A stretch of 64,000 nucleotides of DNA from Oscillospiraceae bacterium (lineage in GTDB: Bacteria; Bacillota; Clostridia; Oscillospirales; Butyricicoccaceae): contig JAVBMB010000009.1 in NCBI GenBank assembly GCA_031552995.1, positions 1,345 to 65,344 on the forward strand, written 5' to 3'. The notes under the pieces were generated by a model, which had not been told where the DNA came from, made no database searches, and worked only from the letters and a program-made list of their open reading frames with translations. Both the position numbers and the translations under genes were made by a program. This document shows, piece after piece, positions 1-64,000 of this stretch; the stretch's first letter is position 1; every line of letters begins with the position of its first letter.

Positions 1-1131
1 ATGAGCAGCGAGCTCATGCTCAGCTTTTACGCCTCGGCCGCCCAGGAGGAAAGCCTCTCCATCTCGGGTAATATGCGCTGGAGTTATCAGCACCGGATGA
101 AAAGCGGCATGTTTATCACCTGCCGGGCGCCATACGGATATCAGTTGATAAAAGGCACTCTGGTCATAGACTCGGACGAAGCTCCCATCGTCCGGCGCAT
201 TTTCTCTGAATACCTCTCGGGCATGGGAGCGGAGAAAATCGCCGAGAGGCTGGCTGCCGAGGGAACACCCAAGGTCGGCGGACTCTGGACTGATAAATCA
301 ATCCGCTTCATCTTGAAAAACGAGAAATACGCCGGGAACATCCTGCTCCAGAAACGGTATAAGTCAGACGGGCTGCCCTTTCAGGAGATCTGGAACAAAG
401 GCGAGCGGGACATGTACTATGTGGAGAACAGCCACCCGGCCATCATCAGCCAGGAAACCTTTGACCGGACACAGGCACTCATGGCGCAGCGCAATGTGGA
501 GACCACGGCCGGCAAATACCCTTTCAGCCTGATGGTTTTCTGCGACAAATGCGGCGCCAGCTTCAAGAGGCGGGTGACGGGCGGCAAAGCCTATTGGGTG
601 TGCCGGACGCATGACGGCGATAAAGATGACTGCCCGGTGGGGCGCATACCCGAGCCGGCGCTGGAGCAGGCATTCATCCGGCTGCACCACAAGCTCCGCG
701 CCCACCGGCATGACATTCTCAGTCCCATGGCGGAGCAGCTCTTCACCCTTCGGCAGCGGGCAGCTTTGCAGCAGACCCGTGTCGCCGAGATCGACCGGGA
801 GATCATCGATATCGGGCGGCAGGCCATGATCCTCCACCGTTTACACGGGGCCGGACACATGGACGCCGCCCTCTATTATGCTCACAGCGCCGGTTTCAAT
901 GGACAGGTCAATGCCCTGCGTCGGGAACGCCTCCGCCTGCTGGAGCCGGGCGAGGACGATGCCCCCGAGCAGACGACACTCCTGCTGGATATTATGAAGA
1001 ATAGCCCGGAGCGGCTGAATGCCTTCGATGCCGAGCTCTTCCGCAGCATGGTGCGGCGTATCACTATCGGCGGCCCGGAACAGGTCAGGTTCGCCCTCAT
1101 CAACAGTTTGGAGGTGACCGAGCGTTTATGA
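1..1131 (+). CDS. large serine recombinase, C-terminal portion (5' end outside the window)
   Basis: The ORF is open from base 1. Its translation has the recombinase domain (YGY...IDSDEAPIVRRIF...GAEKIAERL...KNEKYAGN), then a zinc-ribbon-like Cys cluster (CDKCGASFKRR...YWVCRTH), then a helical tail. The stop overlaps the next start (ATGA at 1128-1131). Confidence 0.8.
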   Translation: MSSELMLSFYASAAQEESLSISGNMRWSYQHRMKSGMFITCRAPYGYQLIKGTLVIDSDEAPIVRRIFSEYLSGMGAEKIAERLAAEGTPKVGGLWTDKSIRFILKNEKYAGNILLQKRYKSDGLPFQEIWNKGERDMYYVENSHPAIISQETFDRTQALMAQRNVETTAGKYPFSLMVFCDKCGASFKRRVTGGKAYWVCRTHDGDKDDCPVGRIPEPALEQAFIRLHHKLRAHRHDILSPMAEQLFTLRQRAALQQTRVAEIDREIIDIGRQAMILHRLHGAGHMDAALYYAHSAGFNGQVNALRRERLRLLEPGEDDAPEQTTLLLDIMKNSPERLNAFDAELFRSMVRRITIGGPEQVRFALINSLEVTERL

Positions 1132-1634
1132 GAAACCGCTCAATCCCGTTTGGCTATGCCATGCAAAACGGCCGGCTTGTACCGCACCTGCGGGAGGCCG
1201 ACTGCGTCCGGCGGATTTACGCTCTTTATCTCAGCGGCCTCGGCTACAAGGCTATCGTGAAGCGGTTAAATGATAGCGGTATCCCGTACCATCTCGGCAA
1301 GCCATGGAACCAAAACATGGTGGCGCGCATTCTGGAATATCGGCGCTATCTGGGAGAACGGGGCTGCCCCGCATTGATTTCAGTTTCAGATTTCAATACG
1401 GCAGCTGCCCTGAAAGCGGCCAAGCCCCACAGCAGGCAGCAGCGGCGCAAGGCTGCCGAGCCGAACCTTGAATACCGGCTGCTCCCATATGAACTGATCG
1501 CGGCGGCGCGCCGGATGACGAGTGAGATCAACCGGGCGCTGGAACGGACACCCGACCCGGAAACCATCCGGCCGCTGATCTTCGCCTGTGCCGCAGAAAA
1601 GTACAACACGAGTGGAGTGATTTTTCATGGATAA
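1128..1634 (+). CDS. recombinase-domain-only protein (serine recombinase family, no catalytic resolvase domain)
   Basis: This 168-aa ORF contains IPFGY...EADCVRRIYALYLSGLGYKAIVKRLNDSGIPY...WNQNMVARILEYRRYLGE, which is typical of the recombinase domain of large serine recombinases. No N-terminal Ser-nucleophile region is present. It overlaps both neighbours, by 4 nt and 8 nt. Confidence 0.6.
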   Translation: MRNRSIPFGYAMQNGRLVPHLREADCVRRIYALYLSGLGYKAIVKRLNDSGIPYHLGKPWNQNMVARILEYRRYLGERGCPALISVSDFNTAAALKAAKPHSRQQRRKAAEPNLEYRLLPYELIAAARRMTSEINRALERTPDPETIRPLIFACAAEKYNTSGVIFHG

Positions 1635-3252
1635 TCTCGCCCGGAAAATAACGGTAATACCCGGCAACCCCGAACTGGTACGTCAGCAGACCAGGCCTCA
1701 GAAATTGAGGGTGGCCGCCTACTGCCGGGTCAGCACCGACGATGAGGAACAGCTGACCAGCTATGAAAACCAGATCGCCGCCTACACGCAGAAAATATCA
1801 GAGAATCCCGGCTGGATATTAGCCGGCATCTTTCCCGATGAGGGGCTCACCGGCACCTCCACAAAGAAACGTGAGCAGTTCAACAAGATGATGGCCCTGT
1901 GCAAACGGGGCAAGATTGACCTGATCCTCACCAAATCCATCTCCCGCTTTGCCCGGAACACCCTGGACTCCCTCGATTATGTGCGCAAGCTCAAGCTGAT
2001 GGGTGTCGGCGTCTTCTTCGAGCGGGAGAACATCAACACGCTGAACATGAGTAATGAGATGGTGTTCACCATGCTGGCCGCCTTCGCCCAGGCGGAGAGC
2101 GAATCCATCAGCGAGAATGTCCGCTGGGGCAAGCGCCATTCCATGAAGCAGGGCAAAGTGCCCTTCCAGTACAAGCGCATCCTCGGCTATGAGCGCGGAG
2201 AGGACGGGAAGCCCATGATCGTTCCCGAGCAGGCGGCCACGGTGCGGCTGATTTACGCCTACTATTTGAGCGGATACAGCATCCGGCAGATCAAGGAGCG
2301 GTTGGAGGCCGACGGCATCCCCTCCGCCTCGGGCGAGCCCAAATGGTCGGAGGGCAGCCTCCACTACATGCTTCGCAACGAGAAGTACGTCGGCGACGCC
2401 TTACTCCAGAAAACCTATGTGGTGGACTGCATCAGCAAACAGGTGCGGAAAAACCAGGGCGAGATCGCCCAGTTTTACATAGAGAACAACCATCCCGCCA
2501 TTATTTCACGGGATGTCTTCGGGTATGTGCAGGAGGAAATCGCCAGGCGCTCCGCCAAGCGGCGGGTTTCTGACAAGGCCCTGACCGAAAAGGGCAAATA
2601 CAGCGGCAAATACACCCTGTCGGAACTGCTGGTTTGCGGCGAATGTGGCGCTCGATATAAACGTGTTACCTGGGCCAGGGGCGGCAAAAAGAAGATCGTG
2701 TGGCGGTGCATCAACCGCCTGGAGAACGGTACGAAATACTGCAAGGCCTCTCCAACTCTTGAGGAATGCCGCCTGCACGACGCCATCCTCCGGGCCTTGA
2801 ATGGGGTGCTCGAAATACGGGAAGATATCCTCGCCGGTCTGGATGATGTGCTCCCGACCCTCACTGGAGCGGGTGGTAATGGTTATGACCGGATCGCGGC
2901 GCAGCAGGAGATCCAGAAGATTGAAAAAATAGCAGGCGGTCTTTTGGAGCTCTCCAAAGAGAACAGCATGGCGGACGACTTCTTCGAAGGCCAGCTGGCC
3001 GAGTTATATGACAAGCGCGCCCAGCTTCTGAACAAGATGGATCAAGTCGAGCAGGAAATGGTCAAGTCAAGGACACGAGCCGCGCGGCTCCAGCGCCTTA
3101 TGGCCTCCATCCGCAGCGCACCCGCTCAGCTTGACGAGTACAGTGACGCCGCCGGGCGGGAGCTGCTGGAGAGCGTGAAGGTCATAGACGCCGACAATTT
3201 GGTAGTGGTAATTAAGAGCGGCATTGAGATCGAGGCCGTGATGGAAAGCTAA
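1627..3252 (+). CDS. large serine recombinase (full length)
   Basis: This 541-aa ORF has an N-terminal resolvase catalytic region (RVAAYCRVSTDDEEQLTSYENQ ... SISRFARNTLD), a recombinase domain (GYSIRQIKERLEADGIP...LRNEKYVGD), a zinc ribbon (CGECGARYKRV...WRCINR...YC) and a coiled-coil tail. Confidence 0.9.
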   Translation: MDNLARKITVIPGNPELVRQQTRPQKLRVAAYCRVSTDDEEQLTSYENQIAAYTQKISENPGWILAGIFPDEGLTGTSTKKREQFNKMMALCKRGKIDLILTKSISRFARNTLDSLDYVRKLKLMGVGVFFERENINTLNMSNEMVFTMLAAFAQAESESISENVRWGKRHSMKQGKVPFQYKRILGYERGEDGKPMIVPEQAATVRLIYAYYLSGYSIRQIKERLEADGIPSASGEPKWSEGSLHYMLRNEKYVGDALLQKTYVVDCISKQVRKNQGEIAQFYIENNHPAIISRDVFGYVQEEIARRSAKRRVSDKALTEKGKYSGKYTLSELLVCGECGARYKRVTWARGGKKKIVWRCINRLENGTKYCKASPTLEECRLHDAILRALNGVLEIREDILAGLDDVLPTLTGAGGNGYDRIAAQQEIQKIEKIAGGLLELSKENSMADDFFEGQLAELYDKRAQLLNKMDQVEQEMVKSRTRAARLQRLMASIRSAPAQLDEYSDAAGRELLESVKVIDADNLVVVIKSGIEIEAVMES

Positions 3253-3320
3253 AACGGCAAATGGTTCGGTCTCAAATTTGGACCTAACCACTTGCTTATG
3301 CCGCAGAGATTAATGAGTAT

Positions 3321-3353
3321 AACCCTGCCTGCTTGTACGGCGGGGTTTTCGTT
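3321..3353 (+). terminator. terminator-like hairpin after the recombinase operon
   Basis: AACCCTGCC-N9-GGCGGGGTT forms a stem with one G:U pair and is followed by TTCGTTT, about 70 nt after the stop at 3252. Confidence 0.4.
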
Positions 3354-4106
3354 TGAGGCCCGGTGCGATAGAATTATGGCTATACCAGGTGATTCAGTAT
3401 GCTCGCTGAACCGCTCTTCAATTTATATACCAGTACACTTCACTACAACTTTCCAGAGTCTCCAAATACTAGAAAAAGAGGAGTTGAAAAAACAATATAT
3501 ACATAGCAGTCGTGCAGAGTGTTGATATTGTGCAGATGGATAAAATAGCAGAAGTTTCCGTCCGCACTCTCCATACTTGGACTCGTATTTATACAAACGG
3601 AACTTTTACGTGCTATTGTTGGGCGCTCGCGTAAAATGTAATCCCTTAAGTAATGCGGATTTAGGGCGGCTTGAATTCGGGCGCGATATTTACTCCATCT
3701 TCATGAAGTTGGAAACTTTGCCATCAGCACCATGAGGAGGCGCGAGCAATTCTCCTTCTAGCCAATTAACGCAATTGCTTAACTAGTCTGCTGAGGAAAA
3801 CATTTAGAATTGCAATCAGTTACAAAAAGAGATACAATAATACCCAAGGGATAGTCATGTAAAAACACGCTTTCGGCAACGAATGCTGCCTTGTGTTGGG
3901 CAATGCGTAAAACGGAATAAATGCGGTTATTCGCGCGGTCAAGCTTGAGGTTGCTCCGCCGATGCCGAGAGGCGTTCATCTGTGCAAAAGAAGAAAGACG
4001 GGTCATTTATCGATGGTGTTTGTCATGCTGGTTATGGATCTCTCGGGTATTGAAAATAGTATAATGATATATAGATTTGCCAATATTTTTCGGTATAGGG
4101 TGTATC

Positions 4107-4832
4107 ATGACAAAATCGGTTGAAAAAAATTCCAATATAGATACTCGGGCAGCGGCTGCAAAATGCTCAAACAGCGAGGCGGAGCTTTTGATTGATGATT
4201 TCATGCCGTTTCTGCATGCCTGTGTCACCCAATATAATATGCAGCCTGATGGCAACCGCCGTGAAGAGCTGCTGAGCGTTGCCATGCTCGCGTTTTATGA
4301 GGCTATTAAAAACTATGATTTATCTAAGGGCTATTTCCTCCCTTTTGCTAATAATGTGGTTCGCAAGCGCATTATTGATGATATCCGTAAGGTTTACCGG
4401 CACAAGGGCACGACAGTATCCCTTGAGGATGAGAATGAAGAGTGCGCGTCCCCCCAGTCTAAGGCAGTAGAAGAACTCTCAGTCCGTACATATGACGCGC
4501 AGAACAGGCAGAAAGTTCTTGCGGAGGAGATTGAGCAGTTTAAGACGGAGTTGTCTGCCTGGGGGATAACAATGGAAATACTCAGCAAGAACTCCCCCAA
4601 ACACAAAAGAGTCCGCGATACTTATAGAAAAGCGATAGCTAGAATCATTAGTGATATTGAAATCATCAAAACAATCCAGATAAAACATTACTTCCCCGTG
4701 AAGGCTGTTTCCGAAGTCACAGGATTACCCCTAAAAAAGGTGGAGCGCGCGCGAACGTTTATAATAGCATCGCTGATTATAAAACTCGGCGACTATGATT
4801 ATTTGTCAGGATATATAGATGATAGGCGGTAA
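4107..4832 (+). CDS. sigI: RNA polymerase sigma-I-type factor
   Basis: The translation matches the SigI pattern. The N-terminal sigma-70 region-2-like part reads LLIDDFMPFL...LSVAMLAFYEAIKNYDLSKGYFLPFANNVVRKRIIDDIRK. The SigI-specific C-terminal part reads FKTELSAWGITMEILSKNSPKHKRVRDTY. It is followed directly by an RsgI-like gene. I placed the start at the internal ATG 4107 (MTKSVEK); the track ORF begins at 4077. Confidence 0.8.
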   Translation: MTKSVEKNSNIDTRAAAAKCSNSEAELLIDDFMPFLHACVTQYNMQPDGNRREELLSVAMLAFYEAIKNYDLSKGYFLPFANNVVRKRIIDDIRKVYRHKGTTVSLEDENEECASPQSKAVEELSVRTYDAQNRQKVLAEEIEQFKTELSAWGITMEILSKNSPKHKRVRDTYRKAIARIISDIEIIKTIQIKHYFPVKAVSEVTGLPLKKVERARTFIIASLIIKLGDYDYLSGYIDDRR

Positions 4833-4836
4833 AACA

Positions 4837-5952
4837 ATGAAAGTAATTATAATGAGCCATGAGCGCGGAGGCTCGTATATAATGGACAGTGAGGGCACTT
4901 TTCGGCTTGTAAGGGGATATTCCTCCTGCCCAGTCGGGACGGAAGTTGAATTTAGGCCTAAATCCAGCGCAAAGATTATCAGTTTATTGATGTGCTTCGT
5001 ATTGATATTGGGAGCCGGAGTGTTTGGCTGGCAGTGGAATACCGAAGCATATTCCGTATATGTTGACATAAATCCCTCAATTGAGCTCGTATTTAATAAC
5101 CTCAACAAGCTTAAGGTCGCAAAGCCTCTCAATGAGGACGGCGCGGCGCTTCTTGGCGAAATTAGTCTGAGCGGTTCACTTGATGACGCGGTAACTGCCC
5201 TGGTTGACAAAGCGATAGAAGATGGCTATGTCGATGCAAAACTCGACTTACCTCCGGTCGTGGTCACCGTTACTGCAAGAAGAGGCAAATCGCCGGACGA
5301 TTATATTGCCCTTATCAGCTCTTCTCTTGCGCACAGGGGTTTCGATAAAATTGCCACAGTTGAGCTTTGCAGCGGCGACTATCTTGCCCGGGCCGAAGAG
5401 ATGGCCGTATCTCCGGGTAAACTCAAGCTGGCGGAGAGGCTTTTTGCATCCGACCCATCTGTCAGCATTGACGACGTCATAGAAATGTCTGTCAAGGATA
5501 TAATGATCGCAATCAAAACGGCGGAAGAAGAAAAATTCTCTGTTCCCGACGAAAACGGAAAAGAGACAAACCCCAACGTCGGTCCGGGCAACAACTCGGG
5601 CGGAGATCATCCGGATAACCCCAACGCCGGTTCAGGCAACAACTCGGGCAGTGAAAGCTCCGGAAACCCCAACGCCGGTTCGGGCAGTAACTCGAGCGGC
5701 GATAAGCCGGATAACCCCAACGCCGGCCCGGGCAACAACTCGGGTGGTGAAAGCTCCGGCAATCCCAACGCCGGTTCAGGCAACAACTCGGGCGGTGAAA
5801 GCTCCGGCAATCCCAACGCCGGTTCGGGCAATAACTCGGGCGGTGAAAGCACCGGCAATCCCAACGCCGGTTCGGGTAATAACTCGGGCGGTGAAAGCTC
5901 CGGCAACCCCAACGCCGGTTCGGGCAAAAACTCGGGGAAAAAGAACAATTAG
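4837..5952 (+). CDS. rsgI: RsgI-like anti-sigma-I factor with an Asn/Gly/Ser-rich tandem-repeat C-terminus
   Basis: The N-terminus MKVIIMSHERGGSYIMDSEGTFRLVRGYSSCPVGTEVEF fits the RsgI N-terminal domain. One TM helix follows (IISLLMCFVLILGAGVFGW), then the conserved YVDINPSIELVFNNLNKLKVAKPLNEDGAALL block. The gene lies 5 nt after the sigI stop, and its ATG at 4837 is preceded by AGGCGG. Confidence 0.75.
   Translation: MKVIIMSHERGGSYIMDSEGTFRLVRGYSSCPVGTEVEFRPKSSAKIISLLMCFVLILGAGVFGWQWNTEAYSVYVDINPSIELVFNNLNKLKVAKPLNEDGAALLGEISLSGSLDDAVTALVDKAIEDGYVDAKLDLPPVVVTVTARRGKSPDDYIALISSSLAHRGFDKIATVELCSGDYLARAEEMAVSPGKLKLAERLFASDPSVSIDDVIEMSVKDIMIAIKTAEEEKFSVPDENGKETNPNVGPGNNSGGDHPDNPNAGSGNNSGSESSGNPNAGSGSNSSGDKPDNPNAGPGNNSGGESSGNPNAGSGNNSGGESSGNPNAGSGNNSGGESTGNPNAGSGNNSGGESSGNPNAGSGKNSGKKNN
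5569..5949 (+). repeat. about 7.9 tandem copies of a 48-bp unit, in frame within rsgI (16-aa unit NPNAGSGNNSGGESSG)
   Basis: This is a direct reading of the sequence. The units start at 5569, 5617, 5665, 5713, 5761, 5809, 5857 and 5905, with only a few substitutions per unit. Confidence 0.95.
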
Positions 5953-5973
5953 CTTAATAAATAAAATACTTTG

Positions 5974-6007
5974 ATGCCTTGGAAATATTTTTTCCAAGGC
6001 ATTTTTA
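5974..6007 (+). terminator. rho-independent terminator after rsgI
   Basis: ATGCCTTGGAAA-TATTT-TTTCCAAGGCAT forms a perfect 12-bp stem followed by TTTT. Confidence 0.7.
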
Positions 6008-6035
6008 CCCCTAAAAACCATTTTAACGCAGCGAA
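6007..6035 (+). promoter_or_regulatory. candidate sigma-I-type promoter (ACCCC ... CGAA)
   Basis: TTTTT-ACCCC-N20-CGAA-ATTT sits between rsgI and the large secreted-protein gene. As I recall them, published sigma-I promoters have a C-rich -35 preceded by an A/T tract and a CGWA -10. I did not verify the spacing against a consensus. Confidence 0.25.
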
Positions 6036-6223
6036 ATTTAATAACAGATATATGTCCCGGTACAATTTCGAGAAAATGGGGTGATAGCTTAATGGCAGGA
6101 ACAGCTTATATTGATTAGGCTCTGTGTGTCATGCGGTGAATCCGCAAATCCTGCTTTAAAGAAAGAACCGCAAAAAGAGATTGACCGGGAAACCCTTACC
6201 CGCTGCCAACGGAAGCCGCTTAA

Positions 6224-6316
6224 CCTCATTGAGCGTTATCAATGAGGCTGAAAACCCGGAACCCCAACCGGACAACAAAAGAGGCCGTATAACCACGTTG
6301 AACGTTATCAACGAGG
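6224..6316 (+). promoter_or_regulatory. two related palindromes (or RNA hairpins) in the leader of the secreted-protein gene
   Basis: At 6224-6247, CCTCATTGA-GCGTTA-TCAATGAGG forms a 9-bp perfect stem. At 6293-6316, CCACGTTGA-ACGTTA-TCAACGAGG has one mismatch. Both are followed by C(T/A)GAAA, and their centres are 69 bp apart. Confidence 0.35.
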
Positions 6317-6373
6317 CAGAAACGGAGTAACCTCGGCTCCAAAAAACGAGGAAGAATTTTGGAGGTTTTCAGT

Positions 6374-9300
6374 ATGAAACGCAAGTTGTTAGCAACAATC
6401 CTGGCAGTTGTCATGGTATTTACACTGTTGCCTGCGACCGTAGTCGCGGCGGAAGACAATGACAACAATATAGCGCTTCCCGTATCATGGACGCGTTCGG
6501 AGAACGCCGCAAACGCCATAGCAGTCAACGGTGGTTTCGGCCTATCGCAGATTTATCAAACCCCTAACGTCAATATGACCGCCACATGGGCGGCGCTCAA
6601 CGCCATAGACGCGAACATCGAAGAAGGCGCCGACCCCCTGAACAACCGTGTTTGGGACGGCGGCAACCCCGATGCGGCCAATCACTACACCAACCAGCAC
6701 CTGCACGGCACATACACCGAGTACCCCACAGCGACAATCACCGGCGAGGGTACGACTCGCTTCCGGGGCACGTTCAGCCTTAAGGATCTGCTTGATGCGG
6801 GAACAACGCTTACAAACCTGAAGGTCGGCCTTTCCATGGAGGCAACCGACAACCAGCAGATTGCGCTTAACGATCAAATGTTTGTCTTTGTTTATCCGGC
6901 GGATGCCGTGATCGACGAGGCCAACTTTATGGACTACTATGTGTTCGGCGCGGGCTTCCAGTGGATCAACCAGTGGGTGCCGGAGGGCACAAGCGGCACT
7001 GTATCCTTTAACGGTGTCGACGTCGTACGCACATTCCGTGATTTTGGGTACTACCCCTCTTTCGGAGAGGAAGCCGCGGCTTATGAAGCATATGGTTCCT
7101 TGATCGAAGGGCTCGGCTATCCGGGTTGGCAGGGCATGACAGAGGGCTGGTTCGGCAATGGCGTTAACTATCGTCTCTACGATGATCTCGCCAATGGCGC
7201 GCTTACCGGCATAAACCACCTTTACGTCTCTGACGGTCTGTTCTTCCACAATTTTGACTCTCAGCTTGAAGTAGACCTTACCACAGGTTACGATACAATC
7301 CCGGAAAACTGGATAATCGACATATTCGCGGTGAACACCGACGTCGTCGGCGGCCTGTCCAAAATCGGCGTGTACGCAAACTGGGAACCGACCGTTACCA
7401 AGAACGGCGTCTTCTCATTACAGAAAATGGTTGAAGTTGCGGACGGATATGTTTCCGGTGAAGCCGGTTTCGTATTCAACGCCTATGCCGGAATCGATTC
7501 CGAGGGCAATCCCGTCGGCGACATCATTGCCACCGCAACAACAAATGATGCCGGTATCGCCAGTTTCAAGAGCGATGACCTTGTCCCCGGCGAGAAATAC
7601 TATGTCTTCGAAGCTATGGATGCCGACCAGAGCCTGATCTATATATTCGGCGCTCAGGGCGCGTATATCGAAATCGTCGCCCAGGAGGACGGCCAAACCG
7701 TAGTGGCGAAAGAGTTTTTCAACGACCTGATCCCCGGCACAGGCACACTTGTTATCGGCAAGGAACTTGGCAGAAAAGTCGATATCAGCGGCTCGATCAC
7801 CGGCGGTTATCCGGAAGAGGCCGTGCCGAATGCTAAAGGCAAATACGACCACTCTTCCTATAAACACAGCCTGAGCGTACTGAATAAGAACACCTGGTTC
7901 CAGTACAATGAGTTCAGCAACGGAAGCGGCGGCACATTTGACCTTGTGCAGGGCGACAAGTTGAAGGATGTCGGCGAATACACCATAACCGCTGAAGGCA
8001 ACGGTTGGTTCACAGTCAGCTTCCCCGACCTGATTGAGGCTGTCGGCGCTAGATTGTCGATATCCAATAAAATACTGGGGGCGAAGAACCAGAACGACAA
8101 GAATTACAATGCGAACAACATATGGACTACCTCACCCGGCCAGCAGCAGTTCTCGTTCAGCGGAAATTCATTCAGATTCTATGCTCCCTGGGTTAAAACA
8201 AACGAGACCGTTTATGTCTATTTGCACCTCGACGGTCTGACGGGCTACGCCGATACCTACCACGCGGAACCGGGGCAGACCTTTACGGTTTTGGTGACCG
8301 GCCCGAGTTTCCCCGATGGTAAAGAGTTTGAAGTTCCCATGAACAGCTCAATCAGGATTGAGAATCTTAAGCCCGGCACCTACACCATCGAGGAGCTCGA
8401 AGACGGGTGGAAGGCCACCTACTATGTAAACGGCTCGACTGTCGGTATTGAAGAGCGTTTCGTCGAAGTTATTGTTATCAAAGACGAAGTCACCACTGTT
8501 AAAATGACCAACGAACCCGGTGTATGGCCGAACGGAATATTTTCGATACAGAAGATGGTTGAAAATGTAGAATTGGGATATATAGCCGGTGATGCCGGCT
8601 TTGTATTCAATGCATACGCCGAAATAGACGCCGACGGCAATCCTGTCGGTAACATCATAGCCACCGCAACCACAGGCGCTGACGGCATTGCCAGATTCAA
8701 CAGCAAAGACCTTATCACGGGTAAGACCTATTATGTCTTTGAGGCCATGACACCCGAACAGGAACTGATTTATGTGTTCGGCGCTCAGGGCGCGTATATC
8801 GAAATTGTTGCCAAGGAAGACGGCGAGTTTGACACGGCGGAGGATTTCTTTAACGACCTTGCGTTCGGCTCCATCACGGTAACAAAAGCCGTTGAAGCCT
8901 ACAAAGATAAGGTGTACAGCGTTAACACCGTGACCGGCGGCGATGATGCCTCCGAAACGGTTGTGCAGGGCAGTTGGATGCGTCCGAAGTATATTGATGT
9001 CACCGCTATCCTCAACGGCACTCCCTTTGAAGCTAATCTGGTGGCGGGCTCCGATTTGACCCCGGTCGGCACTTACAGCATTTCGGCTGCCGGTGACGGC
9101 GGGCTTGTCGTGGAGCTCAAGTATGACGAGGGCGTTGAAGCAAACGCAATTACGTGGATAGTTTTCGGAAACGCATATGCGGGGCAGTCCCATAGCGGCG
9201 GAGGCCCTAACAGACCTGGACATTATGTCAGCTCTTCATTTGGAGAGAGTGTCACGATTCCGGCAGACGATGTTAAAGCGATGACGGATGCATCGGGCAA

Positions 9301-9616
9301 TATGCAGTACCTGTATCTGCACTCGGGCATTGGCGAGCAGACCGTGACCTTTGATATCTCTGATGAGTATGCCGATGTAGTATTTGATTTTGTCGTGACC
9401 GACAGCGACGGCAGCATTGTTGCGGAGTTCTCCTTAAAAGACGGTGAAAATTACACCGCTGCCGGTCTTGAGGCGGGTGAATACACCGTTACAGAAACAA
9501 CCACCGGTTGGACGACAACCTACAGCGTTGACAACGGCAAAGTTCTGGTCGTCGCCGGTGAGGACGCGCCCGTCACTGTAACAAACAAAACTGTTATTAC
9601 TGTCGTTGTAGTCTGA
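6374..9616 (+). CDS. large secreted surface-type protein with Cna-B/SpaA-like (prealbumin-fold) repeats and no LPXTG motif
   Basis: GGAGG lies 8 nt before ATG 6374, and the protein starts with a signal peptide (MKRKLLATILAVVMVFTLLPATVVAAED). Two domains of about 100 aa are near-duplicates (GVFSLQKMVEV...YIEIVAQEDG and GIFSIQKMVENV...YIEIVAKEDG). Two motifs are typical of Cna-B domains (IENLKPGTYTIEELEDGWKATY and AAGLEAGEYTVTETTTGWTTTY). The C-terminus is ...NKTVITVVVV. Confidence 0.75.
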   Translation: MKRKLLATILAVVMVFTLLPATVVAAEDNDNNIALPVSWTRSENAANAIAVNGGFGLSQIYQTPNVNMTATWAALNAIDANIEEGADPLNNRVWDGGNPDAANHYTNQHLHGTYTEYPTATITGEGTTRFRGTFSLKDLLDAGTTLTNLKVGLSMEATDNQQIALNDQMFVFVYPADAVIDEANFMDYYVFGAGFQWINQWVPEGTSGTVSFNGVDVVRTFRDFGYYPSFGEEAAAYEAYGSLIEGLGYPGWQGMTEGWFGNGVNYRLYDDLANGALTGINHLYVSDGLFFHNFDSQLEVDLTTGYDTIPENWIIDIFAVNTDVVGGLSKIGVYANWEPTVTKNGVFSLQKMVEVADGYVSGEAGFVFNAYAGIDSEGNPVGDIIATATTNDAGIASFKSDDLVPGEKYYVFEAMDADQSLIYIFGAQGAYIEIVAQEDGQTVVAKEFFNDLIPGTGTLVIGKELGRKVDISGSITGGYPEEAVPNAKGKYDHSSYKHSLSVLNKNTWFQYNEFSNGSGGTFDLVQGDKLKDVGEYTITAEGNGWFTVSFPDLIEAVGARLSISNKILGAKNQNDKNYNANNIWTTSPGQQQFSFSGNSFRFYAPWVKTNETVYVYLHLDGLTGYADTYHAEPGQTFTVLVTGPSFPDGKEFEVPMNSSIRIENLKPGTYTIEELEDGWKATYYVNGSTVGIEERFVEVIVIKDEVTTVKMTNEPGVWPNGIFSIQKMVENVELGYIAGDAGFVFNAYAEIDADGNPVGNIIATATTGADGIARFNSKDLITGKTYYVFEAMTPEQELIYVFGAQGAYIEIVAKEDGEFDTAEDFFNDLAFGSITVTKAVEAYKDKVYSVNTVTGGDDASETVVQGSWMRPKYIDVTAILNGTPFEANLVAGSDLTPVGTYSISAAGDGGLVVELKYDEGVEANAITWIVFGNAYAGQSHSGGGPNRPGHYVSSSFGESVTIPADDVKAMTDASGNMQYLYLHSGIGEQTVTFDISDEYADVVFDFVVTDSDGSIVAEFSLKDGENYTAAGLEAGEYTVTETTTGWTTTYSVDNGKVLVVAGEDAPVTVTNKTVITVVVV

Positions 9617-9642
9617 TAAAAAACAGGCAAATTCCAATATGC

Positions 9643-9676
9643 AGCCGGCAGGCTATCTCAGCCTGCCGGCTATTTT
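9643..9676 (+). terminator. rho-independent terminator
   Basis: AGCCGGCAGGC-TATCTCA-GCCTGCCGGCT forms a perfect 11-bp stem followed by ATTTT. Confidence 0.8.
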
Positions 9677-9707
9677 CCGAAATACACAGGCTCAGGAGGT
9701 TGTTAAA

Positions 9708-11972
9708 GTGCTAAAGCGAATATTTTCTTCTTTTCTTTGCGCAGTAATTGTGATTATGCTGTTTCCGGCTGTTCCGGCCATTGCTGCGGAGGATTTGGAA
9801 GGTGGGTATCTTGATGAAATCATCATTGGGTTCTATCCGCAATCTAATTTCCCCGGCAAGGAAAAGCAATATGACAGCGAGGTTGCAAAAGTCCTGAAAG
9901 ATGGGTTTGGTCTCGACAAGGTCAAGGAAAATGTCTATGTTGTAAAAGCGGAAGACTTGTCGAAAAATCCAACTGCCGTGCTGAATCGCTTTAAGAACAG
10001 CGAGTTCATAGAGTATGTGGAACCGAACTATATTGCCAAAGCCGAACTGATCCCAAACGACCCGGATTACAAGGTATATACTCAAAGAGGGTTTTCTTCC
10101 AAGAACCTTGAGGGCATGTGGGATGTCACGAACAGTGTCGAAACGGTTGTCGCGGTGCTCGACACAGGCGTTTATGCGGCGCATGGCGACTTGGTCGGGC
10201 GGGTTCTCTCCGGCTACGACTTTGTAAACAACAAAGCGGGAACCGCAAATGATGACAACGGTCATGGTACATGTGTCGCGGGGACAGTGGCCGCAAAGGG
10301 AAACAATGGTGTGGGCACCGCCGGTATCAACTGGGGGGCATACATACTGCCGGTAAAGGTTCTTGATTCCAAAGGCAATGGCTCTGTATCCAACATCGCA
10401 AAAGGCATCATGTGGGCCGCGGACAATGGGGCTAAAATAATCAATCTAAGCCTCGGAACGACTGTGGATTCAGTCACGCTAAAGGCCTCCATTGATTATG
10501 CGGCTACCAAAGGTTGCATCCTTGTTGCGGCGGCGGGCAACACAGGCAAGAATGTTGTAGAATACCCGGCGCGCTACAGCAATGTTATAGGGGTGGGCTC
10601 CGAGACGGGCGCGGGGGTTCGCGATCCAATAACCTGCTACGGCACCGGTCTCGATATTCTCACTATAGGCTCATACCGCACAACCACGATGGCGGGTGGC
10701 TACGGTACAGCGGCGGGTACCTCATTCTCCGCGCCGCAGGTGGCGGGCGTGCTGTCTCTCGCCCTCGATTATTATCCGAGTTTGGATATATACAGCGCGA
10801 AGGATTTGATTTCCGCCGCCGCCGTAGATGTCGGCGCAGCGGGCTGGGATGCGGACACCGGATATGGGTATCTTAACTTTATGCGCTTTATCGAGACTGC
10901 GATATCCCTCGGCACCGAACAAAAACCCGATGACAAAACGCCGCCGGTGCTCACATTAAAGGGTGAAACAGCGATTGAGCTTATCGAGGGCGACACATTC
11001 GTAGAACCCGGTTGGACGGTAACCGACGACACCGACGGCGACTTAGCGCATGCCGTTGTTGTTTCGGGCTCGGTTGCAACCGCTTATGAGGGGATATATA
11101 CGCTGAGCTACAAAGTGTCTGACAAAGCGGGCAACACTGCTACAGCATCACGTACCGTAACCGTATCTCCCTCGCCTGCTCCATCGATTGATGTGCCGAA
11201 ACCGCCTGTCATATCTCAAATAGGCTCCAATCCGATAATCCTTCATCTCGGCGGCAGCCCGTATACCGAGCAGGGCGCAAAAGCGTATGACGACATTGAC
11301 GGAGATATTTCACATCTTGTGACACAAAAGGGAAATGTCGACACTTCACGCGCGGGAACGTACCATGTGACGTATTCGGCCATAAACAGCGCCGGATTGG
11401 AAGCGTCGGTCACCCGTGAAGTGAGAGTGCTTGCGCCGCAGGAAAGATATTCCGACCGTACCCCGTACAGATTCAGCGATCAGGGCAAGTCGGGCTCATC
11501 ATTCATACACAATTTCATATCAGACGCTGACGGAACTGTTACCCTGTCTGTATCCGGCCTTAGCAAAACAACGATAACTGTCTCTATAAAAAGCGATGAC
11601 GGACGTCAGGTGTTTTGTGAGACTTTCAAAGGAAATTCTTCCAGAGACTTCTGGGCCGCGACCGGCTCGTATACGGTAACAATGTCTATAGATTCCGCAA
11701 ACGGCAATCAAAGAGTAGATTTATCCCTGCTGATGCCGGAAGAACTCTATGTATACTTCGCGGAGGAGGAAGTGCCGCTGCCCTCTTGGGATGCGGTATC
11801 AGGAACTACCTCCTATACAGTCGCAAGCGGCGACAATCTCTCCCGCATTGCTTACCGGCTGTACGGGGACAGCTCCCGCTGGCGCGAAATCTACGACATG
11901 AACAGAGCGGTTATCGGGGACAATCCAAACCTTATTTTTCCCGGCCAGGTGCTGACTGTTAATACAAAGTGA
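9708..11972 (+). CDS. secreted subtilisin-family (S8) serine protease with two Ig-like (DUF5011-type) domains and a C-terminal LysM domain
   Basis: AGGAGG lies 8 nt before GTG 9708, and a signal peptide follows (LKRIFSSFLCAVIVIMLFPAVPAIAAED). An I9-like propeptide is present. The catalytic motifs are VAVLDTGV (Asp), HGTCVAGTVAA (His) and GTSFSAPQVAGV (Ser). Two blocks resemble PPVL..G...IELIEGDTFVEPGWTVTDDTDGDL. The C-terminal LysM reads YTVASGDNLSRIAYRLYGDSSRWREIYDMNR. The upstream part of the track ORF (9639-9707) covers the terminator. Confidence 0.9.
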   Translation: MLKRIFSSFLCAVIVIMLFPAVPAIAAEDLEGGYLDEIIIGFYPQSNFPGKEKQYDSEVAKVLKDGFGLDKVKENVYVVKAEDLSKNPTAVLNRFKNSEFIEYVEPNYIAKAELIPNDPDYKVYTQRGFSSKNLEGMWDVTNSVETVVAVLDTGVYAAHGDLVGRVLSGYDFVNNKAGTANDDNGHGTCVAGTVAAKGNNGVGTAGINWGAYILPVKVLDSKGNGSVSNIAKGIMWAADNGAKIINLSLGTTVDSVTLKASIDYAATKGCILVAAAGNTGKNVVEYPARYSNVIGVGSETGAGVRDPITCYGTGLDILTIGSYRTTTMAGGYGTAAGTSFSAPQVAGVLSLALDYYPSLDIYSAKDLISAAAVDVGAAGWDADTGYGYLNFMRFIETAISLGTEQKPDDKTPPVLTLKGETAIELIEGDTFVEPGWTVTDDTDGDLAHAVVVSGSVATAYEGIYTLSYKVSDKAGNTATASRTVTVSPSPAPSIDVPKPPVISQIGSNPIILHLGGSPYTEQGAKAYDDIDGDISHLVTQKGNVDTSRAGTYHVTYSAINSAGLEASVTREVRVLAPQERYSDRTPYRFSDQGKSGSSFIHNFISDADGTVTLSVSGLSKTTITVSIKSDDGRQVFCETFKGNSSRDFWAATGSYTVTMSIDSANGNQRVDLSLLMPEELYVYFAEEEVPLPSWDAVSGTTSYTVASGDNLSRIAYRLYGDSSRWREIYDMNRAVIGDNPNLIFPGQVLTVNTK

Positions 11973-12008
11973 TCCTTTTCTCTCTTCTTCTGGCTAAAGA
12001 CATATTGC

Positions 12009-12041
12009 AAAAGCCGGCTGCCTTAACGGTAACCGGCTTTT
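12009..12041. terminator. hairpin terminator (A-tract/T-tract flanked, possibly bidirectional)
   Basis: AAAAGCCGG-N15-CCGGCTTTT lies 37 nt after the protease stop. Confidence 0.55.
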
Positions 12042-12333
12042 CAGTTATGCCCAACTGATGTTAGACGGCGGCTCCTGCAATCTGGGTAATGCAGAAACTC
12101 ATATGGGTTTTGTAAACTGCTCTGGTATAAGCATGACTGCGTTTTTTGAGCAACAACCAGTTATCCATAAACCAGGGTGGACATCTCTAGCATAATTCTA
12201 TCATCTTTTCATGTATCCCCGCTCATTTCGCAGGCTGCCCCCTGCATCTTTTTCATTCAAACTATACATGTCATTATGAGCCACGCCGCGAGGCGCGGCT
12301 CATAATGCTTTATATGGAGTTGTGAGCCTCCGT

Positions 12334-12999
12334 TCAACTTATACACCCTACAAAATTGTACTTGATTTGCACGGTCTCCATCCGTATGCCGCACTCATCA
12401 CTTTGTTCGTGGACGCTGATTTGGTCGATAAGCTGATAGGCTGTTGCCCGATCAAGCCTGTCGATGGTGACGCACTCTTTCATCAGGTTCATCCATCGCT
12501 GTATGTCGGCTCGGCTGTTCCGATTCTCCTGAATAAGCCTCCGCAGTTCAATCGCCGTTTCGTTTAGCTCGGCAATCTCTCGCTCGTAATCGGCAAACAT
12601 TTTCTTGAAAAGGCCGTCTGGCACGTTGCCTGTAATCTTTTCCTCAAACAACCTTTTGCTTGCGTCCTCAATAAACAATATGCGGCCTTTCGCGTCGCGC
12701 AGGGATTTTTCTCTCGCGACGGTTTCGTTCTTGTAAGCCTCGCCGGAAAACGCGAAAAGCCTGTCAAGAAGCCGCGCTCCATCCAATACCGCTGTTTTAG
12801 CGTGATGTTGGATGTCATGCAGGATAACGCTTTCAAGCACTTCAACATCAATCGTGTGCGTAGTACAGGATTTTGCACCATTGTTGGCGTAGCGGCTGCA
12901 ACGATAAAAGAGCTTTTCATCGCCGTTTTTGCGAACCTTGCGATTGAACGCCATACTGGCTATTAGGCAGAAAAACACGAAAAATCTCGGAGAACACAC
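12334..12999 (-). pseudogene. remnant of a large serine recombinase (zinc ribbon, coiled coil and DUF4368-like tail only)
   Basis: The translation contains LFYRCSRYANNGAKSCTTHTIDVEVLESVILHDIQ..., a coiled coil, and ...LDRATAYQLIDQISVHEQ...IKYNFVG, which is the C-terminal third of TnpX/TndX-type recombinases. The resolvase and recombinase domains are absent. The first ~15 codons of the track ORF look unrelated and start at GTG. Confidence 0.7.
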
Positions 13000-13128
13000 A
13001 AAAATATTTTGTTTCCCGAAATCATAGATGCTATTTTTTTGCTAACTGTGCCGCATATGATAAAAAAGTGTGATATAATTACGGAAATTGCTCACACTGT
13101 CCCATGGAATGTTTCGAAAGGAGATAAA

Positions 13129-15444
13129 ATGAAAAAGGCAGCATGCGTACTTTGTATTTGTTTATTACTCAGCGTCTGGTACGGCGCTGCGGGTATCGAA
13201 GCTTTGGCTGCGGATGATATTGCCGCAAAGCGCAATTTTGTTCGAGGCAACATATGCGTCAGCCCGAGGTCGAACACGTACTTTATACAAGGCGACGGCA
13301 GCCTTTGGTCTGCCGGCTGGGATAGCGCGGGGCACGACGTTACCCCGATTCTGGCACAAAACGCGCCTCAAAAGGTGATGGAAAATGTACAGGCGGTGCA
13401 AAACAGCGACTGGTCGACACTTGCGCTCGACCATGCCGATACGCTATGGGCTTGGGGCAATAATGCAAACGGCAACCAGGGCACCGATTTCATTTCGGCA
13501 GTTCCGGCAAAGATCCTGGACGCAGTGTCTTCCTTTGATCTGGGTGGGAACTATACGCTGGCCGTTCGGAAGGACGGAACCCTTTGGTTTTGGGGCTTTA
13601 TGCATGACGTGAACCAAAAAGACCCTACACAAAACCCGCAGTATCTGCCGGTGCAGATTATGGCGGATGTAAAGCGTGCCTCGGCGGGAGGACCATATGG
13701 GCTCGCCATCAAAAACGACGACAGCCTTTGGACATGGACGTCTGCTTGGGATGATTATCAAGACCGCTGGGTAACATCGCCGGTAAAAGTCATGGATGGC
13801 GTCGCCTCGGCCTCAAACGGCATGGCTATCGGGCTTGACGGAACATTATGGGGCTTTGAGGTGGATTATAACGCCGGGAAAACGCTGACGCCGGTCAGGC
13901 TGCTTGATAACGTGGCCGATACCGGCCGTAGCGGTTCATATTATCTGGCACGGGACAAACAGAATGCGCTTTGGGCATGGCCTTTTGACCATTTCAACTC
14001 TGGGGCTGTGATGGTGGCCGGCGACTGCGCATATTTCGTTGCCGTTTGCGGGCAATCCATTCTTTACATCAACACCCATAACACGCTATGTCAGGTTGAA
14101 CTAAAAGACAGCACTTCTAAAGCCCTTCAGGTGGAAAAGGATGTGCTTTACGCTGCTGCAAGCCACGACTCGGTCTTACTGTGCGTTAAACTTGACGGCA
14201 GTCTGCTGCTGAGGCCGCTTTTAAACCTGGCAGACAGCAAAAACCGCGCGACGGCGGCAAAGGATGTTATGCTGGCGCCCCTCCAAAGCAGCGCGGGCGG
14301 CTTGCCGACCGACCCGACATATCTGCCCGAATGGATTCCGGTCAACCAGTTCCGGGATACGAGCGGGCACTGGGCCGAAAAAGCCATCCTACGGTGGGCG
14401 GGATATGGCGTGTTGCGCGGAGATCAGGTGGCATTCCGTCCCGATGATCCGGTTACCCGGGCTGAGTTCTCGGCGGTGCTCAACCGCGTCATGGGCTATA
14501 AACCAAGTGGAGCCGCCGACTTTAAAGACGTGGTTAAAACCGCATGGTATTATGACGACATCACAAGGGTTTACGCCGCCGGTGTCCTTGAGGGCGACGG
14601 CAAAGGCAGCCTGCGTCCGCTCGATCACATTACCCATGAAGAAGCCTGCGTCATGCTGGCGCGTGCTTTTTCTCTGAAAAATATTTCAAACAACGCCGTG
14701 CAGTTTGAAAACGTATCCTATTGGGCGAATGAAGCTGTGAGCACCATGAGCAGCGACGGATATCTGCCCGTTGATGAAGGCTACGTCTTTGAAGCACAGA
14801 AACCGATCACCCGTGCGGGAGTCGCGGCTATTTTGGACAGACTGATAGCGTTATATATTGATGAGGCGGTGTATTTCGGCGATGTCGATAAAAGGCATAC
14901 CATAAAAGGAAACGTGCTTATCAATACAAACAGCGTTTCGCTGCGCAATATGACGATTTCCGGCAATATATACCTTGCGCCGGGAATAGGCGATTATTTT
15001 ACAAAGACTCTCATTCGCGATGTCGTGCTTGATGGAACGCTGTATGTGAATTGCCCCGGACTGCGCGTCACGCTGAGGGATTCAGAAGTCCCACGACTTA
15101 TCGTCCAGGCGGGCGAATTGGCTAAAATCACGACCACCGGACAGGCCGAGGTGAAAAATACAGTTTTGCGTAGCTCCGTTCGGCTTACAGAAGAGCATCA
15201 TTCAGACAGCGGCGCTGGATTTGAGAATATCCTTATTCCTGCCGACTGCCGGGGCACTGATGTGGTGTTAGACGGCAGCTTCGCGTTCATTGAGAATCGG
15301 CTGGCCGGCTGCAGGATTAACATAACCGGCGCGGTTGACGTGCTTTATGCTGCAGAGGAAACCACGCTTGCGGGCGAACACGGCATCGGAAAAACGTATC
15401 TGAAGGGCGAGGTTCCTCAGAACAGGCCCATGTGGGAGGAGTAG
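13129..15444 (+). CDS. cell-wall-associated protein with RCC1-like beta-propeller repeats, three SLH domains and a C-terminal beta-helix-like region
   Basis: AAAGGAG precedes ATG 13129, and a signal peptide follows (MKKAACVLCICLLLSVWYGAAGIEALAADD). RCC1-like repeats are present (LWAWGNNANGNQG, GTLWFWG, DSLWTWT). Three SLH units are present (FRDTSGHWAEKAILRWAGYGVLRG..., FKDVVKTAWYYDDITRVYAAGVLEGDG..., FENVSYWANEAVSTMSSDGYL...). Confidence 0.85.
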   Translation: MKKAACVLCICLLLSVWYGAAGIEALAADDIAAKRNFVRGNICVSPRSNTYFIQGDGSLWSAGWDSAGHDVTPILAQNAPQKVMENVQAVQNSDWSTLALDHADTLWAWGNNANGNQGTDFISAVPAKILDAVSSFDLGGNYTLAVRKDGTLWFWGFMHDVNQKDPTQNPQYLPVQIMADVKRASAGGPYGLAIKNDDSLWTWTSAWDDYQDRWVTSPVKVMDGVASASNGMAIGLDGTLWGFEVDYNAGKTLTPVRLLDNVADTGRSGSYYLARDKQNALWAWPFDHFNSGAVMVAGDCAYFVAVCGQSILYINTHNTLCQVELKDSTSKALQVEKDVLYAAASHDSVLLCVKLDGSLLLRPLLNLADSKNRATAAKDVMLAPLQSSAGGLPTDPTYLPEWIPVNQFRDTSGHWAEKAILRWAGYGVLRGDQVAFRPDDPVTRAEFSAVLNRVMGYKPSGAADFKDVVKTAWYYDDITRVYAAGVLEGDGKGSLRPLDHITHEEACVMLARAFSLKNISNNAVQFENVSYWANEAVSTMSSDGYLPVDEGYVFEAQKPITRAGVAAILDRLIALYIDEAVYFGDVDKRHTIKGNVLINTNSVSLRNMTISGNIYLAPGIGDYFTKTLIRDVVLDGTLYVNCPGLRVTLRDSEVPRLIVQAGELAKITTTGQAEVKNTVLRSSVRLTEEHHSDSGAGFENILIPADCRGTDVVLDGSFAFIENRLAGCRINITGAVDVLYAAEETTLAGEHGIGKTYLKGEVPQNRPMWEE

Positions 15445-15832
15445 GGCGCAATAATCCGCTTTATTGCTGGGCGATTTGTCAGCGCTCTCTAAACGAGGGC
15501 AATGCACAAAAAGGGCTTTTAGCTTTTTACAGATTATTTATATGAATGTTTAAAATAATAATATATTTTTCTCCTTTATAGGTAGACTTGCAAGTCAAAT
15601 AGACTTAAAGGAGAATAAAAAAGCTACAAATTATGATTATATTGCGCAAACGAATATTGGATGCAATCTCAGAATTATACGAACCGCCGCATAGATCATA
15701 GTTATGGGTGGGTTGAGCCAAGCCGGGACTTTGGCATCACCAGTGGGTTATTACGGCATTAACTGAGGCTTTTTCGAATATCCCCATCACCATCCAAACT
15801 ATCTGGATGGTGCAAATACAAAATATATCGCC

Positions 15833-16347
15833 ATGAATAATGGTGCAGGCATTTATGGAAGCGCATGGCATCAGGGAACTGAAAATCGTATGGGCAGAGC
15901 CTGCCTGCAGCATGACGGGTCAGACCTTAAGTGGTATAGTTCCGGCGCAGCATCCGATGATGATCTTTCCGATACGATATACTGGCACAGGGTGGACCAA
16001 ATCTCAGATTTGGCTTGAAGGACGGATTGTTTGAAACGGCACTAAGCGGAGAACTTGCCGGCAACTATAGTTCCTCTGCATACCGCTCGGCAATTTGTGC
16101 AAACCTCAATACAAACACAGTATACCTAATTGTTTCAACCACTCTATGCAATGTTGCCACATTCAGAAAAGCCCTTCACGGTTATCTTTGGGTGCCAAAT
16201 TATCAAACGACAGAGCATAGCTACATCGTGGGCATAGTCTTAGATGGGGGCGGCTCATCCTCTATGCGCTGCGCCGAAATAAGTTTTCAAGCAAACTGCT
16301 CAAGCAGGTCGCTGTCTCAGATTATCGCATTGCGTGATATCAGCTAA
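15833..16347 (+). pseudogene. possible frameshifted phosphodiester-glycosidase-like (NAGPA/DUF2233-type) gene remnant
   Basis: Two abutting ORFs lie in different frames (15833-16018 and 16015-16347, the latter with a TTG start). The second carries RSAICANLNTNTVYLIVS...IVLDGGGSSSM, which is reminiscent of the LDGGGSS core of that family. No convincing RBS is present. Confidence 0.3.
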
Positions 16348-16521
16348 CAGGTTTAGCTAAGGTACCATGGGATCAGGGTTTTTATAGATGCCCTGATCCC
16401 CCGGTCTGGGAAATGTGGAAACTTTGTCAGCGTGACAAATATTGACGGCATGAGTGCTTTGCGCTTGCGGCCACGCGAAAAGAGCACAGGAGAACAATCT
16501 AAAAAAGTTGTATTAGCGAGA

Positions 16522-16560
16522 GGCGGGACTGCCCTTTTAGAGCAGTCCCGCCTTGTTTTT
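16522..16560 (+). terminator. rho-independent terminator
   Basis: GGCGGGACTGC-CCTTTTAGA-GCAGTCCCGCC forms a perfect 11-bp stem followed by TTGTTTTT. Confidence 0.7.
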
Positions 16561-16738
16561 AGTCTTCGTACATCGCGCTGCACCACGCCACCGTTATCAA
16601 CATCAAGGACAAAAACCTGCAAAATCAATTCGGCGTTGACAAACGCAGGCTGCTGACAAACTGTGCCGAGAGGATCCAAAAACATTTGTCATAGCCGGTC
16701 ACAGAAAAAATGTTTCGTCTGTTTGTGCGTGTATTGCA

Positions 16739-19700
16739 TTAGACTTCCGGATTGGCAATCAGCGTAGGCCTGCCGAGCGTGCCGATGGTGGCGGTATTCC
16801 ACACGCTCACCGTATTCCAGCCCAAGGAGGTAATGACGGCGAGCAGGCTGGACGGATCCATACTCTGGCCGTCAAGCCCGTTTGGATCACTGATCGGTGT
16901 AACCGGCACGCCGCCGGAGAGCAGGGTCATTGCGCTGCTCGCGTAATTCTGCGCTAGCGTCGCGCCGTTTACCAGCTGCCCGCAGACCCTGTGCACCACC
17001 CCGCCCGCGTTGGTGGCAACAGCTGAGGGACCCAGGGCGATGCTGCTTTGCATGCTGGCTGCGCCCACTGCGTTGTTCTCCAGAGCTCCTGCAAGACCGG
17101 CGACGGCGGAGGCGCCGGTGACAGAACCCGACGCATAGCAGCGGCTCACTATCGCGCCGAACCCATGGCCAAGCAGCGCGCCATACTGGACGCCGCTGCC
17201 GCTGCTGTTCCCGATGGCATAGCTGTCCCGGATGACTGTTGGGTTGGCGCACAGCCCCACCATTGAGCCGACCTCAGACTGCGCATTGACAATCACATTG
17301 CCGGTTGCAAAGCATTGATCAATAAGTCCATAGGCGCAGTTGCCGCTAAAACCGCCTGTGCCGTTGCCGCTTCCCGCTCCGCCGGTGCTGGTTACGTTGC
17401 CGCGTGCCTGGCACTGGAAAAATTGCAGCGAAGGATTTTGCGGGTCGGCCGGTGCGGGCGCGTCGGTGTTGCCGTTGAATCCGCCAATCCGAACAGCGGC
17501 TTGGGCATTGCCGCTGGCCCGGCAGCGAAGATACCTGGCGCCCGAAGTGCGGCCGACAAAGCCGCCGACTTCCTGCGTCGTGGCAGTCACGTTGGCGGTC
17601 GCGGAGCAGTCGGTCACGAACATAATCGGTGTTGTGGGTATCGGCGTGATGTTCTGCAGGCCGATGTGGCCGGCGAACCCACCGCTTACGCCTGCGGACG
17701 ATGGTCCATTCGCCGCTATCGCAGAGGCGCTTGAGTGGCAGTTTGTAACGTTGGTGGAGCCGCCGCCGGTCATGGCCTGCATTGCGCCGATCACGCCGCC
17801 CATGGACGCGGCTCGCCCGGTGACATCCACGCCGCAATTGATATTGGCGTAGCTGCTGCCGCCTGTACGCACTTCGATAGTGCCAAATGCGCCGCCCAGC
17901 CGGTTGTTTCCGAAAATCGCGCCGCTTTGCACCCCGCCGCCCGACATGGTAAGTGGGGCGGTCAGCGACGTAAAGCCGATGAGCCCGCCTTGATGCGCGG
18001 CGGTCGCAGGCGGATTGGGCTCATTGATTTGTATTTGCGTAACGACCAGATTCGTGAGGTTGGACGGGGCGCTGCACGCAAACATGCCGATGATGCCGCC
18101 GCAGTTAGCGGCAAAGAAGCGAAAGATGCCGGTTCCCACAAGGACATTTGACATTTGGTTCAGCCCCGCACTGACCAGACCGATCACGCCGCCCTGGTTT
18201 TGGGAGCCGGTGACCTCCGACTCTGTAACGGTCACGTCGCTGACTGCGGCCGTGGCCCCCGCTTGGTTGAGCAGGCCGATCAATCCGCCCGCGTTGACGG
18301 AGAACGATGTGAGCTCGGCGGTGACCAGCCGCATGGCGTTTATGCGCTCGACGGTAACCGCGCCTTCCAGCACACCGGCCATGCCGCCGATATATCCGAT
18401 GTTGCTGCCTGTGCCGGAGCGCCCGCCGGATGCCCGCCCCGGAGTGAGGGTGATGTCCCGGATAGCGCCGCCTTGCATATAACCCACCAGCGTACCGATT
18501 CTGCCGGTCTGCGCGGGGTCGGCAAAGCCGGTGAACAGGGCTTCAGAAAATGCGTTGGTGAGGGTGAGCCGCTCCAAGATAACTCCGCGCACCTGGCCGA
18601 ACAGTCCGCGCACCAGCACCGGGTTTTGGGGCGCGGCGGCGGCGTTGATGGTCAGATTGTCGATGACAGTGCCGCCCTGCGGAGTCCCCGCTATGCCGGT
18701 GAACACATGTTCGCCGGACAGCGGCGGCGTAATCAATCCAATATCCACGTTGCCGATGGGCCGCCAACCGTTGCCGCCCCAGGCAGATGAGTAGTTGGCC
18801 AAGTCGAATGCGCTGTCCAGGCTGTAGGTCAGCGACAGGCTGTCGGGCATGCCGTGCACGCCGCCTGTCTGGTCGTAAAGCACCTGCATGCCTTCGATAT
18901 TATCCAGAATGCGCGCGTTTTCCGTCACTCCCGCCCGGTTACCGGGGTACCCCTGCGTGAGATCGGGATAAAACGCCATCTCTGCCGGTGTGCACATGCG
19001 CACAAAGAAGGGATCGCCGGCGATGCCGTTGCCCGTGGCGAACGGCATGCCTATGGCCGACTCAAACAGCGTCAGAACGCCCGTTGACCGTCCCTCGCTG
19101 GTGACGCCCACCACATAAACGTTATAATTGAAGCCGTCCATAACGCCGGTCTCCATCGGCAGCGGGGTGATGTTCTCTTTTCCGGTCAGGGTGAAGGGAA
19201 AGGTTTGCGTGGCGGCGGTCAGCGCGCGCGCGAACCGGCCGCGCACCGCGTTACCGGTGGTCAGCGGCACAGGGTCGCTGTAGCCGATGACCTCCTCTGC
19301 GGTCGGCACGGGCTCTCCGGGGGTCAGCAGCAGATAATAGATGGAAAGTGTCGTGTCCGGCGAGGCGGAGCCGGTCATGACCATATCTACCGTCCTGAAT
19401 ACAGGACCGCGCACCAACGATATGAGATTCACGTTCAGGAAGCTGGTATCTACCGTGAATATTGAGAACGTGCGTGAAGCGTCCGTAGGATTGCAGAGCG
19501 CGCCCAACTGGGTCGCAACGACGGTATATGTGCCGTCCGGCAGGTCAGTCGGCGTCTGCACGCCCCACTCGCCATCCTCAAACAGCGCTGCAGTTTCACA
19601 AAACACGGTCGCGCCAAGACTGTTCTGCACGCACACCAGCACCTGGCTGCCCGGAATGCCGCGCCCCGCAATGGAAGGTCTTGAAGATGCGATTACCTCA

Positions 19701-20674
19701 TTTAGCTCCGGCAGGTCAATGGGCGGAGGCGGGCAGGCGGGGTAGATCACATCGAAGCAGGTTTCGTCCCGCGGCGGATTGGGGTCGTTACCGGCCGGGC
19801 AGCGGAGCACTGCCAGCACACAGTGGCGACCCTGCGTCCACGGTGGATTGGGTTCATAAATCCAGTTGCCGTTTGCGTCGATGGGCACCCGTCCGACCGA
19901 TACGCCGTCGACAAAGAGTTCAGCCTCGCAGCCGGGTTCCCCCGTTCCGGTGACAGGGTCCTCCGGGTCTGCGCTGCCGCCGTCCTCCGGCCCGGTGATT
20001 TGGATGCCCGGCACCTCAAAGCAACTGGTATCCTCAAGCGGAGGCGGACATGCGCACGCACATCGCAAGATCGCGCGCACACAATGGGTGCCTGTTTCCC
20101 AGGGGACGGGCGGCTGATAGACCCATCGCCCGCTTGGGTCGATGAATACTCGTCCGACAAAGATGCCGTCTCGATAAAGCTCCACTTCACAGCCGGGTTC
20201 CCCGGTACCGATAACGGGGGCTCCAGGATTGACGCTTCCGCCGTTCTGGGGGCTGGTAATGTGGATTTCCGTACCTTGCGCAACGCAAAAACATGATGTG
20301 TCTTCCGGCGGATTCCCTCTGTAGTCGCCAGGGCAGCGCAAGACTGCACGAACGCAATGCCGACCGCCATTCCATGGAACCGGGGGCTGATACAGCCAGT
20401 TCCCGCAGACATCAATGCAGACGGACCCGGAAAACCTTCCGTCAATGTACAAATCCGCACGGCAAAGGGGCGTGCCCTGCCCGGTGACCGGTTCTGTCGG
20501 GCTTGCATTGCTGCAGCTGCAGGGGCCGGTGATGCGAATAGTGTGGCAGGGATTACGGCTGCACGGCCGGCTAGGTGCAGGAACCGGGAAACGGAAGCAG
20601 GAGCCCCCGCAAGATGAACTTCTTAGGAATGACGGGGTATATGATGGAAAATAATTACTGAAGATCTCTTTCAT
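16739..20674 (-). CDS. giant GLUG-motif beta-helix protein with three N-terminal Cys-rich Ig-like repeats and no signal peptide
   Basis: The start was chosen at the ATG 6 nt after AGGAGG (MKEIFSNYF...). Three repeats of about 85 aa follow the pattern PV(T/I)G(Q/T)GEPGC...L(Y/F).DG...G.V.ID..G.W.Y.P..PW..G.HCV.A.LRC. After them come Ig-like segments and many GG(L/V/I)(I/V)G repeats (GGLIGLLNQ, GGVIGLVSAG, CGGIIGMFAC, GGLIGFTS, MGGVIGAMQ, VGGFVGRTSG, ...CFATGNV..., ...CYASGSVTG), which are characteristic of the GLUG motif. Confidence 0.8.
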   Translation of the reverse strand: MKEIFSNYFPSYTPSFLRSSSCGGSCFRFPVPAPSRPCSRNPCHTIRITGPCSCSNASPTEPVTGQGTPLCRADLYIDGRFSGSVCIDVCGNWLYQPPVPWNGGRHCVRAVLRCPGDYRGNPPEDTSCFCVAQGTEIHITSPQNGGSVNPGAPVIGTGEPGCEVELYRDGIFVGRVFIDPSGRWVYQPPVPWETGTHCVRAILRCACACPPPLEDTSCFEVPGIQITGPEDGGSADPEDPVTGTGEPGCEAELFVDGVSVGRVPIDANGNWIYEPNPPWTQGRHCVLAVLRCPAGNDPNPPRDETCFDVIYPACPPPPIDLPELNEVIASSRPSIAGRGIPGSQVLVCVQNSLGATVFCETAALFEDGEWGVQTPTDLPDGTYTVVATQLGALCNPTDASRTFSIFTVDTSFLNVNLISLVRGPVFRTVDMVMTGSASPDTTLSIYYLLLTPGEPVPTAEEVIGYSDPVPLTTGNAVRGRFARALTAATQTFPFTLTGKENITPLPMETGVMDGFNYNVYVVGVTSEGRSTGVLTLFESAIGMPFATGNGIAGDPFFVRMCTPAEMAFYPDLTQGYPGNRAGVTENARILDNIEGMQVLYDQTGGVHGMPDSLSLTYSLDSAFDLANYSSAWGGNGWRPIGNVDIGLITPPLSGEHVFTGIAGTPQGGTVIDNLTINAAAAPQNPVLVRGLFGQVRGVILERLTLTNAFSEALFTGFADPAQTGRIGTLVGYMQGGAIRDITLTPGRASGGRSGTGSNIGYIGGMAGVLEGAVTVERINAMRLVTAELTSFSVNAGGLIGLLNQAGATAAVSDVTVTESEVTGSQNQGGVIGLVSAGLNQMSNVLVGTGIFRFFAANCGGIIGMFACSAPSNLTNLVVTQIQINEPNPPATAAHQGGLIGFTSLTAPLTMSGGGVQSGAIFGNNRLGGAFGTIEVRTGGSSYANINCGVDVTGRAASMGGVIGAMQAMTGGGSTNVTNCHSSASAIAANGPSSAGVSGGFAGHIGLQNITPIPTTPIMFVTDCSATANVTATTQEVGGFVGRTSGARYLRCRASGNAQAAVRIGGFNGNTDAPAPADPQNPSLQFFQCQARGNVTSTGGAGSGNGTGGFSGNCAYGLIDQCFATGNVIVNAQSEVGSMVGLCANPTVIRDSYAIGNSSGSGVQYGALLGHGFGAIVSRCYASGSVTGASAVAGLAGALENNAVGAASMQSSIALGPSAVATNAGGVVHRVCGQLVNGATLAQNYASSAMTLLSGGVPVTPISDPNGLDGQSMDPSSLLAVITSLGWNTVSVWNTATIGTLGRPTLIANPEV

Positions 20675-21826
20675 AAACATCCTCCTAAACAATCTTCTCG
20701 AAAGTGATTGAAATCTCACTTAAAAAGCATATGCATTAAAACATGTGCTTATTTATGCTTAAAGGCTTTGTTACATTGCAGATATAGGGTATTTGCCTTG
20801 TCCTTATTGTCTGATTGGGATTCTTCGTTATATACAGAGAGCAGTACCAGAATCCGTCCCCAAAGCTGGATTCTGCATCCTGTCAGTCTTCGATTTTACC
20901 GATATACTATACCGGGATGCCGGCCTTATGAAAATATCATTTTCATAAGTGCTGCACACTGAAAGCTTTTACTTTTGGAGGGTATCTGGGCCTCAACATC
21001 TCTTACAACTTCTGTTCACTATTCTTCACGTCTAATATTGGTCATAAAATCGCCATACATTGTATAATATGTCGATTGATAGCTTTGGTTACGCCATGTG
21101 TCATTTTGGGTGGCCGGACTGCCCGAGTGAAACAGACTGCAGACCATTTGAGCTTATCTAAAAACAAAGACGCCTGGATTTATCCAGACGTCTGGTGTTG
21201 CTTTTATCCTCACTGAATGGCAGGCGGGATGCGCGATGCAACTGTCCTGCAATATAAGTGTCTCAGTCAAAGCAATAGCGACCAGCCGAGATTTTCTTCG
21301 GTCTAGCCGCTAAGTGTTCTTTCATGCCCTATAATCCGGCAGATTAGATTGCATATCCGAGCTTACAAATTAGTTAGATACGGGGGATGGAGCTTAAAGC
21401 CCTATGTGGTTAATATTCGGCTCAAACATCAATCCTGTTGTTTTTTTGGCATTAGAGTCATTTGGGCTATCCTTGCCGAATACGCTGCAGATGGGTGCTG
21501 TGCTTGTGTGGCAAAATTCCACCCTGTCAGATGATATGCTCCAGGTATGCCTGCAGGGTTGCCCGCCCGTCGTACCGCCCGCGTTAGACTAAATGCCCAT
21601 GCATTGCAATACGGGATTGTGAAATATCCGCGAAAATGCTAAACTGGCATTGTCATGTCGCCGCTTGCGGCAGCGCAGGGCCGATCTGTTTGCGCGCGAC
21701 GGCCTGCTAATGACATTTTTGTATTGGAAATGACCTGCGCTGTTGCGTTGAAGCTTTGACAGGCGGAGGAGTCAGGTCATTTGCGACCATCAGCAGCAGG
21801 CATGTGAATGTGAACGGAGTGTGGAG

Positions 21827-22684
21827 ATGAGCAAAATTGAATTATTGATGAACCGGGATGAGCAAACCGTAGCCCGCCTGATTGACATATGGGAATCCGC
21901 TGTAAAGAATATACATGCTCTCCCTTCTGAAGACGATGTTGCCCGGATTAGGCCGGAGGTGCGGAAGGCATTAAGCGGCATTGAGCATTTATGCGGATAT
22001 TACGATGAAAGCGGCGTTTTGCAGGGGTTCATCGGCGTAGCCGGCCGCAAGATAGAGATGCTTTTTATTGACGGGCGCGACGGACGGCAAGACATCGGCA
22101 GGCAGCTTGTGAGCTATGCGGTTGCCGGCTTTGGCGCCAGGCCGGTCGATGTAAACGAGCAGGACAGGCAAGGCGGGATGTTTCCCCTGCCGCCCCCTGC
22201 GCCTGACTCGCCTGCGGAGCCGCTGTTTCGCCCCGCCATGCCAGGTGACGCCGCTGAGCTTAAAAATATTGCGAGGCGCGTGATTCAGGCAAACTACACG
22301 CCGTTTCTCGGTGAGGAGACTGTACGGGAGTTCATCGAAAGCGGCCAGTCGGACAAAGAGATTGACGATGGGTTAAATACATGCGCGGTTATGGTGTCCG
22401 GCGGCAAAACTGTCGGGTTTACCATTGTAAATGGGGAAGTGCTGCATCTCATCATGGTTGCGCCGGAAGAACAGGGCAAGGGATGCGGCTCTAAGCTGCT
22501 TGCGCATATCGAAGGGCAGATGTTCATGGCACATCCGGTTATTACGCTGCAAACATTCGAGAGCAATATTGGCGCCATCGCCTTTTATCAAAAGCATGGG
22601 TGGCGTGAGGCCGGGCGGCAGACGGTTGACGGCATGGACATTTCTTTGGTCGTTTTCCAAAAAGCGAGACAGGCAGATGACTGA
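21827..22684 (+). CDS. tandem GNAT acetyltransferase: a truncated YjaB-like GNAT fused to a complete GNAT
   Basis: ACGGAG lies 7 nt before ATG 21827. The first half (LIDIWESAVKNIHALP...IEMLFIDGRDGRQDIGRQLVSYAV...VDVNEQDRQG) stops before the usual A..FY...GF element. A Pro-rich linker follows (PLPPPAPDSPAEP). The second half is a complete GNAT (LHLIMVAPEEQGKGCGSKLL...ESNIGAIAFYQKHGW). Confidence 0.8.
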   Translation: MSKIELLMNRDEQTVARLIDIWESAVKNIHALPSEDDVARIRPEVRKALSGIEHLCGYYDESGVLQGFIGVAGRKIEMLFIDGRDGRQDIGRQLVSYAVAGFGARPVDVNEQDRQGGMFPLPPPAPDSPAEPLFRPAMPGDAAELKNIARRVIQANYTPFLGEETVREFIESGQSDKEIDDGLNTCAVMVSGGKTVGFTIVNGEVLHLIMVAPEEQGKGCGSKLLAHIEGQMFMAHPVITLQTFESNIGAIAFYQKHGWREAGRQTVDGMDISLVVFQKARQADD

Positions 22685-22730
22685 TTGCCTGTGCTGCCCG
22701 GTGAAAGATAAAGACAGAGGTGACTGATTG

Positions 22731-23702
22731 ATGATTGAGGTTGTATTCAGTGACAGCGCATGCGGAGGACTGAAAGCGGCGCAGCATTACGGTGAGGGAG
22801 AATACCGCAGCGGCGCTGCCGGCGTGATCGTAGGCCATAGTGACGGCAGCAATCCGAGCGAAGAAGAACTTCAGGCCGTTTTGCAAAAGGCCGAAGAGCG
22901 AATGCAGGCGGAATGGGAAAACGCTGAGCCCATGGGCGGGAATCCCGCCGATGTCTACGGCTTTGGCTATGGTCTGAGCGTGGGAGATATCTCGGAAGAT
23001 ATTCCGGGCGAAAAGCGCCGGCAGGTGCTGGAATGGCTGTATGGCATTTATCCTTTTCTCGATAAGGAGCCTGCCTTCACAGAGGAAATGATGCAAAAGG
23101 GAAAGGACGTTTTGGAGGAAATTTCCGGCCGCATCCGCGAGGGGGAAGCTGTTCGAGTTTGGTACAGCAATCAGCCCGATGAGCTTTGCGGGATGCATTG
23201 GTTTATGGCTTGGCTCGGGCAGTTAAACCTGCAAAGAGGGCAAGTCATACTTGTCCAGCTTCCCGATTGGGAGCCGCTTGAGGATGGAAGCATCATCACG
23301 CACAGCGGCTGGGGCGGCGTAAAACCGGGAGACTGGCATCGTTATGCTGCCATGCAAAGAGAAGTCGCGCCGAAGTTTTGCATGGCATGCGCCGAGCATT
23401 GGAAGGACCTCCGGGGGGAAAACGCCCCTTTGCGCGCCGTGCTGAACGGGCGGCTTGCAAGTGTGCCGGAAACAATTTATGACGGCTTTATCATCCGTGA
23501 AATCGAAGCGGAGGAAGATGAGTTTCACGAAGCGATGGTAATCGGCAGAGTGCTTGGGAAGTATTCGCTTGGGATCGGTGACGCGTGGGTTGCCCACCGC
23601 ATCGAAGGCATGATTGCCGCCGGAAGACTGATTCCGGTTACACAGCCCGCGCCCGGCGATCCGATTTATCATAGAAGGCTGAAGAAGAACCACAAGGTCT
23701 GA
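22731..23702 (+). CDS. DUF1835/DUF3658-like protein
   Basis: The N-terminus (IEVVFSDSACGGLKAAQ, later VRVWYSNQPDELCGMHWFM) and the C-terminal part (ETIYDGFIIREI...VIGRVLGKYSLGIGDAWVAHRIEGMIAAGRL) match my recollection of these two families. The function is unknown. Confidence 0.55.
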   Translation: MIEVVFSDSACGGLKAAQHYGEGEYRSGAAGVIVGHSDGSNPSEEELQAVLQKAEERMQAEWENAEPMGGNPADVYGFGYGLSVGDISEDIPGEKRRQVLEWLYGIYPFLDKEPAFTEEMMQKGKDVLEEISGRIREGEAVRVWYSNQPDELCGMHWFMAWLGQLNLQRGQVILVQLPDWEPLEDGSIITHSGWGGVKPGDWHRYAAMQREVAPKFCMACAEHWKDLRGENAPLRAVLNGRLASVPETIYDGFIIREIEAEEDEFHEAMVIGRVLGKYSLGIGDAWVAHRIEGMIAAGRLIPVTQPAPGDPIYHRRLKKNHKV

Positions 23703-23838
23703 TATAAACTGGAGGGTATCGACTGTAGGCTTTATGGGGAGTATATCAGTTGTTGGAGAAGCCTTGTCTGTTTGCAGTGAGATGCTGAGAGCGAAGCCGG
23801 TATCATAATCCGAAATAGAAATAGCGCGATAAAACTCC

Positions 23839-24666
23839 CTACGGCACAAACTCCATGCTGGTACGTTCGCTTGTGCCGGCAAAAACGGTATGGCCGTTTC
23901 GGGACAGGCGTATCGCTGCCTTTGAGGAAACGCACTCCTTGATTATCCGCGACATTTTTCCCGCACTCGGCGCTTTCAGCTCGTATCCCTCTTTTATCTG
24001 CGGAAAAACCTCAAGGAGCAACGCCCCCTGTTTGATTCTTACGGCGTCCCGGCCGCTTTCCAGCACTTTTGCGCCGAGATAGGTCGCGATACGGTACTGC
24101 TTGCCGCGGGTGTAAATGATGCCGATGCATCCCTTGAAGCTTTGCCCAAGGAAGGGAATATCGGCTGTAGAGAGAAAAACGGATGCCGGTTCGGAGAAAT
24201 CGTTGCTGTGAAGCCAGGTGTATGCGCTGGGGAACGAGCGGCCGCTGTCACCTTCGATGTACCCAATGCCGTCGGTAAAATCGTGCAGATCCCCGTTTAA
24301 CTCTATACTGCCGGACAAATTGTGATACAGGCTGATGATTTGGTGCCGGCACTCCATGGGCAAAAGCCTGAATGGCCCCATGATATCATATAGCGGCGGC
24401 GTCAGGTTGTGATAAATGACCCGGCCGGTTATGCGGATGTCATCTTTGATAATATTAAGCTTAATCGCATTTAGTCCGAACTCGCACCCGCCCAGCGTGA
24501 TTTGTCTTCCTTTTTTGTACGCGCTGCGCGGGTAGCGGATGACATTTGAACAGTTATCCGTAATGATTTGAACAAAAGCATCCTCCATGCTCCTCCCCAC
24601 GATGACGGAAAGCGTTTGGTCTGCGTTTTGATGCTTGAAATAGAGGCCTTCAAAGCGCTCCATCAT
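23839..24666 (-). CDS. tocopherol-cyclase-like protein
   Basis: It starts FEGLYFKHQ and contains GIGYIEGDSGRSFPSAYTWLHSNDF, which resembles the conserved GYIEKDWGRSFP..W.W.Q.N.F block of the tocopherol cyclase family. Its start overlaps the upstream gene's stop (ATGA). Confidence 0.5.
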   Translation of the reverse strand: MMERFEGLYFKHQNADQTLSVIVGRSMEDAFVQIITDNCSNVIRYPRSAYKKGRQITLGGCEFGLNAIKLNIIKDDIRITGRVIYHNLTPPLYDIMGPFRLLPMECRHQIISLYHNLSGSIELNGDLHDFTDGIGYIEGDSGRSFPSAYTWLHSNDFSEPASVFLSTADIPFLGQSFKGCIGIIYTRGKQYRIATYLGAKVLESGRDAVRIKQGALLLEVFPQIKEGYELKAPSAGKMSRIIKECVSSKAAIRLSRNGHTVFAGTSERTSMEFVP

Positions 24667-26081
24667 ATTTGAATATCCTCCTTCGCGGGGTTATCGAGCA
24701 GGCGGCCGCTCTCATCGAACCGCGAGCCGTGACATGAGCAATCCCATGTTCGCTCGGCATCGTTCCAGCGGAGCTTGCATCCCATGTGAGGGCAGCGCGG
24801 GACGCCCGGGTTGAGAAGACCGGCAGCGGCGGCTCCGAAGTTTAGAAATAGCTGACCCCTCAGCATCGAGCGGCGCGGCGAATACAGGTCTTCCAGTTCG
24901 CTGCAGCCGTAAACTATAAGATCACAAATAAGCCGGGAAGCAACCATCGCGCCGGTCATTCCCCATTTGTTAAAGCCTGTTGCCACATACAGATTGCCCT
25001 TGCCCGCCCGGTGCCGGCCTATATAGGGGATTGCGTCAAGGCTCATCGTGTCCTGTGCCGCCCAGCGGTATTTTTCCGCCGCGTTCGGGTAAGCCTTTGC
25101 CGCCAGCTTTTTCAGCTCGGTATATCCGCCGCCGCGCTTGCCGGTTTTGTGGTCGCCTCCGCCGATGAAGAGCAATCCGCCGTAATTGCGAAAAGAGCAG
25201 CCGTCCTCCCGCTCGTCGAGATACATGCCCTCTACGTCTGGCGCGCCTTCCAGCGCCAGCACATAGCTGCGATGCTGATAGAGCTTCATGAAATAAAGCC
25301 CGGGAATGTTGACCAGAGGGTAATGCGTGGCGAAAACAATATGCTTTGCGGTTATTTTTGCGCACCCGGCCAAGGCAATATTGCCTTCAATTTTGCTGAC
25401 AAAGGTATTCTCGAAAATGCGGAGCTTATCCGCAACCCCGCACAGAAGCTTAAGCGGGTTAAATTGAGCCTGATTGTCCATCGCGAGCGCGCCGTCTGTT
25501 TGCAGCGGCAGCGGAAGGCGGTCTCTGATCCTGCCGGGGAGACCGAGCGCGCGGTATGCATCCGCTTCGCGTTCCAGCTTTTTGCGGTTGCCTATCGAGT
25601 AGATATAGGCTGTTTTTTTCTCTAAATCGCAGTCGTATCTGCCCGCAAGCGCACAAAAATCGGATATTGCCCGCGTGTTGGCTTCATAATGCATTCGCGC
25701 CTTCTCAATGCCGAAACGCCGAATCAGGTCGGCGTAAATCAGCCCGTGCTGAGCCGTGATTTTAGCGGTGGTGTTGCCCGTTGTTCCGCTGCCGATTGTT
25801 TTTGCCTCGGCTAGCATACAGTCGACGCCGGCCTCGCTGAGCCGGTGCGCGATAAGTACGCCCGCCATGCCGCCGCCGATAACCAGCACGTCGGTTTTAA
25901 TGTCGCCCGCCAGAGGCGCGCGGGGCTTTTTGATGCGATTGACGCTGTGTGCCCATACCGACTGCGTATCATTCCTGTCTGTCATCTCACACGCCTTTTC
26001 TCTGTTCGAGCCATGCGCCGTCAGCGGCCGGCGAACAGTATCATCTTTTGGGAAGCGGCTCGCGTTTTTGCGTTCGTTCAT
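24663..26081 (-). CDS. FAD-dependent oxidoreductase fused to a C-terminal Rieske [2Fe-2S] domain (YhfW-like architecture)
   Basis: The dinucleotide-binding motif is DVLVIGGGMAGVLIAHRLSEAG. The C-terminal Rieske ligands are CPHMGC...CSCHGSRFD. The start is uncertain; an alternative ATG at 25985 gives MTDRNDTQSVW. Confidence 0.85.
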   Translation of the reverse strand: MNERKNASRFPKDDTVRRPLTAHGSNREKACEMTDRNDTQSVWAHSVNRIKKPRAPLAGDIKTDVLVIGGGMAGVLIAHRLSEAGVDCMLAEAKTIGSGTTGNTTAKITAQHGLIYADLIRRFGIEKARMHYEANTRAISDFCALAGRYDCDLEKKTAYIYSIGNRKKLEREADAYRALGLPGRIRDRLPLPLQTDGALAMDNQAQFNPLKLLCGVADKLRIFENTFVSKIEGNIALAGCAKITAKHIVFATHYPLVNIPGLYFMKLYQHRSYVLALEGAPDVEGMYLDEREDGCSFRNYGGLLFIGGGDHKTGKRGGGYTELKKLAAKAYPNAAEKYRWAAQDTMSLDAIPYIGRHRAGKGNLYVATGFNKWGMTGAMVASRLICDLIVYGCSELEDLYSPRRSMLRGQLFLNFGAAAAGLLNPGVPRCPHMGCKLRWNDAERTWDCSCHGSRFDESGRLLDNPAKEDIQI

Positions 26082-26366
26082 GCCGTTTTCATTGCCGCGC
26101 CGGAATTACCATGGCAACATAATAATATAGCTTTCCCCGATAAAAGGAAAAATATCGAAGCCGTTTTGCGTGGGAAGTGAGCTGTGCATTAAGCAAGGCG
26201 CGGTATGCGCCGGGACTTGTGCATGCGTCCTGCGCCGGCCTGTCGATATCCACGGCAGCTCGTGAGCTGAGCTGTCATCCGAAATAGTACCATAAAATTG
26301 CTTTACGCCCGCGCAACCAGCGCGGGCGTAAAGCATCGGTGGTATATTGCCGGGCGCGATGACTGT

Positions 26367-27653
26367 TCAGACAAGCGCCTCCTCTTGCTTGAAAATCGGT
26401 AAGGTGAAACTTACGCTCGTCCCGGAGCCAAGCTCGCTGGTAATTGAAACATCGCCGCCGTAATACCGGATAAGATCGCGGCATATGGGGAGACCGAGGC
26501 CGTTTCCGCTGCCGCCGGTGACGCCGCGCTCAAACACATGGCCTAAAAGCTCGGGCGGGACACCGCTGCCGTTATCCGATATTGTGACCGTGAGCATCTT
26601 TTCGCCCCCGCGCGCGCTGACGCGGATGATGCCGCCGGTTGTGTGGGAGTTGGCATTGCTGAGCAGGTTGGACAAAACCTGCACAATGATGTCCGCGCTG
26701 CATACGACTATCGGTAGATCGTCCGGGATTTCGAGAGCGAGCGTGTTGCCGTTTTTTTCGAGCAGCGAGGTGTAGGCCGCCAGACCCGTCAGCAGGACGT
26801 CGGTGGGGTTTACGGCATATTCGCCGTTGTTTGCCGACTGAAGCGCCGCAAGCCGCAGCGCGTTGGTGACAAGCCGTGACATCCGCTTGATTTCATCCTG
26901 TACCAGAACAAACGACTCTCTGATTTTTTCCTCATCACCTTCGCGCGCAAGCTCGAAAAGCTTTTCGGCCCGCTGGATATGTACTGAAATGACGGTGAGA
27001 GGGGTTTTTAACTCGTGCGATACGTTCCCGAGCAGCTCGCTTTTTAGCTGGCTGATGTTGTCAAGCATGGCGTTTTGCTCAGCCAGCTGCTTTTGCTGCT
27101 CGTTATACAGCCGGAAGTGGAGAAACAATATGACGCCAAGTACAATGCTGACAGAGATAAAGGCAATTAAAGTGCCGGCAAAAGCGTCCTCAGGGGCTTT
27201 TATGCGATACAGATCCTCGGTTTGATTATAATAGACTACGCACAGCGCGGCGTAAAACACCACTTCGCCCGCGGCGAGAAGCAGCGCCTTTTTGCCCTCG
27301 AGCATAAAAATCGTGAACACAATGGCGAAAACGAAAAACGACGGGAAGCCGTACAGATACCCGCCTGTGGTGAAAAAAAGTGTCGGGAACAGAATGAGGA
27401 ACACACATACGATGGTTATTATGTATGCAGGTTCGTATTTTTTTGTCCTGGTGACGTATTGCAGCAGGCCCAATGACAAGAAAACGCCCGAGAAGCAGGA
27501 TATGGCATTTATCGGGTTGGTCACAAGCAGGTGAAACACAGTGAATAAAAGGCTGACGATAGCCCCGCCGAGAGCAAGGACGTTGAAGATTTTTACCTTG
27601 AAATCCAGCCGTTTATTGAGATACTTACCGGATATGTAACGTAAAAAACGCAT
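26367..27653 (-). CDS. membrane sensor histidine kinase (no adjacent response regulator)
   Basis: About six N-terminal TM helices are present. The motifs are an H-box (SHELKTPLT), an N-box (LSNLLSNANSHT), G1 (DNGSGVPPE) and G2 (GNGLGLPICRDL). Confidence 0.9.
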   Translation of the reverse strand: MRFLRYISGKYLNKRLDFKVKIFNVLALGGAIVSLLFTVFHLLVTNPINAISCFSGVFLSLGLLQYVTRTKKYEPAYIITIVCVFLILFPTLFFTTGGYLYGFPSFFVFAIVFTIFMLEGKKALLLAAGEVVFYAALCVVYYNQTEDLYRIKAPEDAFAGTLIAFISVSIVLGVILFLHFRLYNEQQKQLAEQNAMLDNISQLKSELLGNVSHELKTPLTVISVHIQRAEKLFELAREGDEEKIRESFVLVQDEIKRMSRLVTNALRLAALQSANNGEYAVNPTDVLLTGLAAYTSLLEKNGNTLALEIPDDLPIVVCSADIIVQVLSNLLSNANSHTTGGIIRVSARGGEKMLTVTISDNGSGVPPELLGHVFERGVTGGSGNGLGLPICRDLIRYYGGDVSITSELGSGTSVSFTLPIFKQEEALV

Positions 27654-27728
27654 ACTTCACCTCGCAAATATAGTGATACTGAAAGCGAAAACTGACAGCC
27701 GCGGAAGATGCGATACCGATAAAAAAGC

Positions 27729-28154
27729 TTATTTAAAACGCAATACCTCTTTTACTTTGGCAAAGTGTTTCGGATGATACAACGGGAAGGACAGCTCGCC
27801 CGGGATGTCATCAAAAAAATCTATTTTTTCAATTTCCGACTCCGGCAAATCGCCCAGTTCTTTTATGTCGGCATAAAAGAGTAAACCATAGCTGTTGATT
27901 GAATATACACATATCGGCGTGATTTCAAATCTTTTTGCGCCCGTTTCCTCGAATAATTCCCTTTTCGCGGCATCAATTATCGATTCGCCTTCCTCCCGGT
28001 GTCCGCCCGGCAATTCCCATTTGCGTTTTTTATTTTTGCAAAAAATCCATTTATCCATATACTTAGAGACAATTACGGCATACTTTAGCAGCGAATCGTC
28101 AATATCATCAATCTTATGAAAAACTACTTCCTGCACCCCGACACCCCCAGACAA
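27729..28154 (-). CDS. NUDIX hydrolase
   Basis: The Nudix box is GGHREEGESIIDAAKRELFEETG. The true start is probably the GTG six codons in (VQEVVFHK). Confidence 0.85.
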   Translation of the reverse strand: MSGGVGVQEVVFHKIDDIDDSLLKYAVIVSKYMDKWIFCKNKKRKWELPGGHREEGESIIDAAKRELFEETGAKRFEITPICVYSINSYGLLFYADIKELGDLPESEIEKIDFFDDIPGELSFPLYHPKHFAKVKEVLRFK

Positions 28155-28377
28155 GTTGTTTTATCCATGCCGAAATTGTGCGATTCTGAGAAAAATGTCA
28201 GCTTAACGGTTATTATATCACAGTCGCCTGAAAAAAAGAATACCATGGCCGCGTGATACGAGAAATGATGAGATCGGCGCAATTTTGCCGGGAGTTGTAA
28301 CTTTTCTGTAGTTGTATTTGCGCAGACGCGGATGTATTATTGTGCCGTAAGCTATTTTTTTGAAAAGAGTGTATGCC

Positions 28378-29157
28378 ATGAACAAGTTGCTGTCGATGGT
28401 GATTGCCGCCGCAATGCTTGCCGTTATGGCCGGCGGCGCGCATGAGTTCGGCAGAAAAGGAGAGAAGATACCGCCCGAAGCCAAGGCTGTTTACGCGCCG
28501 GTCCTTGAAAGCTGGGAAGGCGCAATCAGAGAGGGGTTCGGATCTATCAAAGGGACGGGGTACGCGAAGCGGTATCCCTATATAAAAATGACGCTGCCAA
28601 GTGAGCTGTGCGGGGCGCACTATGCCTATTTTGATGTGGACGGAAACGGAGTATATGAGCTGCTGATTGCCGCTTTCTTCCGCAGCGGTGACGGCGGGTG
28701 GGAGTATCTGTATATGGCAGATATCTTCACAATACATGGCGATGAGCCGGTTCGTCTGTTTGAGGGAGTTGAGGACCGCGGGTTTTGGACGCGCAACCGG
28801 CTTGATTTTTCCGCCGACGGGCAGTCACTTGTAATAGCGGGTTCAGGCGGGGCCGCGTATTCAACCTATGATTTTTACAGGGTGGCGGATAACGGGTATC
28901 AGGTTGTGCTTACAGAAGGGTTGACGACATACAATGTAAATGACCCGAGTGATTCGACGCCGTATTATCATCGTGCCGACGGAACATACGTGCCGGCGGG
29001 CAGTATTGACGGCGTGATGGACAAATATTTTGAAAAGACTTATTTTGAAGGAAGTGCCGAGGCGGCTTATATCTCGCGCTTCAATAAACGGATTGCCTGG
29101 ACGCCTGTAGCGCAAAACGAGGATAAGAGCATTTTTGTTTATTCGCCTGAAGAGTGA
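28378..29157 (+). CDS. secreted hypothetical protein
   Basis: A signal-peptide-like N-terminus (MNKLLSMVIAAAMLAVMAGGAHE) starts at ATG 28378. I recognised no family. Confidence 0.6.
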   Translation: MNKLLSMVIAAAMLAVMAGGAHEFGRKGEKIPPEAKAVYAPVLESWEGAIREGFGSIKGTGYAKRYPYIKMTLPSELCGAHYAYFDVDGNGVYELLIAAFFRSGDGGWEYLYMADIFTIHGDEPVRLFEGVEDRGFWTRNRLDFSADGQSLVIAGSGGAAYSTYDFYRVADNGYQVVLTEGLTTYNVNDPSDSTPYYHRADGTYVPAGSIDGVMDKYFEKTYFEGSAEAAYISRFNKRIAWTPVAQNEDKSIFVYSPEE

Positions 29158-29273
29158 TTTATTCTCGCTCGGCGTGATATTGAATATCGACAGGCACCTG
29201 CTATAATTAGCTTGGGATGACGGAGATTCATACTGCGTCGACCTAAGCTGATTTTTGTTAAGGTGGGAAGAGT

Positions 29274-30164
29274 ATGTTTATTGCCGAGAATCTGAAGGCC
29301 GCGCGCAAGAAAAAGGACATGACGCAGGAAGAGGTCGCCGAGATACTGGGGGTTTCCCCTCAGAGCGTGAGCAAATGGGAGAGAGGTGAGACATATCCGG
29401 ATATCACGCTGCTGCCGGCGCTTGCGATCCTGTATAAGACAAGCGTAGATGCGCTGATTGGCATGGACAGGATAAACGATGTGCAGGCACAGCGCGAGGT
29501 ATTTGTGGCCGAGCAGAGACATGTATATCTCGGAGAATATGGCGCGGCGGCAGATGTGCTGACGCAGGCGCTGAAGATGTACCCGAATGATGAGGGGATG
29601 ATGTCGGAACTGGCAATGGTTCTGGCGCTTGAGGGCGGAGAGGATAACCTGCGCCGCGCAATAGCGCTGTGCGAGAGGGTACTGGAGGGGCATCGGAGCG
29701 AGAAGGTACATCACACGACGCGCGCGGCGCTGAGTTTTATCTTTCTTAAAGCGGGTGACGCGGAAAGGGCGGCGCATGTGGCGAAAAATCTGCCGCACGT
29801 ACGCGAGAGCCGCGAGAAGATACTGGAGGAGTTCGCAAGGCAGCCGAGCATCGCCGACATTGATACATATCTGCGCTTTATAGCGCTGGGCGAGAGCGGA
29901 GAGCAGGATGTGATTACCGTCGATTTTGGTATGGGCCTGGTGCCGGCGGTGCTGGAAAACCGGCTTGTAGAGCGGGTGCGCGAGCTGCGGGGCACGCAGG
30001 GGTATGAGAAACTGCCGCTGGTGCGGATCAGAGATAATCCGGAGCTTGCGCCAAATCGAATGCGGGTGCGGCGGTATGCCGATTATCTGCTGGATGAAGT
30101 ATATGGTGACGGCGCGGCGGCGGCGGACGACGCGCTGGAGGCGCTGTACAAAATCGTGCGGTAG
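29274..30164 (+). CDS. XRE-family HTH regulator with a TPR-like middle region and an FlhA (FHIPEP)-like C-terminal segment
   Basis: The HTH is LKAARKKKDMTQEEVAEILGVSPQSVSKWERGETYPD. The helical repeat region contains GEYGAAADVLTQALKMYPND. The C-terminal VITVDFGMGLVPAVLENRLVERVRELRGTQGYEKLPLVRIRDNPELAPNRMRV resembles the FlhA segment LGMEVGYRLIPMVD...LLGRIRSIRKK...PPVVHIRDNMDLQPARYRI. Confidence 0.85.
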   Translation: MFIAENLKAARKKKDMTQEEVAEILGVSPQSVSKWERGETYPDITLLPALAILYKTSVDALIGMDRINDVQAQREVFVAEQRHVYLGEYGAAADVLTQALKMYPNDEGMMSELAMVLALEGGEDNLRRAIALCERVLEGHRSEKVHHTTRAALSFIFLKAGDAERAAHVAKNLPHVRESREKILEEFARQPSIADIDTYLRFIALGESGEQDVITVDFGMGLVPAVLENRLVERVRELRGTQGYEKLPLVRIRDNPELAPNRMRVRRYADYLLDEVYGDGAAAADDALEALYKIVR

Positions 30165-30364
30165 TATCCGCGGCGTATATTTTTGAAATCGTTTCAGCGC
30201 CCGCGCGTGTGTGACACGCCGAGTGCAATGACACAAATTGTATTACATGAATAAGCGCAGGGAGATGCCTCTCTGCGCTTGATTTATCGGCTGTTATGCC
30301 GTTTTGCGGTTTTTTTGCGGTATGACGGAAAATATCGACCGCTTAACCGCCGGATACACCCGTA

Positions 30365-30844
30365 TTACTCCTGCGTGGGGATGTCGCAGATATCGCCCCA
30401 GGAACAGGGAGAGGAATACTGCTGCAGCTCGTCGCAGGTGAGTTTTATTGCCGAGTTTGAACTGCCGCAGGCGGGATAGACATAGTCGAACCGGCGCAGA
30501 GACTCATCAAGGTATACACTGACGTCGGACGGCAGGGCGAACGGGCAGACGCCGCCGACGGCGTAGCCGGTTTTTTCCAGCGCTTCGTCGCCGGTAAGCA
30601 TTTTTGCCTTGAAGCCAAATGTATCTTTGAACTTTCGGTTGCTGATTTTTGCGTCGCCGGCTGCGACGACGACGATGCAGCCTCCGTCGGCATGGCGCAG
30701 CGATATGGTTTTGGCAATCTGCGCGCCGGGGACGCCGACAGCCTGCGCCGCAAGCTGGACTGTAGCGCTAGAGACATCGAATTCCATAATATCGTCTGCA
30801 CGGCCCATTTTTGTAAAAAATGCACGAACCCGATCAATTGACAT
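30365..30844 (-). CDS. YbaK/EbsC-type aminoacyl-tRNA editing (deacylase) domain protein
   Basis: AAGGAGGG precedes the ATG (MSIDRVRAFF...). The translation contains IAKTISLR...CIVVVAAGDAKISNRKFKDTFG...GYAVGGVCPF, which is typical of this family. The upstream 52 codons of the track ORF are unlikely to be translated. Confidence 0.8.
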   Translation of the reverse strand: MSIDRVRAFFTKMGRADDIMEFDVSSATVQLAAQAVGVPGAQIAKTISLRHADGGCIVVVAAGDAKISNRKFKDTFGFKAKMLTGDEALEKTGYAVGGVCPFALPSDVSVYLDESLRRFDYVYPACGSSNSAIKLTCDELQQYSSPCSWGDICDIPTQE

Positions 30845-31161
30845 GACTGATCCCTCCTTTTGCATAAATATTATATTCGGATTTGTTTTTTTTTGCAAGC
30901 AGATATGGCGGTTGCGCATGACGCTATATGACAAGATATTGTGCCGGCAAAAATATTTTGATTCTGCCGACCGGTGAGACGAAAAAACACGGAATGCCAA
31001 ATTTGTGGAAACATGACAAAAATGCGGTCGAAAAATATAACTCAGCGTAATATTTTGTCCTTTACATATTCAAAATCGTAGCTTATACTTGATTTATTGT
31101 TTTGAAGCGGCACGGCATGGCAAGGGGTAAACCGTGCGGCGCTTAGTGGGATGGGGATTAA

Positions 31162-31836
31162 ATGGTCAGCGATTTTCCGAGGACGCTCTCTCTGCTGCGG
31201 CAGGAGAAAAAAATCAGCCAGCGTAAGGCTGCAAATGATCTCGGCGTGTCTCAGGCGCTGCTTTCGCACTATGAAAACAGTGTAAGAGAGCCCGGGCTTA
31301 GCTTTGTTGTGCGCGCCGCCGATTATTACGGAGTTTCGGCCGACTATCTGCTGGGGCGCACAATGTCGCGCGACGGCGCCTCAATAATAGGCGAGGAGCT
31401 TGACGACCTGAGCGAGATGCGCGGCAATGTGCTAAAGGGCAGTGCGTCAGCCATGCTTAGCAAAAAAATGCTGCTTAACGCCATATCGCTGATGTATGAG
31501 CTGGTGGGCAAATGCGGCAACAAGTCGCTGGTACAGGAGATTTCAGGATATTTTTCGACATGCTATTATAAAGTGTTCAGGCTGCTGTATTCCATTGACA
31601 AGAAGAACGCCGACGGCGCGTTTGCCACGCCTTTGTCATATTATTCCGAGCTGTGCGACGCGAAAATTAAAAAACACGAGGGTAAACTGCGCCAGCTTGC
31701 CGATAATAATAAGCGTGAACCGGTGGGATTGCCTGATATGACAATGGATTCGCTGAACACCGATTACCCGATGCTGGCGCCGTCGCTGTTCGCCGTTTTA
31801 CACGGTGTTTCGGAAAAAATTGAAAAGGAGAACTGA
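31162..31836 (+). CDS. XRE-family HTH transcriptional regulator
   Basis: The N-terminal HTH is LSLLRQEKKISQRKAANDLGVSQALLSHYENSVREPGL. The C-terminal domain of about 150 aa is of unknown type. Confidence 0.8.
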   Translation: MVSDFPRTLSLLRQEKKISQRKAANDLGVSQALLSHYENSVREPGLSFVVRAADYYGVSADYLLGRTMSRDGASIIGEELDDLSEMRGNVLKGSASAMLSKKMLLNAISLMYELVGKCGNKSLVQEISGYFSTCYYKVFRLLYSIDKKNADGAFATPLSYYSELCDAKIKKHEGKLRQLADNNKREPVGLPDMTMDSLNTDYPMLAPSLFAVLHGVSEKIEKEN

Positions 31837-31851
31837 ATCTTAAAAAACACC

Positions 31852-31880
31852 TTGATTTTTGCCCGCCTGTATGCTATACT
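31852..31880 (+). promoter_or_regulatory. sigma-A-type promoter for the tRNA pair
   Basis: TTGATT-N17-TATACT lies 27 nt upstream of the tRNA-Thr 5' end. Confidence 0.5.
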
Positions 31881-31906
31881 GATTTTCGCGCGCAGGAATC
31901 CGCTAG

Positions 31907-31982
31907 GCTGGTGTAGCTCAGCAGGTAGAGCAGCTGATTTGTAATCAGCAGGTCGGGGGTTCAAATCCGTCCACCAGCTCCA
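31907..31982 (+). tRNA. tRNA-Thr (anticodon UGU)
   Basis: I folded the cloverleaf by hand. The acceptor is GCTGGTG/CACCAGC, the D arm GCTC/GAGC, the anticodon stem GCTGA/TCAGC with loop TTTGTAA, and the T loop TTCAAAT. CCA is encoded. The T stem has one G:G mismatch. Confidence 0.8.
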
Positions 31983-32012
31983 TTTTTCAAACACAACTCA
32001 ATATAGATATGG

Positions 32013-32097
32013 GGGAGCGTTCCCGAGTGGCCAAAGGGGGCAGACTGTAAATCTGTTGTCAGTGACTTCGGTGGTTCGAATCCACCCGCTCCCACCA
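32013..32097 (+). tRNA. tRNA-Tyr (anticodon GUA), class II with a long variable arm
   Basis: The acceptor is GGGAGCG/CGCTCCC, the anticodon loop CTGTAAA, and the T arm GGTGG-TTCGAAT-CCACC. CCA is encoded. Confidence 0.88.
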
Positions 32098-32100
32098 ATA

Positions 32101-32140
32101 AAAAACATAGCATCTGATAGAGAAGATGCTATGTTTTTTA
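32101..32140 (+). terminator. rho-independent terminator after the tRNA pair
   Basis: AAAAACATAGCATCT-GATAGAGA-AGATGCTATGTTTTT forms a perfect 15-bp stem with a T tract. Confidence 0.85.
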
Positions 32141-32204
32141 TTGATGTATGGTATGATAGCAGAAGGTGAGGAGTTTTTATATATCGTGGAGGTTGTAATA
32201 AAAT

Positions 32205-32831
32205 ATGAAAAACATAATCATCGCAGGGCCGGGCAGAAGCGGTAAAACAACATTGGCGAAAAAGATAAATGAAGAGCTGGATCACTTTGTCATCAGCCTC
32301 GACAAACTTATGACCGTGTTTGACAGGTCATACCCCCAGATGGATGTTAGAATTGCGTGGGATTATAATAAAGCAACGGCCAACGCGGCACCGTTTATCG
32401 GCCATTTTCTTGGCATGTTTTCTGTCAGTGACGGCATGGCTGATGATTTAAACCTTCGAAAGCACGCTGTGAAAGGAAACAGGTTTGTGCTGGAGGGAGG
32501 GCATTTCGATTTTGAAAAAATATTGCCTATTCTGGACGCCTATGGGATAAATGAAATAAAGGATTATTTTATTCTTATTGGGTTGGTGCAAAACAAAAAA
32601 ACTGCCGAAGACTTTTTCCTTGATTTAAAGAAATACGATACGGAAGACGAATGGACATACGGCATGGATGATAATGAGCTGAAAGAGCTAATCAGCCGGG
32701 ATTTCATTCCATCCAATCAATCTATGACTGGCCAATTAATAAAATACGGCTTTACTATTTATGACACATCGACAAATAGGGAGCAAGTTTTTGACGAAAT
32801 CATTGAAGATATTAAATCTAAAATGGAATAG
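32205..32831 (+). CDS. P-loop NTPase (small kinase/ATPase-like protein)
   Basis: The Walker A motif is IIIAGPGRSGKTTLAKK at the N-terminus. The gene is visibly more AT-rich than its neighbours. Confidence 0.75.
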   Translation: MKNIIIAGPGRSGKTTLAKKINEELDHFVISLDKLMTVFDRSYPQMDVRIAWDYNKATANAAPFIGHFLGMFSVSDGMADDLNLRKHAVKGNRFVLEGGHFDFEKILPILDAYGINEIKDYFILIGLVQNKKTAEDFFLDLKKYDTEDEWTYGMDDNELKELISRDFIPSNQSMTGQLIKYGFTIYDTSTNREQVFDEIIEDIKSKME

Positions 32832-32984
32832 AGTAAGTAAATAACGGGATACGTGTGCAATGATATAAAACATTCCACAATAAGCATTAGCTTGAAAAAG
32901 ATACGCCTAAAAACAATCGCCCAGCCTGTGAAAGGCGGATGACGGCAGGGGCGTGAAAGCATCCGCACAAAAGAATAAGACCTG

Positions 32985-33010
32985 AAGGCCGGCTGTGTGC
33001 CGGCCTTTTT
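32985..33010. terminator. bidirectional hairpin terminator between convergent genes
   Basis: AAGGCCGGC-TGTGT-GCCGGCCTT is followed by TTT and lies 9 nt from the rpiR-like stop. Confidence 0.6.
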
Positions 33011-33018
33011 GCGCGCCA

Positions 33019-33822
33019 TCAGCTTTCGATATATACGTCGATTTCGGTCGGCGCGCGTCGAAAACGCCGGCGGAAGTTGACGTGCATGTAGTTCATCAGG
33101 CGGTATATATAAGCTGTTATCGGAGTTATGTCGGCGAGATTTGTGCCGGGGCGACGATTTAAATCGATGTTAAGCATTAAATCGCTTATTGCCGTAAACG
33201 GGCTTAAAGGCATATCAGATATTGTCAGAACGGCGCAGCCGCGGGACTTTGCCGTCCGCGCGCAGTCGAACGTGTAAGTGTAGTGAGGGGATATCGACAC
33301 CGCAATGACAAGCGTGCCGGGCGTCATGATGCCCAGTATCTCATTCCAGTCGCCCATCAGGCGCGACAGATAGACATTCTCTCTTATGCGGTCGAGCTGG
33401 TGCAGCAGCTCGGCGGCAATACCGAATGAGTCCAAATACCCGATTATCAGGATGTTTTTTGCGTCGATAACCGAGTTGGCGATTCGGAAAAGTAAATCGG
33501 AGTCGAGCGCCGAAAACATATTGGCGACGCTCTCGAGCGATAAGTGAGCCTGGTCGTCGTCGCGCAGGGAGGGGATGTCAATCTTCACGGCGGGGGAGGA
33601 CATGACATGAGATTGGAAGTTTTTTTGCATGTCCGAAAACCCGCTGTAGCCAAGTGCGTGGCTGAAGCGGACAATCGACGCCGTGCTTGTGCCGATTTTC
33701 CCCGCCAGCTCGGCGAGAGAACAGAACAGCGTTTGGCCGTAGTTTGCCTGAATAAACCTGGCGATATGTTGCTGAGACTTTGAGAGTGTGGGGTAGAGCG
33801 CCTCGATTTTGTTTATGAGCAT
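33019..33822 (-). CDS. MurR/RpiR-family transcriptional regulator (HTH plus SIS domain)
   Basis: The HTH_6 pattern is LSKSQQHIARFIQANY...SLAELAGKIGTSTASIVRFSHALGYSGFSDMQ. The C-terminal SIS-like region contains ILIIGYLDSFGIA...LVIAVSISP. Confidence 0.85.
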   Translation of the reverse strand: MLINKIEALYPTLSKSQQHIARFIQANYGQTLFCSLAELAGKIGTSTASIVRFSHALGYSGFSDMQKNFQSHVMSSPAVKIDIPSLRDDDQAHLSLESVANMFSALDSDLLFRIANSVIDAKNILIIGYLDSFGIAAELLHQLDRIRENVYLSRLMGDWNEILGIMTPGTLVIAVSISPHYTYTFDCARTAKSRGCAVLTISDMPLSPFTAISDLMLNIDLNRRPGTNLADITPITAYIYRLMNYMHVNFRRRFRRAPTEIDVYIES

Positions 33823-34238
33823 AATGCACCTCCGTTTGCATGGCAGGCGTGGCGGAACAGCGGCTTTGGACAGCGCGTGAACTGTTTGGTACGATTTTAG
33901 TTTTGTGTATTGTTTAGTTCAGTTTACCGCCGCCGCGCTCGGCTGTCAATGGCAGGGTGCGGTTACAGGGGCAGCGGGGTTGGAGGCGAGATGGACACAG
34001 GCGGATTTCCGGCGCAAATACCGCCGGCGAAGATGGTTTTTGCGTCGAATCGCAGCGACAATATGACGAAAATTGGCGCAGTATATACTTCAAACGCAAG
34101 CGCGGAGGCGAGAGAAATATGTATCTGCTGAAAACGCAGTATTTTATTGTTAATGCGCGTGCTTTGTGCTAAAATTAAACATATATATCGTCATGCGGCA
34201 TACAGAGCGCCGTAATATTCGTTTTGGGAGGCACACTT

Positions 34239-34694
34239 ATGCAGTATAAGCTTGCGATAGTCAGCAAGGTAGATTTGGCCGACGGCCGTCACATGGCCCT
34301 GGTGACACTGTATCCCGGTACCTCGGCGTGTATAGAGGCGACGAGGAAGGGCACAGTAGCGGCGTCGTACATCGAAGTGCTTGAGCCGCCGATTGAGCTG
34401 CCGGAGGCGTATTCCGCAAAAGGAAAAAAACGCATAAAGCTTGTGATGCGGCTGGACCCGTATGGCGAGGACGGGCGGAGGATGGCCGGAGCGCTGTACT
34501 ATCAGCAGGTGTTTGGGCGTAGCTGCCACGATGACGAGACGCAAAAGGGCATCGCCGACATTATATATCAGGCGATGGTTGATTTGTATTTGACGGCTGA
34601 AACCGACGAGAGCGGGTTTTCAAATGCCGGGGCACTGTGTGTCGGTGCGATTCGCGAGGCGTGCGCGCGAAACGCGGCAACAACCGGGAAGTGA
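34239..34694 (+). CDS. hypothetical protein
   Basis: GGGAGG lies 7 nt before ATG 34239. The gene sits 57 nt upstream of the M20 gene on the same strand. I recognised no family. Confidence 0.55.
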   Translation: MQYKLAIVSKVDLADGRHMALVTLYPGTSACIEATRKGTVAASYIEVLEPPIELPEAYSAKGKKRIKLVMRLDPYGEDGRRMAGALYYQQVFGRSCHDDETQKGIADIIYQAMVDLYLTAETDESGFSNAGALCVGAIREACARNAATTGK

Positions 34695-34751
34695 TTTGGG
34701 ATTGGCGGCGGCACAGGCGTAAACGGCGCGCTGCGCATTGAAAGGATTTTT

Positions 34752-35972
34752 ATGGTTAAGCTTGAGAGTATTGCACCGTACGAGCAGGAGATAATCGAGA
34801 TATTTAAGCAGATTCATATGCATCCCGAGCCGGGTTTTTTTGAGTTCAACACGGCAGCCCTGATAAAGGAAAAGCTGCGCGCATGGGGGCTTGATGTGAG
34901 GGAAAACCTGGCCATGACCGGCGTTATGGGCGTGCTTGATACCGGAAAGCCGGGGCGGACGGTACTGCTGCGCGCCGACATGGACTGCCTGCCGGTTATT
35001 GAGGCCAGCGGCGTGGAATACTGCTCTCAGTCGCCGGGGTTGATGCACGCGTGCGGGCATGACACGCATGTGGCGATGCTGCTGGGGGCGGCGAAATATA
35101 TGTCGGAGCACCCGGACGAATTGTGCGGAAAGGTGAAGTTTGTATTTCAGCCTGCCGAGGAGGGCACGACCGACAGCAGGAAGGCCGAGGTCGCCGAGCT
35201 TGGGCTGGGGACAACCGACGGTGCGCAGATTATGATTGCGCAGGGCGTGGCTGACGGAGTCGACGCATGCTTTGCAATCCATATCGATTCTACATCACCT
35301 GTCGGCACGGGTAAGGTGTGCCGCAAGGAAGCGATGGCGTCCGCGGATCAGTTTGACTTTGTGATTAAGGGAACCGGCGGGCACGGCTCGTCGCCGCAGA
35401 CGGCGACAGACCCCGTGAGCGCGGCCGCCGTGGCCATTCAAACGATTAATCTTATTCCGGCGCGCAGCGTGTCGGCGTTTGACCAGTGTGTCATCAGCAT
35501 CGGAACGCTGGAGACGCCGGGGTCGCGCTGGAATATAATTCCGGCGAATGTCCGCGCCGGCGGCACGGTGCGCACATTTAATGACGAGGTGCGCAAAAGG
35601 ACATTTGAGCTTATCGAGCAGCGTGTGGCGGATGCCGCAAAGACGTTCGGGTGCGAGTATGAGTTTAAGCTGACACCATACTACGCGCCGACAGTGAATG
35701 ACCCCGATGTGGCGGCGCTTGTGCTGGAAACCGGCCGCGAGCTGATGGGCGAAGGGATGGCATATGCCGAGTCGCCGAGCATGGGCGGTGAGGATGTCGG
35801 GTATTTCTTCCGCAAGGCGCCGGGCGCTTTGATGATGCTGGGCGGCAGCTTTAAGAATGACCCGAAGCCGGCGACGCTGCACAGCCCATATGTGAGGATT
35901 GACCCTTCGGCGCTTAAATATGGAGTCGCGATGCACGTGAATATGTGTATCAAACTGACAAAGCCGTTGTGA
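34752..35972 (+). CDS. M20-family amidohydrolase (aminoacylase/hippuricase-type, M20D)
   Basis: The translation contains LLRADMDCLPV...HACGHDTHVAMLLGAAKYM...VKFVFQPAEEG...GGEDVGYF, which are the characteristic metal-ligand blocks of the family. Confidence 0.9.
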   Translation: MVKLESIAPYEQEIIEIFKQIHMHPEPGFFEFNTAALIKEKLRAWGLDVRENLAMTGVMGVLDTGKPGRTVLLRADMDCLPVIEASGVEYCSQSPGLMHACGHDTHVAMLLGAAKYMSEHPDELCGKVKFVFQPAEEGTTDSRKAEVAELGLGTTDGAQIMIAQGVADGVDACFAIHIDSTSPVGTGKVCRKEAMASADQFDFVIKGTGGHGSSPQTATDPVSAAAVAIQTINLIPARSVSAFDQCVISIGTLETPGSRWNIIPANVRAGGTVRTFNDEVRKRTFELIEQRVADAAKTFGCEYEFKLTPYYAPTVNDPDVAALVLETGRELMGEGMAYAESPSMGGEDVGYFFRKAPGALMMLGGSFKNDPKPATLHSPYVRIDPSALKYGVAMHVNMCIKLTKPL

Positions 35973-36344
35973 GTTGCCGTGAACGCTCCGTTTGCGCGGT
36001 GCGCCGCGCCGTGACAACAAAAAGGCAGTGCCGAGGCACTGCCTGAGGTTGCCTGAAAACCCTGCGGGGTTTCAGGCATTTAGCCGGTCCCGCCTGCGGG
36101 CAGGATTTCGCCCATTTTATGCGTAATAATGGCAGGTTAAGGTGATTTTCCACGGACATGTCCGTGGAAAATCACCTTAACCTGCCATTATTACGCATAA
36201 AATGGGCGAAATCCTGCCCGCAGGCGGGACCGGCTAAATGCCTGAAACCCCGCAGGGTTTTCAGGCAACCTCAGGCAGTGCCTCGGCACTGCCTTTTTGT
36301 TGTCACGGCGCGGCGCACCGCGCAAACGGAGCGTTCACGGCAAC

Positions 36345-37565
36345 TCACAACGGCTTTGTCAGTTTGATACACATATTCACGTGCATCGCGACTCCATATT
36401 TAAGCGCCGAAGGGTCAATCCTCACATATGGGCTGTGCAGCGTCGCCGGCTTCGGGTCATTCTTAAAGCTGCCGCCCAGCATCATCAAAGCGCCCGGCGC
36501 CTTGCGGAAGAAATACCCGACATCCTCACCGCCCATGCTCGGCGACTCGGCATATGCCATCCCTTCGCCCATCAGCTCGCGGCCGGTTTCCAGCACAAGC
36601 GCCGCCACATCGGGGTCATTCACTGTCGGCGCGTAGTATGGTGTCAGCTTAAACTCATACTCGCACCCGAACGTCTTTGCGGCATCCGCCACACGCTGCT
36701 CGATAAGCTCAAATGTCCTTTTGCGCACCTCGTCATTAAATGTGCGCACCGTGCCGCCGGCGCGGACATTCGCCGGAATTATATTCCAGCGCGACCCCGG
36801 CGTCTCCAGCGTTCCGATGCTGATGACACACTGGTCAAACGCCGACACGCTGCGCGCCGGAATAAGATTAATCGTTTGAATGGCCACGGCGGCCGCGCTC
36901 ACGGGGTCTGTCGCCGTCTGCGGCGACGAGCCGTGCCCGCCGGTTCCCTTAATCACAAAGTCAAACTGATCCGCGGACGCCATCGCTTCCTTGCGGCACA
37001 CCTTACCCGTGCCGACAGGTGATGTAGAATCGATATGGATTGCAAAGCATGCGTCGACTCCGTCAGCCACGCCCTGCGCAATCATAATCTGCGCACCGTC
37101 GGTTGTCCCCAGCCCAAGCTCGGCGACCTCGGCCTTCCTGCTGTCGGTCGTGCCCTCCTCGGCAGGCTGAAATACAAACTTCACCTTTCCGCACAATTCG
37201 TCCGGGTGCTCCGACATATATTTCGCCGCCCCCAGCAGCATCGCCACATGCGTGTCATGCCCGCACGCGTGCATCAACCCCGGCGACTGAGAGCAGTATT
37301 CCACGCCGCTGGCCTCAATAACCGGCAGGCAGTCCATGTCGGCGCGCAGCAGTACCGTCCGCCCCGGCTTTCCGGTATCAAGCACGCCCATAACGCCGGT
37401 CATGGCCAGGTTTTCCCTCACATCAAGCCCCCATGCGCGCAGCTTTTCCTTTATCAGGGCTGCCGTGTTGAACTCAAAAAAACCCGGCTCGGGATGCATA
37501 TGAATCTGCTTAAATATCTCGATTATCTCCTGCTCGTACGGTGCAATACTCTCAAGCTTAACCAT
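36345..37565 (-). CDS. mirror copy of the M20-family amidohydrolase (34752-35972)
   Basis: The translation in the ORF track is identical, and the coordinates sum to 72317. Confidence 0.9.
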   Translation of the reverse strand: MVKLESIAPYEQEIIEIFKQIHMHPEPGFFEFNTAALIKEKLRAWGLDVRENLAMTGVMGVLDTGKPGRTVLLRADMDCLPVIEASGVEYCSQSPGLMHACGHDTHVAMLLGAAKYMSEHPDELCGKVKFVFQPAEEGTTDSRKAEVAELGLGTTDGAQIMIAQGVADGVDACFAIHIDSTSPVGTGKVCRKEAMASADQFDFVIKGTGGHGSSPQTATDPVSAAAVAIQTINLIPARSVSAFDQCVISIGTLETPGSRWNIIPANVRAGGTVRTFNDEVRKRTFELIEQRVADAAKTFGCEYEFKLTPYYAPTVNDPDVAALVLETGRELMGEGMAYAESPSMGGEDVGYFFRKAPGALMMLGGSFKNDPKPATLHSPYVRIDPSALKYGVAMHVNMCIKLTKPL

Positions 37566-37622
37566 AAAAATCCTTTCAATGCGCAGCGCGCCGTTTACGC
37601 CTGTGCCGCCGCCAATCCCAAA

Positions 37623-38078
37623 TCACTTCCCGGTTGTTGCCGCGTTTCGCGCGCACGCCTCGCGAATCGCACCGACACACAGTGCCCCGGCATTTGAAAA
37701 CCCGCTCTCGTCGGTTTCAGCCGTCAAATACAAATCAACCATCGCCTGATATATAATGTCGGCGATGCCCTTTTGCGTCTCGTCATCGTGGCAGCTACGC
37801 CCAAACACCTGCTGATAGTACAGCGCTCCGGCCATCCTCCGCCCGTCCTCGCCATACGGGTCCAGCCGCATCACAAGCTTTATGCGTTTTTTTCCTTTTG
37901 CGGAATACGCCTCCGGCAGCTCAATCGGCGGCTCAAGCACTTCGATGTACGACGCCGCTACTGTGCCCTTCCTCGTCGCCTCTATACACGCCGAGGTACC
38001 GGGATACAGTGTCACCAGGGCCATGTGACGGCCGTCGGCCAAATCTACCTTGCTGACTATCGCAAGCTTATACTGCAT
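37623..38078 (-). CDS. mirror copy of the hypothetical protein (34239-34694)
   Basis: The translation is identical, and the coordinates sum to 72317. Confidence 0.55.
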   Translation of the reverse strand: MQYKLAIVSKVDLADGRHMALVTLYPGTSACIEATRKGTVAASYIEVLEPPIELPEAYSAKGKKRIKLVMRLDPYGEDGRRMAGALYYQQVFGRSCHDDETQKGIADIIYQAMVDLYLTAETDESGFSNAGALCVGAIREACARNAATTGK

Positions 38079-38494
38079 AAGTGTGCCTCCCAAAACGAAT
38101 ATTACGGCGCTCTGTATGCCGCATGACGATATATATGTTTAATTTTAGCACAAAGCACGCGCATTAACAATAAAATACTGCGTTTTCAGCAGATACATAT
38201 TTCTCTCGCCTCCGCGCTTGCGTTTGAAGTATATACTGCGCCAATTTTCGTCATATTGTCGCTGCGATTCGACGCAAAAACCATCTTCGCCGGCGGTATT
38301 TGCGCCGGAAATCCGCCTGTGTCCATCTCGCCTCCAACCCCGCTGCCCCTGTAACCGCACCCTGCCATTGACAGCCGAGCGCGGCGGCGGTAAACTGAAC
38401 TAAACAATACACAAAACTAAAATCGTACCAAACAGTTCACGCGCTGTCCAAAGCCGCTGTTCCGCCACGCCTGCCATGCAAACGGAGGTGCATT

Positions 38495-39298
38495 ATGCTC
38501 ATAAACAAAATCGAGGCGCTCTACCCCACACTCTCAAAGTCTCAGCAACATATCGCCAGGTTTATTCAGGCAAACTACGGCCAAACGCTGTTCTGTTCTC
38601 TCGCCGAGCTGGCGGGGAAAATCGGCACAAGCACGGCGTCGATTGTCCGCTTCAGCCACGCACTTGGCTACAGCGGGTTTTCGGACATGCAAAAAAACTT
38701 CCAATCTCATGTCATGTCCTCCCCCGCCGTGAAGATTGACATCCCCTCCCTGCGCGACGACGACCAGGCTCACTTATCGCTCGAGAGCGTCGCCAATATG
38801 TTTTCGGCGCTCGACTCCGATTTACTTTTCCGAATCGCCAACTCGGTTATCGACGCAAAAAACATCCTGATAATCGGGTATTTGGACTCATTCGGTATTG
38901 CCGCCGAGCTGCTGCACCAGCTCGACCGCATAAGAGAGAATGTCTATCTGTCGCGCCTGATGGGCGACTGGAATGAGATACTGGGCATCATGACGCCCGG
39001 CACGCTTGTCATTGCGGTGTCGATATCCCCTCACTACACTTACACGTTCGACTGCGCGCGGACGGCAAAGTCCCGCGGCTGCGCCGTTCTGACAATATCT
39101 GATATGCCTTTAAGCCCGTTTACGGCAATAAGCGATTTAATGCTTAACATCGATTTAAATCGTCGCCCCGGCACAAATCTCGCCGACATAACTCCGATAA
39201 CAGCTTATATATACCGCCTGATGAACTACATGCACGTCAACTTCCGCCGGCGTTTTCGACGCGCGCCGACCGAAATCGACGTATATATCGAAAGCTGA
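38495..39298 (+). CDS. mirror copy of the MurR/RpiR-family regulator (33019-33822)
   Basis: The translation is identical, and the coordinates sum to 72317. Confidence 0.85.
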   Translation: MLINKIEALYPTLSKSQQHIARFIQANYGQTLFCSLAELAGKIGTSTASIVRFSHALGYSGFSDMQKNFQSHVMSSPAVKIDIPSLRDDDQAHLSLESVANMFSALDSDLLFRIANSVIDAKNILIIGYLDSFGIAAELLHQLDRIRENVYLSRLMGDWNEILGIMTPGTLVIAVSISPHYTYTFDCARTAKSRGCAVLTISDMPLSPFTAISDLMLNIDLNRRPGTNLADITPITAYIYRLMNYMHVNFRRRFRRAPTEIDVYIES

Positions 39299-39485
39299 TG
39301 GCGCGCAAAAAGGCCGGCACACAGCCGGCCTTCAGGTCTTATTCTTTTGTGCGGATGCTTTCACGCCCCTGCCGTCATCCGCCTTTCACAGGCTGGGCGA
39401 TTGTTTTTAGGCGTATCTTTTTCAAGCTAATGCTTATTGTGGAATGTTTTATATCATTGCACACGTATCCCGTTATTTACTTACT

Positions 39486-40112
39486 CTATTCCATTTTAGA
39501 TTTAATATCTTCAATGATTTCGTCAAAAACTTGCTCCCTATTTGTCGATGTGTCATAAATAGTAAAGCCGTATTTTATTAATTGGCCAGTCATAGATTGA
39601 TTGGATGGAATGAAATCCCGGCTGATTAGCTCTTTCAGCTCATTATCATCCATGCCGTATGTCCATTCGTCTTCCGTATCGTATTTCTTTAAATCAAGGA
39701 AAAAGTCTTCGGCAGTTTTTTTGTTTTGCACCAACCCAATAAGAATAAAATAATCCTTTATTTCATTTATCCCATAGGCGTCCAGAATAGGCAATATTTT
39801 TTCAAAATCGAAATGCCCTCCCTCCAGCACAAACCTGTTTCCTTTCACAGCGTGCTTTCGAAGGTTTAAATCATCAGCCATGCCGTCACTGACAGAAAAC
39901 ATGCCAAGAAAATGGCCGATAAACGGTGCCGCGTTGGCCGTTGCTTTATTATAATCCCACGCAATTCTAACATCCATCTGGGGGTATGACCTGTCAAACA
40001 CGGTCATAAGTTTGTCGAGGCTGATGACAAAGTGATCCAGCTCTTCATTTATCTTTTTCGCCAATGTTGTTTTACCGCTTCTGCCCGGCCCTGCGATGAT
40101 TATGTTTTTCAT
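39486..40112 (-). CDS. mirror copy of the P-loop NTPase (32205-32831)
   Basis: The translation is identical, and the coordinates sum to 72317. Confidence 0.75.
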   Translation of the reverse strand: MKNIIIAGPGRSGKTTLAKKINEELDHFVISLDKLMTVFDRSYPQMDVRIAWDYNKATANAAPFIGHFLGMFSVSDGMADDLNLRKHAVKGNRFVLEGGHFDFEKILPILDAYGINEIKDYFILIGLVQNKKTAEDFFLDLKKYDTEDEWTYGMDDNELKELISRDFIPSNQSMTGQLIKYGFTIYDTSTNREQVFDEIIEDIKSKME

Positions 40113-40219
40113 ATTTTATTACAACCTCCACGATATATAAAAACTCCTCACCTTCTGCTATCATACCATACATCAATAAAAAACATAGCATCTTCTCTAT
40201 CAGATGCTATGTTTTTTAT

Positions 40220-40304
40220 TGGTGGGAGCGGGTGGATTCGAACCACCGAAGTCACTGACAACAGATTTACAGTCTGCCCCCTTTGGCCACTCGGGAACGC
40301 TCCC
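40220..40304 (-). tRNA. mirror copy of tRNA-Tyr (GUA)
   Basis: This is the reverse complement of 32013-32097, checked in the sequence. Confidence 0.88.
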
Positions 40305-40334
40305 CCATATCTATATTGAGTTGTGTTTGAAAAA

Positions 40335-40410
40335 TGGAGCTGGTGGACGGATTTGAACCCCCGACCTGCTGATTACAAATCAGCTGCTCTACCTGCTGAG
40401 CTACACCAGC
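40335..40410 (-). tRNA. mirror copy of tRNA-Thr (UGU)
   Basis: This is the reverse complement of 31907-31982, checked in the sequence (TGGAGCTGGTGGACGG... at 40335). Confidence 0.8.
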
Positions 40411-40480
40411 CTAGCGGATTCCTGCGCGCGAAAATCAGTATAGCATACAGGCGGGCAAAAATCAAGGTGTTTTTTAAGAT

Positions 40481-41155
40481 TCAGTTCTCCTTTTCAATTT
40501 TTTCCGAAACACCGTGTAAAACGGCGAACAGCGACGGCGCCAGCATCGGGTAATCGGTGTTCAGCGAATCCATTGTCATATCAGGCAATCCCACCGGTTC
40601 ACGCTTATTATTATCGGCAAGCTGGCGCAGTTTACCCTCGTGTTTTTTAATTTTCGCGTCGCACAGCTCGGAATAATATGACAAAGGCGTGGCAAACGCG
40701 CCGTCGGCGTTCTTCTTGTCAATGGAATACAGCAGCCTGAACACTTTATAATAGCATGTCGAAAAATATCCTGAAATCTCCTGTACCAGCGACTTGTTGC
40801 CGCATTTGCCCACCAGCTCATACATCAGCGATATGGCGTTAAGCAGCATTTTTTTGCTAAGCATGGCTGACGCACTGCCCTTTAGCACATTGCCGCGCAT
40901 CTCGCTCAGGTCGTCAAGCTCCTCGCCTATTATTGAGGCGCCGTCGCGCGACATTGTGCGCCCCAGCAGATAGTCGGCCGAAACTCCGTAATAATCGGCG
41001 GCGCGCACAACAAAGCTAAGCCCGGGCTCTCTTACACTGTTTTCATAGTGCGAAAGCAGCGCCTGAGACACGCCGAGATCATTTGCAGCCTTACGCTGGC
41101 TGATTTTTTTCTCCTGCCGCAGCAGAGAGAGCGTCCTCGGAAAATCGCTGACCAT
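40481..41155 (-). CDS. mirror copy of the XRE-family regulator (31162-31836)
   Basis: The translation is identical, and the coordinates sum to 72317. Confidence 0.8.
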   Translation of the reverse strand: MVSDFPRTLSLLRQEKKISQRKAANDLGVSQALLSHYENSVREPGLSFVVRAADYYGVSADYLLGRTMSRDGASIIGEELDDLSEMRGNVLKGSASAMLSKKMLLNAISLMYELVGKCGNKSLVQEISGYFSTCYYKVFRLLYSIDKKNADGAFATPLSYYSELCDAKIKKHEGKLRQLADNNKREPVGLPDMTMDSLNTDYPMLAPSLFAVLHGVSEKIEKEN

Positions 41156-41472
41156 TTAATCCCCATCCCACTAAGCGCCGCACGGTTTACCCCTTGCCAT
41201 GCCGTGCCGCTTCAAAACAATAAATCAAGTATAAGCTACGATTTTGAATATGTAAAGGACAAAATATTACGCTGAGTTATATTTTTCGACCGCATTTTTG
41301 TCATGTTTCCACAAATTTGGCATTCCGTGTTTTTTCGTCTCACCGGTCGGCAGAATCAAAATATTTTTGCCGGCACAATATCTTGTCATATAGCGTCATG
41401 CGCAACCGCCATATCTGCTTGCAAAAAAAAACAAATCCGAATATAATATTTATGCAAAAGGAGGGATCAGTC

Positions 41473-41952
41473 ATGTCAATTGATCGGGTTCGTGCATTTT
41501 TTACAAAAATGGGCCGTGCAGACGATATTATGGAATTCGATGTCTCTAGCGCTACAGTCCAGCTTGCGGCGCAGGCTGTCGGCGTCCCCGGCGCGCAGAT
41601 TGCCAAAACCATATCGCTGCGCCATGCCGACGGAGGCTGCATCGTCGTCGTCGCAGCCGGCGACGCAAAAATCAGCAACCGAAAGTTCAAAGATACATTT
41701 GGCTTCAAGGCAAAAATGCTTACCGGCGACGAAGCGCTGGAAAAAACCGGCTACGCCGTCGGCGGCGTCTGCCCGTTCGCCCTGCCGTCCGACGTCAGTG
41801 TATACCTTGATGAGTCTCTGCGCCGGTTCGACTATGTCTATCCCGCCTGCGGCAGTTCAAACTCGGCAATAAAACTCACCTGCGACGAGCTGCAGCAGTA
41901 TTCCTCTCCCTGTTCCTGGGGCGATATCTGCGACATCCCCACGCAGGAGTAA
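41473..41952 (+). CDS. mirror copy of the YbaK/EbsC-type deacylase (30365-30844)
   Basis: The translation is identical. AAGGAGGG precedes ATG 41473. Confidence 0.8.
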   Translation: MSIDRVRAFFTKMGRADDIMEFDVSSATVQLAAQAVGVPGAQIAKTISLRHADGGCIVVVAAGDAKISNRKFKDTFGFKAKMLTGDEALEKTGYAVGGVCPFALPSDVSVYLDESLRRFDYVYPACGSSNSAIKLTCDELQQYSSPCSWGDICDIPTQE

Positions 41953-42152
41953 TACGGGTGTATCCGGCGGTTAAGCGGTCGATATTTTCCGTCATACCGC
42001 AAAAAAACCGCAAAACGGCATAACAGCCGATAAATCAAGCGCAGAGAGGCATCTCCCTGCGCTTATTCATGTAATACAATTTGTGTCATTGCACTCGGCG
42101 TGTCACACACGCGCGGGCGCTGAAACGATTTCAAAAATATACGCCGCGGATA

Positions 42153-43043
42153 CTACCGCACGATTTTGTACAGCGCCTCCAGCGCGTCGTCCGCCGCCGC
42201 CGCGCCGTCACCATATACTTCATCCAGCAGATAATCGGCATACCGCCGCACCCGCATTCGATTTGGCGCAAGCTCCGGATTATCTCTGATCCGCACCAGC
42301 GGCAGTTTCTCATACCCCTGCGTGCCCCGCAGCTCGCGCACCCGCTCTACAAGCCGGTTTTCCAGCACCGCCGGCACCAGGCCCATACCAAAATCGACGG
42401 TAATCACATCCTGCTCTCCGCTCTCGCCCAGCGCTATAAAGCGCAGATATGTATCAATGTCGGCGATGCTCGGCTGCCTTGCGAACTCCTCCAGTATCTT
42501 CTCGCGGCTCTCGCGTACGTGCGGCAGATTTTTCGCCACATGCGCCGCCCTTTCCGCGTCACCCGCTTTAAGAAAGATAAAACTCAGCGCCGCGCGCGTC
42601 GTGTGATGTACCTTCTCGCTCCGATGCCCCTCCAGTACCCTCTCGCACAGCGCTATTGCGCGGCGCAGGTTATCCTCTCCGCCCTCAAGCGCCAGAACCA
42701 TTGCCAGTTCCGACATCATCCCCTCATCATTCGGGTACATCTTCAGCGCCTGCGTCAGCACATCTGCCGCCGCGCCATATTCTCCGAGATATACATGTCT
42801 CTGCTCGGCCACAAATACCTCGCGCTGTGCCTGCACATCGTTTATCCTGTCCATGCCAATCAGCGCATCTACGCTTGTCTTATACAGGATCGCAAGCGCC
42901 GGCAGCAGCGTGATATCCGGATATGTCTCACCTCTCTCCCATTTGCTCACGCTCTGAGGGGAAACCCCCAGTATCTCGGCGACCTCTTCCTGCGTCATGT
43001 CCTTTTTCTTGCGCGCGGCCTTCAGATTCTCGGCAATAAACAT
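42153..43043 (-). CDS. mirror copy of the XRE-TPR regulator with the FlhA-like tail (29274-30164)
   Basis: The translation is identical, and the coordinates sum to 72317. Confidence 0.85.
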   Translation of the reverse strand: MFIAENLKAARKKKDMTQEEVAEILGVSPQSVSKWERGETYPDITLLPALAILYKTSVDALIGMDRINDVQAQREVFVAEQRHVYLGEYGAAADVLTQALKMYPNDEGMMSELAMVLALEGGEDNLRRAIALCERVLEGHRSEKVHHTTRAALSFIFLKAGDAERAAHVAKNLPHVRESREKILEEFARQPSIADIDTYLRFIALGESGEQDVITVDFGMGLVPAVLENRLVERVRELRGTQGYEKLPLVRIRDNPELAPNRMRVRRYADYLLDEVYGDGAAAADDALEALYKIVR

Positions 43044-43159
43044 ACTCTTCCCACCTTAACAAAAATCAGCTTAGGTCGACGCAGTATGAATCTCCGTCAT
43101 CCCAAGCTAATTATAGCAGGTGCCTGTCGATATTCAATATCACGCCGAGCGAGAATAAA

Positions 43160-43939
43160 TCACTCTTCAGGCGAATAAACAAAAATGCTCTTATCCTCGT
43201 TTTGCGCTACAGGCGTCCAGGCAATCCGTTTATTGAAGCGCGAGATATAAGCCGCCTCGGCACTTCCTTCAAAATAAGTCTTTTCAAAATATTTGTCCAT
43301 CACGCCGTCAATACTGCCCGCCGGCACGTATGTTCCGTCGGCACGATGATAATACGGCGTCGAATCACTCGGGTCATTTACATTGTATGTCGTCAACCCT
43401 TCTGTAAGCACAACCTGATACCCGTTATCCGCCACCCTGTAAAAATCATAGGTTGAATACGCGGCCCCGCCTGAACCCGCTATTACAAGTGACTGCCCGT
43501 CGGCGGAAAAATCAAGCCGGTTGCGCGTCCAAAACCCGCGGTCCTCAACTCCCTCAAACAGACGAACCGGCTCATCGCCATGTATTGTGAAGATATCTGC
43601 CATATACAGATACTCCCACCCGCCGTCACCGCTGCGGAAGAAAGCGGCAATCAGCAGCTCATATACTCCGTTTCCGTCCACATCAAAATAGGCATAGTGC
43701 GCCCCGCACAGCTCACTTGGCAGCGTCATTTTTATATAGGGATACCGCTTCGCGTACCCCGTCCCTTTGATAGATCCGAACCCCTCTCTGATTGCGCCTT
43801 CCCAGCTTTCAAGGACCGGCGCGTAAACAGCCTTGGCTTCGGGCGGTATCTTCTCTCCTTTTCTGCCGAACTCATGCGCGCCGCCGGCCATAACGGCAAG
43901 CATTGCGGCGGCAATCACCATCGACAGCAACTTGTTCAT
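43160..43939 (-). CDS. mirror copy of the secreted hypothetical protein (28378-29157)
   Basis: The translation is identical, and the coordinates sum to 72317. Confidence 0.6.
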   Translation of the reverse strand: MNKLLSMVIAAAMLAVMAGGAHEFGRKGEKIPPEAKAVYAPVLESWEGAIREGFGSIKGTGYAKRYPYIKMTLPSELCGAHYAYFDVDGNGVYELLIAAFFRSGDGGWEYLYMADIFTIHGDEPVRLFEGVEDRGFWTRNRLDFSADGQSLVIAGSGGAAYSTYDFYRVADNGYQVVLTEGLTTYNVNDPSDSTPYYHRADGTYVPAGSIDGVMDKYFEKTYFEGSAEAAYISRFNKRIAWTPVAQNEDKSIFVYSPEE

Positions 43940-44162
43940 GGCATACACTCTTTTCAAAAAAATAGCTTACGGCACAATAATACATCCGCGTCTGCGCAAA
44001 TACAACTACAGAAAAGTTACAACTCCCGGCAAAATTGCGCCGATCTCATCATTTCTCGTATCACGCGGCCATGGTATTCTTTTTTTCAGGCGACTGTGAT
44101 ATAATAACCGTTAAGCTGACATTTTTCTCAGAATCGCACAATTTCGGCATGGATAAAACAAC

Positions 44163-44588
44163 TTGTCTGGGGGTGTCGGGGTGCAGGAAGTAGTTTTTCA
44201 TAAGATTGATGATATTGACGATTCGCTGCTAAAGTATGCCGTAATTGTCTCTAAGTATATGGATAAATGGATTTTTTGCAAAAATAAAAAACGCAAATGG
44301 GAATTGCCGGGCGGACACCGGGAGGAAGGCGAATCGATAATTGATGCCGCGAAAAGGGAATTATTCGAGGAAACGGGCGCAAAAAGATTTGAAATCACGC
44401 CGATATGTGTATATTCAATCAACAGCTATGGTTTACTCTTTTATGCCGACATAAAAGAACTGGGCGATTTGCCGGAGTCGGAAATTGAAAAAATAGATTT
44501 TTTTGATGACATCCCGGGCGAGCTGTCCTTCCCGTTGTATCATCCGAAACACTTTGCCAAAGTAAAAGAGGTATTGCGTTTTAAATAA
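44163..44588 (+). CDS. mirror copy of the NUDIX hydrolase (27729-28154)
   Basis: The translation is identical, and the coordinates sum to 72317. Confidence 0.85.
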   Translation: MSGGVGVQEVVFHKIDDIDDSLLKYAVIVSKYMDKWIFCKNKKRKWELPGGHREEGESIIDAAKRELFEETGAKRFEITPICVYSINSYGLLFYADIKELGDLPESEIEKIDFFDDIPGELSFPLYHPKHFAKVKEVLRFK

Positions 44589-44663
44589 GCTTTTTTATCG
44601 GTATCGCATCTTCCGCGGCTGTCAGTTTTCGCTTTCAGTATCACTATATTTGCGAGGTGAAGT

Positions 44664-45950
44664 ATGCGTTTTTTACGTTACATATCCGGTAAGTATCTCA
44701 ATAAACGGCTGGATTTCAAGGTAAAAATCTTCAACGTCCTTGCTCTCGGCGGGGCTATCGTCAGCCTTTTATTCACTGTGTTTCACCTGCTTGTGACCAA
44801 CCCGATAAATGCCATATCCTGCTTCTCGGGCGTTTTCTTGTCATTGGGCCTGCTGCAATACGTCACCAGGACAAAAAAATACGAACCTGCATACATAATA
44901 ACCATCGTATGTGTGTTCCTCATTCTGTTCCCGACACTTTTTTTCACCACAGGCGGGTATCTGTACGGCTTCCCGTCGTTTTTCGTTTTCGCCATTGTGT
45001 TCACGATTTTTATGCTCGAGGGCAAAAAGGCGCTGCTTCTCGCCGCGGGCGAAGTGGTGTTTTACGCCGCGCTGTGCGTAGTCTATTATAATCAAACCGA
45101 GGATCTGTATCGCATAAAAGCCCCTGAGGACGCTTTTGCCGGCACTTTAATTGCCTTTATCTCTGTCAGCATTGTACTTGGCGTCATATTGTTTCTCCAC
45201 TTCCGGCTGTATAACGAGCAGCAAAAGCAGCTGGCTGAGCAAAACGCCATGCTTGACAACATCAGCCAGCTAAAAAGCGAGCTGCTCGGGAACGTATCGC
45301 ACGAGTTAAAAACCCCTCTCACCGTCATTTCAGTACATATCCAGCGGGCCGAAAAGCTTTTCGAGCTTGCGCGCGAAGGTGATGAGGAAAAAATCAGAGA
45401 GTCGTTTGTTCTGGTACAGGATGAAATCAAGCGGATGTCACGGCTTGTCACCAACGCGCTGCGGCTTGCGGCGCTTCAGTCGGCAAACAACGGCGAATAT
45501 GCCGTAAACCCCACCGACGTCCTGCTGACGGGTCTGGCGGCCTACACCTCGCTGCTCGAAAAAAACGGCAACACGCTCGCTCTCGAAATCCCGGACGATC
45601 TACCGATAGTCGTATGCAGCGCGGACATCATTGTGCAGGTTTTGTCCAACCTGCTCAGCAATGCCAACTCCCACACAACCGGCGGCATCATCCGCGTCAG
45701 CGCGCGCGGGGGCGAAAAGATGCTCACGGTCACAATATCGGATAACGGCAGCGGTGTCCCGCCCGAGCTTTTAGGCCATGTGTTTGAGCGCGGCGTCACC
45801 GGCGGCAGCGGAAACGGCCTCGGTCTCCCCATATGCCGCGATCTTATCCGGTATTACGGCGGCGATGTTTCAATTACCAGCGAGCTTGGCTCCGGGACGA
45901 GCGTAAGTTTCACCTTACCGATTTTCAAGCAAGAGGAGGCGCTTGTCTGA
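44664..45950 (+). CDS. mirror copy of the sensor histidine kinase (26367-27653)
   Basis: The translation is identical, and the coordinates sum to 72317. Confidence 0.9.
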   Translation: MRFLRYISGKYLNKRLDFKVKIFNVLALGGAIVSLLFTVFHLLVTNPINAISCFSGVFLSLGLLQYVTRTKKYEPAYIITIVCVFLILFPTLFFTTGGYLYGFPSFFVFAIVFTIFMLEGKKALLLAAGEVVFYAALCVVYYNQTEDLYRIKAPEDAFAGTLIAFISVSIVLGVILFLHFRLYNEQQKQLAEQNAMLDNISQLKSELLGNVSHELKTPLTVISVHIQRAEKLFELAREGDEEKIRESFVLVQDEIKRMSRLVTNALRLAALQSANNGEYAVNPTDVLLTGLAAYTSLLEKNGNTLALEIPDDLPIVVCSADIIVQVLSNLLSNANSHTTGGIIRVSARGGEKMLTVTISDNGSGVPPELLGHVFERGVTGGSGNGLGLPICRDLIRYYGGDVSITSELGSGTSVSFTLPIFKQEEALV

Positions 45951-46235
45951 ACAGTCATCGCGCCCGGCAATATACCACCGATGCTTTACGCCCGCGCTGG
46001 TTGCGCGGGCGTAAAGCAATTTTATGGTACTATTTCGGATGACAGCTCAGCTCACGAGCTGCCGTGGATATCGACAGGCCGGCGCAGGACGCATGCACAA
46101 GTCCCGGCGCATACCGCGCCTTGCTTAATGCACAGCTCACTTCCCACGCAAAACGGCTTCGATATTTTTCCTTTTATCGGGGAAAGCTATATTATTATGT
46201 TGCCATGGTAATTCCGGCGCGGCAATGAAAACGGC

Positions 46236-47654
46236 ATGAACGAACGCAAAAACGCGAGCCGCTTCCCAAAAGATGATACTGTTCGCCGGCCGCTGACGGC
46301 GCATGGCTCGAACAGAGAAAAGGCGTGTGAGATGACAGACAGGAATGATACGCAGTCGGTATGGGCACACAGCGTCAATCGCATCAAAAAGCCCCGCGCG
46401 CCTCTGGCGGGCGACATTAAAACCGACGTGCTGGTTATCGGCGGCGGCATGGCGGGCGTACTTATCGCGCACCGGCTCAGCGAGGCCGGCGTCGACTGTA
46501 TGCTAGCCGAGGCAAAAACAATCGGCAGCGGAACAACGGGCAACACCACCGCTAAAATCACGGCTCAGCACGGGCTGATTTACGCCGACCTGATTCGGCG
46601 TTTCGGCATTGAGAAGGCGCGAATGCATTATGAAGCCAACACGCGGGCAATATCCGATTTTTGTGCGCTTGCGGGCAGATACGACTGCGATTTAGAGAAA
46701 AAAACAGCCTATATCTACTCGATAGGCAACCGCAAAAAGCTGGAACGCGAAGCGGATGCATACCGCGCGCTCGGTCTCCCCGGCAGGATCAGAGACCGCC
46801 TTCCGCTGCCGCTGCAAACAGACGGCGCGCTCGCGATGGACAATCAGGCTCAATTTAACCCGCTTAAGCTTCTGTGCGGGGTTGCGGATAAGCTCCGCAT
46901 TTTCGAGAATACCTTTGTCAGCAAAATTGAAGGCAATATTGCCTTGGCCGGGTGCGCAAAAATAACCGCAAAGCATATTGTTTTCGCCACGCATTACCCT
47001 CTGGTCAACATTCCCGGGCTTTATTTCATGAAGCTCTATCAGCATCGCAGCTATGTGCTGGCGCTGGAAGGCGCGCCAGACGTAGAGGGCATGTATCTCG
47101 ACGAGCGGGAGGACGGCTGCTCTTTTCGCAATTACGGCGGATTGCTCTTCATCGGCGGAGGCGACCACAAAACCGGCAAGCGCGGCGGCGGATATACCGA
47201 GCTGAAAAAGCTGGCGGCAAAGGCTTACCCGAACGCGGCGGAAAAATACCGCTGGGCGGCACAGGACACGATGAGCCTTGACGCAATCCCCTATATAGGC
47301 CGGCACCGGGCGGGCAAGGGCAATCTGTATGTGGCAACAGGCTTTAACAAATGGGGAATGACCGGCGCGATGGTTGCTTCCCGGCTTATTTGTGATCTTA
47401 TAGTTTACGGCTGCAGCGAACTGGAAGACCTGTATTCGCCGCGCCGCTCGATGCTGAGGGGTCAGCTATTTCTAAACTTCGGAGCCGCCGCTGCCGGTCT
47501 TCTCAACCCGGGCGTCCCGCGCTGCCCTCACATGGGATGCAAGCTCCGCTGGAACGATGCCGAGCGAACATGGGATTGCTCATGTCACGGCTCGCGGTTC
47601 GATGAGAGCGGCCGCCTGCTCGATAACCCCGCGAAGGAGGATATTCAAATATGA
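46236..47654 (+). CDS. mirror copy of the FAD-dependent oxidoreductase/Rieske fusion (24663-26081)
   Basis: The translation is identical, and the coordinates sum to 72317. Confidence 0.85.
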   Translation: MNERKNASRFPKDDTVRRPLTAHGSNREKACEMTDRNDTQSVWAHSVNRIKKPRAPLAGDIKTDVLVIGGGMAGVLIAHRLSEAGVDCMLAEAKTIGSGTTGNTTAKITAQHGLIYADLIRRFGIEKARMHYEANTRAISDFCALAGRYDCDLEKKTAYIYSIGNRKKLEREADAYRALGLPGRIRDRLPLPLQTDGALAMDNQAQFNPLKLLCGVADKLRIFENTFVSKIEGNIALAGCAKITAKHIVFATHYPLVNIPGLYFMKLYQHRSYVLALEGAPDVEGMYLDEREDGCSFRNYGGLLFIGGGDHKTGKRGGGYTELKKLAAKAYPNAAEKYRWAAQDTMSLDAIPYIGRHRAGKGNLYVATGFNKWGMTGAMVASRLICDLIVYGCSELEDLYSPRRSMLRGQLFLNFGAAAAGLLNPGVPRCPHMGCKLRWNDAERTWDCSCHGSRFDESGRLLDNPAKEDIQI

Positions 47655-48478
47655 TGGAGCGCTTTGAAGGCCTCTATTTCAAGCATCAAAACGCAGACCA
47701 AACGCTTTCCGTCATCGTGGGGAGGAGCATGGAGGATGCTTTTGTTCAAATCATTACGGATAACTGTTCAAATGTCATCCGCTACCCGCGCAGCGCGTAC
47801 AAAAAAGGAAGACAAATCACGCTGGGCGGGTGCGAGTTCGGACTAAATGCGATTAAGCTTAATATTATCAAAGATGACATCCGCATAACCGGCCGGGTCA
47901 TTTATCACAACCTGACGCCGCCGCTATATGATATCATGGGGCCATTCAGGCTTTTGCCCATGGAGTGCCGGCACCAAATCATCAGCCTGTATCACAATTT
48001 GTCCGGCAGTATAGAGTTAAACGGGGATCTGCACGATTTTACCGACGGCATTGGGTACATCGAAGGTGACAGCGGCCGCTCGTTCCCCAGCGCATACACC
48101 TGGCTTCACAGCAACGATTTCTCCGAACCGGCATCCGTTTTTCTCTCTACAGCCGATATTCCCTTCCTTGGGCAAAGCTTCAAGGGATGCATCGGCATCA
48201 TTTACACCCGCGGCAAGCAGTACCGTATCGCGACCTATCTCGGCGCAAAAGTGCTGGAAAGCGGCCGGGACGCCGTAAGAATCAAACAGGGGGCGTTGCT
48301 CCTTGAGGTTTTTCCGCAGATAAAAGAGGGATACGAGCTGAAAGCGCCGAGTGCGGGAAAAATGTCGCGGATAATCAAGGAGTGCGTTTCCTCAAAGGCA
48401 GCGATACGCCTGTCCCGAAACGGCCATACCGTTTTTGCCGGCACAAGCGAACGTACCAGCATGGAGTTTGTGCCGTAG
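47651..48478 (+). CDS. mirror copy of the tocopherol-cyclase-like protein (23839-24666)
   Basis: The translation is identical, and the coordinates sum to 72317. Confidence 0.5.
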   Translation: MMERFEGLYFKHQNADQTLSVIVGRSMEDAFVQIITDNCSNVIRYPRSAYKKGRQITLGGCEFGLNAIKLNIIKDDIRITGRVIYHNLTPPLYDIMGPFRLLPMECRHQIISLYHNLSGSIELNGDLHDFTDGIGYIEGDSGRSFPSAYTWLHSNDFSEPASVFLSTADIPFLGQSFKGCIGIIYTRGKQYRIATYLGAKVLESGRDAVRIKQGALLLEVFPQIKEGYELKAPSAGKMSRIIKECVSSKAAIRLSRNGHTVFAGTSERTSMEFVP

Positions 48479-48614
48479 GGAGTTTTATCGCGCTATTTCT
48501 ATTTCGGATTATGATACCGGCTTCGCTCTCAGCATCTCACTGCAAACAGACAAGGCTTCTCCAACAACTGATATACTCCCCATAAAGCCTACAGTCGATA
48601 CCCTCCAGTTTATA

Positions 48615-49586
48615 TCAGACCTTGTGGTTCTTCTTCAGCCTTCTATGATAAATCGGATCGCCGGGCGCGGGCTGTGTAACCGGAATCAGTCTTCCGGCGG
48701 CAATCATGCCTTCGATGCGGTGGGCAACCCACGCGTCACCGATCCCAAGCGAATACTTCCCAAGCACTCTGCCGATTACCATCGCTTCGTGAAACTCATC
48801 TTCCTCCGCTTCGATTTCACGGATGATAAAGCCGTCATAAATTGTTTCCGGCACACTTGCAAGCCGCCCGTTCAGCACGGCGCGCAAAGGGGCGTTTTCC
48901 CCCCGGAGGTCCTTCCAATGCTCGGCGCATGCCATGCAAAACTTCGGCGCGACTTCTCTTTGCATGGCAGCATAACGATGCCAGTCTCCCGGTTTTACGC
49001 CGCCCCAGCCGCTGTGCGTGATGATGCTTCCATCCTCAAGCGGCTCCCAATCGGGAAGCTGGACAAGTATGACTTGCCCTCTTTGCAGGTTTAACTGCCC
49101 GAGCCAAGCCATAAACCAATGCATCCCGCAAAGCTCATCGGGCTGATTGCTGTACCAAACTCGAACAGCTTCCCCCTCGCGGATGCGGCCGGAAATTTCC
49201 TCCAAAACGTCCTTTCCCTTTTGCATCATTTCCTCTGTGAAGGCAGGCTCCTTATCGAGAAAAGGATAAATGCCATACAGCCATTCCAGCACCTGCCGGC
49301 GCTTTTCGCCCGGAATATCTTCCGAGATATCTCCCACGCTCAGACCATAGCCAAAGCCGTAGACATCGGCGGGATTCCCGCCCATGGGCTCAGCGTTTTC
49401 CCATTCCGCCTGCATTCGCTCTTCGGCCTTTTGCAAAACGGCCTGAAGTTCTTCTTCGCTCGGATTGCTGCCGTCACTATGGCCTACGATCACGCCGGCA
49501 GCGCCGCTGCGGTATTCTCCCTCACCGTAATGCTGCGCCGCTTTCAGTCCTCCGCATGCGCTGTCACTGAATACAACCTCAATCAT
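48615..49586 (-). CDS. mirror copy of the DUF1835/DUF3658-like protein (22731-23702)
   Basis: The translation is identical, and the coordinates sum to 72317. Confidence 0.55.
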   Translation of the reverse strand: MIEVVFSDSACGGLKAAQHYGEGEYRSGAAGVIVGHSDGSNPSEEELQAVLQKAEERMQAEWENAEPMGGNPADVYGFGYGLSVGDISEDIPGEKRRQVLEWLYGIYPFLDKEPAFTEEMMQKGKDVLEEISGRIREGEAVRVWYSNQPDELCGMHWFMAWLGQLNLQRGQVILVQLPDWEPLEDGSIITHSGWGGVKPGDWHRYAAMQREVAPKFCMACAEHWKDLRGENAPLRAVLNGRLASVPETIYDGFIIREIEAEEDEFHEAMVIGRVLGKYSLGIGDAWVAHRIEGMIAAGRLIPVTQPAPGDPIYHRRLKKNHKV

Positions 49587-49632
49587 CAATCAGTCACCTC
49601 TGTCTTTATCTTTCACCGGGCAGCACAGGCAA

Positions 49633-50490
49633 TCAGTCATCTGCCTGTCTCGCTTTTTGGAAAACGACCAAAGAAATGTCCATGCCGTCAACCGTCTGCC
49701 GCCCGGCCTCACGCCACCCATGCTTTTGATAAAAGGCGATGGCGCCAATATTGCTCTCGAATGTTTGCAGCGTAATAACCGGATGTGCCATGAACATCTG
49801 CCCTTCGATATGCGCAAGCAGCTTAGAGCCGCATCCCTTGCCCTGTTCTTCCGGCGCAACCATGATGAGATGCAGCACTTCCCCATTTACAATGGTAAAC
49901 CCGACAGTTTTGCCGCCGGACACCATAACCGCGCATGTATTTAACCCATCGTCAATCTCTTTGTCCGACTGGCCGCTTTCGATGAACTCCCGTACAGTCT
50001 CCTCACCGAGAAACGGCGTGTAGTTTGCCTGAATCACGCGCCTCGCAATATTTTTAAGCTCAGCGGCGTCACCTGGCATGGCGGGGCGAAACAGCGGCTC
50101 CGCAGGCGAGTCAGGCGCAGGGGGCGGCAGGGGAAACATCCCGCCTTGCCTGTCCTGCTCGTTTACATCGACCGGCCTGGCGCCAAAGCCGGCAACCGCA
50201 TAGCTCACAAGCTGCCTGCCGATGTCTTGCCGTCCGTCGCGCCCGTCAATAAAAAGCATCTCTATCTTGCGGCCGGCTACGCCGATGAACCCCTGCAAAA
50301 CGCCGCTTTCATCGTAATATCCGCATAAATGCTCAATGCCGCTTAATGCCTTCCGCACCTCCGGCCTAATCCGGGCAACATCGTCTTCAGAAGGGAGAGC
50401 ATGTATATTCTTTACAGCGGATTCCCATATGTCAATCAGGCGGGCTACGGTTTGCTCATCCCGGTTCATCAATAATTCAATTTTGCTCAT
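49633..50490 (-). CDS. mirror copy of the tandem GNAT acetyltransferase (21827-22684)
   Basis: The translation is identical, and the coordinates sum to 72317. Confidence 0.8.
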   Translation of the reverse strand: MSKIELLMNRDEQTVARLIDIWESAVKNIHALPSEDDVARIRPEVRKALSGIEHLCGYYDESGVLQGFIGVAGRKIEMLFIDGRDGRQDIGRQLVSYAVAGFGARPVDVNEQDRQGGMFPLPPPAPDSPAEPLFRPAMPGDAAELKNIARRVIQANYTPFLGEETVREFIESGQSDKEIDDGLNTCAVMVSGGKTVGFTIVNGEVLHLIMVAPEEQGKGCGSKLLAHIEGQMFMAHPVITLQTFESNIGAIAFYQKHGWREAGRQTVDGMDISLVVFQKARQADD

Positions 50491-51642
50491 CTCCACACTC
50501 CGTTCACATTCACATGCCTGCTGCTGATGGTCGCAAATGACCTGACTCCTCCGCCTGTCAAAGCTTCAACGCAACAGCGCAGGTCATTTCCAATACAAAA
50601 ATGTCATTAGCAGGCCGTCGCGCGCAAACAGATCGGCCCTGCGCTGCCGCAAGCGGCGACATGACAATGCCAGTTTAGCATTTTCGCGGATATTTCACAA
50701 TCCCGTATTGCAATGCATGGGCATTTAGTCTAACGCGGGCGGTACGACGGGCGGGCAACCCTGCAGGCATACCTGGAGCATATCATCTGACAGGGTGGAA
50801 TTTTGCCACACAAGCACAGCACCCATCTGCAGCGTATTCGGCAAGGATAGCCCAAATGACTCTAATGCCAAAAAAACAACAGGATTGATGTTTGAGCCGA
50901 ATATTAACCACATAGGGCTTTAAGCTCCATCCCCCGTATCTAACTAATTTGTAAGCTCGGATATGCAATCTAATCTGCCGGATTATAGGGCATGAAAGAA
51001 CACTTAGCGGCTAGACCGAAGAAAATCTCGGCTGGTCGCTATTGCTTTGACTGAGACACTTATATTGCAGGACAGTTGCATCGCGCATCCCGCCTGCCAT
51101 TCAGTGAGGATAAAAGCAACACCAGACGTCTGGATAAATCCAGGCGTCTTTGTTTTTAGATAAGCTCAAATGGTCTGCAGTCTGTTTCACTCGGGCAGTC
51201 CGGCCACCCAAAATGACACATGGCGTAACCAAAGCTATCAATCGACATATTATACAATGTATGGCGATTTTATGACCAATATTAGACGTGAAGAATAGTG
51301 AACAGAAGTTGTAAGAGATGTTGAGGCCCAGATACCCTCCAAAAGTAAAAGCTTTCAGTGTGCAGCACTTATGAAAATGATATTTTCATAAGGCCGGCAT
51401 CCCGGTATAGTATATCGGTAAAATCGAAGACTGACAGGATGCAGAATCCAGCTTTGGGGACGGATTCTGGTACTGCTCTCTGTATATAACGAAGAATCCC
51501 AATCAGACAATAAGGACAAGGCAAATACCCTATATCTGCAATGTAACAAAGCCTTTAAGCATAAATAAGCACATGTTTTAATGCATATGCTTTTTAAGTG
51601 AGATTTCAATCACTTTCGAGAAGATTGTTTAGGAGGATGTTT

Positions 51643-54600
51643 ATGAAAGAGATCTTCAGTAATTATTTTCCATCATATACCCCGTCATTCCTAAGAAGTT
51701 CATCTTGCGGGGGCTCCTGCTTCCGTTTCCCGGTTCCTGCACCTAGCCGGCCGTGCAGCCGTAATCCCTGCCACACTATTCGCATCACCGGCCCCTGCAG
51801 CTGCAGCAATGCAAGCCCGACAGAACCGGTCACCGGGCAGGGCACGCCCCTTTGCCGTGCGGATTTGTACATTGACGGAAGGTTTTCCGGGTCCGTCTGC
51901 ATTGATGTCTGCGGGAACTGGCTGTATCAGCCCCCGGTTCCATGGAATGGCGGTCGGCATTGCGTTCGTGCAGTCTTGCGCTGCCCTGGCGACTACAGAG
52001 GGAATCCGCCGGAAGACACATCATGTTTTTGCGTTGCGCAAGGTACGGAAATCCACATTACCAGCCCCCAGAACGGCGGAAGCGTCAATCCTGGAGCCCC
52101 CGTTATCGGTACCGGGGAACCCGGCTGTGAAGTGGAGCTTTATCGAGACGGCATCTTTGTCGGACGAGTATTCATCGACCCAAGCGGGCGATGGGTCTAT
52201 CAGCCGCCCGTCCCCTGGGAAACAGGCACCCATTGTGTGCGCGCGATCTTGCGATGTGCGTGCGCATGTCCGCCTCCGCTTGAGGATACCAGTTGCTTTG
52301 AGGTGCCGGGCATCCAAATCACCGGGCCGGAGGACGGCGGCAGCGCAGACCCGGAGGACCCTGTCACCGGAACGGGGGAACCCGGCTGCGAGGCTGAACT
52401 CTTTGTCGACGGCGTATCGGTCGGACGGGTGCCCATCGACGCAAACGGCAACTGGATTTATGAACCCAATCCACCGTGGACGCAGGGTCGCCACTGTGTG
52501 CTGGCAGTGCTCCGCTGCCCGGCCGGTAACGACCCCAATCCGCCGCGGGACGAAACCTGCTTCGATGTGATCTACCCCGCCTGCCCGCCTCCGCCCATTG
52601 ACCTGCCGGAGCTAAATGAGGTAATCGCATCTTCAAGACCTTCCATTGCGGGGCGCGGCATTCCGGGCAGCCAGGTGCTGGTGTGCGTGCAGAACAGTCT
52701 TGGCGCGACCGTGTTTTGTGAAACTGCAGCGCTGTTTGAGGATGGCGAGTGGGGCGTGCAGACGCCGACTGACCTGCCGGACGGCACATATACCGTCGTT
52801 GCGACCCAGTTGGGCGCGCTCTGCAATCCTACGGACGCTTCACGCACGTTCTCAATATTCACGGTAGATACCAGCTTCCTGAACGTGAATCTCATATCGT
52901 TGGTGCGCGGTCCTGTATTCAGGACGGTAGATATGGTCATGACCGGCTCCGCCTCGCCGGACACGACACTTTCCATCTATTATCTGCTGCTGACCCCCGG
53001 AGAGCCCGTGCCGACCGCAGAGGAGGTCATCGGCTACAGCGACCCTGTGCCGCTGACCACCGGTAACGCGGTGCGCGGCCGGTTCGCGCGCGCGCTGACC
53101 GCCGCCACGCAAACCTTTCCCTTCACCCTGACCGGAAAAGAGAACATCACCCCGCTGCCGATGGAGACCGGCGTTATGGACGGCTTCAATTATAACGTTT
53201 ATGTGGTGGGCGTCACCAGCGAGGGACGGTCAACGGGCGTTCTGACGCTGTTTGAGTCGGCCATAGGCATGCCGTTCGCCACGGGCAACGGCATCGCCGG
53301 CGATCCCTTCTTTGTGCGCATGTGCACACCGGCAGAGATGGCGTTTTATCCCGATCTCACGCAGGGGTACCCCGGTAACCGGGCGGGAGTGACGGAAAAC
53401 GCGCGCATTCTGGATAATATCGAAGGCATGCAGGTGCTTTACGACCAGACAGGCGGCGTGCACGGCATGCCCGACAGCCTGTCGCTGACCTACAGCCTGG
53501 ACAGCGCATTCGACTTGGCCAACTACTCATCTGCCTGGGGCGGCAACGGTTGGCGGCCCATCGGCAACGTGGATATTGGATTGATTACGCCGCCGCTGTC
53601 CGGCGAACATGTGTTCACCGGCATAGCGGGGACTCCGCAGGGCGGCACTGTCATCGACAATCTGACCATCAACGCCGCCGCCGCGCCCCAAAACCCGGTG
53701 CTGGTGCGCGGACTGTTCGGCCAGGTGCGCGGAGTTATCTTGGAGCGGCTCACCCTCACCAACGCATTTTCTGAAGCCCTGTTCACCGGCTTTGCCGACC
53801 CCGCGCAGACCGGCAGAATCGGTACGCTGGTGGGTTATATGCAAGGCGGCGCTATCCGGGACATCACCCTCACTCCGGGGCGGGCATCCGGCGGGCGCTC
53901 CGGCACAGGCAGCAACATCGGATATATCGGCGGCATGGCCGGTGTGCTGGAAGGCGCGGTTACCGTCGAGCGCATAAACGCCATGCGGCTGGTCACCGCC
54001 GAGCTCACATCGTTCTCCGTCAACGCGGGCGGATTGATCGGCCTGCTCAACCAAGCGGGGGCCACGGCCGCAGTCAGCGACGTGACCGTTACAGAGTCGG
54101 AGGTCACCGGCTCCCAAAACCAGGGCGGCGTGATCGGTCTGGTCAGTGCGGGGCTGAACCAAATGTCAAATGTCCTTGTGGGAACCGGCATCTTTCGCTT
54201 CTTTGCCGCTAACTGCGGCGGCATCATCGGCATGTTTGCGTGCAGCGCCCCGTCCAACCTCACGAATCTGGTCGTTACGCAAATACAAATCAATGAGCCC
54301 AATCCGCCTGCGACCGCCGCGCATCAAGGCGGGCTCATCGGCTTTACGTCGCTGACCGCCCCACTTACCATGTCGGGCGGCGGGGTGCAAAGCGGCGCGA
54401 TTTTCGGAAACAACCGGCTGGGCGGCGCATTTGGCACTATCGAAGTGCGTACAGGCGGCAGCAGCTACGCCAATATCAATTGCGGCGTGGATGTCACCGG
54501 GCGAGCCGCGTCCATGGGCGGCGTGATCGGCGCAATGCAGGCCATGACCGGCGGCGGCTCCACCAACGTTACAAACTGCCACTCAAGCGCCTCTGCGATA

Positions 54601-55578
54601 GCGGCGAATGGACCATCGTCCGCAGGCGTAAGCGGTGGGTTCGCCGGCCACATCGGCCTGCAGAACATCACGCCGATACCCACAACACCGATTATGTTCG
54701 TGACCGACTGCTCCGCGACCGCCAACGTGACTGCCACGACGCAGGAAGTCGGCGGCTTTGTCGGCCGCACTTCGGGCGCCAGGTATCTTCGCTGCCGGGC
54801 CAGCGGCAATGCCCAAGCCGCTGTTCGGATTGGCGGATTCAACGGCAACACCGACGCGCCCGCACCGGCCGACCCGCAAAATCCTTCGCTGCAATTTTTC
54901 CAGTGCCAGGCACGCGGCAACGTAACCAGCACCGGCGGAGCGGGAAGCGGCAACGGCACAGGCGGTTTTAGCGGCAACTGCGCCTATGGACTTATTGATC
55001 AATGCTTTGCAACCGGCAATGTGATTGTCAATGCGCAGTCTGAGGTCGGCTCAATGGTGGGGCTGTGCGCCAACCCAACAGTCATCCGGGACAGCTATGC
55101 CATCGGGAACAGCAGCGGCAGCGGCGTCCAGTATGGCGCGCTGCTTGGCCATGGGTTCGGCGCGATAGTGAGCCGCTGCTATGCGTCGGGTTCTGTCACC
55201 GGCGCCTCCGCCGTCGCCGGTCTTGCAGGAGCTCTGGAGAACAACGCAGTGGGCGCAGCCAGCATGCAAAGCAGCATCGCCCTGGGTCCCTCAGCTGTTG
55301 CCACCAACGCGGGCGGGGTGGTGCACAGGGTCTGCGGGCAGCTGGTAAACGGCGCGACGCTAGCGCAGAATTACGCGAGCAGCGCAATGACCCTGCTCTC
55401 CGGCGGCGTGCCGGTTACACCGATCAGTGATCCAAACGGGCTTGACGGCCAGAGTATGGATCCGTCCAGCCTGCTCGCCGTCATTACCTCCTTGGGCTGG
55501 AATACGGTGAGCGTGTGGAATACCGCCACCATCGGCACGCTCGGCAGGCCTACGCTGATTGCCAATCCGGAAGTCTAA
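51643..55578 (+). CDS. mirror copy of the GLUG-motif beta-helix protein (16739-20674)
   Basis: The translation is identical. AGGAGG at 51631-51636 precedes ATG 51643. Confidence 0.8.
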   Translation: MKEIFSNYFPSYTPSFLRSSSCGGSCFRFPVPAPSRPCSRNPCHTIRITGPCSCSNASPTEPVTGQGTPLCRADLYIDGRFSGSVCIDVCGNWLYQPPVPWNGGRHCVRAVLRCPGDYRGNPPEDTSCFCVAQGTEIHITSPQNGGSVNPGAPVIGTGEPGCEVELYRDGIFVGRVFIDPSGRWVYQPPVPWETGTHCVRAILRCACACPPPLEDTSCFEVPGIQITGPEDGGSADPEDPVTGTGEPGCEAELFVDGVSVGRVPIDANGNWIYEPNPPWTQGRHCVLAVLRCPAGNDPNPPRDETCFDVIYPACPPPPIDLPELNEVIASSRPSIAGRGIPGSQVLVCVQNSLGATVFCETAALFEDGEWGVQTPTDLPDGTYTVVATQLGALCNPTDASRTFSIFTVDTSFLNVNLISLVRGPVFRTVDMVMTGSASPDTTLSIYYLLLTPGEPVPTAEEVIGYSDPVPLTTGNAVRGRFARALTAATQTFPFTLTGKENITPLPMETGVMDGFNYNVYVVGVTSEGRSTGVLTLFESAIGMPFATGNGIAGDPFFVRMCTPAEMAFYPDLTQGYPGNRAGVTENARILDNIEGMQVLYDQTGGVHGMPDSLSLTYSLDSAFDLANYSSAWGGNGWRPIGNVDIGLITPPLSGEHVFTGIAGTPQGGTVIDNLTINAAAAPQNPVLVRGLFGQVRGVILERLTLTNAFSEALFTGFADPAQTGRIGTLVGYMQGGAIRDITLTPGRASGGRSGTGSNIGYIGGMAGVLEGAVTVERINAMRLVTAELTSFSVNAGGLIGLLNQAGATAAVSDVTVTESEVTGSQNQGGVIGLVSAGLNQMSNVLVGTGIFRFFAANCGGIIGMFACSAPSNLTNLVVTQIQINEPNPPATAAHQGGLIGFTSLTAPLTMSGGGVQSGAIFGNNRLGGAFGTIEVRTGGSSYANINCGVDVTGRAASMGGVIGAMQAMTGGGSTNVTNCHSSASAIAANGPSSAGVSGGFAGHIGLQNITPIPTTPIMFVTDCSATANVTATTQEVGGFVGRTSGARYLRCRASGNAQAAVRIGGFNGNTDAPAPADPQNPSLQFFQCQARGNVTSTGGAGSGNGTGGFSGNCAYGLIDQCFATGNVIVNAQSEVGSMVGLCANPTVIRDSYAIGNSSGSGVQYGALLGHGFGAIVSRCYASGSVTGASAVAGLAGALENNAVGAASMQSSIALGPSAVATNAGGVVHRVCGQLVNGATLAQNYASSAMTLLSGGVPVTPISDPNGLDGQSMDPSSLLAVITSLGWNTVSVWNTATIGTLGRPTLIANPEV

Positions 55579-55969
55579 TGCAATACACGCACAAACAGAC
55601 GAAACATTTTTTCTGTGACCGGCTATGACAAATGTTTTTGGATCCTCTCGGCACAGTTTGTCAGCAGCCTGCGTTTGTCAACGCCGAATTGATTTTGCAG
55701 GTTTTTGTCCTTGATGTTGATAACGGTGGCGTGGTGCAGCGCGATGTACGAAGACTAAAAACAAGGCGGGACTGCTCTAAAAGGGCAGTCCCGCCTCTCG
55801 CTAATACAACTTTTTTAGATTGTTCTCCTGTGCTCTTTTCGCGTGGCCGCAAGCGCAAAGCACTCATGCCGTCAATATTTGTCACGCTGACAAAGTTTCC
55901 ACATTTCCCAGACCGGGGGATCAGGGCATCTATAAAAACCCTGATCCCATGGTACCTTAGCTAAACCTG

Positions 55970-56484
55970 TTAGCTGATATCACGCAATGCGATAATCTGA
56001 GACAGCGACCTGCTTGAGCAGTTTGCTTGAAAACTTATTTCGGCGCAGCGCATAGAGGATGAGCCGCCCCCATCTAAGACTATGCCCACGATGTAGCTAT
56101 GCTCTGTCGTTTGATAATTTGGCACCCAAAGATAACCGTGAAGGGCTTTTCTGAATGTGGCAACATTGCATAGAGTGGTTGAAACAATTAGGTATACTGT
56201 GTTTGTATTGAGGTTTGCACAAATTGCCGAGCGGTATGCAGAGGAACTATAGTTGCCGGCAAGTTCTCCGCTTAGTGCCGTTTCAAACAATCCGTCCTTC
56301 AAGCCAAATCTGAGATTTGGTCCACCCTGTGCCAGTATATCGTATCGGAAAGATCATCATCGGATGCTGCGCCGGAACTATACCACTTAAGGTCTGACCC
56401 GTCATGCTGCAGGCAGGCTCTGCCCATACGATTTTCAGTTCCCTGATGCCATGCGCTTCCATAAATGCCTGCACCATTATTCAT
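55970..56484 (-). pseudogene. mirror copy of the possible phosphodiester-glycosidase-like remnant (15833-16347)
   Basis: The ORF pair is identical, and the coordinates sum to 72317. Confidence 0.3.
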
Positions 56485-56872
56485 GGCGATATATTTTGTA
56501 TTTGCACCATCCAGATAGTTTGGATGGTGATGGGGATATTCGAAAAAGCCTCAGTTAATGCCGTAATAACCCACTGGTGATGCCAAAGTCCCGGCTTGGC
56601 TCAACCCACCCATAACTATGATCTATGCGGCGGTTCGTATAATTCTGAGATTGCATCCAATATTCGTTTGCGCAATATAATCATAATTTGTAGCTTTTTT
56701 ATTCTCCTTTAAGTCTATTTGACTTGCAAGTCTACCTATAAAGGAGAAAAATATATTATTATTTTAAACATTCATATAAATAATCTGTAAAAAGCTAAAA
56801 GCCCTTTTTGTGCATTGCCCTCGTTTAGAGAGCGCTGACAAATCGCCCAGCAATAAAGCGGATTATTGCGCC

Positions 56873-59188
56873 CTACTCCTCCCACATGGGCCTGTTCTGA
56901 GGAACCTCGCCCTTCAGATACGTTTTTCCGATGCCGTGTTCGCCCGCAAGCGTGGTTTCCTCTGCAGCATAAAGCACGTCAACCGCGCCGGTTATGTTAA
57001 TCCTGCAGCCGGCCAGCCGATTCTCAATGAACGCGAAGCTGCCGTCTAACACCACATCAGTGCCCCGGCAGTCGGCAGGAATAAGGATATTCTCAAATCC
57101 AGCGCCGCTGTCTGAATGATGCTCTTCTGTAAGCCGAACGGAGCTACGCAAAACTGTATTTTTCACCTCGGCCTGTCCGGTGGTCGTGATTTTAGCCAAT
57201 TCGCCCGCCTGGACGATAAGTCGTGGGACTTCTGAATCCCTCAGCGTGACGCGCAGTCCGGGGCAATTCACATACAGCGTTCCATCAAGCACGACATCGC
57301 GAATGAGAGTCTTTGTAAAATAATCGCCTATTCCCGGCGCAAGGTATATATTGCCGGAAATCGTCATATTGCGCAGCGAAACGCTGTTTGTATTGATAAG
57401 CACGTTTCCTTTTATGGTATGCCTTTTATCGACATCGCCGAAATACACCGCCTCATCAATATATAACGCTATCAGTCTGTCCAAAATAGCCGCGACTCCC
57501 GCACGGGTGATCGGTTTCTGTGCTTCAAAGACGTAGCCTTCATCAACGGGCAGATATCCGTCGCTGCTCATGGTGCTCACAGCTTCATTCGCCCAATAGG
57601 ATACGTTTTCAAACTGCACGGCGTTGTTTGAAATATTTTTCAGAGAAAAAGCACGCGCCAGCATGACGCAGGCTTCTTCATGGGTAATGTGATCGAGCGG
57701 ACGCAGGCTGCCTTTGCCGTCGCCCTCAAGGACACCGGCGGCGTAAACCCTTGTGATGTCGTCATAATACCATGCGGTTTTAACCACGTCTTTAAAGTCG
57801 GCGGCTCCACTTGGTTTATAGCCCATGACGCGGTTGAGCACCGCCGAGAACTCAGCCCGGGTAACCGGATCATCGGGACGGAATGCCACCTGATCTCCGC
57901 GCAACACGCCATATCCCGCCCACCGTAGGATGGCTTTTTCGGCCCAGTGCCCGCTCGTATCCCGGAACTGGTTGACCGGAATCCATTCGGGCAGATATGT
58001 CGGGTCGGTCGGCAAGCCGCCCGCGCTGCTTTGGAGGGGCGCCAGCATAACATCCTTTGCCGCCGTCGCGCGGTTTTTGCTGTCTGCCAGGTTTAAAAGC
58101 GGCCTCAGCAGCAGACTGCCGTCAAGTTTAACGCACAGTAAGACCGAGTCGTGGCTTGCAGCAGCGTAAAGCACATCCTTTTCCACCTGAAGGGCTTTAG
58201 AAGTGCTGTCTTTTAGTTCAACCTGACATAGCGTGTTATGGGTGTTGATGTAAAGAATGGATTGCCCGCAAACGGCAACGAAATATGCGCAGTCGCCGGC
58301 CACCATCACAGCCCCAGAGTTGAAATGGTCAAAAGGCCATGCCCAAAGCGCATTCTGTTTGTCCCGTGCCAGATAATATGAACCGCTACGGCCGGTATCG
58401 GCCACGTTATCAAGCAGCCTGACCGGCGTCAGCGTTTTCCCGGCGTTATAATCCACCTCAAAGCCCCATAATGTTCCGTCAAGCCCGATAGCCATGCCGT
58501 TTGAGGCCGAGGCGACGCCATCCATGACTTTTACCGGCGATGTTACCCAGCGGTCTTGATAATCATCCCAAGCAGACGTCCATGTCCAAAGGCTGTCGTC
58601 GTTTTTGATGGCGAGCCCATATGGTCCTCCCGCCGAGGCACGCTTTACATCCGCCATAATCTGCACCGGCAGATACTGCGGGTTTTGTGTAGGGTCTTTT
58701 TGGTTCACGTCATGCATAAAGCCCCAAAACCAAAGGGTTCCGTCCTTCCGAACGGCCAGCGTATAGTTCCCACCCAGATCAAAGGAAGACACTGCGTCCA
58801 GGATCTTTGCCGGAACTGCCGAAATGAAATCGGTGCCCTGGTTGCCGTTTGCATTATTGCCCCAAGCCCATAGCGTATCGGCATGGTCGAGCGCAAGTGT
58901 CGACCAGTCGCTGTTTTGCACCGCCTGTACATTTTCCATCACCTTTTGAGGCGCGTTTTGTGCCAGAATCGGGGTAACGTCGTGCCCCGCGCTATCCCAG
59001 CCGGCAGACCAAAGGCTGCCGTCGCCTTGTATAAAGTACGTGTTCGACCTCGGGCTGACGCATATGTTGCCTCGAACAAAATTGCGCTTTGCGGCAATAT
59101 CATCCGCAGCCAAAGCTTCGATACCCGCAGCGCCGTACCAGACGCTGAGTAATAAACAAATACAAAGTACGCATGCTGCCTTTTTCAT
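56873..59188 (-). CDS. mirror copy of the RCC1-repeat/SLH wall protein (13129-15444)
   Basis: The translation is identical, and the coordinates sum to 72317. Confidence 0.85.
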   Translation of the reverse strand: MKKAACVLCICLLLSVWYGAAGIEALAADDIAAKRNFVRGNICVSPRSNTYFIQGDGSLWSAGWDSAGHDVTPILAQNAPQKVMENVQAVQNSDWSTLALDHADTLWAWGNNANGNQGTDFISAVPAKILDAVSSFDLGGNYTLAVRKDGTLWFWGFMHDVNQKDPTQNPQYLPVQIMADVKRASAGGPYGLAIKNDDSLWTWTSAWDDYQDRWVTSPVKVMDGVASASNGMAIGLDGTLWGFEVDYNAGKTLTPVRLLDNVADTGRSGSYYLARDKQNALWAWPFDHFNSGAVMVAGDCAYFVAVCGQSILYINTHNTLCQVELKDSTSKALQVEKDVLYAAASHDSVLLCVKLDGSLLLRPLLNLADSKNRATAAKDVMLAPLQSSAGGLPTDPTYLPEWIPVNQFRDTSGHWAEKAILRWAGYGVLRGDQVAFRPDDPVTRAEFSAVLNRVMGYKPSGAADFKDVVKTAWYYDDITRVYAAGVLEGDGKGSLRPLDHITHEEACVMLARAFSLKNISNNAVQFENVSYWANEAVSTMSSDGYLPVDEGYVFEAQKPITRAGVAAILDRLIALYIDEAVYFGDVDKRHTIKGNVLINTNSVSLRNMTISGNIYLAPGIGDYFTKTLIRDVVLDGTLYVNCPGLRVTLRDSEVPRLIVQAGELAKITTTGQAEVKNTVLRSSVRLTEEHHSDSGAGFENILIPADCRGTDVVLDGSFAFIENRLAGCRINITGAVDVLYAAEETTLAGEHGIGKTYLKGEVPQNRPMWEE

Positions 59189-59317
59189 TTTATCTCCTTT
59201 CGAAACATTCCATGGGACAGTGTGAGCAATTTCCGTAATTATATCACACTTTTTTATCATATGCGGCACAGTTAGCAAAAAAATAGCATCTATGATTTCG
59301 GGAAACAAAATATTTTT

Positions 59318-59983
59318 GTGTGTTCTCCGAGATTTTTCGTGTTTTTCTGCCTAATAGCCAGTATGGCGTTCAATCGCAAGGTTCGCAAAAACGGCGATGA
59401 AAAGCTCTTTTATCGTTGCAGCCGCTACGCCAACAATGGTGCAAAATCCTGTACTACGCACACGATTGATGTTGAAGTGCTTGAAAGCGTTATCCTGCAT
59501 GACATCCAACATCACGCTAAAACAGCGGTATTGGATGGAGCGCGGCTTCTTGACAGGCTTTTCGCGTTTTCCGGCGAGGCTTACAAGAACGAAACCGTCG
59601 CGAGAGAAAAATCCCTGCGCGACGCGAAAGGCCGCATATTGTTTATTGAGGACGCAAGCAAAAGGTTGTTTGAGGAAAAGATTACAGGCAACGTGCCAGA
59701 CGGCCTTTTCAAGAAAATGTTTGCCGATTACGAGCGAGAGATTGCCGAGCTAAACGAAACGGCGATTGAACTGCGGAGGCTTATTCAGGAGAATCGGAAC
59801 AGCCGAGCCGACATACAGCGATGGATGAACCTGATGAAAGAGTGCGTCACCATCGACAGGCTTGATCGGGCAACAGCCTATCAGCTTATCGACCAAATCA
59901 GCGTCCACGAACAAAGTGATGAGTGCGGCATACGGATGGAGACCGTGCAAATCAAGTACAATTTTGTAGGGTGTATAAGTTGA
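59318..59983 (+). pseudogene. mirror copy of the serine recombinase remnant (12334-12999)
   Basis: The translation is identical, and the coordinates sum to 72317. Confidence 0.7.
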
Positions 59984-60344
59984 ACGGAGGCTCACAACTC
60001 CATATAAAGCATTATGAGCCGCGCCTCGCGGCGTGGCTCATAATGACATGTATAGTTTGAATGAAAAAGATGCAGGGGGCAGCCTGCGAAATGAGCGGGG
60101 ATACATGAAAAGATGATAGAATTATGCTAGAGATGTCCACCCTGGTTTATGGATAACTGGTTGTTGCTCAAAAAACGCAGTCATGCTTATACCAGAGCAG
60201 TTTACAAAACCCATATGAGTTTCTGCATTACCCAGATTGCAGGAGCCGCCGTCTAACATCAGTTGGGCATAACTGAAAAGCCGGTTACCGTTAAGGCAGC
60301 CGGCTTTTGCAATATGTCTTTAGCCAGAAGAAGAGAGAAAAGGA

Positions 60345-62609
60345 TCACTTTGTATTAACAGTCAGCACCTGGCCGGGAAAAATAAGGTTTGGATTGTCCC
60401 CGATAACCGCTCTGTTCATGTCGTAGATTTCGCGCCAGCGGGAGCTGTCCCCGTACAGCCGGTAAGCAATGCGGGAGAGATTGTCGCCGCTTGCGACTGT
60501 ATAGGAGGTAGTTCCTGATACCGCATCCCAAGAGGGCAGCGGCACTTCCTCCTCCGCGAAGTATACATAGAGTTCTTCCGGCATCAGCAGGGATAAATCT
60601 ACTCTTTGATTGCCGTTTGCGGAATCTATAGACATTGTTACCGTATACGAGCCGGTCGCGGCCCAGAAGTCTCTGGAAGAATTTCCTTTGAAAGTCTCAC
60701 AAAACACCTGACGTCCGTCATCGCTTTTTATAGAGACAGTTATCGTTGTTTTGCTAAGGCCGGATACAGACAGGGTAACAGTTCCGTCAGCGTCTGATAT
60801 GAAATTGTGTATGAATGATGAGCCCGACTTGCCCTGATCGCTGAATCTGTACGGGGTACGGTCGGAATATCTTTCCTGCGGCGCAAGCACTCTCACTTCA
60901 CGGGTGACCGACGCTTCCAATCCGGCGCTGTTTATGGCCGAATACGTCACATGGTACGTTCCCGCGCGTGAAGTGTCGACATTTCCCTTTTGTGTCACAA
61001 GATGTGAAATATCTCCGTCAATGTCGTCATACGCTTTTGCGCCCTGCTCGGTATACGGGCTGCCGCCGAGATGAAGGATTATCGGATTGGAGCCTATTTG
61101 AGATATGACAGGCGGTTTCGGCACATCAATCGATGGAGCAGGCGAGGGAGATACGGTTACGGTACGTGATGCTGTAGCAGTGTTGCCCGCTTTGTCAGAC
61201 ACTTTGTAGCTCAGCGTATATATCCCCTCATAAGCGGTTGCAACCGAGCCCGAAACAACAACGGCATGCGCTAAGTCGCCGTCGGTGTCGTCGGTTACCG
61301 TCCAACCGGGTTCTACGAATGTGTCGCCCTCGATAAGCTCAATCGCTGTTTCACCCTTTAATGTGAGCACCGGCGGCGTTTTGTCATCGGGTTTTTGTTC
61401 GGTGCCGAGGGATATCGCAGTCTCGATAAAGCGCATAAAGTTAAGATACCCATATCCGGTGTCCGCATCCCAGCCCGCTGCGCCGACATCTACGGCGGCG
61501 GCGGAAATCAAATCCTTCGCGCTGTATATATCCAAACTCGGATAATAATCGAGGGCGAGAGACAGCACGCCCGCCACCTGCGGCGCGGAGAATGAGGTAC
61601 CCGCCGCTGTACCGTAGCCACCCGCCATCGTGGTTGTGCGGTATGAGCCTATAGTGAGAATATCGAGACCGGTGCCGTAGCAGGTTATTGGATCGCGAAC
61701 CCCCGCGCCCGTCTCGGAGCCCACCCCTATAACATTGCTGTAGCGCGCCGGGTATTCTACAACATTCTTGCCTGTGTTGCCCGCCGCCGCAACAAGGATG
61801 CAACCTTTGGTAGCCGCATAATCAATGGAGGCCTTTAGCGTGACTGAATCCACAGTCGTTCCGAGGCTTAGATTGATTATTTTAGCCCCATTGTCCGCGG
61901 CCCACATGATGCCTTTTGCGATGTTGGATACAGAGCCATTGCCTTTGGAATCAAGAACCTTTACCGGCAGTATGTATGCCCCCCAGTTGATACCGGCGGT
62001 GCCCACACCATTGTTTCCCTTTGCGGCCACTGTCCCCGCGACACATGTACCATGACCGTTGTCATCATTTGCGGTTCCCGCTTTGTTGTTTACAAAGTCG
62101 TAGCCGGAGAGAACCCGCCCGACCAAGTCGCCATGCGCCGCATAAACGCCTGTGTCGAGCACCGCGACAACCGTTTCGACACTGTTCGTGACATCCCACA
62201 TGCCCTCAAGGTTCTTGGAAGAAAACCCTCTTTGAGTATATACCTTGTAATCCGGGTCGTTTGGGATCAGTTCGGCTTTGGCAATATAGTTCGGTTCCAC
62301 ATACTCTATGAACTCGCTGTTCTTAAAGCGATTCAGCACGGCAGTTGGATTTTTCGACAAGTCTTCCGCTTTTACAACATAGACATTTTCCTTGACCTTG
62401 TCGAGACCAAACCCATCTTTCAGGACTTTTGCAACCTCGCTGTCATATTGCTTTTCCTTGCCGGGGAAATTAGATTGCGGATAGAACCCAATGATGATTT
62501 CATCAAGATACCCACCTTCCAAATCCTCCGCAGCAATGGCCGGAACAGCCGGAAACAGCATAATCACAATTACTGCGCAAAGAAAAGAAGAAAATATTCG
62601 CTTTAGCAC
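60345..62609 (-). CDS. mirror copy of the S8 protease with Ig-like and LysM domains (9708-11972)
   Basis: The translation is identical, and the coordinates sum to 72317. Confidence 0.9.
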   Translation of the reverse strand: MLKRIFSSFLCAVIVIMLFPAVPAIAAEDLEGGYLDEIIIGFYPQSNFPGKEKQYDSEVAKVLKDGFGLDKVKENVYVVKAEDLSKNPTAVLNRFKNSEFIEYVEPNYIAKAELIPNDPDYKVYTQRGFSSKNLEGMWDVTNSVETVVAVLDTGVYAAHGDLVGRVLSGYDFVNNKAGTANDDNGHGTCVAGTVAAKGNNGVGTAGINWGAYILPVKVLDSKGNGSVSNIAKGIMWAADNGAKIINLSLGTTVDSVTLKASIDYAATKGCILVAAAGNTGKNVVEYPARYSNVIGVGSETGAGVRDPITCYGTGLDILTIGSYRTTTMAGGYGTAAGTSFSAPQVAGVLSLALDYYPSLDIYSAKDLISAAAVDVGAAGWDADTGYGYLNFMRFIETAISLGTEQKPDDKTPPVLTLKGETAIELIEGDTFVEPGWTVTDDTDGDLAHAVVVSGSVATAYEGIYTLSYKVSDKAGNTATASRTVTVSPSPAPSIDVPKPPVISQIGSNPIILHLGGSPYTEQGAKAYDDIDGDISHLVTQKGNVDTSRAGTYHVTYSAINSAGLEASVTREVRVLAPQERYSDRTPYRFSDQGKSGSSFIHNFISDADGTVTLSVSGLSKTTITVSIKSDDGRQVFCETFKGNSSRDFWAATGSYTVTMSIDSANGNQRVDLSLLMPEELYVYFAEEEVPLPSWDAVSGTTSYTVASGDNLSRIAYRLYGDSSRWREIYDMNRAVIGDNPNLIFPGQVLTVNTK

Positions 62610-62700
62610 TTTAACAACCTCCTGAGCCTGTGTATTTCGGAAAATAGCCGGCAGGCTGAGATAGCCTGCCGGCTGCATATTGGAATTTGCCTGTTTTTTA

Positions 62701-64000
62701 TCAGACTACAACGACAGTAATAACAGTTTTGTTTGTTACAGTGACGGGCGCGTCCTCACCGGCGACGACCAGAACTTTGCCGTTGTCAACGCTGTAGGTT
62801 GTCGTCCAACCGGTGGTTGTTTCTGTAACGGTGTATTCACCCGCCTCAAGACCGGCAGCGGTGTAATTTTCACCGTCTTTTAAGGAGAACTCCGCAACAA
62901 TGCTGCCGTCGCTGTCGGTCACGACAAAATCAAATACTACATCGGCATACTCATCAGAGATATCAAAGGTCACGGTCTGCTCGCCAATGCCCGAGTGCAG
63001 ATACAGGTACTGCATATTGCCCGATGCATCCGTCATCGCTTTAACATCGTCTGCCGGAATCGTGACACTCTCTCCAAATGAAGAGCTGACATAATGTCCA
63101 GGTCTGTTAGGGCCTCCGCCGCTATGGGACTGCCCCGCATATGCGTTTCCGAAAACTATCCACGTAATTGCGTTTGCTTCAACGCCCTCGTCATACTTGA
63201 GCTCCACGACAAGCCCGCCGTCACCGGCAGCCGAAATGCTGTAAGTGCCGACCGGGGTCAAATCGGAGCCCGCCACCAGATTAGCTTCAAAGGGAGTGCC
63301 GTTGAGGATAGCGGTGACATCAATATACTTCGGACGCATCCAACTGCCCTGCACAACCGTTTCGGAGGCATCATCGCCGCCGGTCACGGTGTTAACGCTG
63401 TACACCTTATCTTTGTAGGCTTCAACGGCTTTTGTTACCGTGATGGAGCCGAACGCAAGGTCGTTAAAGAAATCCTCCGCCGTGTCAAACTCGCCGTCTT
63501 CCTTGGCAACAATTTCGATATACGCGCCCTGAGCGCCGAACACATAAATCAGTTCCTGTTCGGGTGTCATGGCCTCAAAGACATAATAGGTCTTACCCGT
63601 GATAAGGTCTTTGCTGTTGAATCTGGCAATGCCGTCAGCGCCTGTGGTTGCGGTGGCTATGATGTTACCGACAGGATTGCCGTCGGCGTCTATTTCGGCG
63701 TATGCATTGAATACAAAGCCGGCATCACCGGCTATATATCCCAATTCTACATTTTCAACCATCTTCTGTATCGAAAATATTCCGTTCGGCCATACACCGG
63801 GTTCGTTGGTCATTTTAACAGTGGTGACTTCGTCTTTGATAACAATAACTTCGACGAAACGCTCTTCAATACCGACAGTCGAGCCGTTTACATAGTAGGT
63901 GGCCTTCCACCCGTCTTCGAGCTCCTCGATGGTGTAGGTGCCGGGCTTAAGATTCTCAATCCTGATTGAGCTGTTCATGGGAACTTCAAACTCTTTACCA
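62701..64000 (-). CDS. mirror copy of the 3' part of the Cna-B-like secreted protein gene (8317-9616), cut by the window end
   Basis: The translation matches the C-terminal 425+ aa of the 6374-9616 product. The ORF is still open at base 64000. Confidence 0.75.
   Translation of the reverse strand, partial: GKEFEVPMNSSIRIENLKPGTYTIEELEDGWKATYYVNGSTVGIEERFVEVIVIKDEVTTVKMTNEPGVWPNGIFSIQKMVENVELGYIAGDAGFVFNAYAEIDADGNPVGNIIATATTGADGIARFNSKDLITGKTYYVFEAMTPEQELIYVFGAQGAYIEIVAKEDGEFDTAEDFFNDLAFGSITVTKAVEAYKDKVYSVNTVTGGDDASETVVQGSWMRPKYIDVTAILNGTPFEANLVAGSDLTPVGTYSISAAGDGGLVVELKYDEGVEANAITWIVFGNAYAGQSHSGGGPNRPGHYVSSSFGESVTIPADDVKAMTDASGNMQYLYLHSGIGEQTVTFDISDEYADVVFDFVVTDSDGSIVAEFSLKDGENYTAAGLEAGEYTVTETTTGWTTTYSVDNGKVLVVAGEDAPVTVTNKTVITVVVV

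Follow-up and report, generated by a model that had tools for sequence, protein, structure and literature searches.

A spacer-free perfect palindrome with arms of at least 27.8 kb in a Clostridia-type contig, most probably a fold-back artefact

The window, meaning the whole stretch of 64,000 bases that was analysed, begins with a left flank (1-8316, plus strand) that carries serine recombinases and a sigma factor with an RsgI-like anti-sigma factor, and in which a surface protein gene begins. This flank continues the same locus as the left arm of a palindrome (8317-36158, plus strand), in which the genes described here were annotated. Scans with Pfam and PHROGs assigned to the arm SpaA-type, Big_13 and SLH surface proteins, an S8 protease, GNAT, a DAO/Rieske oxidoreductase, a histidine kinase, NUDIX, HTH regulators, YbaK, RpiR, and an M20 amidohydrolase. 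The total comes to about 20 protein genes and two tRNA genes, tRNA-Thr(TGT) and tRNA-Tyr(GTA), which lie at 31907-32097 on the plus strand. The M20 amidohydrolase gene (34752-35972, plus strand; PF01546 and PF07687) is the last one ahead of the axis of the palindrome. Judged from these genes, the mirrored DNA is ordinary chromosome of an uncultured Clostridia-type bacterium.

Among the substantial ORFs of 1-36158, Pfam and PHROGs recognized no telomere resolvase, replication initiator, partition gene, or phage structural gene, and the gaps between the annotated genes of this interval hold no further ORF longer than 110 aa. When the 10 kb adjoining the axis was compared with plasmids and phages, the matches were limited to the tRNA genes.

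The preliminary description of this DNA had reported an exact palindrome with arms of at least 27.8 kb and no spacer, together with identical mirrored ORFs. Both statements were confirmed by a scripted base-by-base comparison of the full arms, in which each base x in 8317-36158 was paired with base 72317-x. The left arm is the exact reverse complement of the right arm (36159-64000, minus strand), with mismatches at 0 of the 27,842 pairs, and the palindrome occupies 55,684 of the 64,000 bases of the window (87.0%). The two arms abut without a spacer at an axis between 36158 and 36159, where the sequence reads TTTTCCACGGACA up to the axis and TGTCCGTGGAAAA beyond it. The centre of symmetry itself (36149-36168), composed of TCCACGGACA followed directly by TGTCCGTGGA, is unique in the window. 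A chance origin is ruled out by 27,842 consecutive complementary pairs.

The mirrored ORFs are identical in the two arms, and so are the tRNAs. Thus, the second tRNA pair, at 40220-40410 on the minus strand, and the duplicated ORFs, including the second M20 amidohydrolase gene at 36345-37565 on the minus strand, result from the mirror, and the two tRNA pairs are mirror images of each other, not paralogues.

The outer boundary at 8317 is set by the end of the window alone, because the partner of base 8316 would be base 64001; the earlier statement that the right arm terminates for this reason was therefore correct. If the left flank has a mirror partner, its position would be 64001-72316, past the end of the window. 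Furthermore, a 1085-aa ORF at 6359-9616 crosses 8316/8317 uninterrupted, indicating that 8317 does not mark a biological boundary.

The axis falls in noncoding DNA, 186 bp beyond the stop codon of the M20 gene and 47 bp beyond the last of three stem-loops. These stem-loops, detected by a terminator scan and by folding, span 36023-36111 and include a terminator-like hairpin at 36023-36044; the fold of 35960-36158 has an energy of -87.6 kcal/mol (z = -3.7). None of the natural stem-loops is centred on the axis, the nearest being 47 bp away. No repeats were found near the axis in the window, an axis-proximal 24-mer has no second copy within the window, and on neither strand does a long open frame reach the axis. 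The axis lies at an unremarkable, biologically arbitrary intergenic point. SMRTbell, ONT, Nextera, and TruSeq adapter sequences are absent both at the centre and throughout the window, so that the sequencing technology cannot be inferred from the sequence.

Two very short possible C-terminal ends occur near the axis on the minus strand, terminating in VRGKSP and in CPWKITLTCHYYA, respectively, each followed by a stop codon. There is also a possible RBS-plus-ATG at the axis, which, like both C-terminal ends, is too short to judge. The central ACATGT/CATG was considered as a restriction or ligation site and proved uninformative, because any even palindrome is centred on some 4- or 6-bp palindromic site.

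Other information was obtained from database comparisons of the M20 protein. An entry that is 100% identical to it (P0001) is recorded in one NCBI contig only, 75,004 bp in length, and the next homologue after this entry is 56% identical. On the strength of the identical protein, the 75,004-bp contig is presumably the source of the window, in which case the palindrome would account for at least 55,684 of its 75,004 bp, or 74%. The length of this contig is even, and the palindrome possibly makes up all of it, as two halves of 37,502 bp.

When the genome, viral, and metagenome collections were queried with an axis-adjacent 27-mer, none yielded an exact match, and a protein-guided scan of genomes did not find the same organism elsewhere. 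Neither an independent assembly nor a close relative that reveals the true continuation past 36158 was found. The synteny in relatives was also considered as a guide to the DNA that follows the M20 gene. It is uninformative for this genome, because the closest M20 homologues are 53-56% identical, reside in differing neighbourhoods, and have downstream genes that are unlike one another.

The explanation favoured here, with a probability of about 90%, is that the contig is an artefact consisting of a sequence X and then its own reverse complement, with the fold-back having arisen in sequencing or assembly. The preliminary description had likewise preferred a fold-back artefact over biology, and this preference is borne out by the identical arms, the zero spacer, the ordinary chromosomal genes, the unremarkable intergenic axis, and a palindrome that covers at least 74% of the presumed contig. 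In the artefact reading, the real DNA most likely comprises the left arm and 1-8316 only, and the right arm is most likely absent from the DNA of the organism. The window resembles known artefact contigs of this type in its exact mirror halves, the lack of a spacer, and its content of ordinary genomic DNA, as well as in the palindrome filling most or all of the presumed contig. It differs from the usual ones in that its arms, of at least 27.8 kb, are unusually long and that its centre contains no adapter remnant. The latter point counts against an artefact, as a raw template-complement or missing-adapter read usually leaves such a remnant.

The events leading to such a contig most likely started from a true continuation past about 36158 that was absent or thinly covered. 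One or a few fold-back reads would then have provided the palindromic junction; candidates for these reads are a nanopore template-then-complement read-through, an inverted chimera formed during amplification or ligation, and reads over a short natural palindrome. Where X ends, a self-mirror edge or overlap would have led the assembler on into the reverse complement of X, with the same consensus being output twice. The emission of one consensus twice would explain why mismatches and spacer are both zero. A route at the level of the assembler would give exact identity and no spacer without invoking a 56-kb fold-back molecule or converging polishing. Because a full palindrome of 75 kb is long for a single fold-back read, assembler-level doubling is the preferred form of the artefact. 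Both SPAdes and MEGAHIT are known to emit palindromic unitigs in full, through a self-mirror graph edge (PMC9528984), and in ligation-based nanopore libraries 0.18-7.33% of the reads are inverted-repeat chimeras (PMC13141652).

The inverted chimeras produced by MDA, through template switching during phi29 strand displacement, are similar to the window in that a sequence is joined to its own nearby complementary strand, and they, too, result in palindromic long reads and in assemblies with inverted duplications. However, typical MDA inverted junctions, as Lasken and Stockwell are said to have described in 2007, join nearby but different positions and so possess a unique central segment, whereas the offset here is exactly zero. 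The lack of a spacer is for this reason more readily reconciled with the assembler route, or with template-complement read-through on a nanopore, than with a raw MDA junction. Palindromic long reads that originate from whole-genome amplification have been reported to cause inverted duplications in assemblies (10.1101/173872). The palindromes treated in PMC4487206 are natural Streptomyces telomeres only, and not PacBio palindromic artefacts.

Two biological origins were weighed against the artefact. According to one of them, the axis would be the covalently closed hairpin telomere of a linear replicon, or a replicated-telomere junction, and reads that rounded the tip would have been assembled as an inverted duplication. 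The window shares with resolvase-made hairpin telomeres (Borrelia ResT, phage N15 TelN, Agrobacterium TelA, and Ca. Phytoplasma mali) a perfect symmetry up to the turnaround with zero spacer, but the artefact predicts the same, and this feature does not discriminate between them. In long-read assemblies, hairpin telomeres likewise appear as inverse duplications, theirs being located at the contig end; for Borrelia telomeres in nanopore assemblies these duplications measure 5-18 kb (10.1101/2025.07.18.665644), a range exceeded by the arm of at least 27.8 kb found here. Moreover, instead of capping a long unique contig, the palindrome would fill 74% or more of the presumed one. Hairpin ends are known in one Firmicutes-lineage organism, Ca. 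Phytoplasma mali, in a study that also used the snap-back renaturation assay for covalently closed ends (PMC2459194), and a literature search on hairpin telomeres in Clostridia returned this phytoplasma paper only. The DNA that adjoins the axis consists of a metabolic gene and its terminators, just past which the axis falls, instead of telomere-like repeats, and a second copy of the putative half-site was not found within the window. If the 75,004-bp contig represented a hairpin-ended replicon of 37.5 kb, the part left unseen would amount to 1,344 bp, too small to hold a resolvase together with a replication gene. The hairpin telomere, which the preliminary description had offered as the biological alternative, gained no support and is regarded as very unlikely; the 36,158 bases up to the axis lack the resolvase, replication, partition, and phage genes. 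The chance is just as slight that a linear chromosome or plasmid of a Clostridia-type gut bacterium ends at the axis in a covalently closed hairpin, the resolvase being encoded elsewhere in the genome. To our knowledge, hairpin telomeres have not been described in Clostridia, and such an end, if true, would be the first.

The other origin, judged even more improbable, is an inverted duplication that truly arose in the cell, too recently for mutations to have built up, either by break-repair fold-back, as a symmetric tandem-inversion duplication, or as a palindromic extrachromosomal amplicon. In line with an artefact, bacteria that possess SbcCD do not stably maintain long perfect palindromes. 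It is also well established that spacer-free palindromes of tens of kilobases are rapidly cleaved or remodelled in bacteria, which speaks against this origin. In its favour, strong stem-loops able to seed a fold-back are present 47-135 bp from the axis, and PMC3315005 describes the formation in E. coli of palindrome-centred inverted duplications under the control of SbcCD and RecA. Nevertheless, a fold-back primed by a hairpin keeps the loop as an asymmetric centre, whereas both the spacer and the divergence are zero here and none of the stem-loops coincides with the axis. The gene content gives no hint of selection for amplification, and the rearrangement would have to predominate in the sample for it to be assembled.

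If the contig is an artefact, as favoured here, the region 36159-64000 is a duplicate of 8317-36158 and should be removed, the left arm being the copy to retain as the real locus; otherwise, all of the genes of the arm are counted twice. A right arm that is retained inflates the estimates of duplication and contamination, creates false paralogues and false inverted repeats, and also introduces a false GC-skew switch at 36 kb. The public 75-kb contig probably carries the fold-back error. The junction would be of biological interest only if it is physically real, as a hairpin-ended linear replicon in Clostridia.

The full-arm complementarity check proposed in the preliminary description, in which each base x in 8317-36158 was compared by script with base 72317-x, returned no non-complementary pair among 27,842, so the exact, spacer-free palindrome claimed there is borne out in full. 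The axis lies between 36158 and 36159, at the centre ...GGTTAAGGTGATTTTCCACGGACA/TGTCCGTGGAAAATCACCTTAACC..., with no unpaired spacer, and 55,684 of the 64,000 bases of the window are palindromic. As was also recognized there, the arm ends only through the end of the window: because position 8316 would pair with 64001, outside the window, the left limit is set by the window and not by the sequence, and an ORF of 1085 aa (6359-9616) crosses 8316/8317 uninterrupted. The GC-skew reversal seen at 36 kb, the second tRNA-Thr/tRNA-Tyr pair across the axis and all of the "duplicate" ORFs are automatic results of the mirror. Gene duplicates across the axis are rightly treated as a single locus, and 36159-64000 should be regarded as a duplicate of 8317-36158 and be removed.

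Though real in the sequence, the palindrome is most likely not a feature of the organism (probability about 0.9). The fold-back artefact already preferred, that is, a contig consisting of a sequence X followed by its reverse complement, is favored because it explains simply and together the zero divergence over at least 27.8 kb, the zero spacer and a palindrome that presumably accounts for most of its contig or the whole of it. When every k-mer is doubled, as some de Bruijn-graph assemblers do, palindromic unitigs can be built via a self-mirror edge, and SPAdes and MEGAHIT have been shown to emit such unitigs in full (PMC9528984). One consensus X would be written forwards and then as its own reverse complement, and exact identity without a spacer would follow from this double emission; an analogous self-overlap may occur in long-read graphs. 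The turning junction might derive from inverted-repeat chimeric nanopore reads, which represent 0.18-7.33% of nanopore reads in ligation libraries (PMC13141652), or from amplification-induced palindromic molecules, which are documented (10.1101/173872). It could also come from a short palindrome that occurs naturally where coverage is missing. The route taken by this contig is inferred: typical MDA junctions reportedly leave an offset (Lasken and Stockwell, 2007), so the zero spacer favors assembler doubling or polished template-complement read-through over a raw MDA junction.

The axis position is without any biologically special mark. It falls in non-coding DNA, 186 bp downstream of the stop codon of an M20 amidohydrolase gene (34752-35972, plus strand), the last gene before the axis. 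The 199-nt tail (35960-36158) folds at -87.6 kcal/mol (z = -3.7) and has three stem-loops within 36023-36111; the axis is centred on none of them and lies 47 bp past the last. On neither strand does a long reading frame reach the axis, no repeats were seen flanking it, and neither further copies of the central 20-mer or an axis-proximal 24-mer nor, at the centre or elsewhere, sequencing-adapter sequence occurs in the window. The hairpin at 36023-36044 (9-bp stem, preceded by an A-run and followed by a T-run on the minus strand) reads as a minus-strand terminator, an orientation that hints at a convergent minus-strand gene just past the axis in the real genome.

Pfam scans of the substantial ORFs in 1-36158 gave, in window order, three consecutive large serine recombinase ORFs (1-3252; one cut by the window start, a short one with 168 aa and a full one with 541 aa), a sigma-70-type factor with an RsgI-like anti-sigma factor (4077-5952, the latter at 4819-5952), the 1085-aa SpaA/prealbumin-fold surface protein, an S8 subtilase with Ig-like and LysM domains, an SLH-domain protein, a 1326-aa Big_13 protein (16739-20719, minus strand), a GNAT acetyltransferase, a DUF1835/DUF3658 protein, a DAO/Rieske oxidoreductase, a histidine kinase, a NUDIX hydrolase, two HTH regulators, a YbaK-type tRNA-editing protein, tRNA-Thr and tRNA-Tyr, an RpiR/SIS regulator and the M20 amidohydrolase. 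An N-terminally truncated recombinase remnant with Zn-ribbon and DUF4368 (12334-12999) lies on the strand opposite to the recombinase ORFs. The intervening stretches are free of ORFs longer than 110 aa. PHROGs matches were limited to generic HTH regulators and two families of unknown function near the axis, and similarity to plasmid or phage DNA was confined to the tRNA genes, with Vescimonas and Subdoligranulum as the best such matches. The mirrored DNA is ordinary chromosome of a Clostridia-type, probably Oscillospiraceae-like, bacterium.

The M20 enzyme is 100% identical to a single record (P0001), which lies on an NCBI contig 75,004 bp in length; in a search of about 5.8 billion protein clusters the next homologue reached only 56% identity, the closest homologues sit in unrelated gene neighborhoods, and an axis-adjacent 27-mer was absent from collections of genomes, viruses and metagenomes. 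Should this contig be the source, the palindrome would occupy at least 74% of it; its even length (2 x 37,502) fits an end-to-end palindromic contig with 1,344 bp per arm beyond the window. M20 relatives at 53-54% identity repeatedly adjoin a 2-oxoacid_dh-like gene, which in two loci is itself accompanied by an AMP-binding gene; neither neighbor is seen here.

It is very improbable that the axis is the hairpin telomere of a linear replicon, the alternative raised previously. Resolvase-made hairpins do give a perfect palindrome up to the tip, but Pfam and PHROGs revealed no telomere resolvase, replication initiator, partition system or phage module among the substantial ORFs of 1-36158, the window has no second half-site, and the putative end is directly adjoined by a metabolic gene and its terminators. 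In nanopore assemblies, true Borrelia telomeres take the form of inverse duplications, 5-18 kb long, at the ends of contigs (10.1101/2025.07.18.665644), whereas the arm here is longer, at least 27.8 kb, and the palindrome dominates its presumed contig instead of capping a long unique one. Hairpin ends are present in one organism of the Firmicutes lineage, Ca. Phytoplasma mali (PMC2459194). Were the whole 75-kb contig a 37.5-kb hairpin-ended replicon, its unseen 1.3 kb would be too small for both resolvase and replication functions. Less probable still is that the inverted duplication is real and arose in vivo very recently: if a natural hairpin had seeded fold-back repair, its loop would remain at the centre and make it asymmetric. 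Spacer-free palindromes of tens of kb are not known to be tolerated by bacteria with SbcCD-type nucleases. Scientific interest in the fold-back is low unless read-level or physical evidence shows the junction in DNA.

Between the recombinase ORFs and the recombinase remnant, an integrated mobile element might have carried in the genes for the sigma and anti-sigma factors, the SpaA-type surface protein and the S8 protease as its cargo. Inside the anti-sigma factor gene, a 48-bp tandem repeat (5568-5936; about 7.7 copies, 82-86% matches) encodes a C-terminal tail of low complexity made up of GNNSGGESSGNPNAGS-type repeats. The 1085-aa surface protein gene has a 249-nt internal direct duplication (7445-7693 and 8576-8824, 78% identity), corresponding to two repeated protein modules. 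The 1326-aa ORF lies in a locally GC-rich stretch (57-62% versus 53% overall); Big_13 is the one domain that Pfam recognizes in its product, in which several repeated modules at the N-terminal end contain cysteine and the C-terminal part is long, repetitive and rich in glycine.
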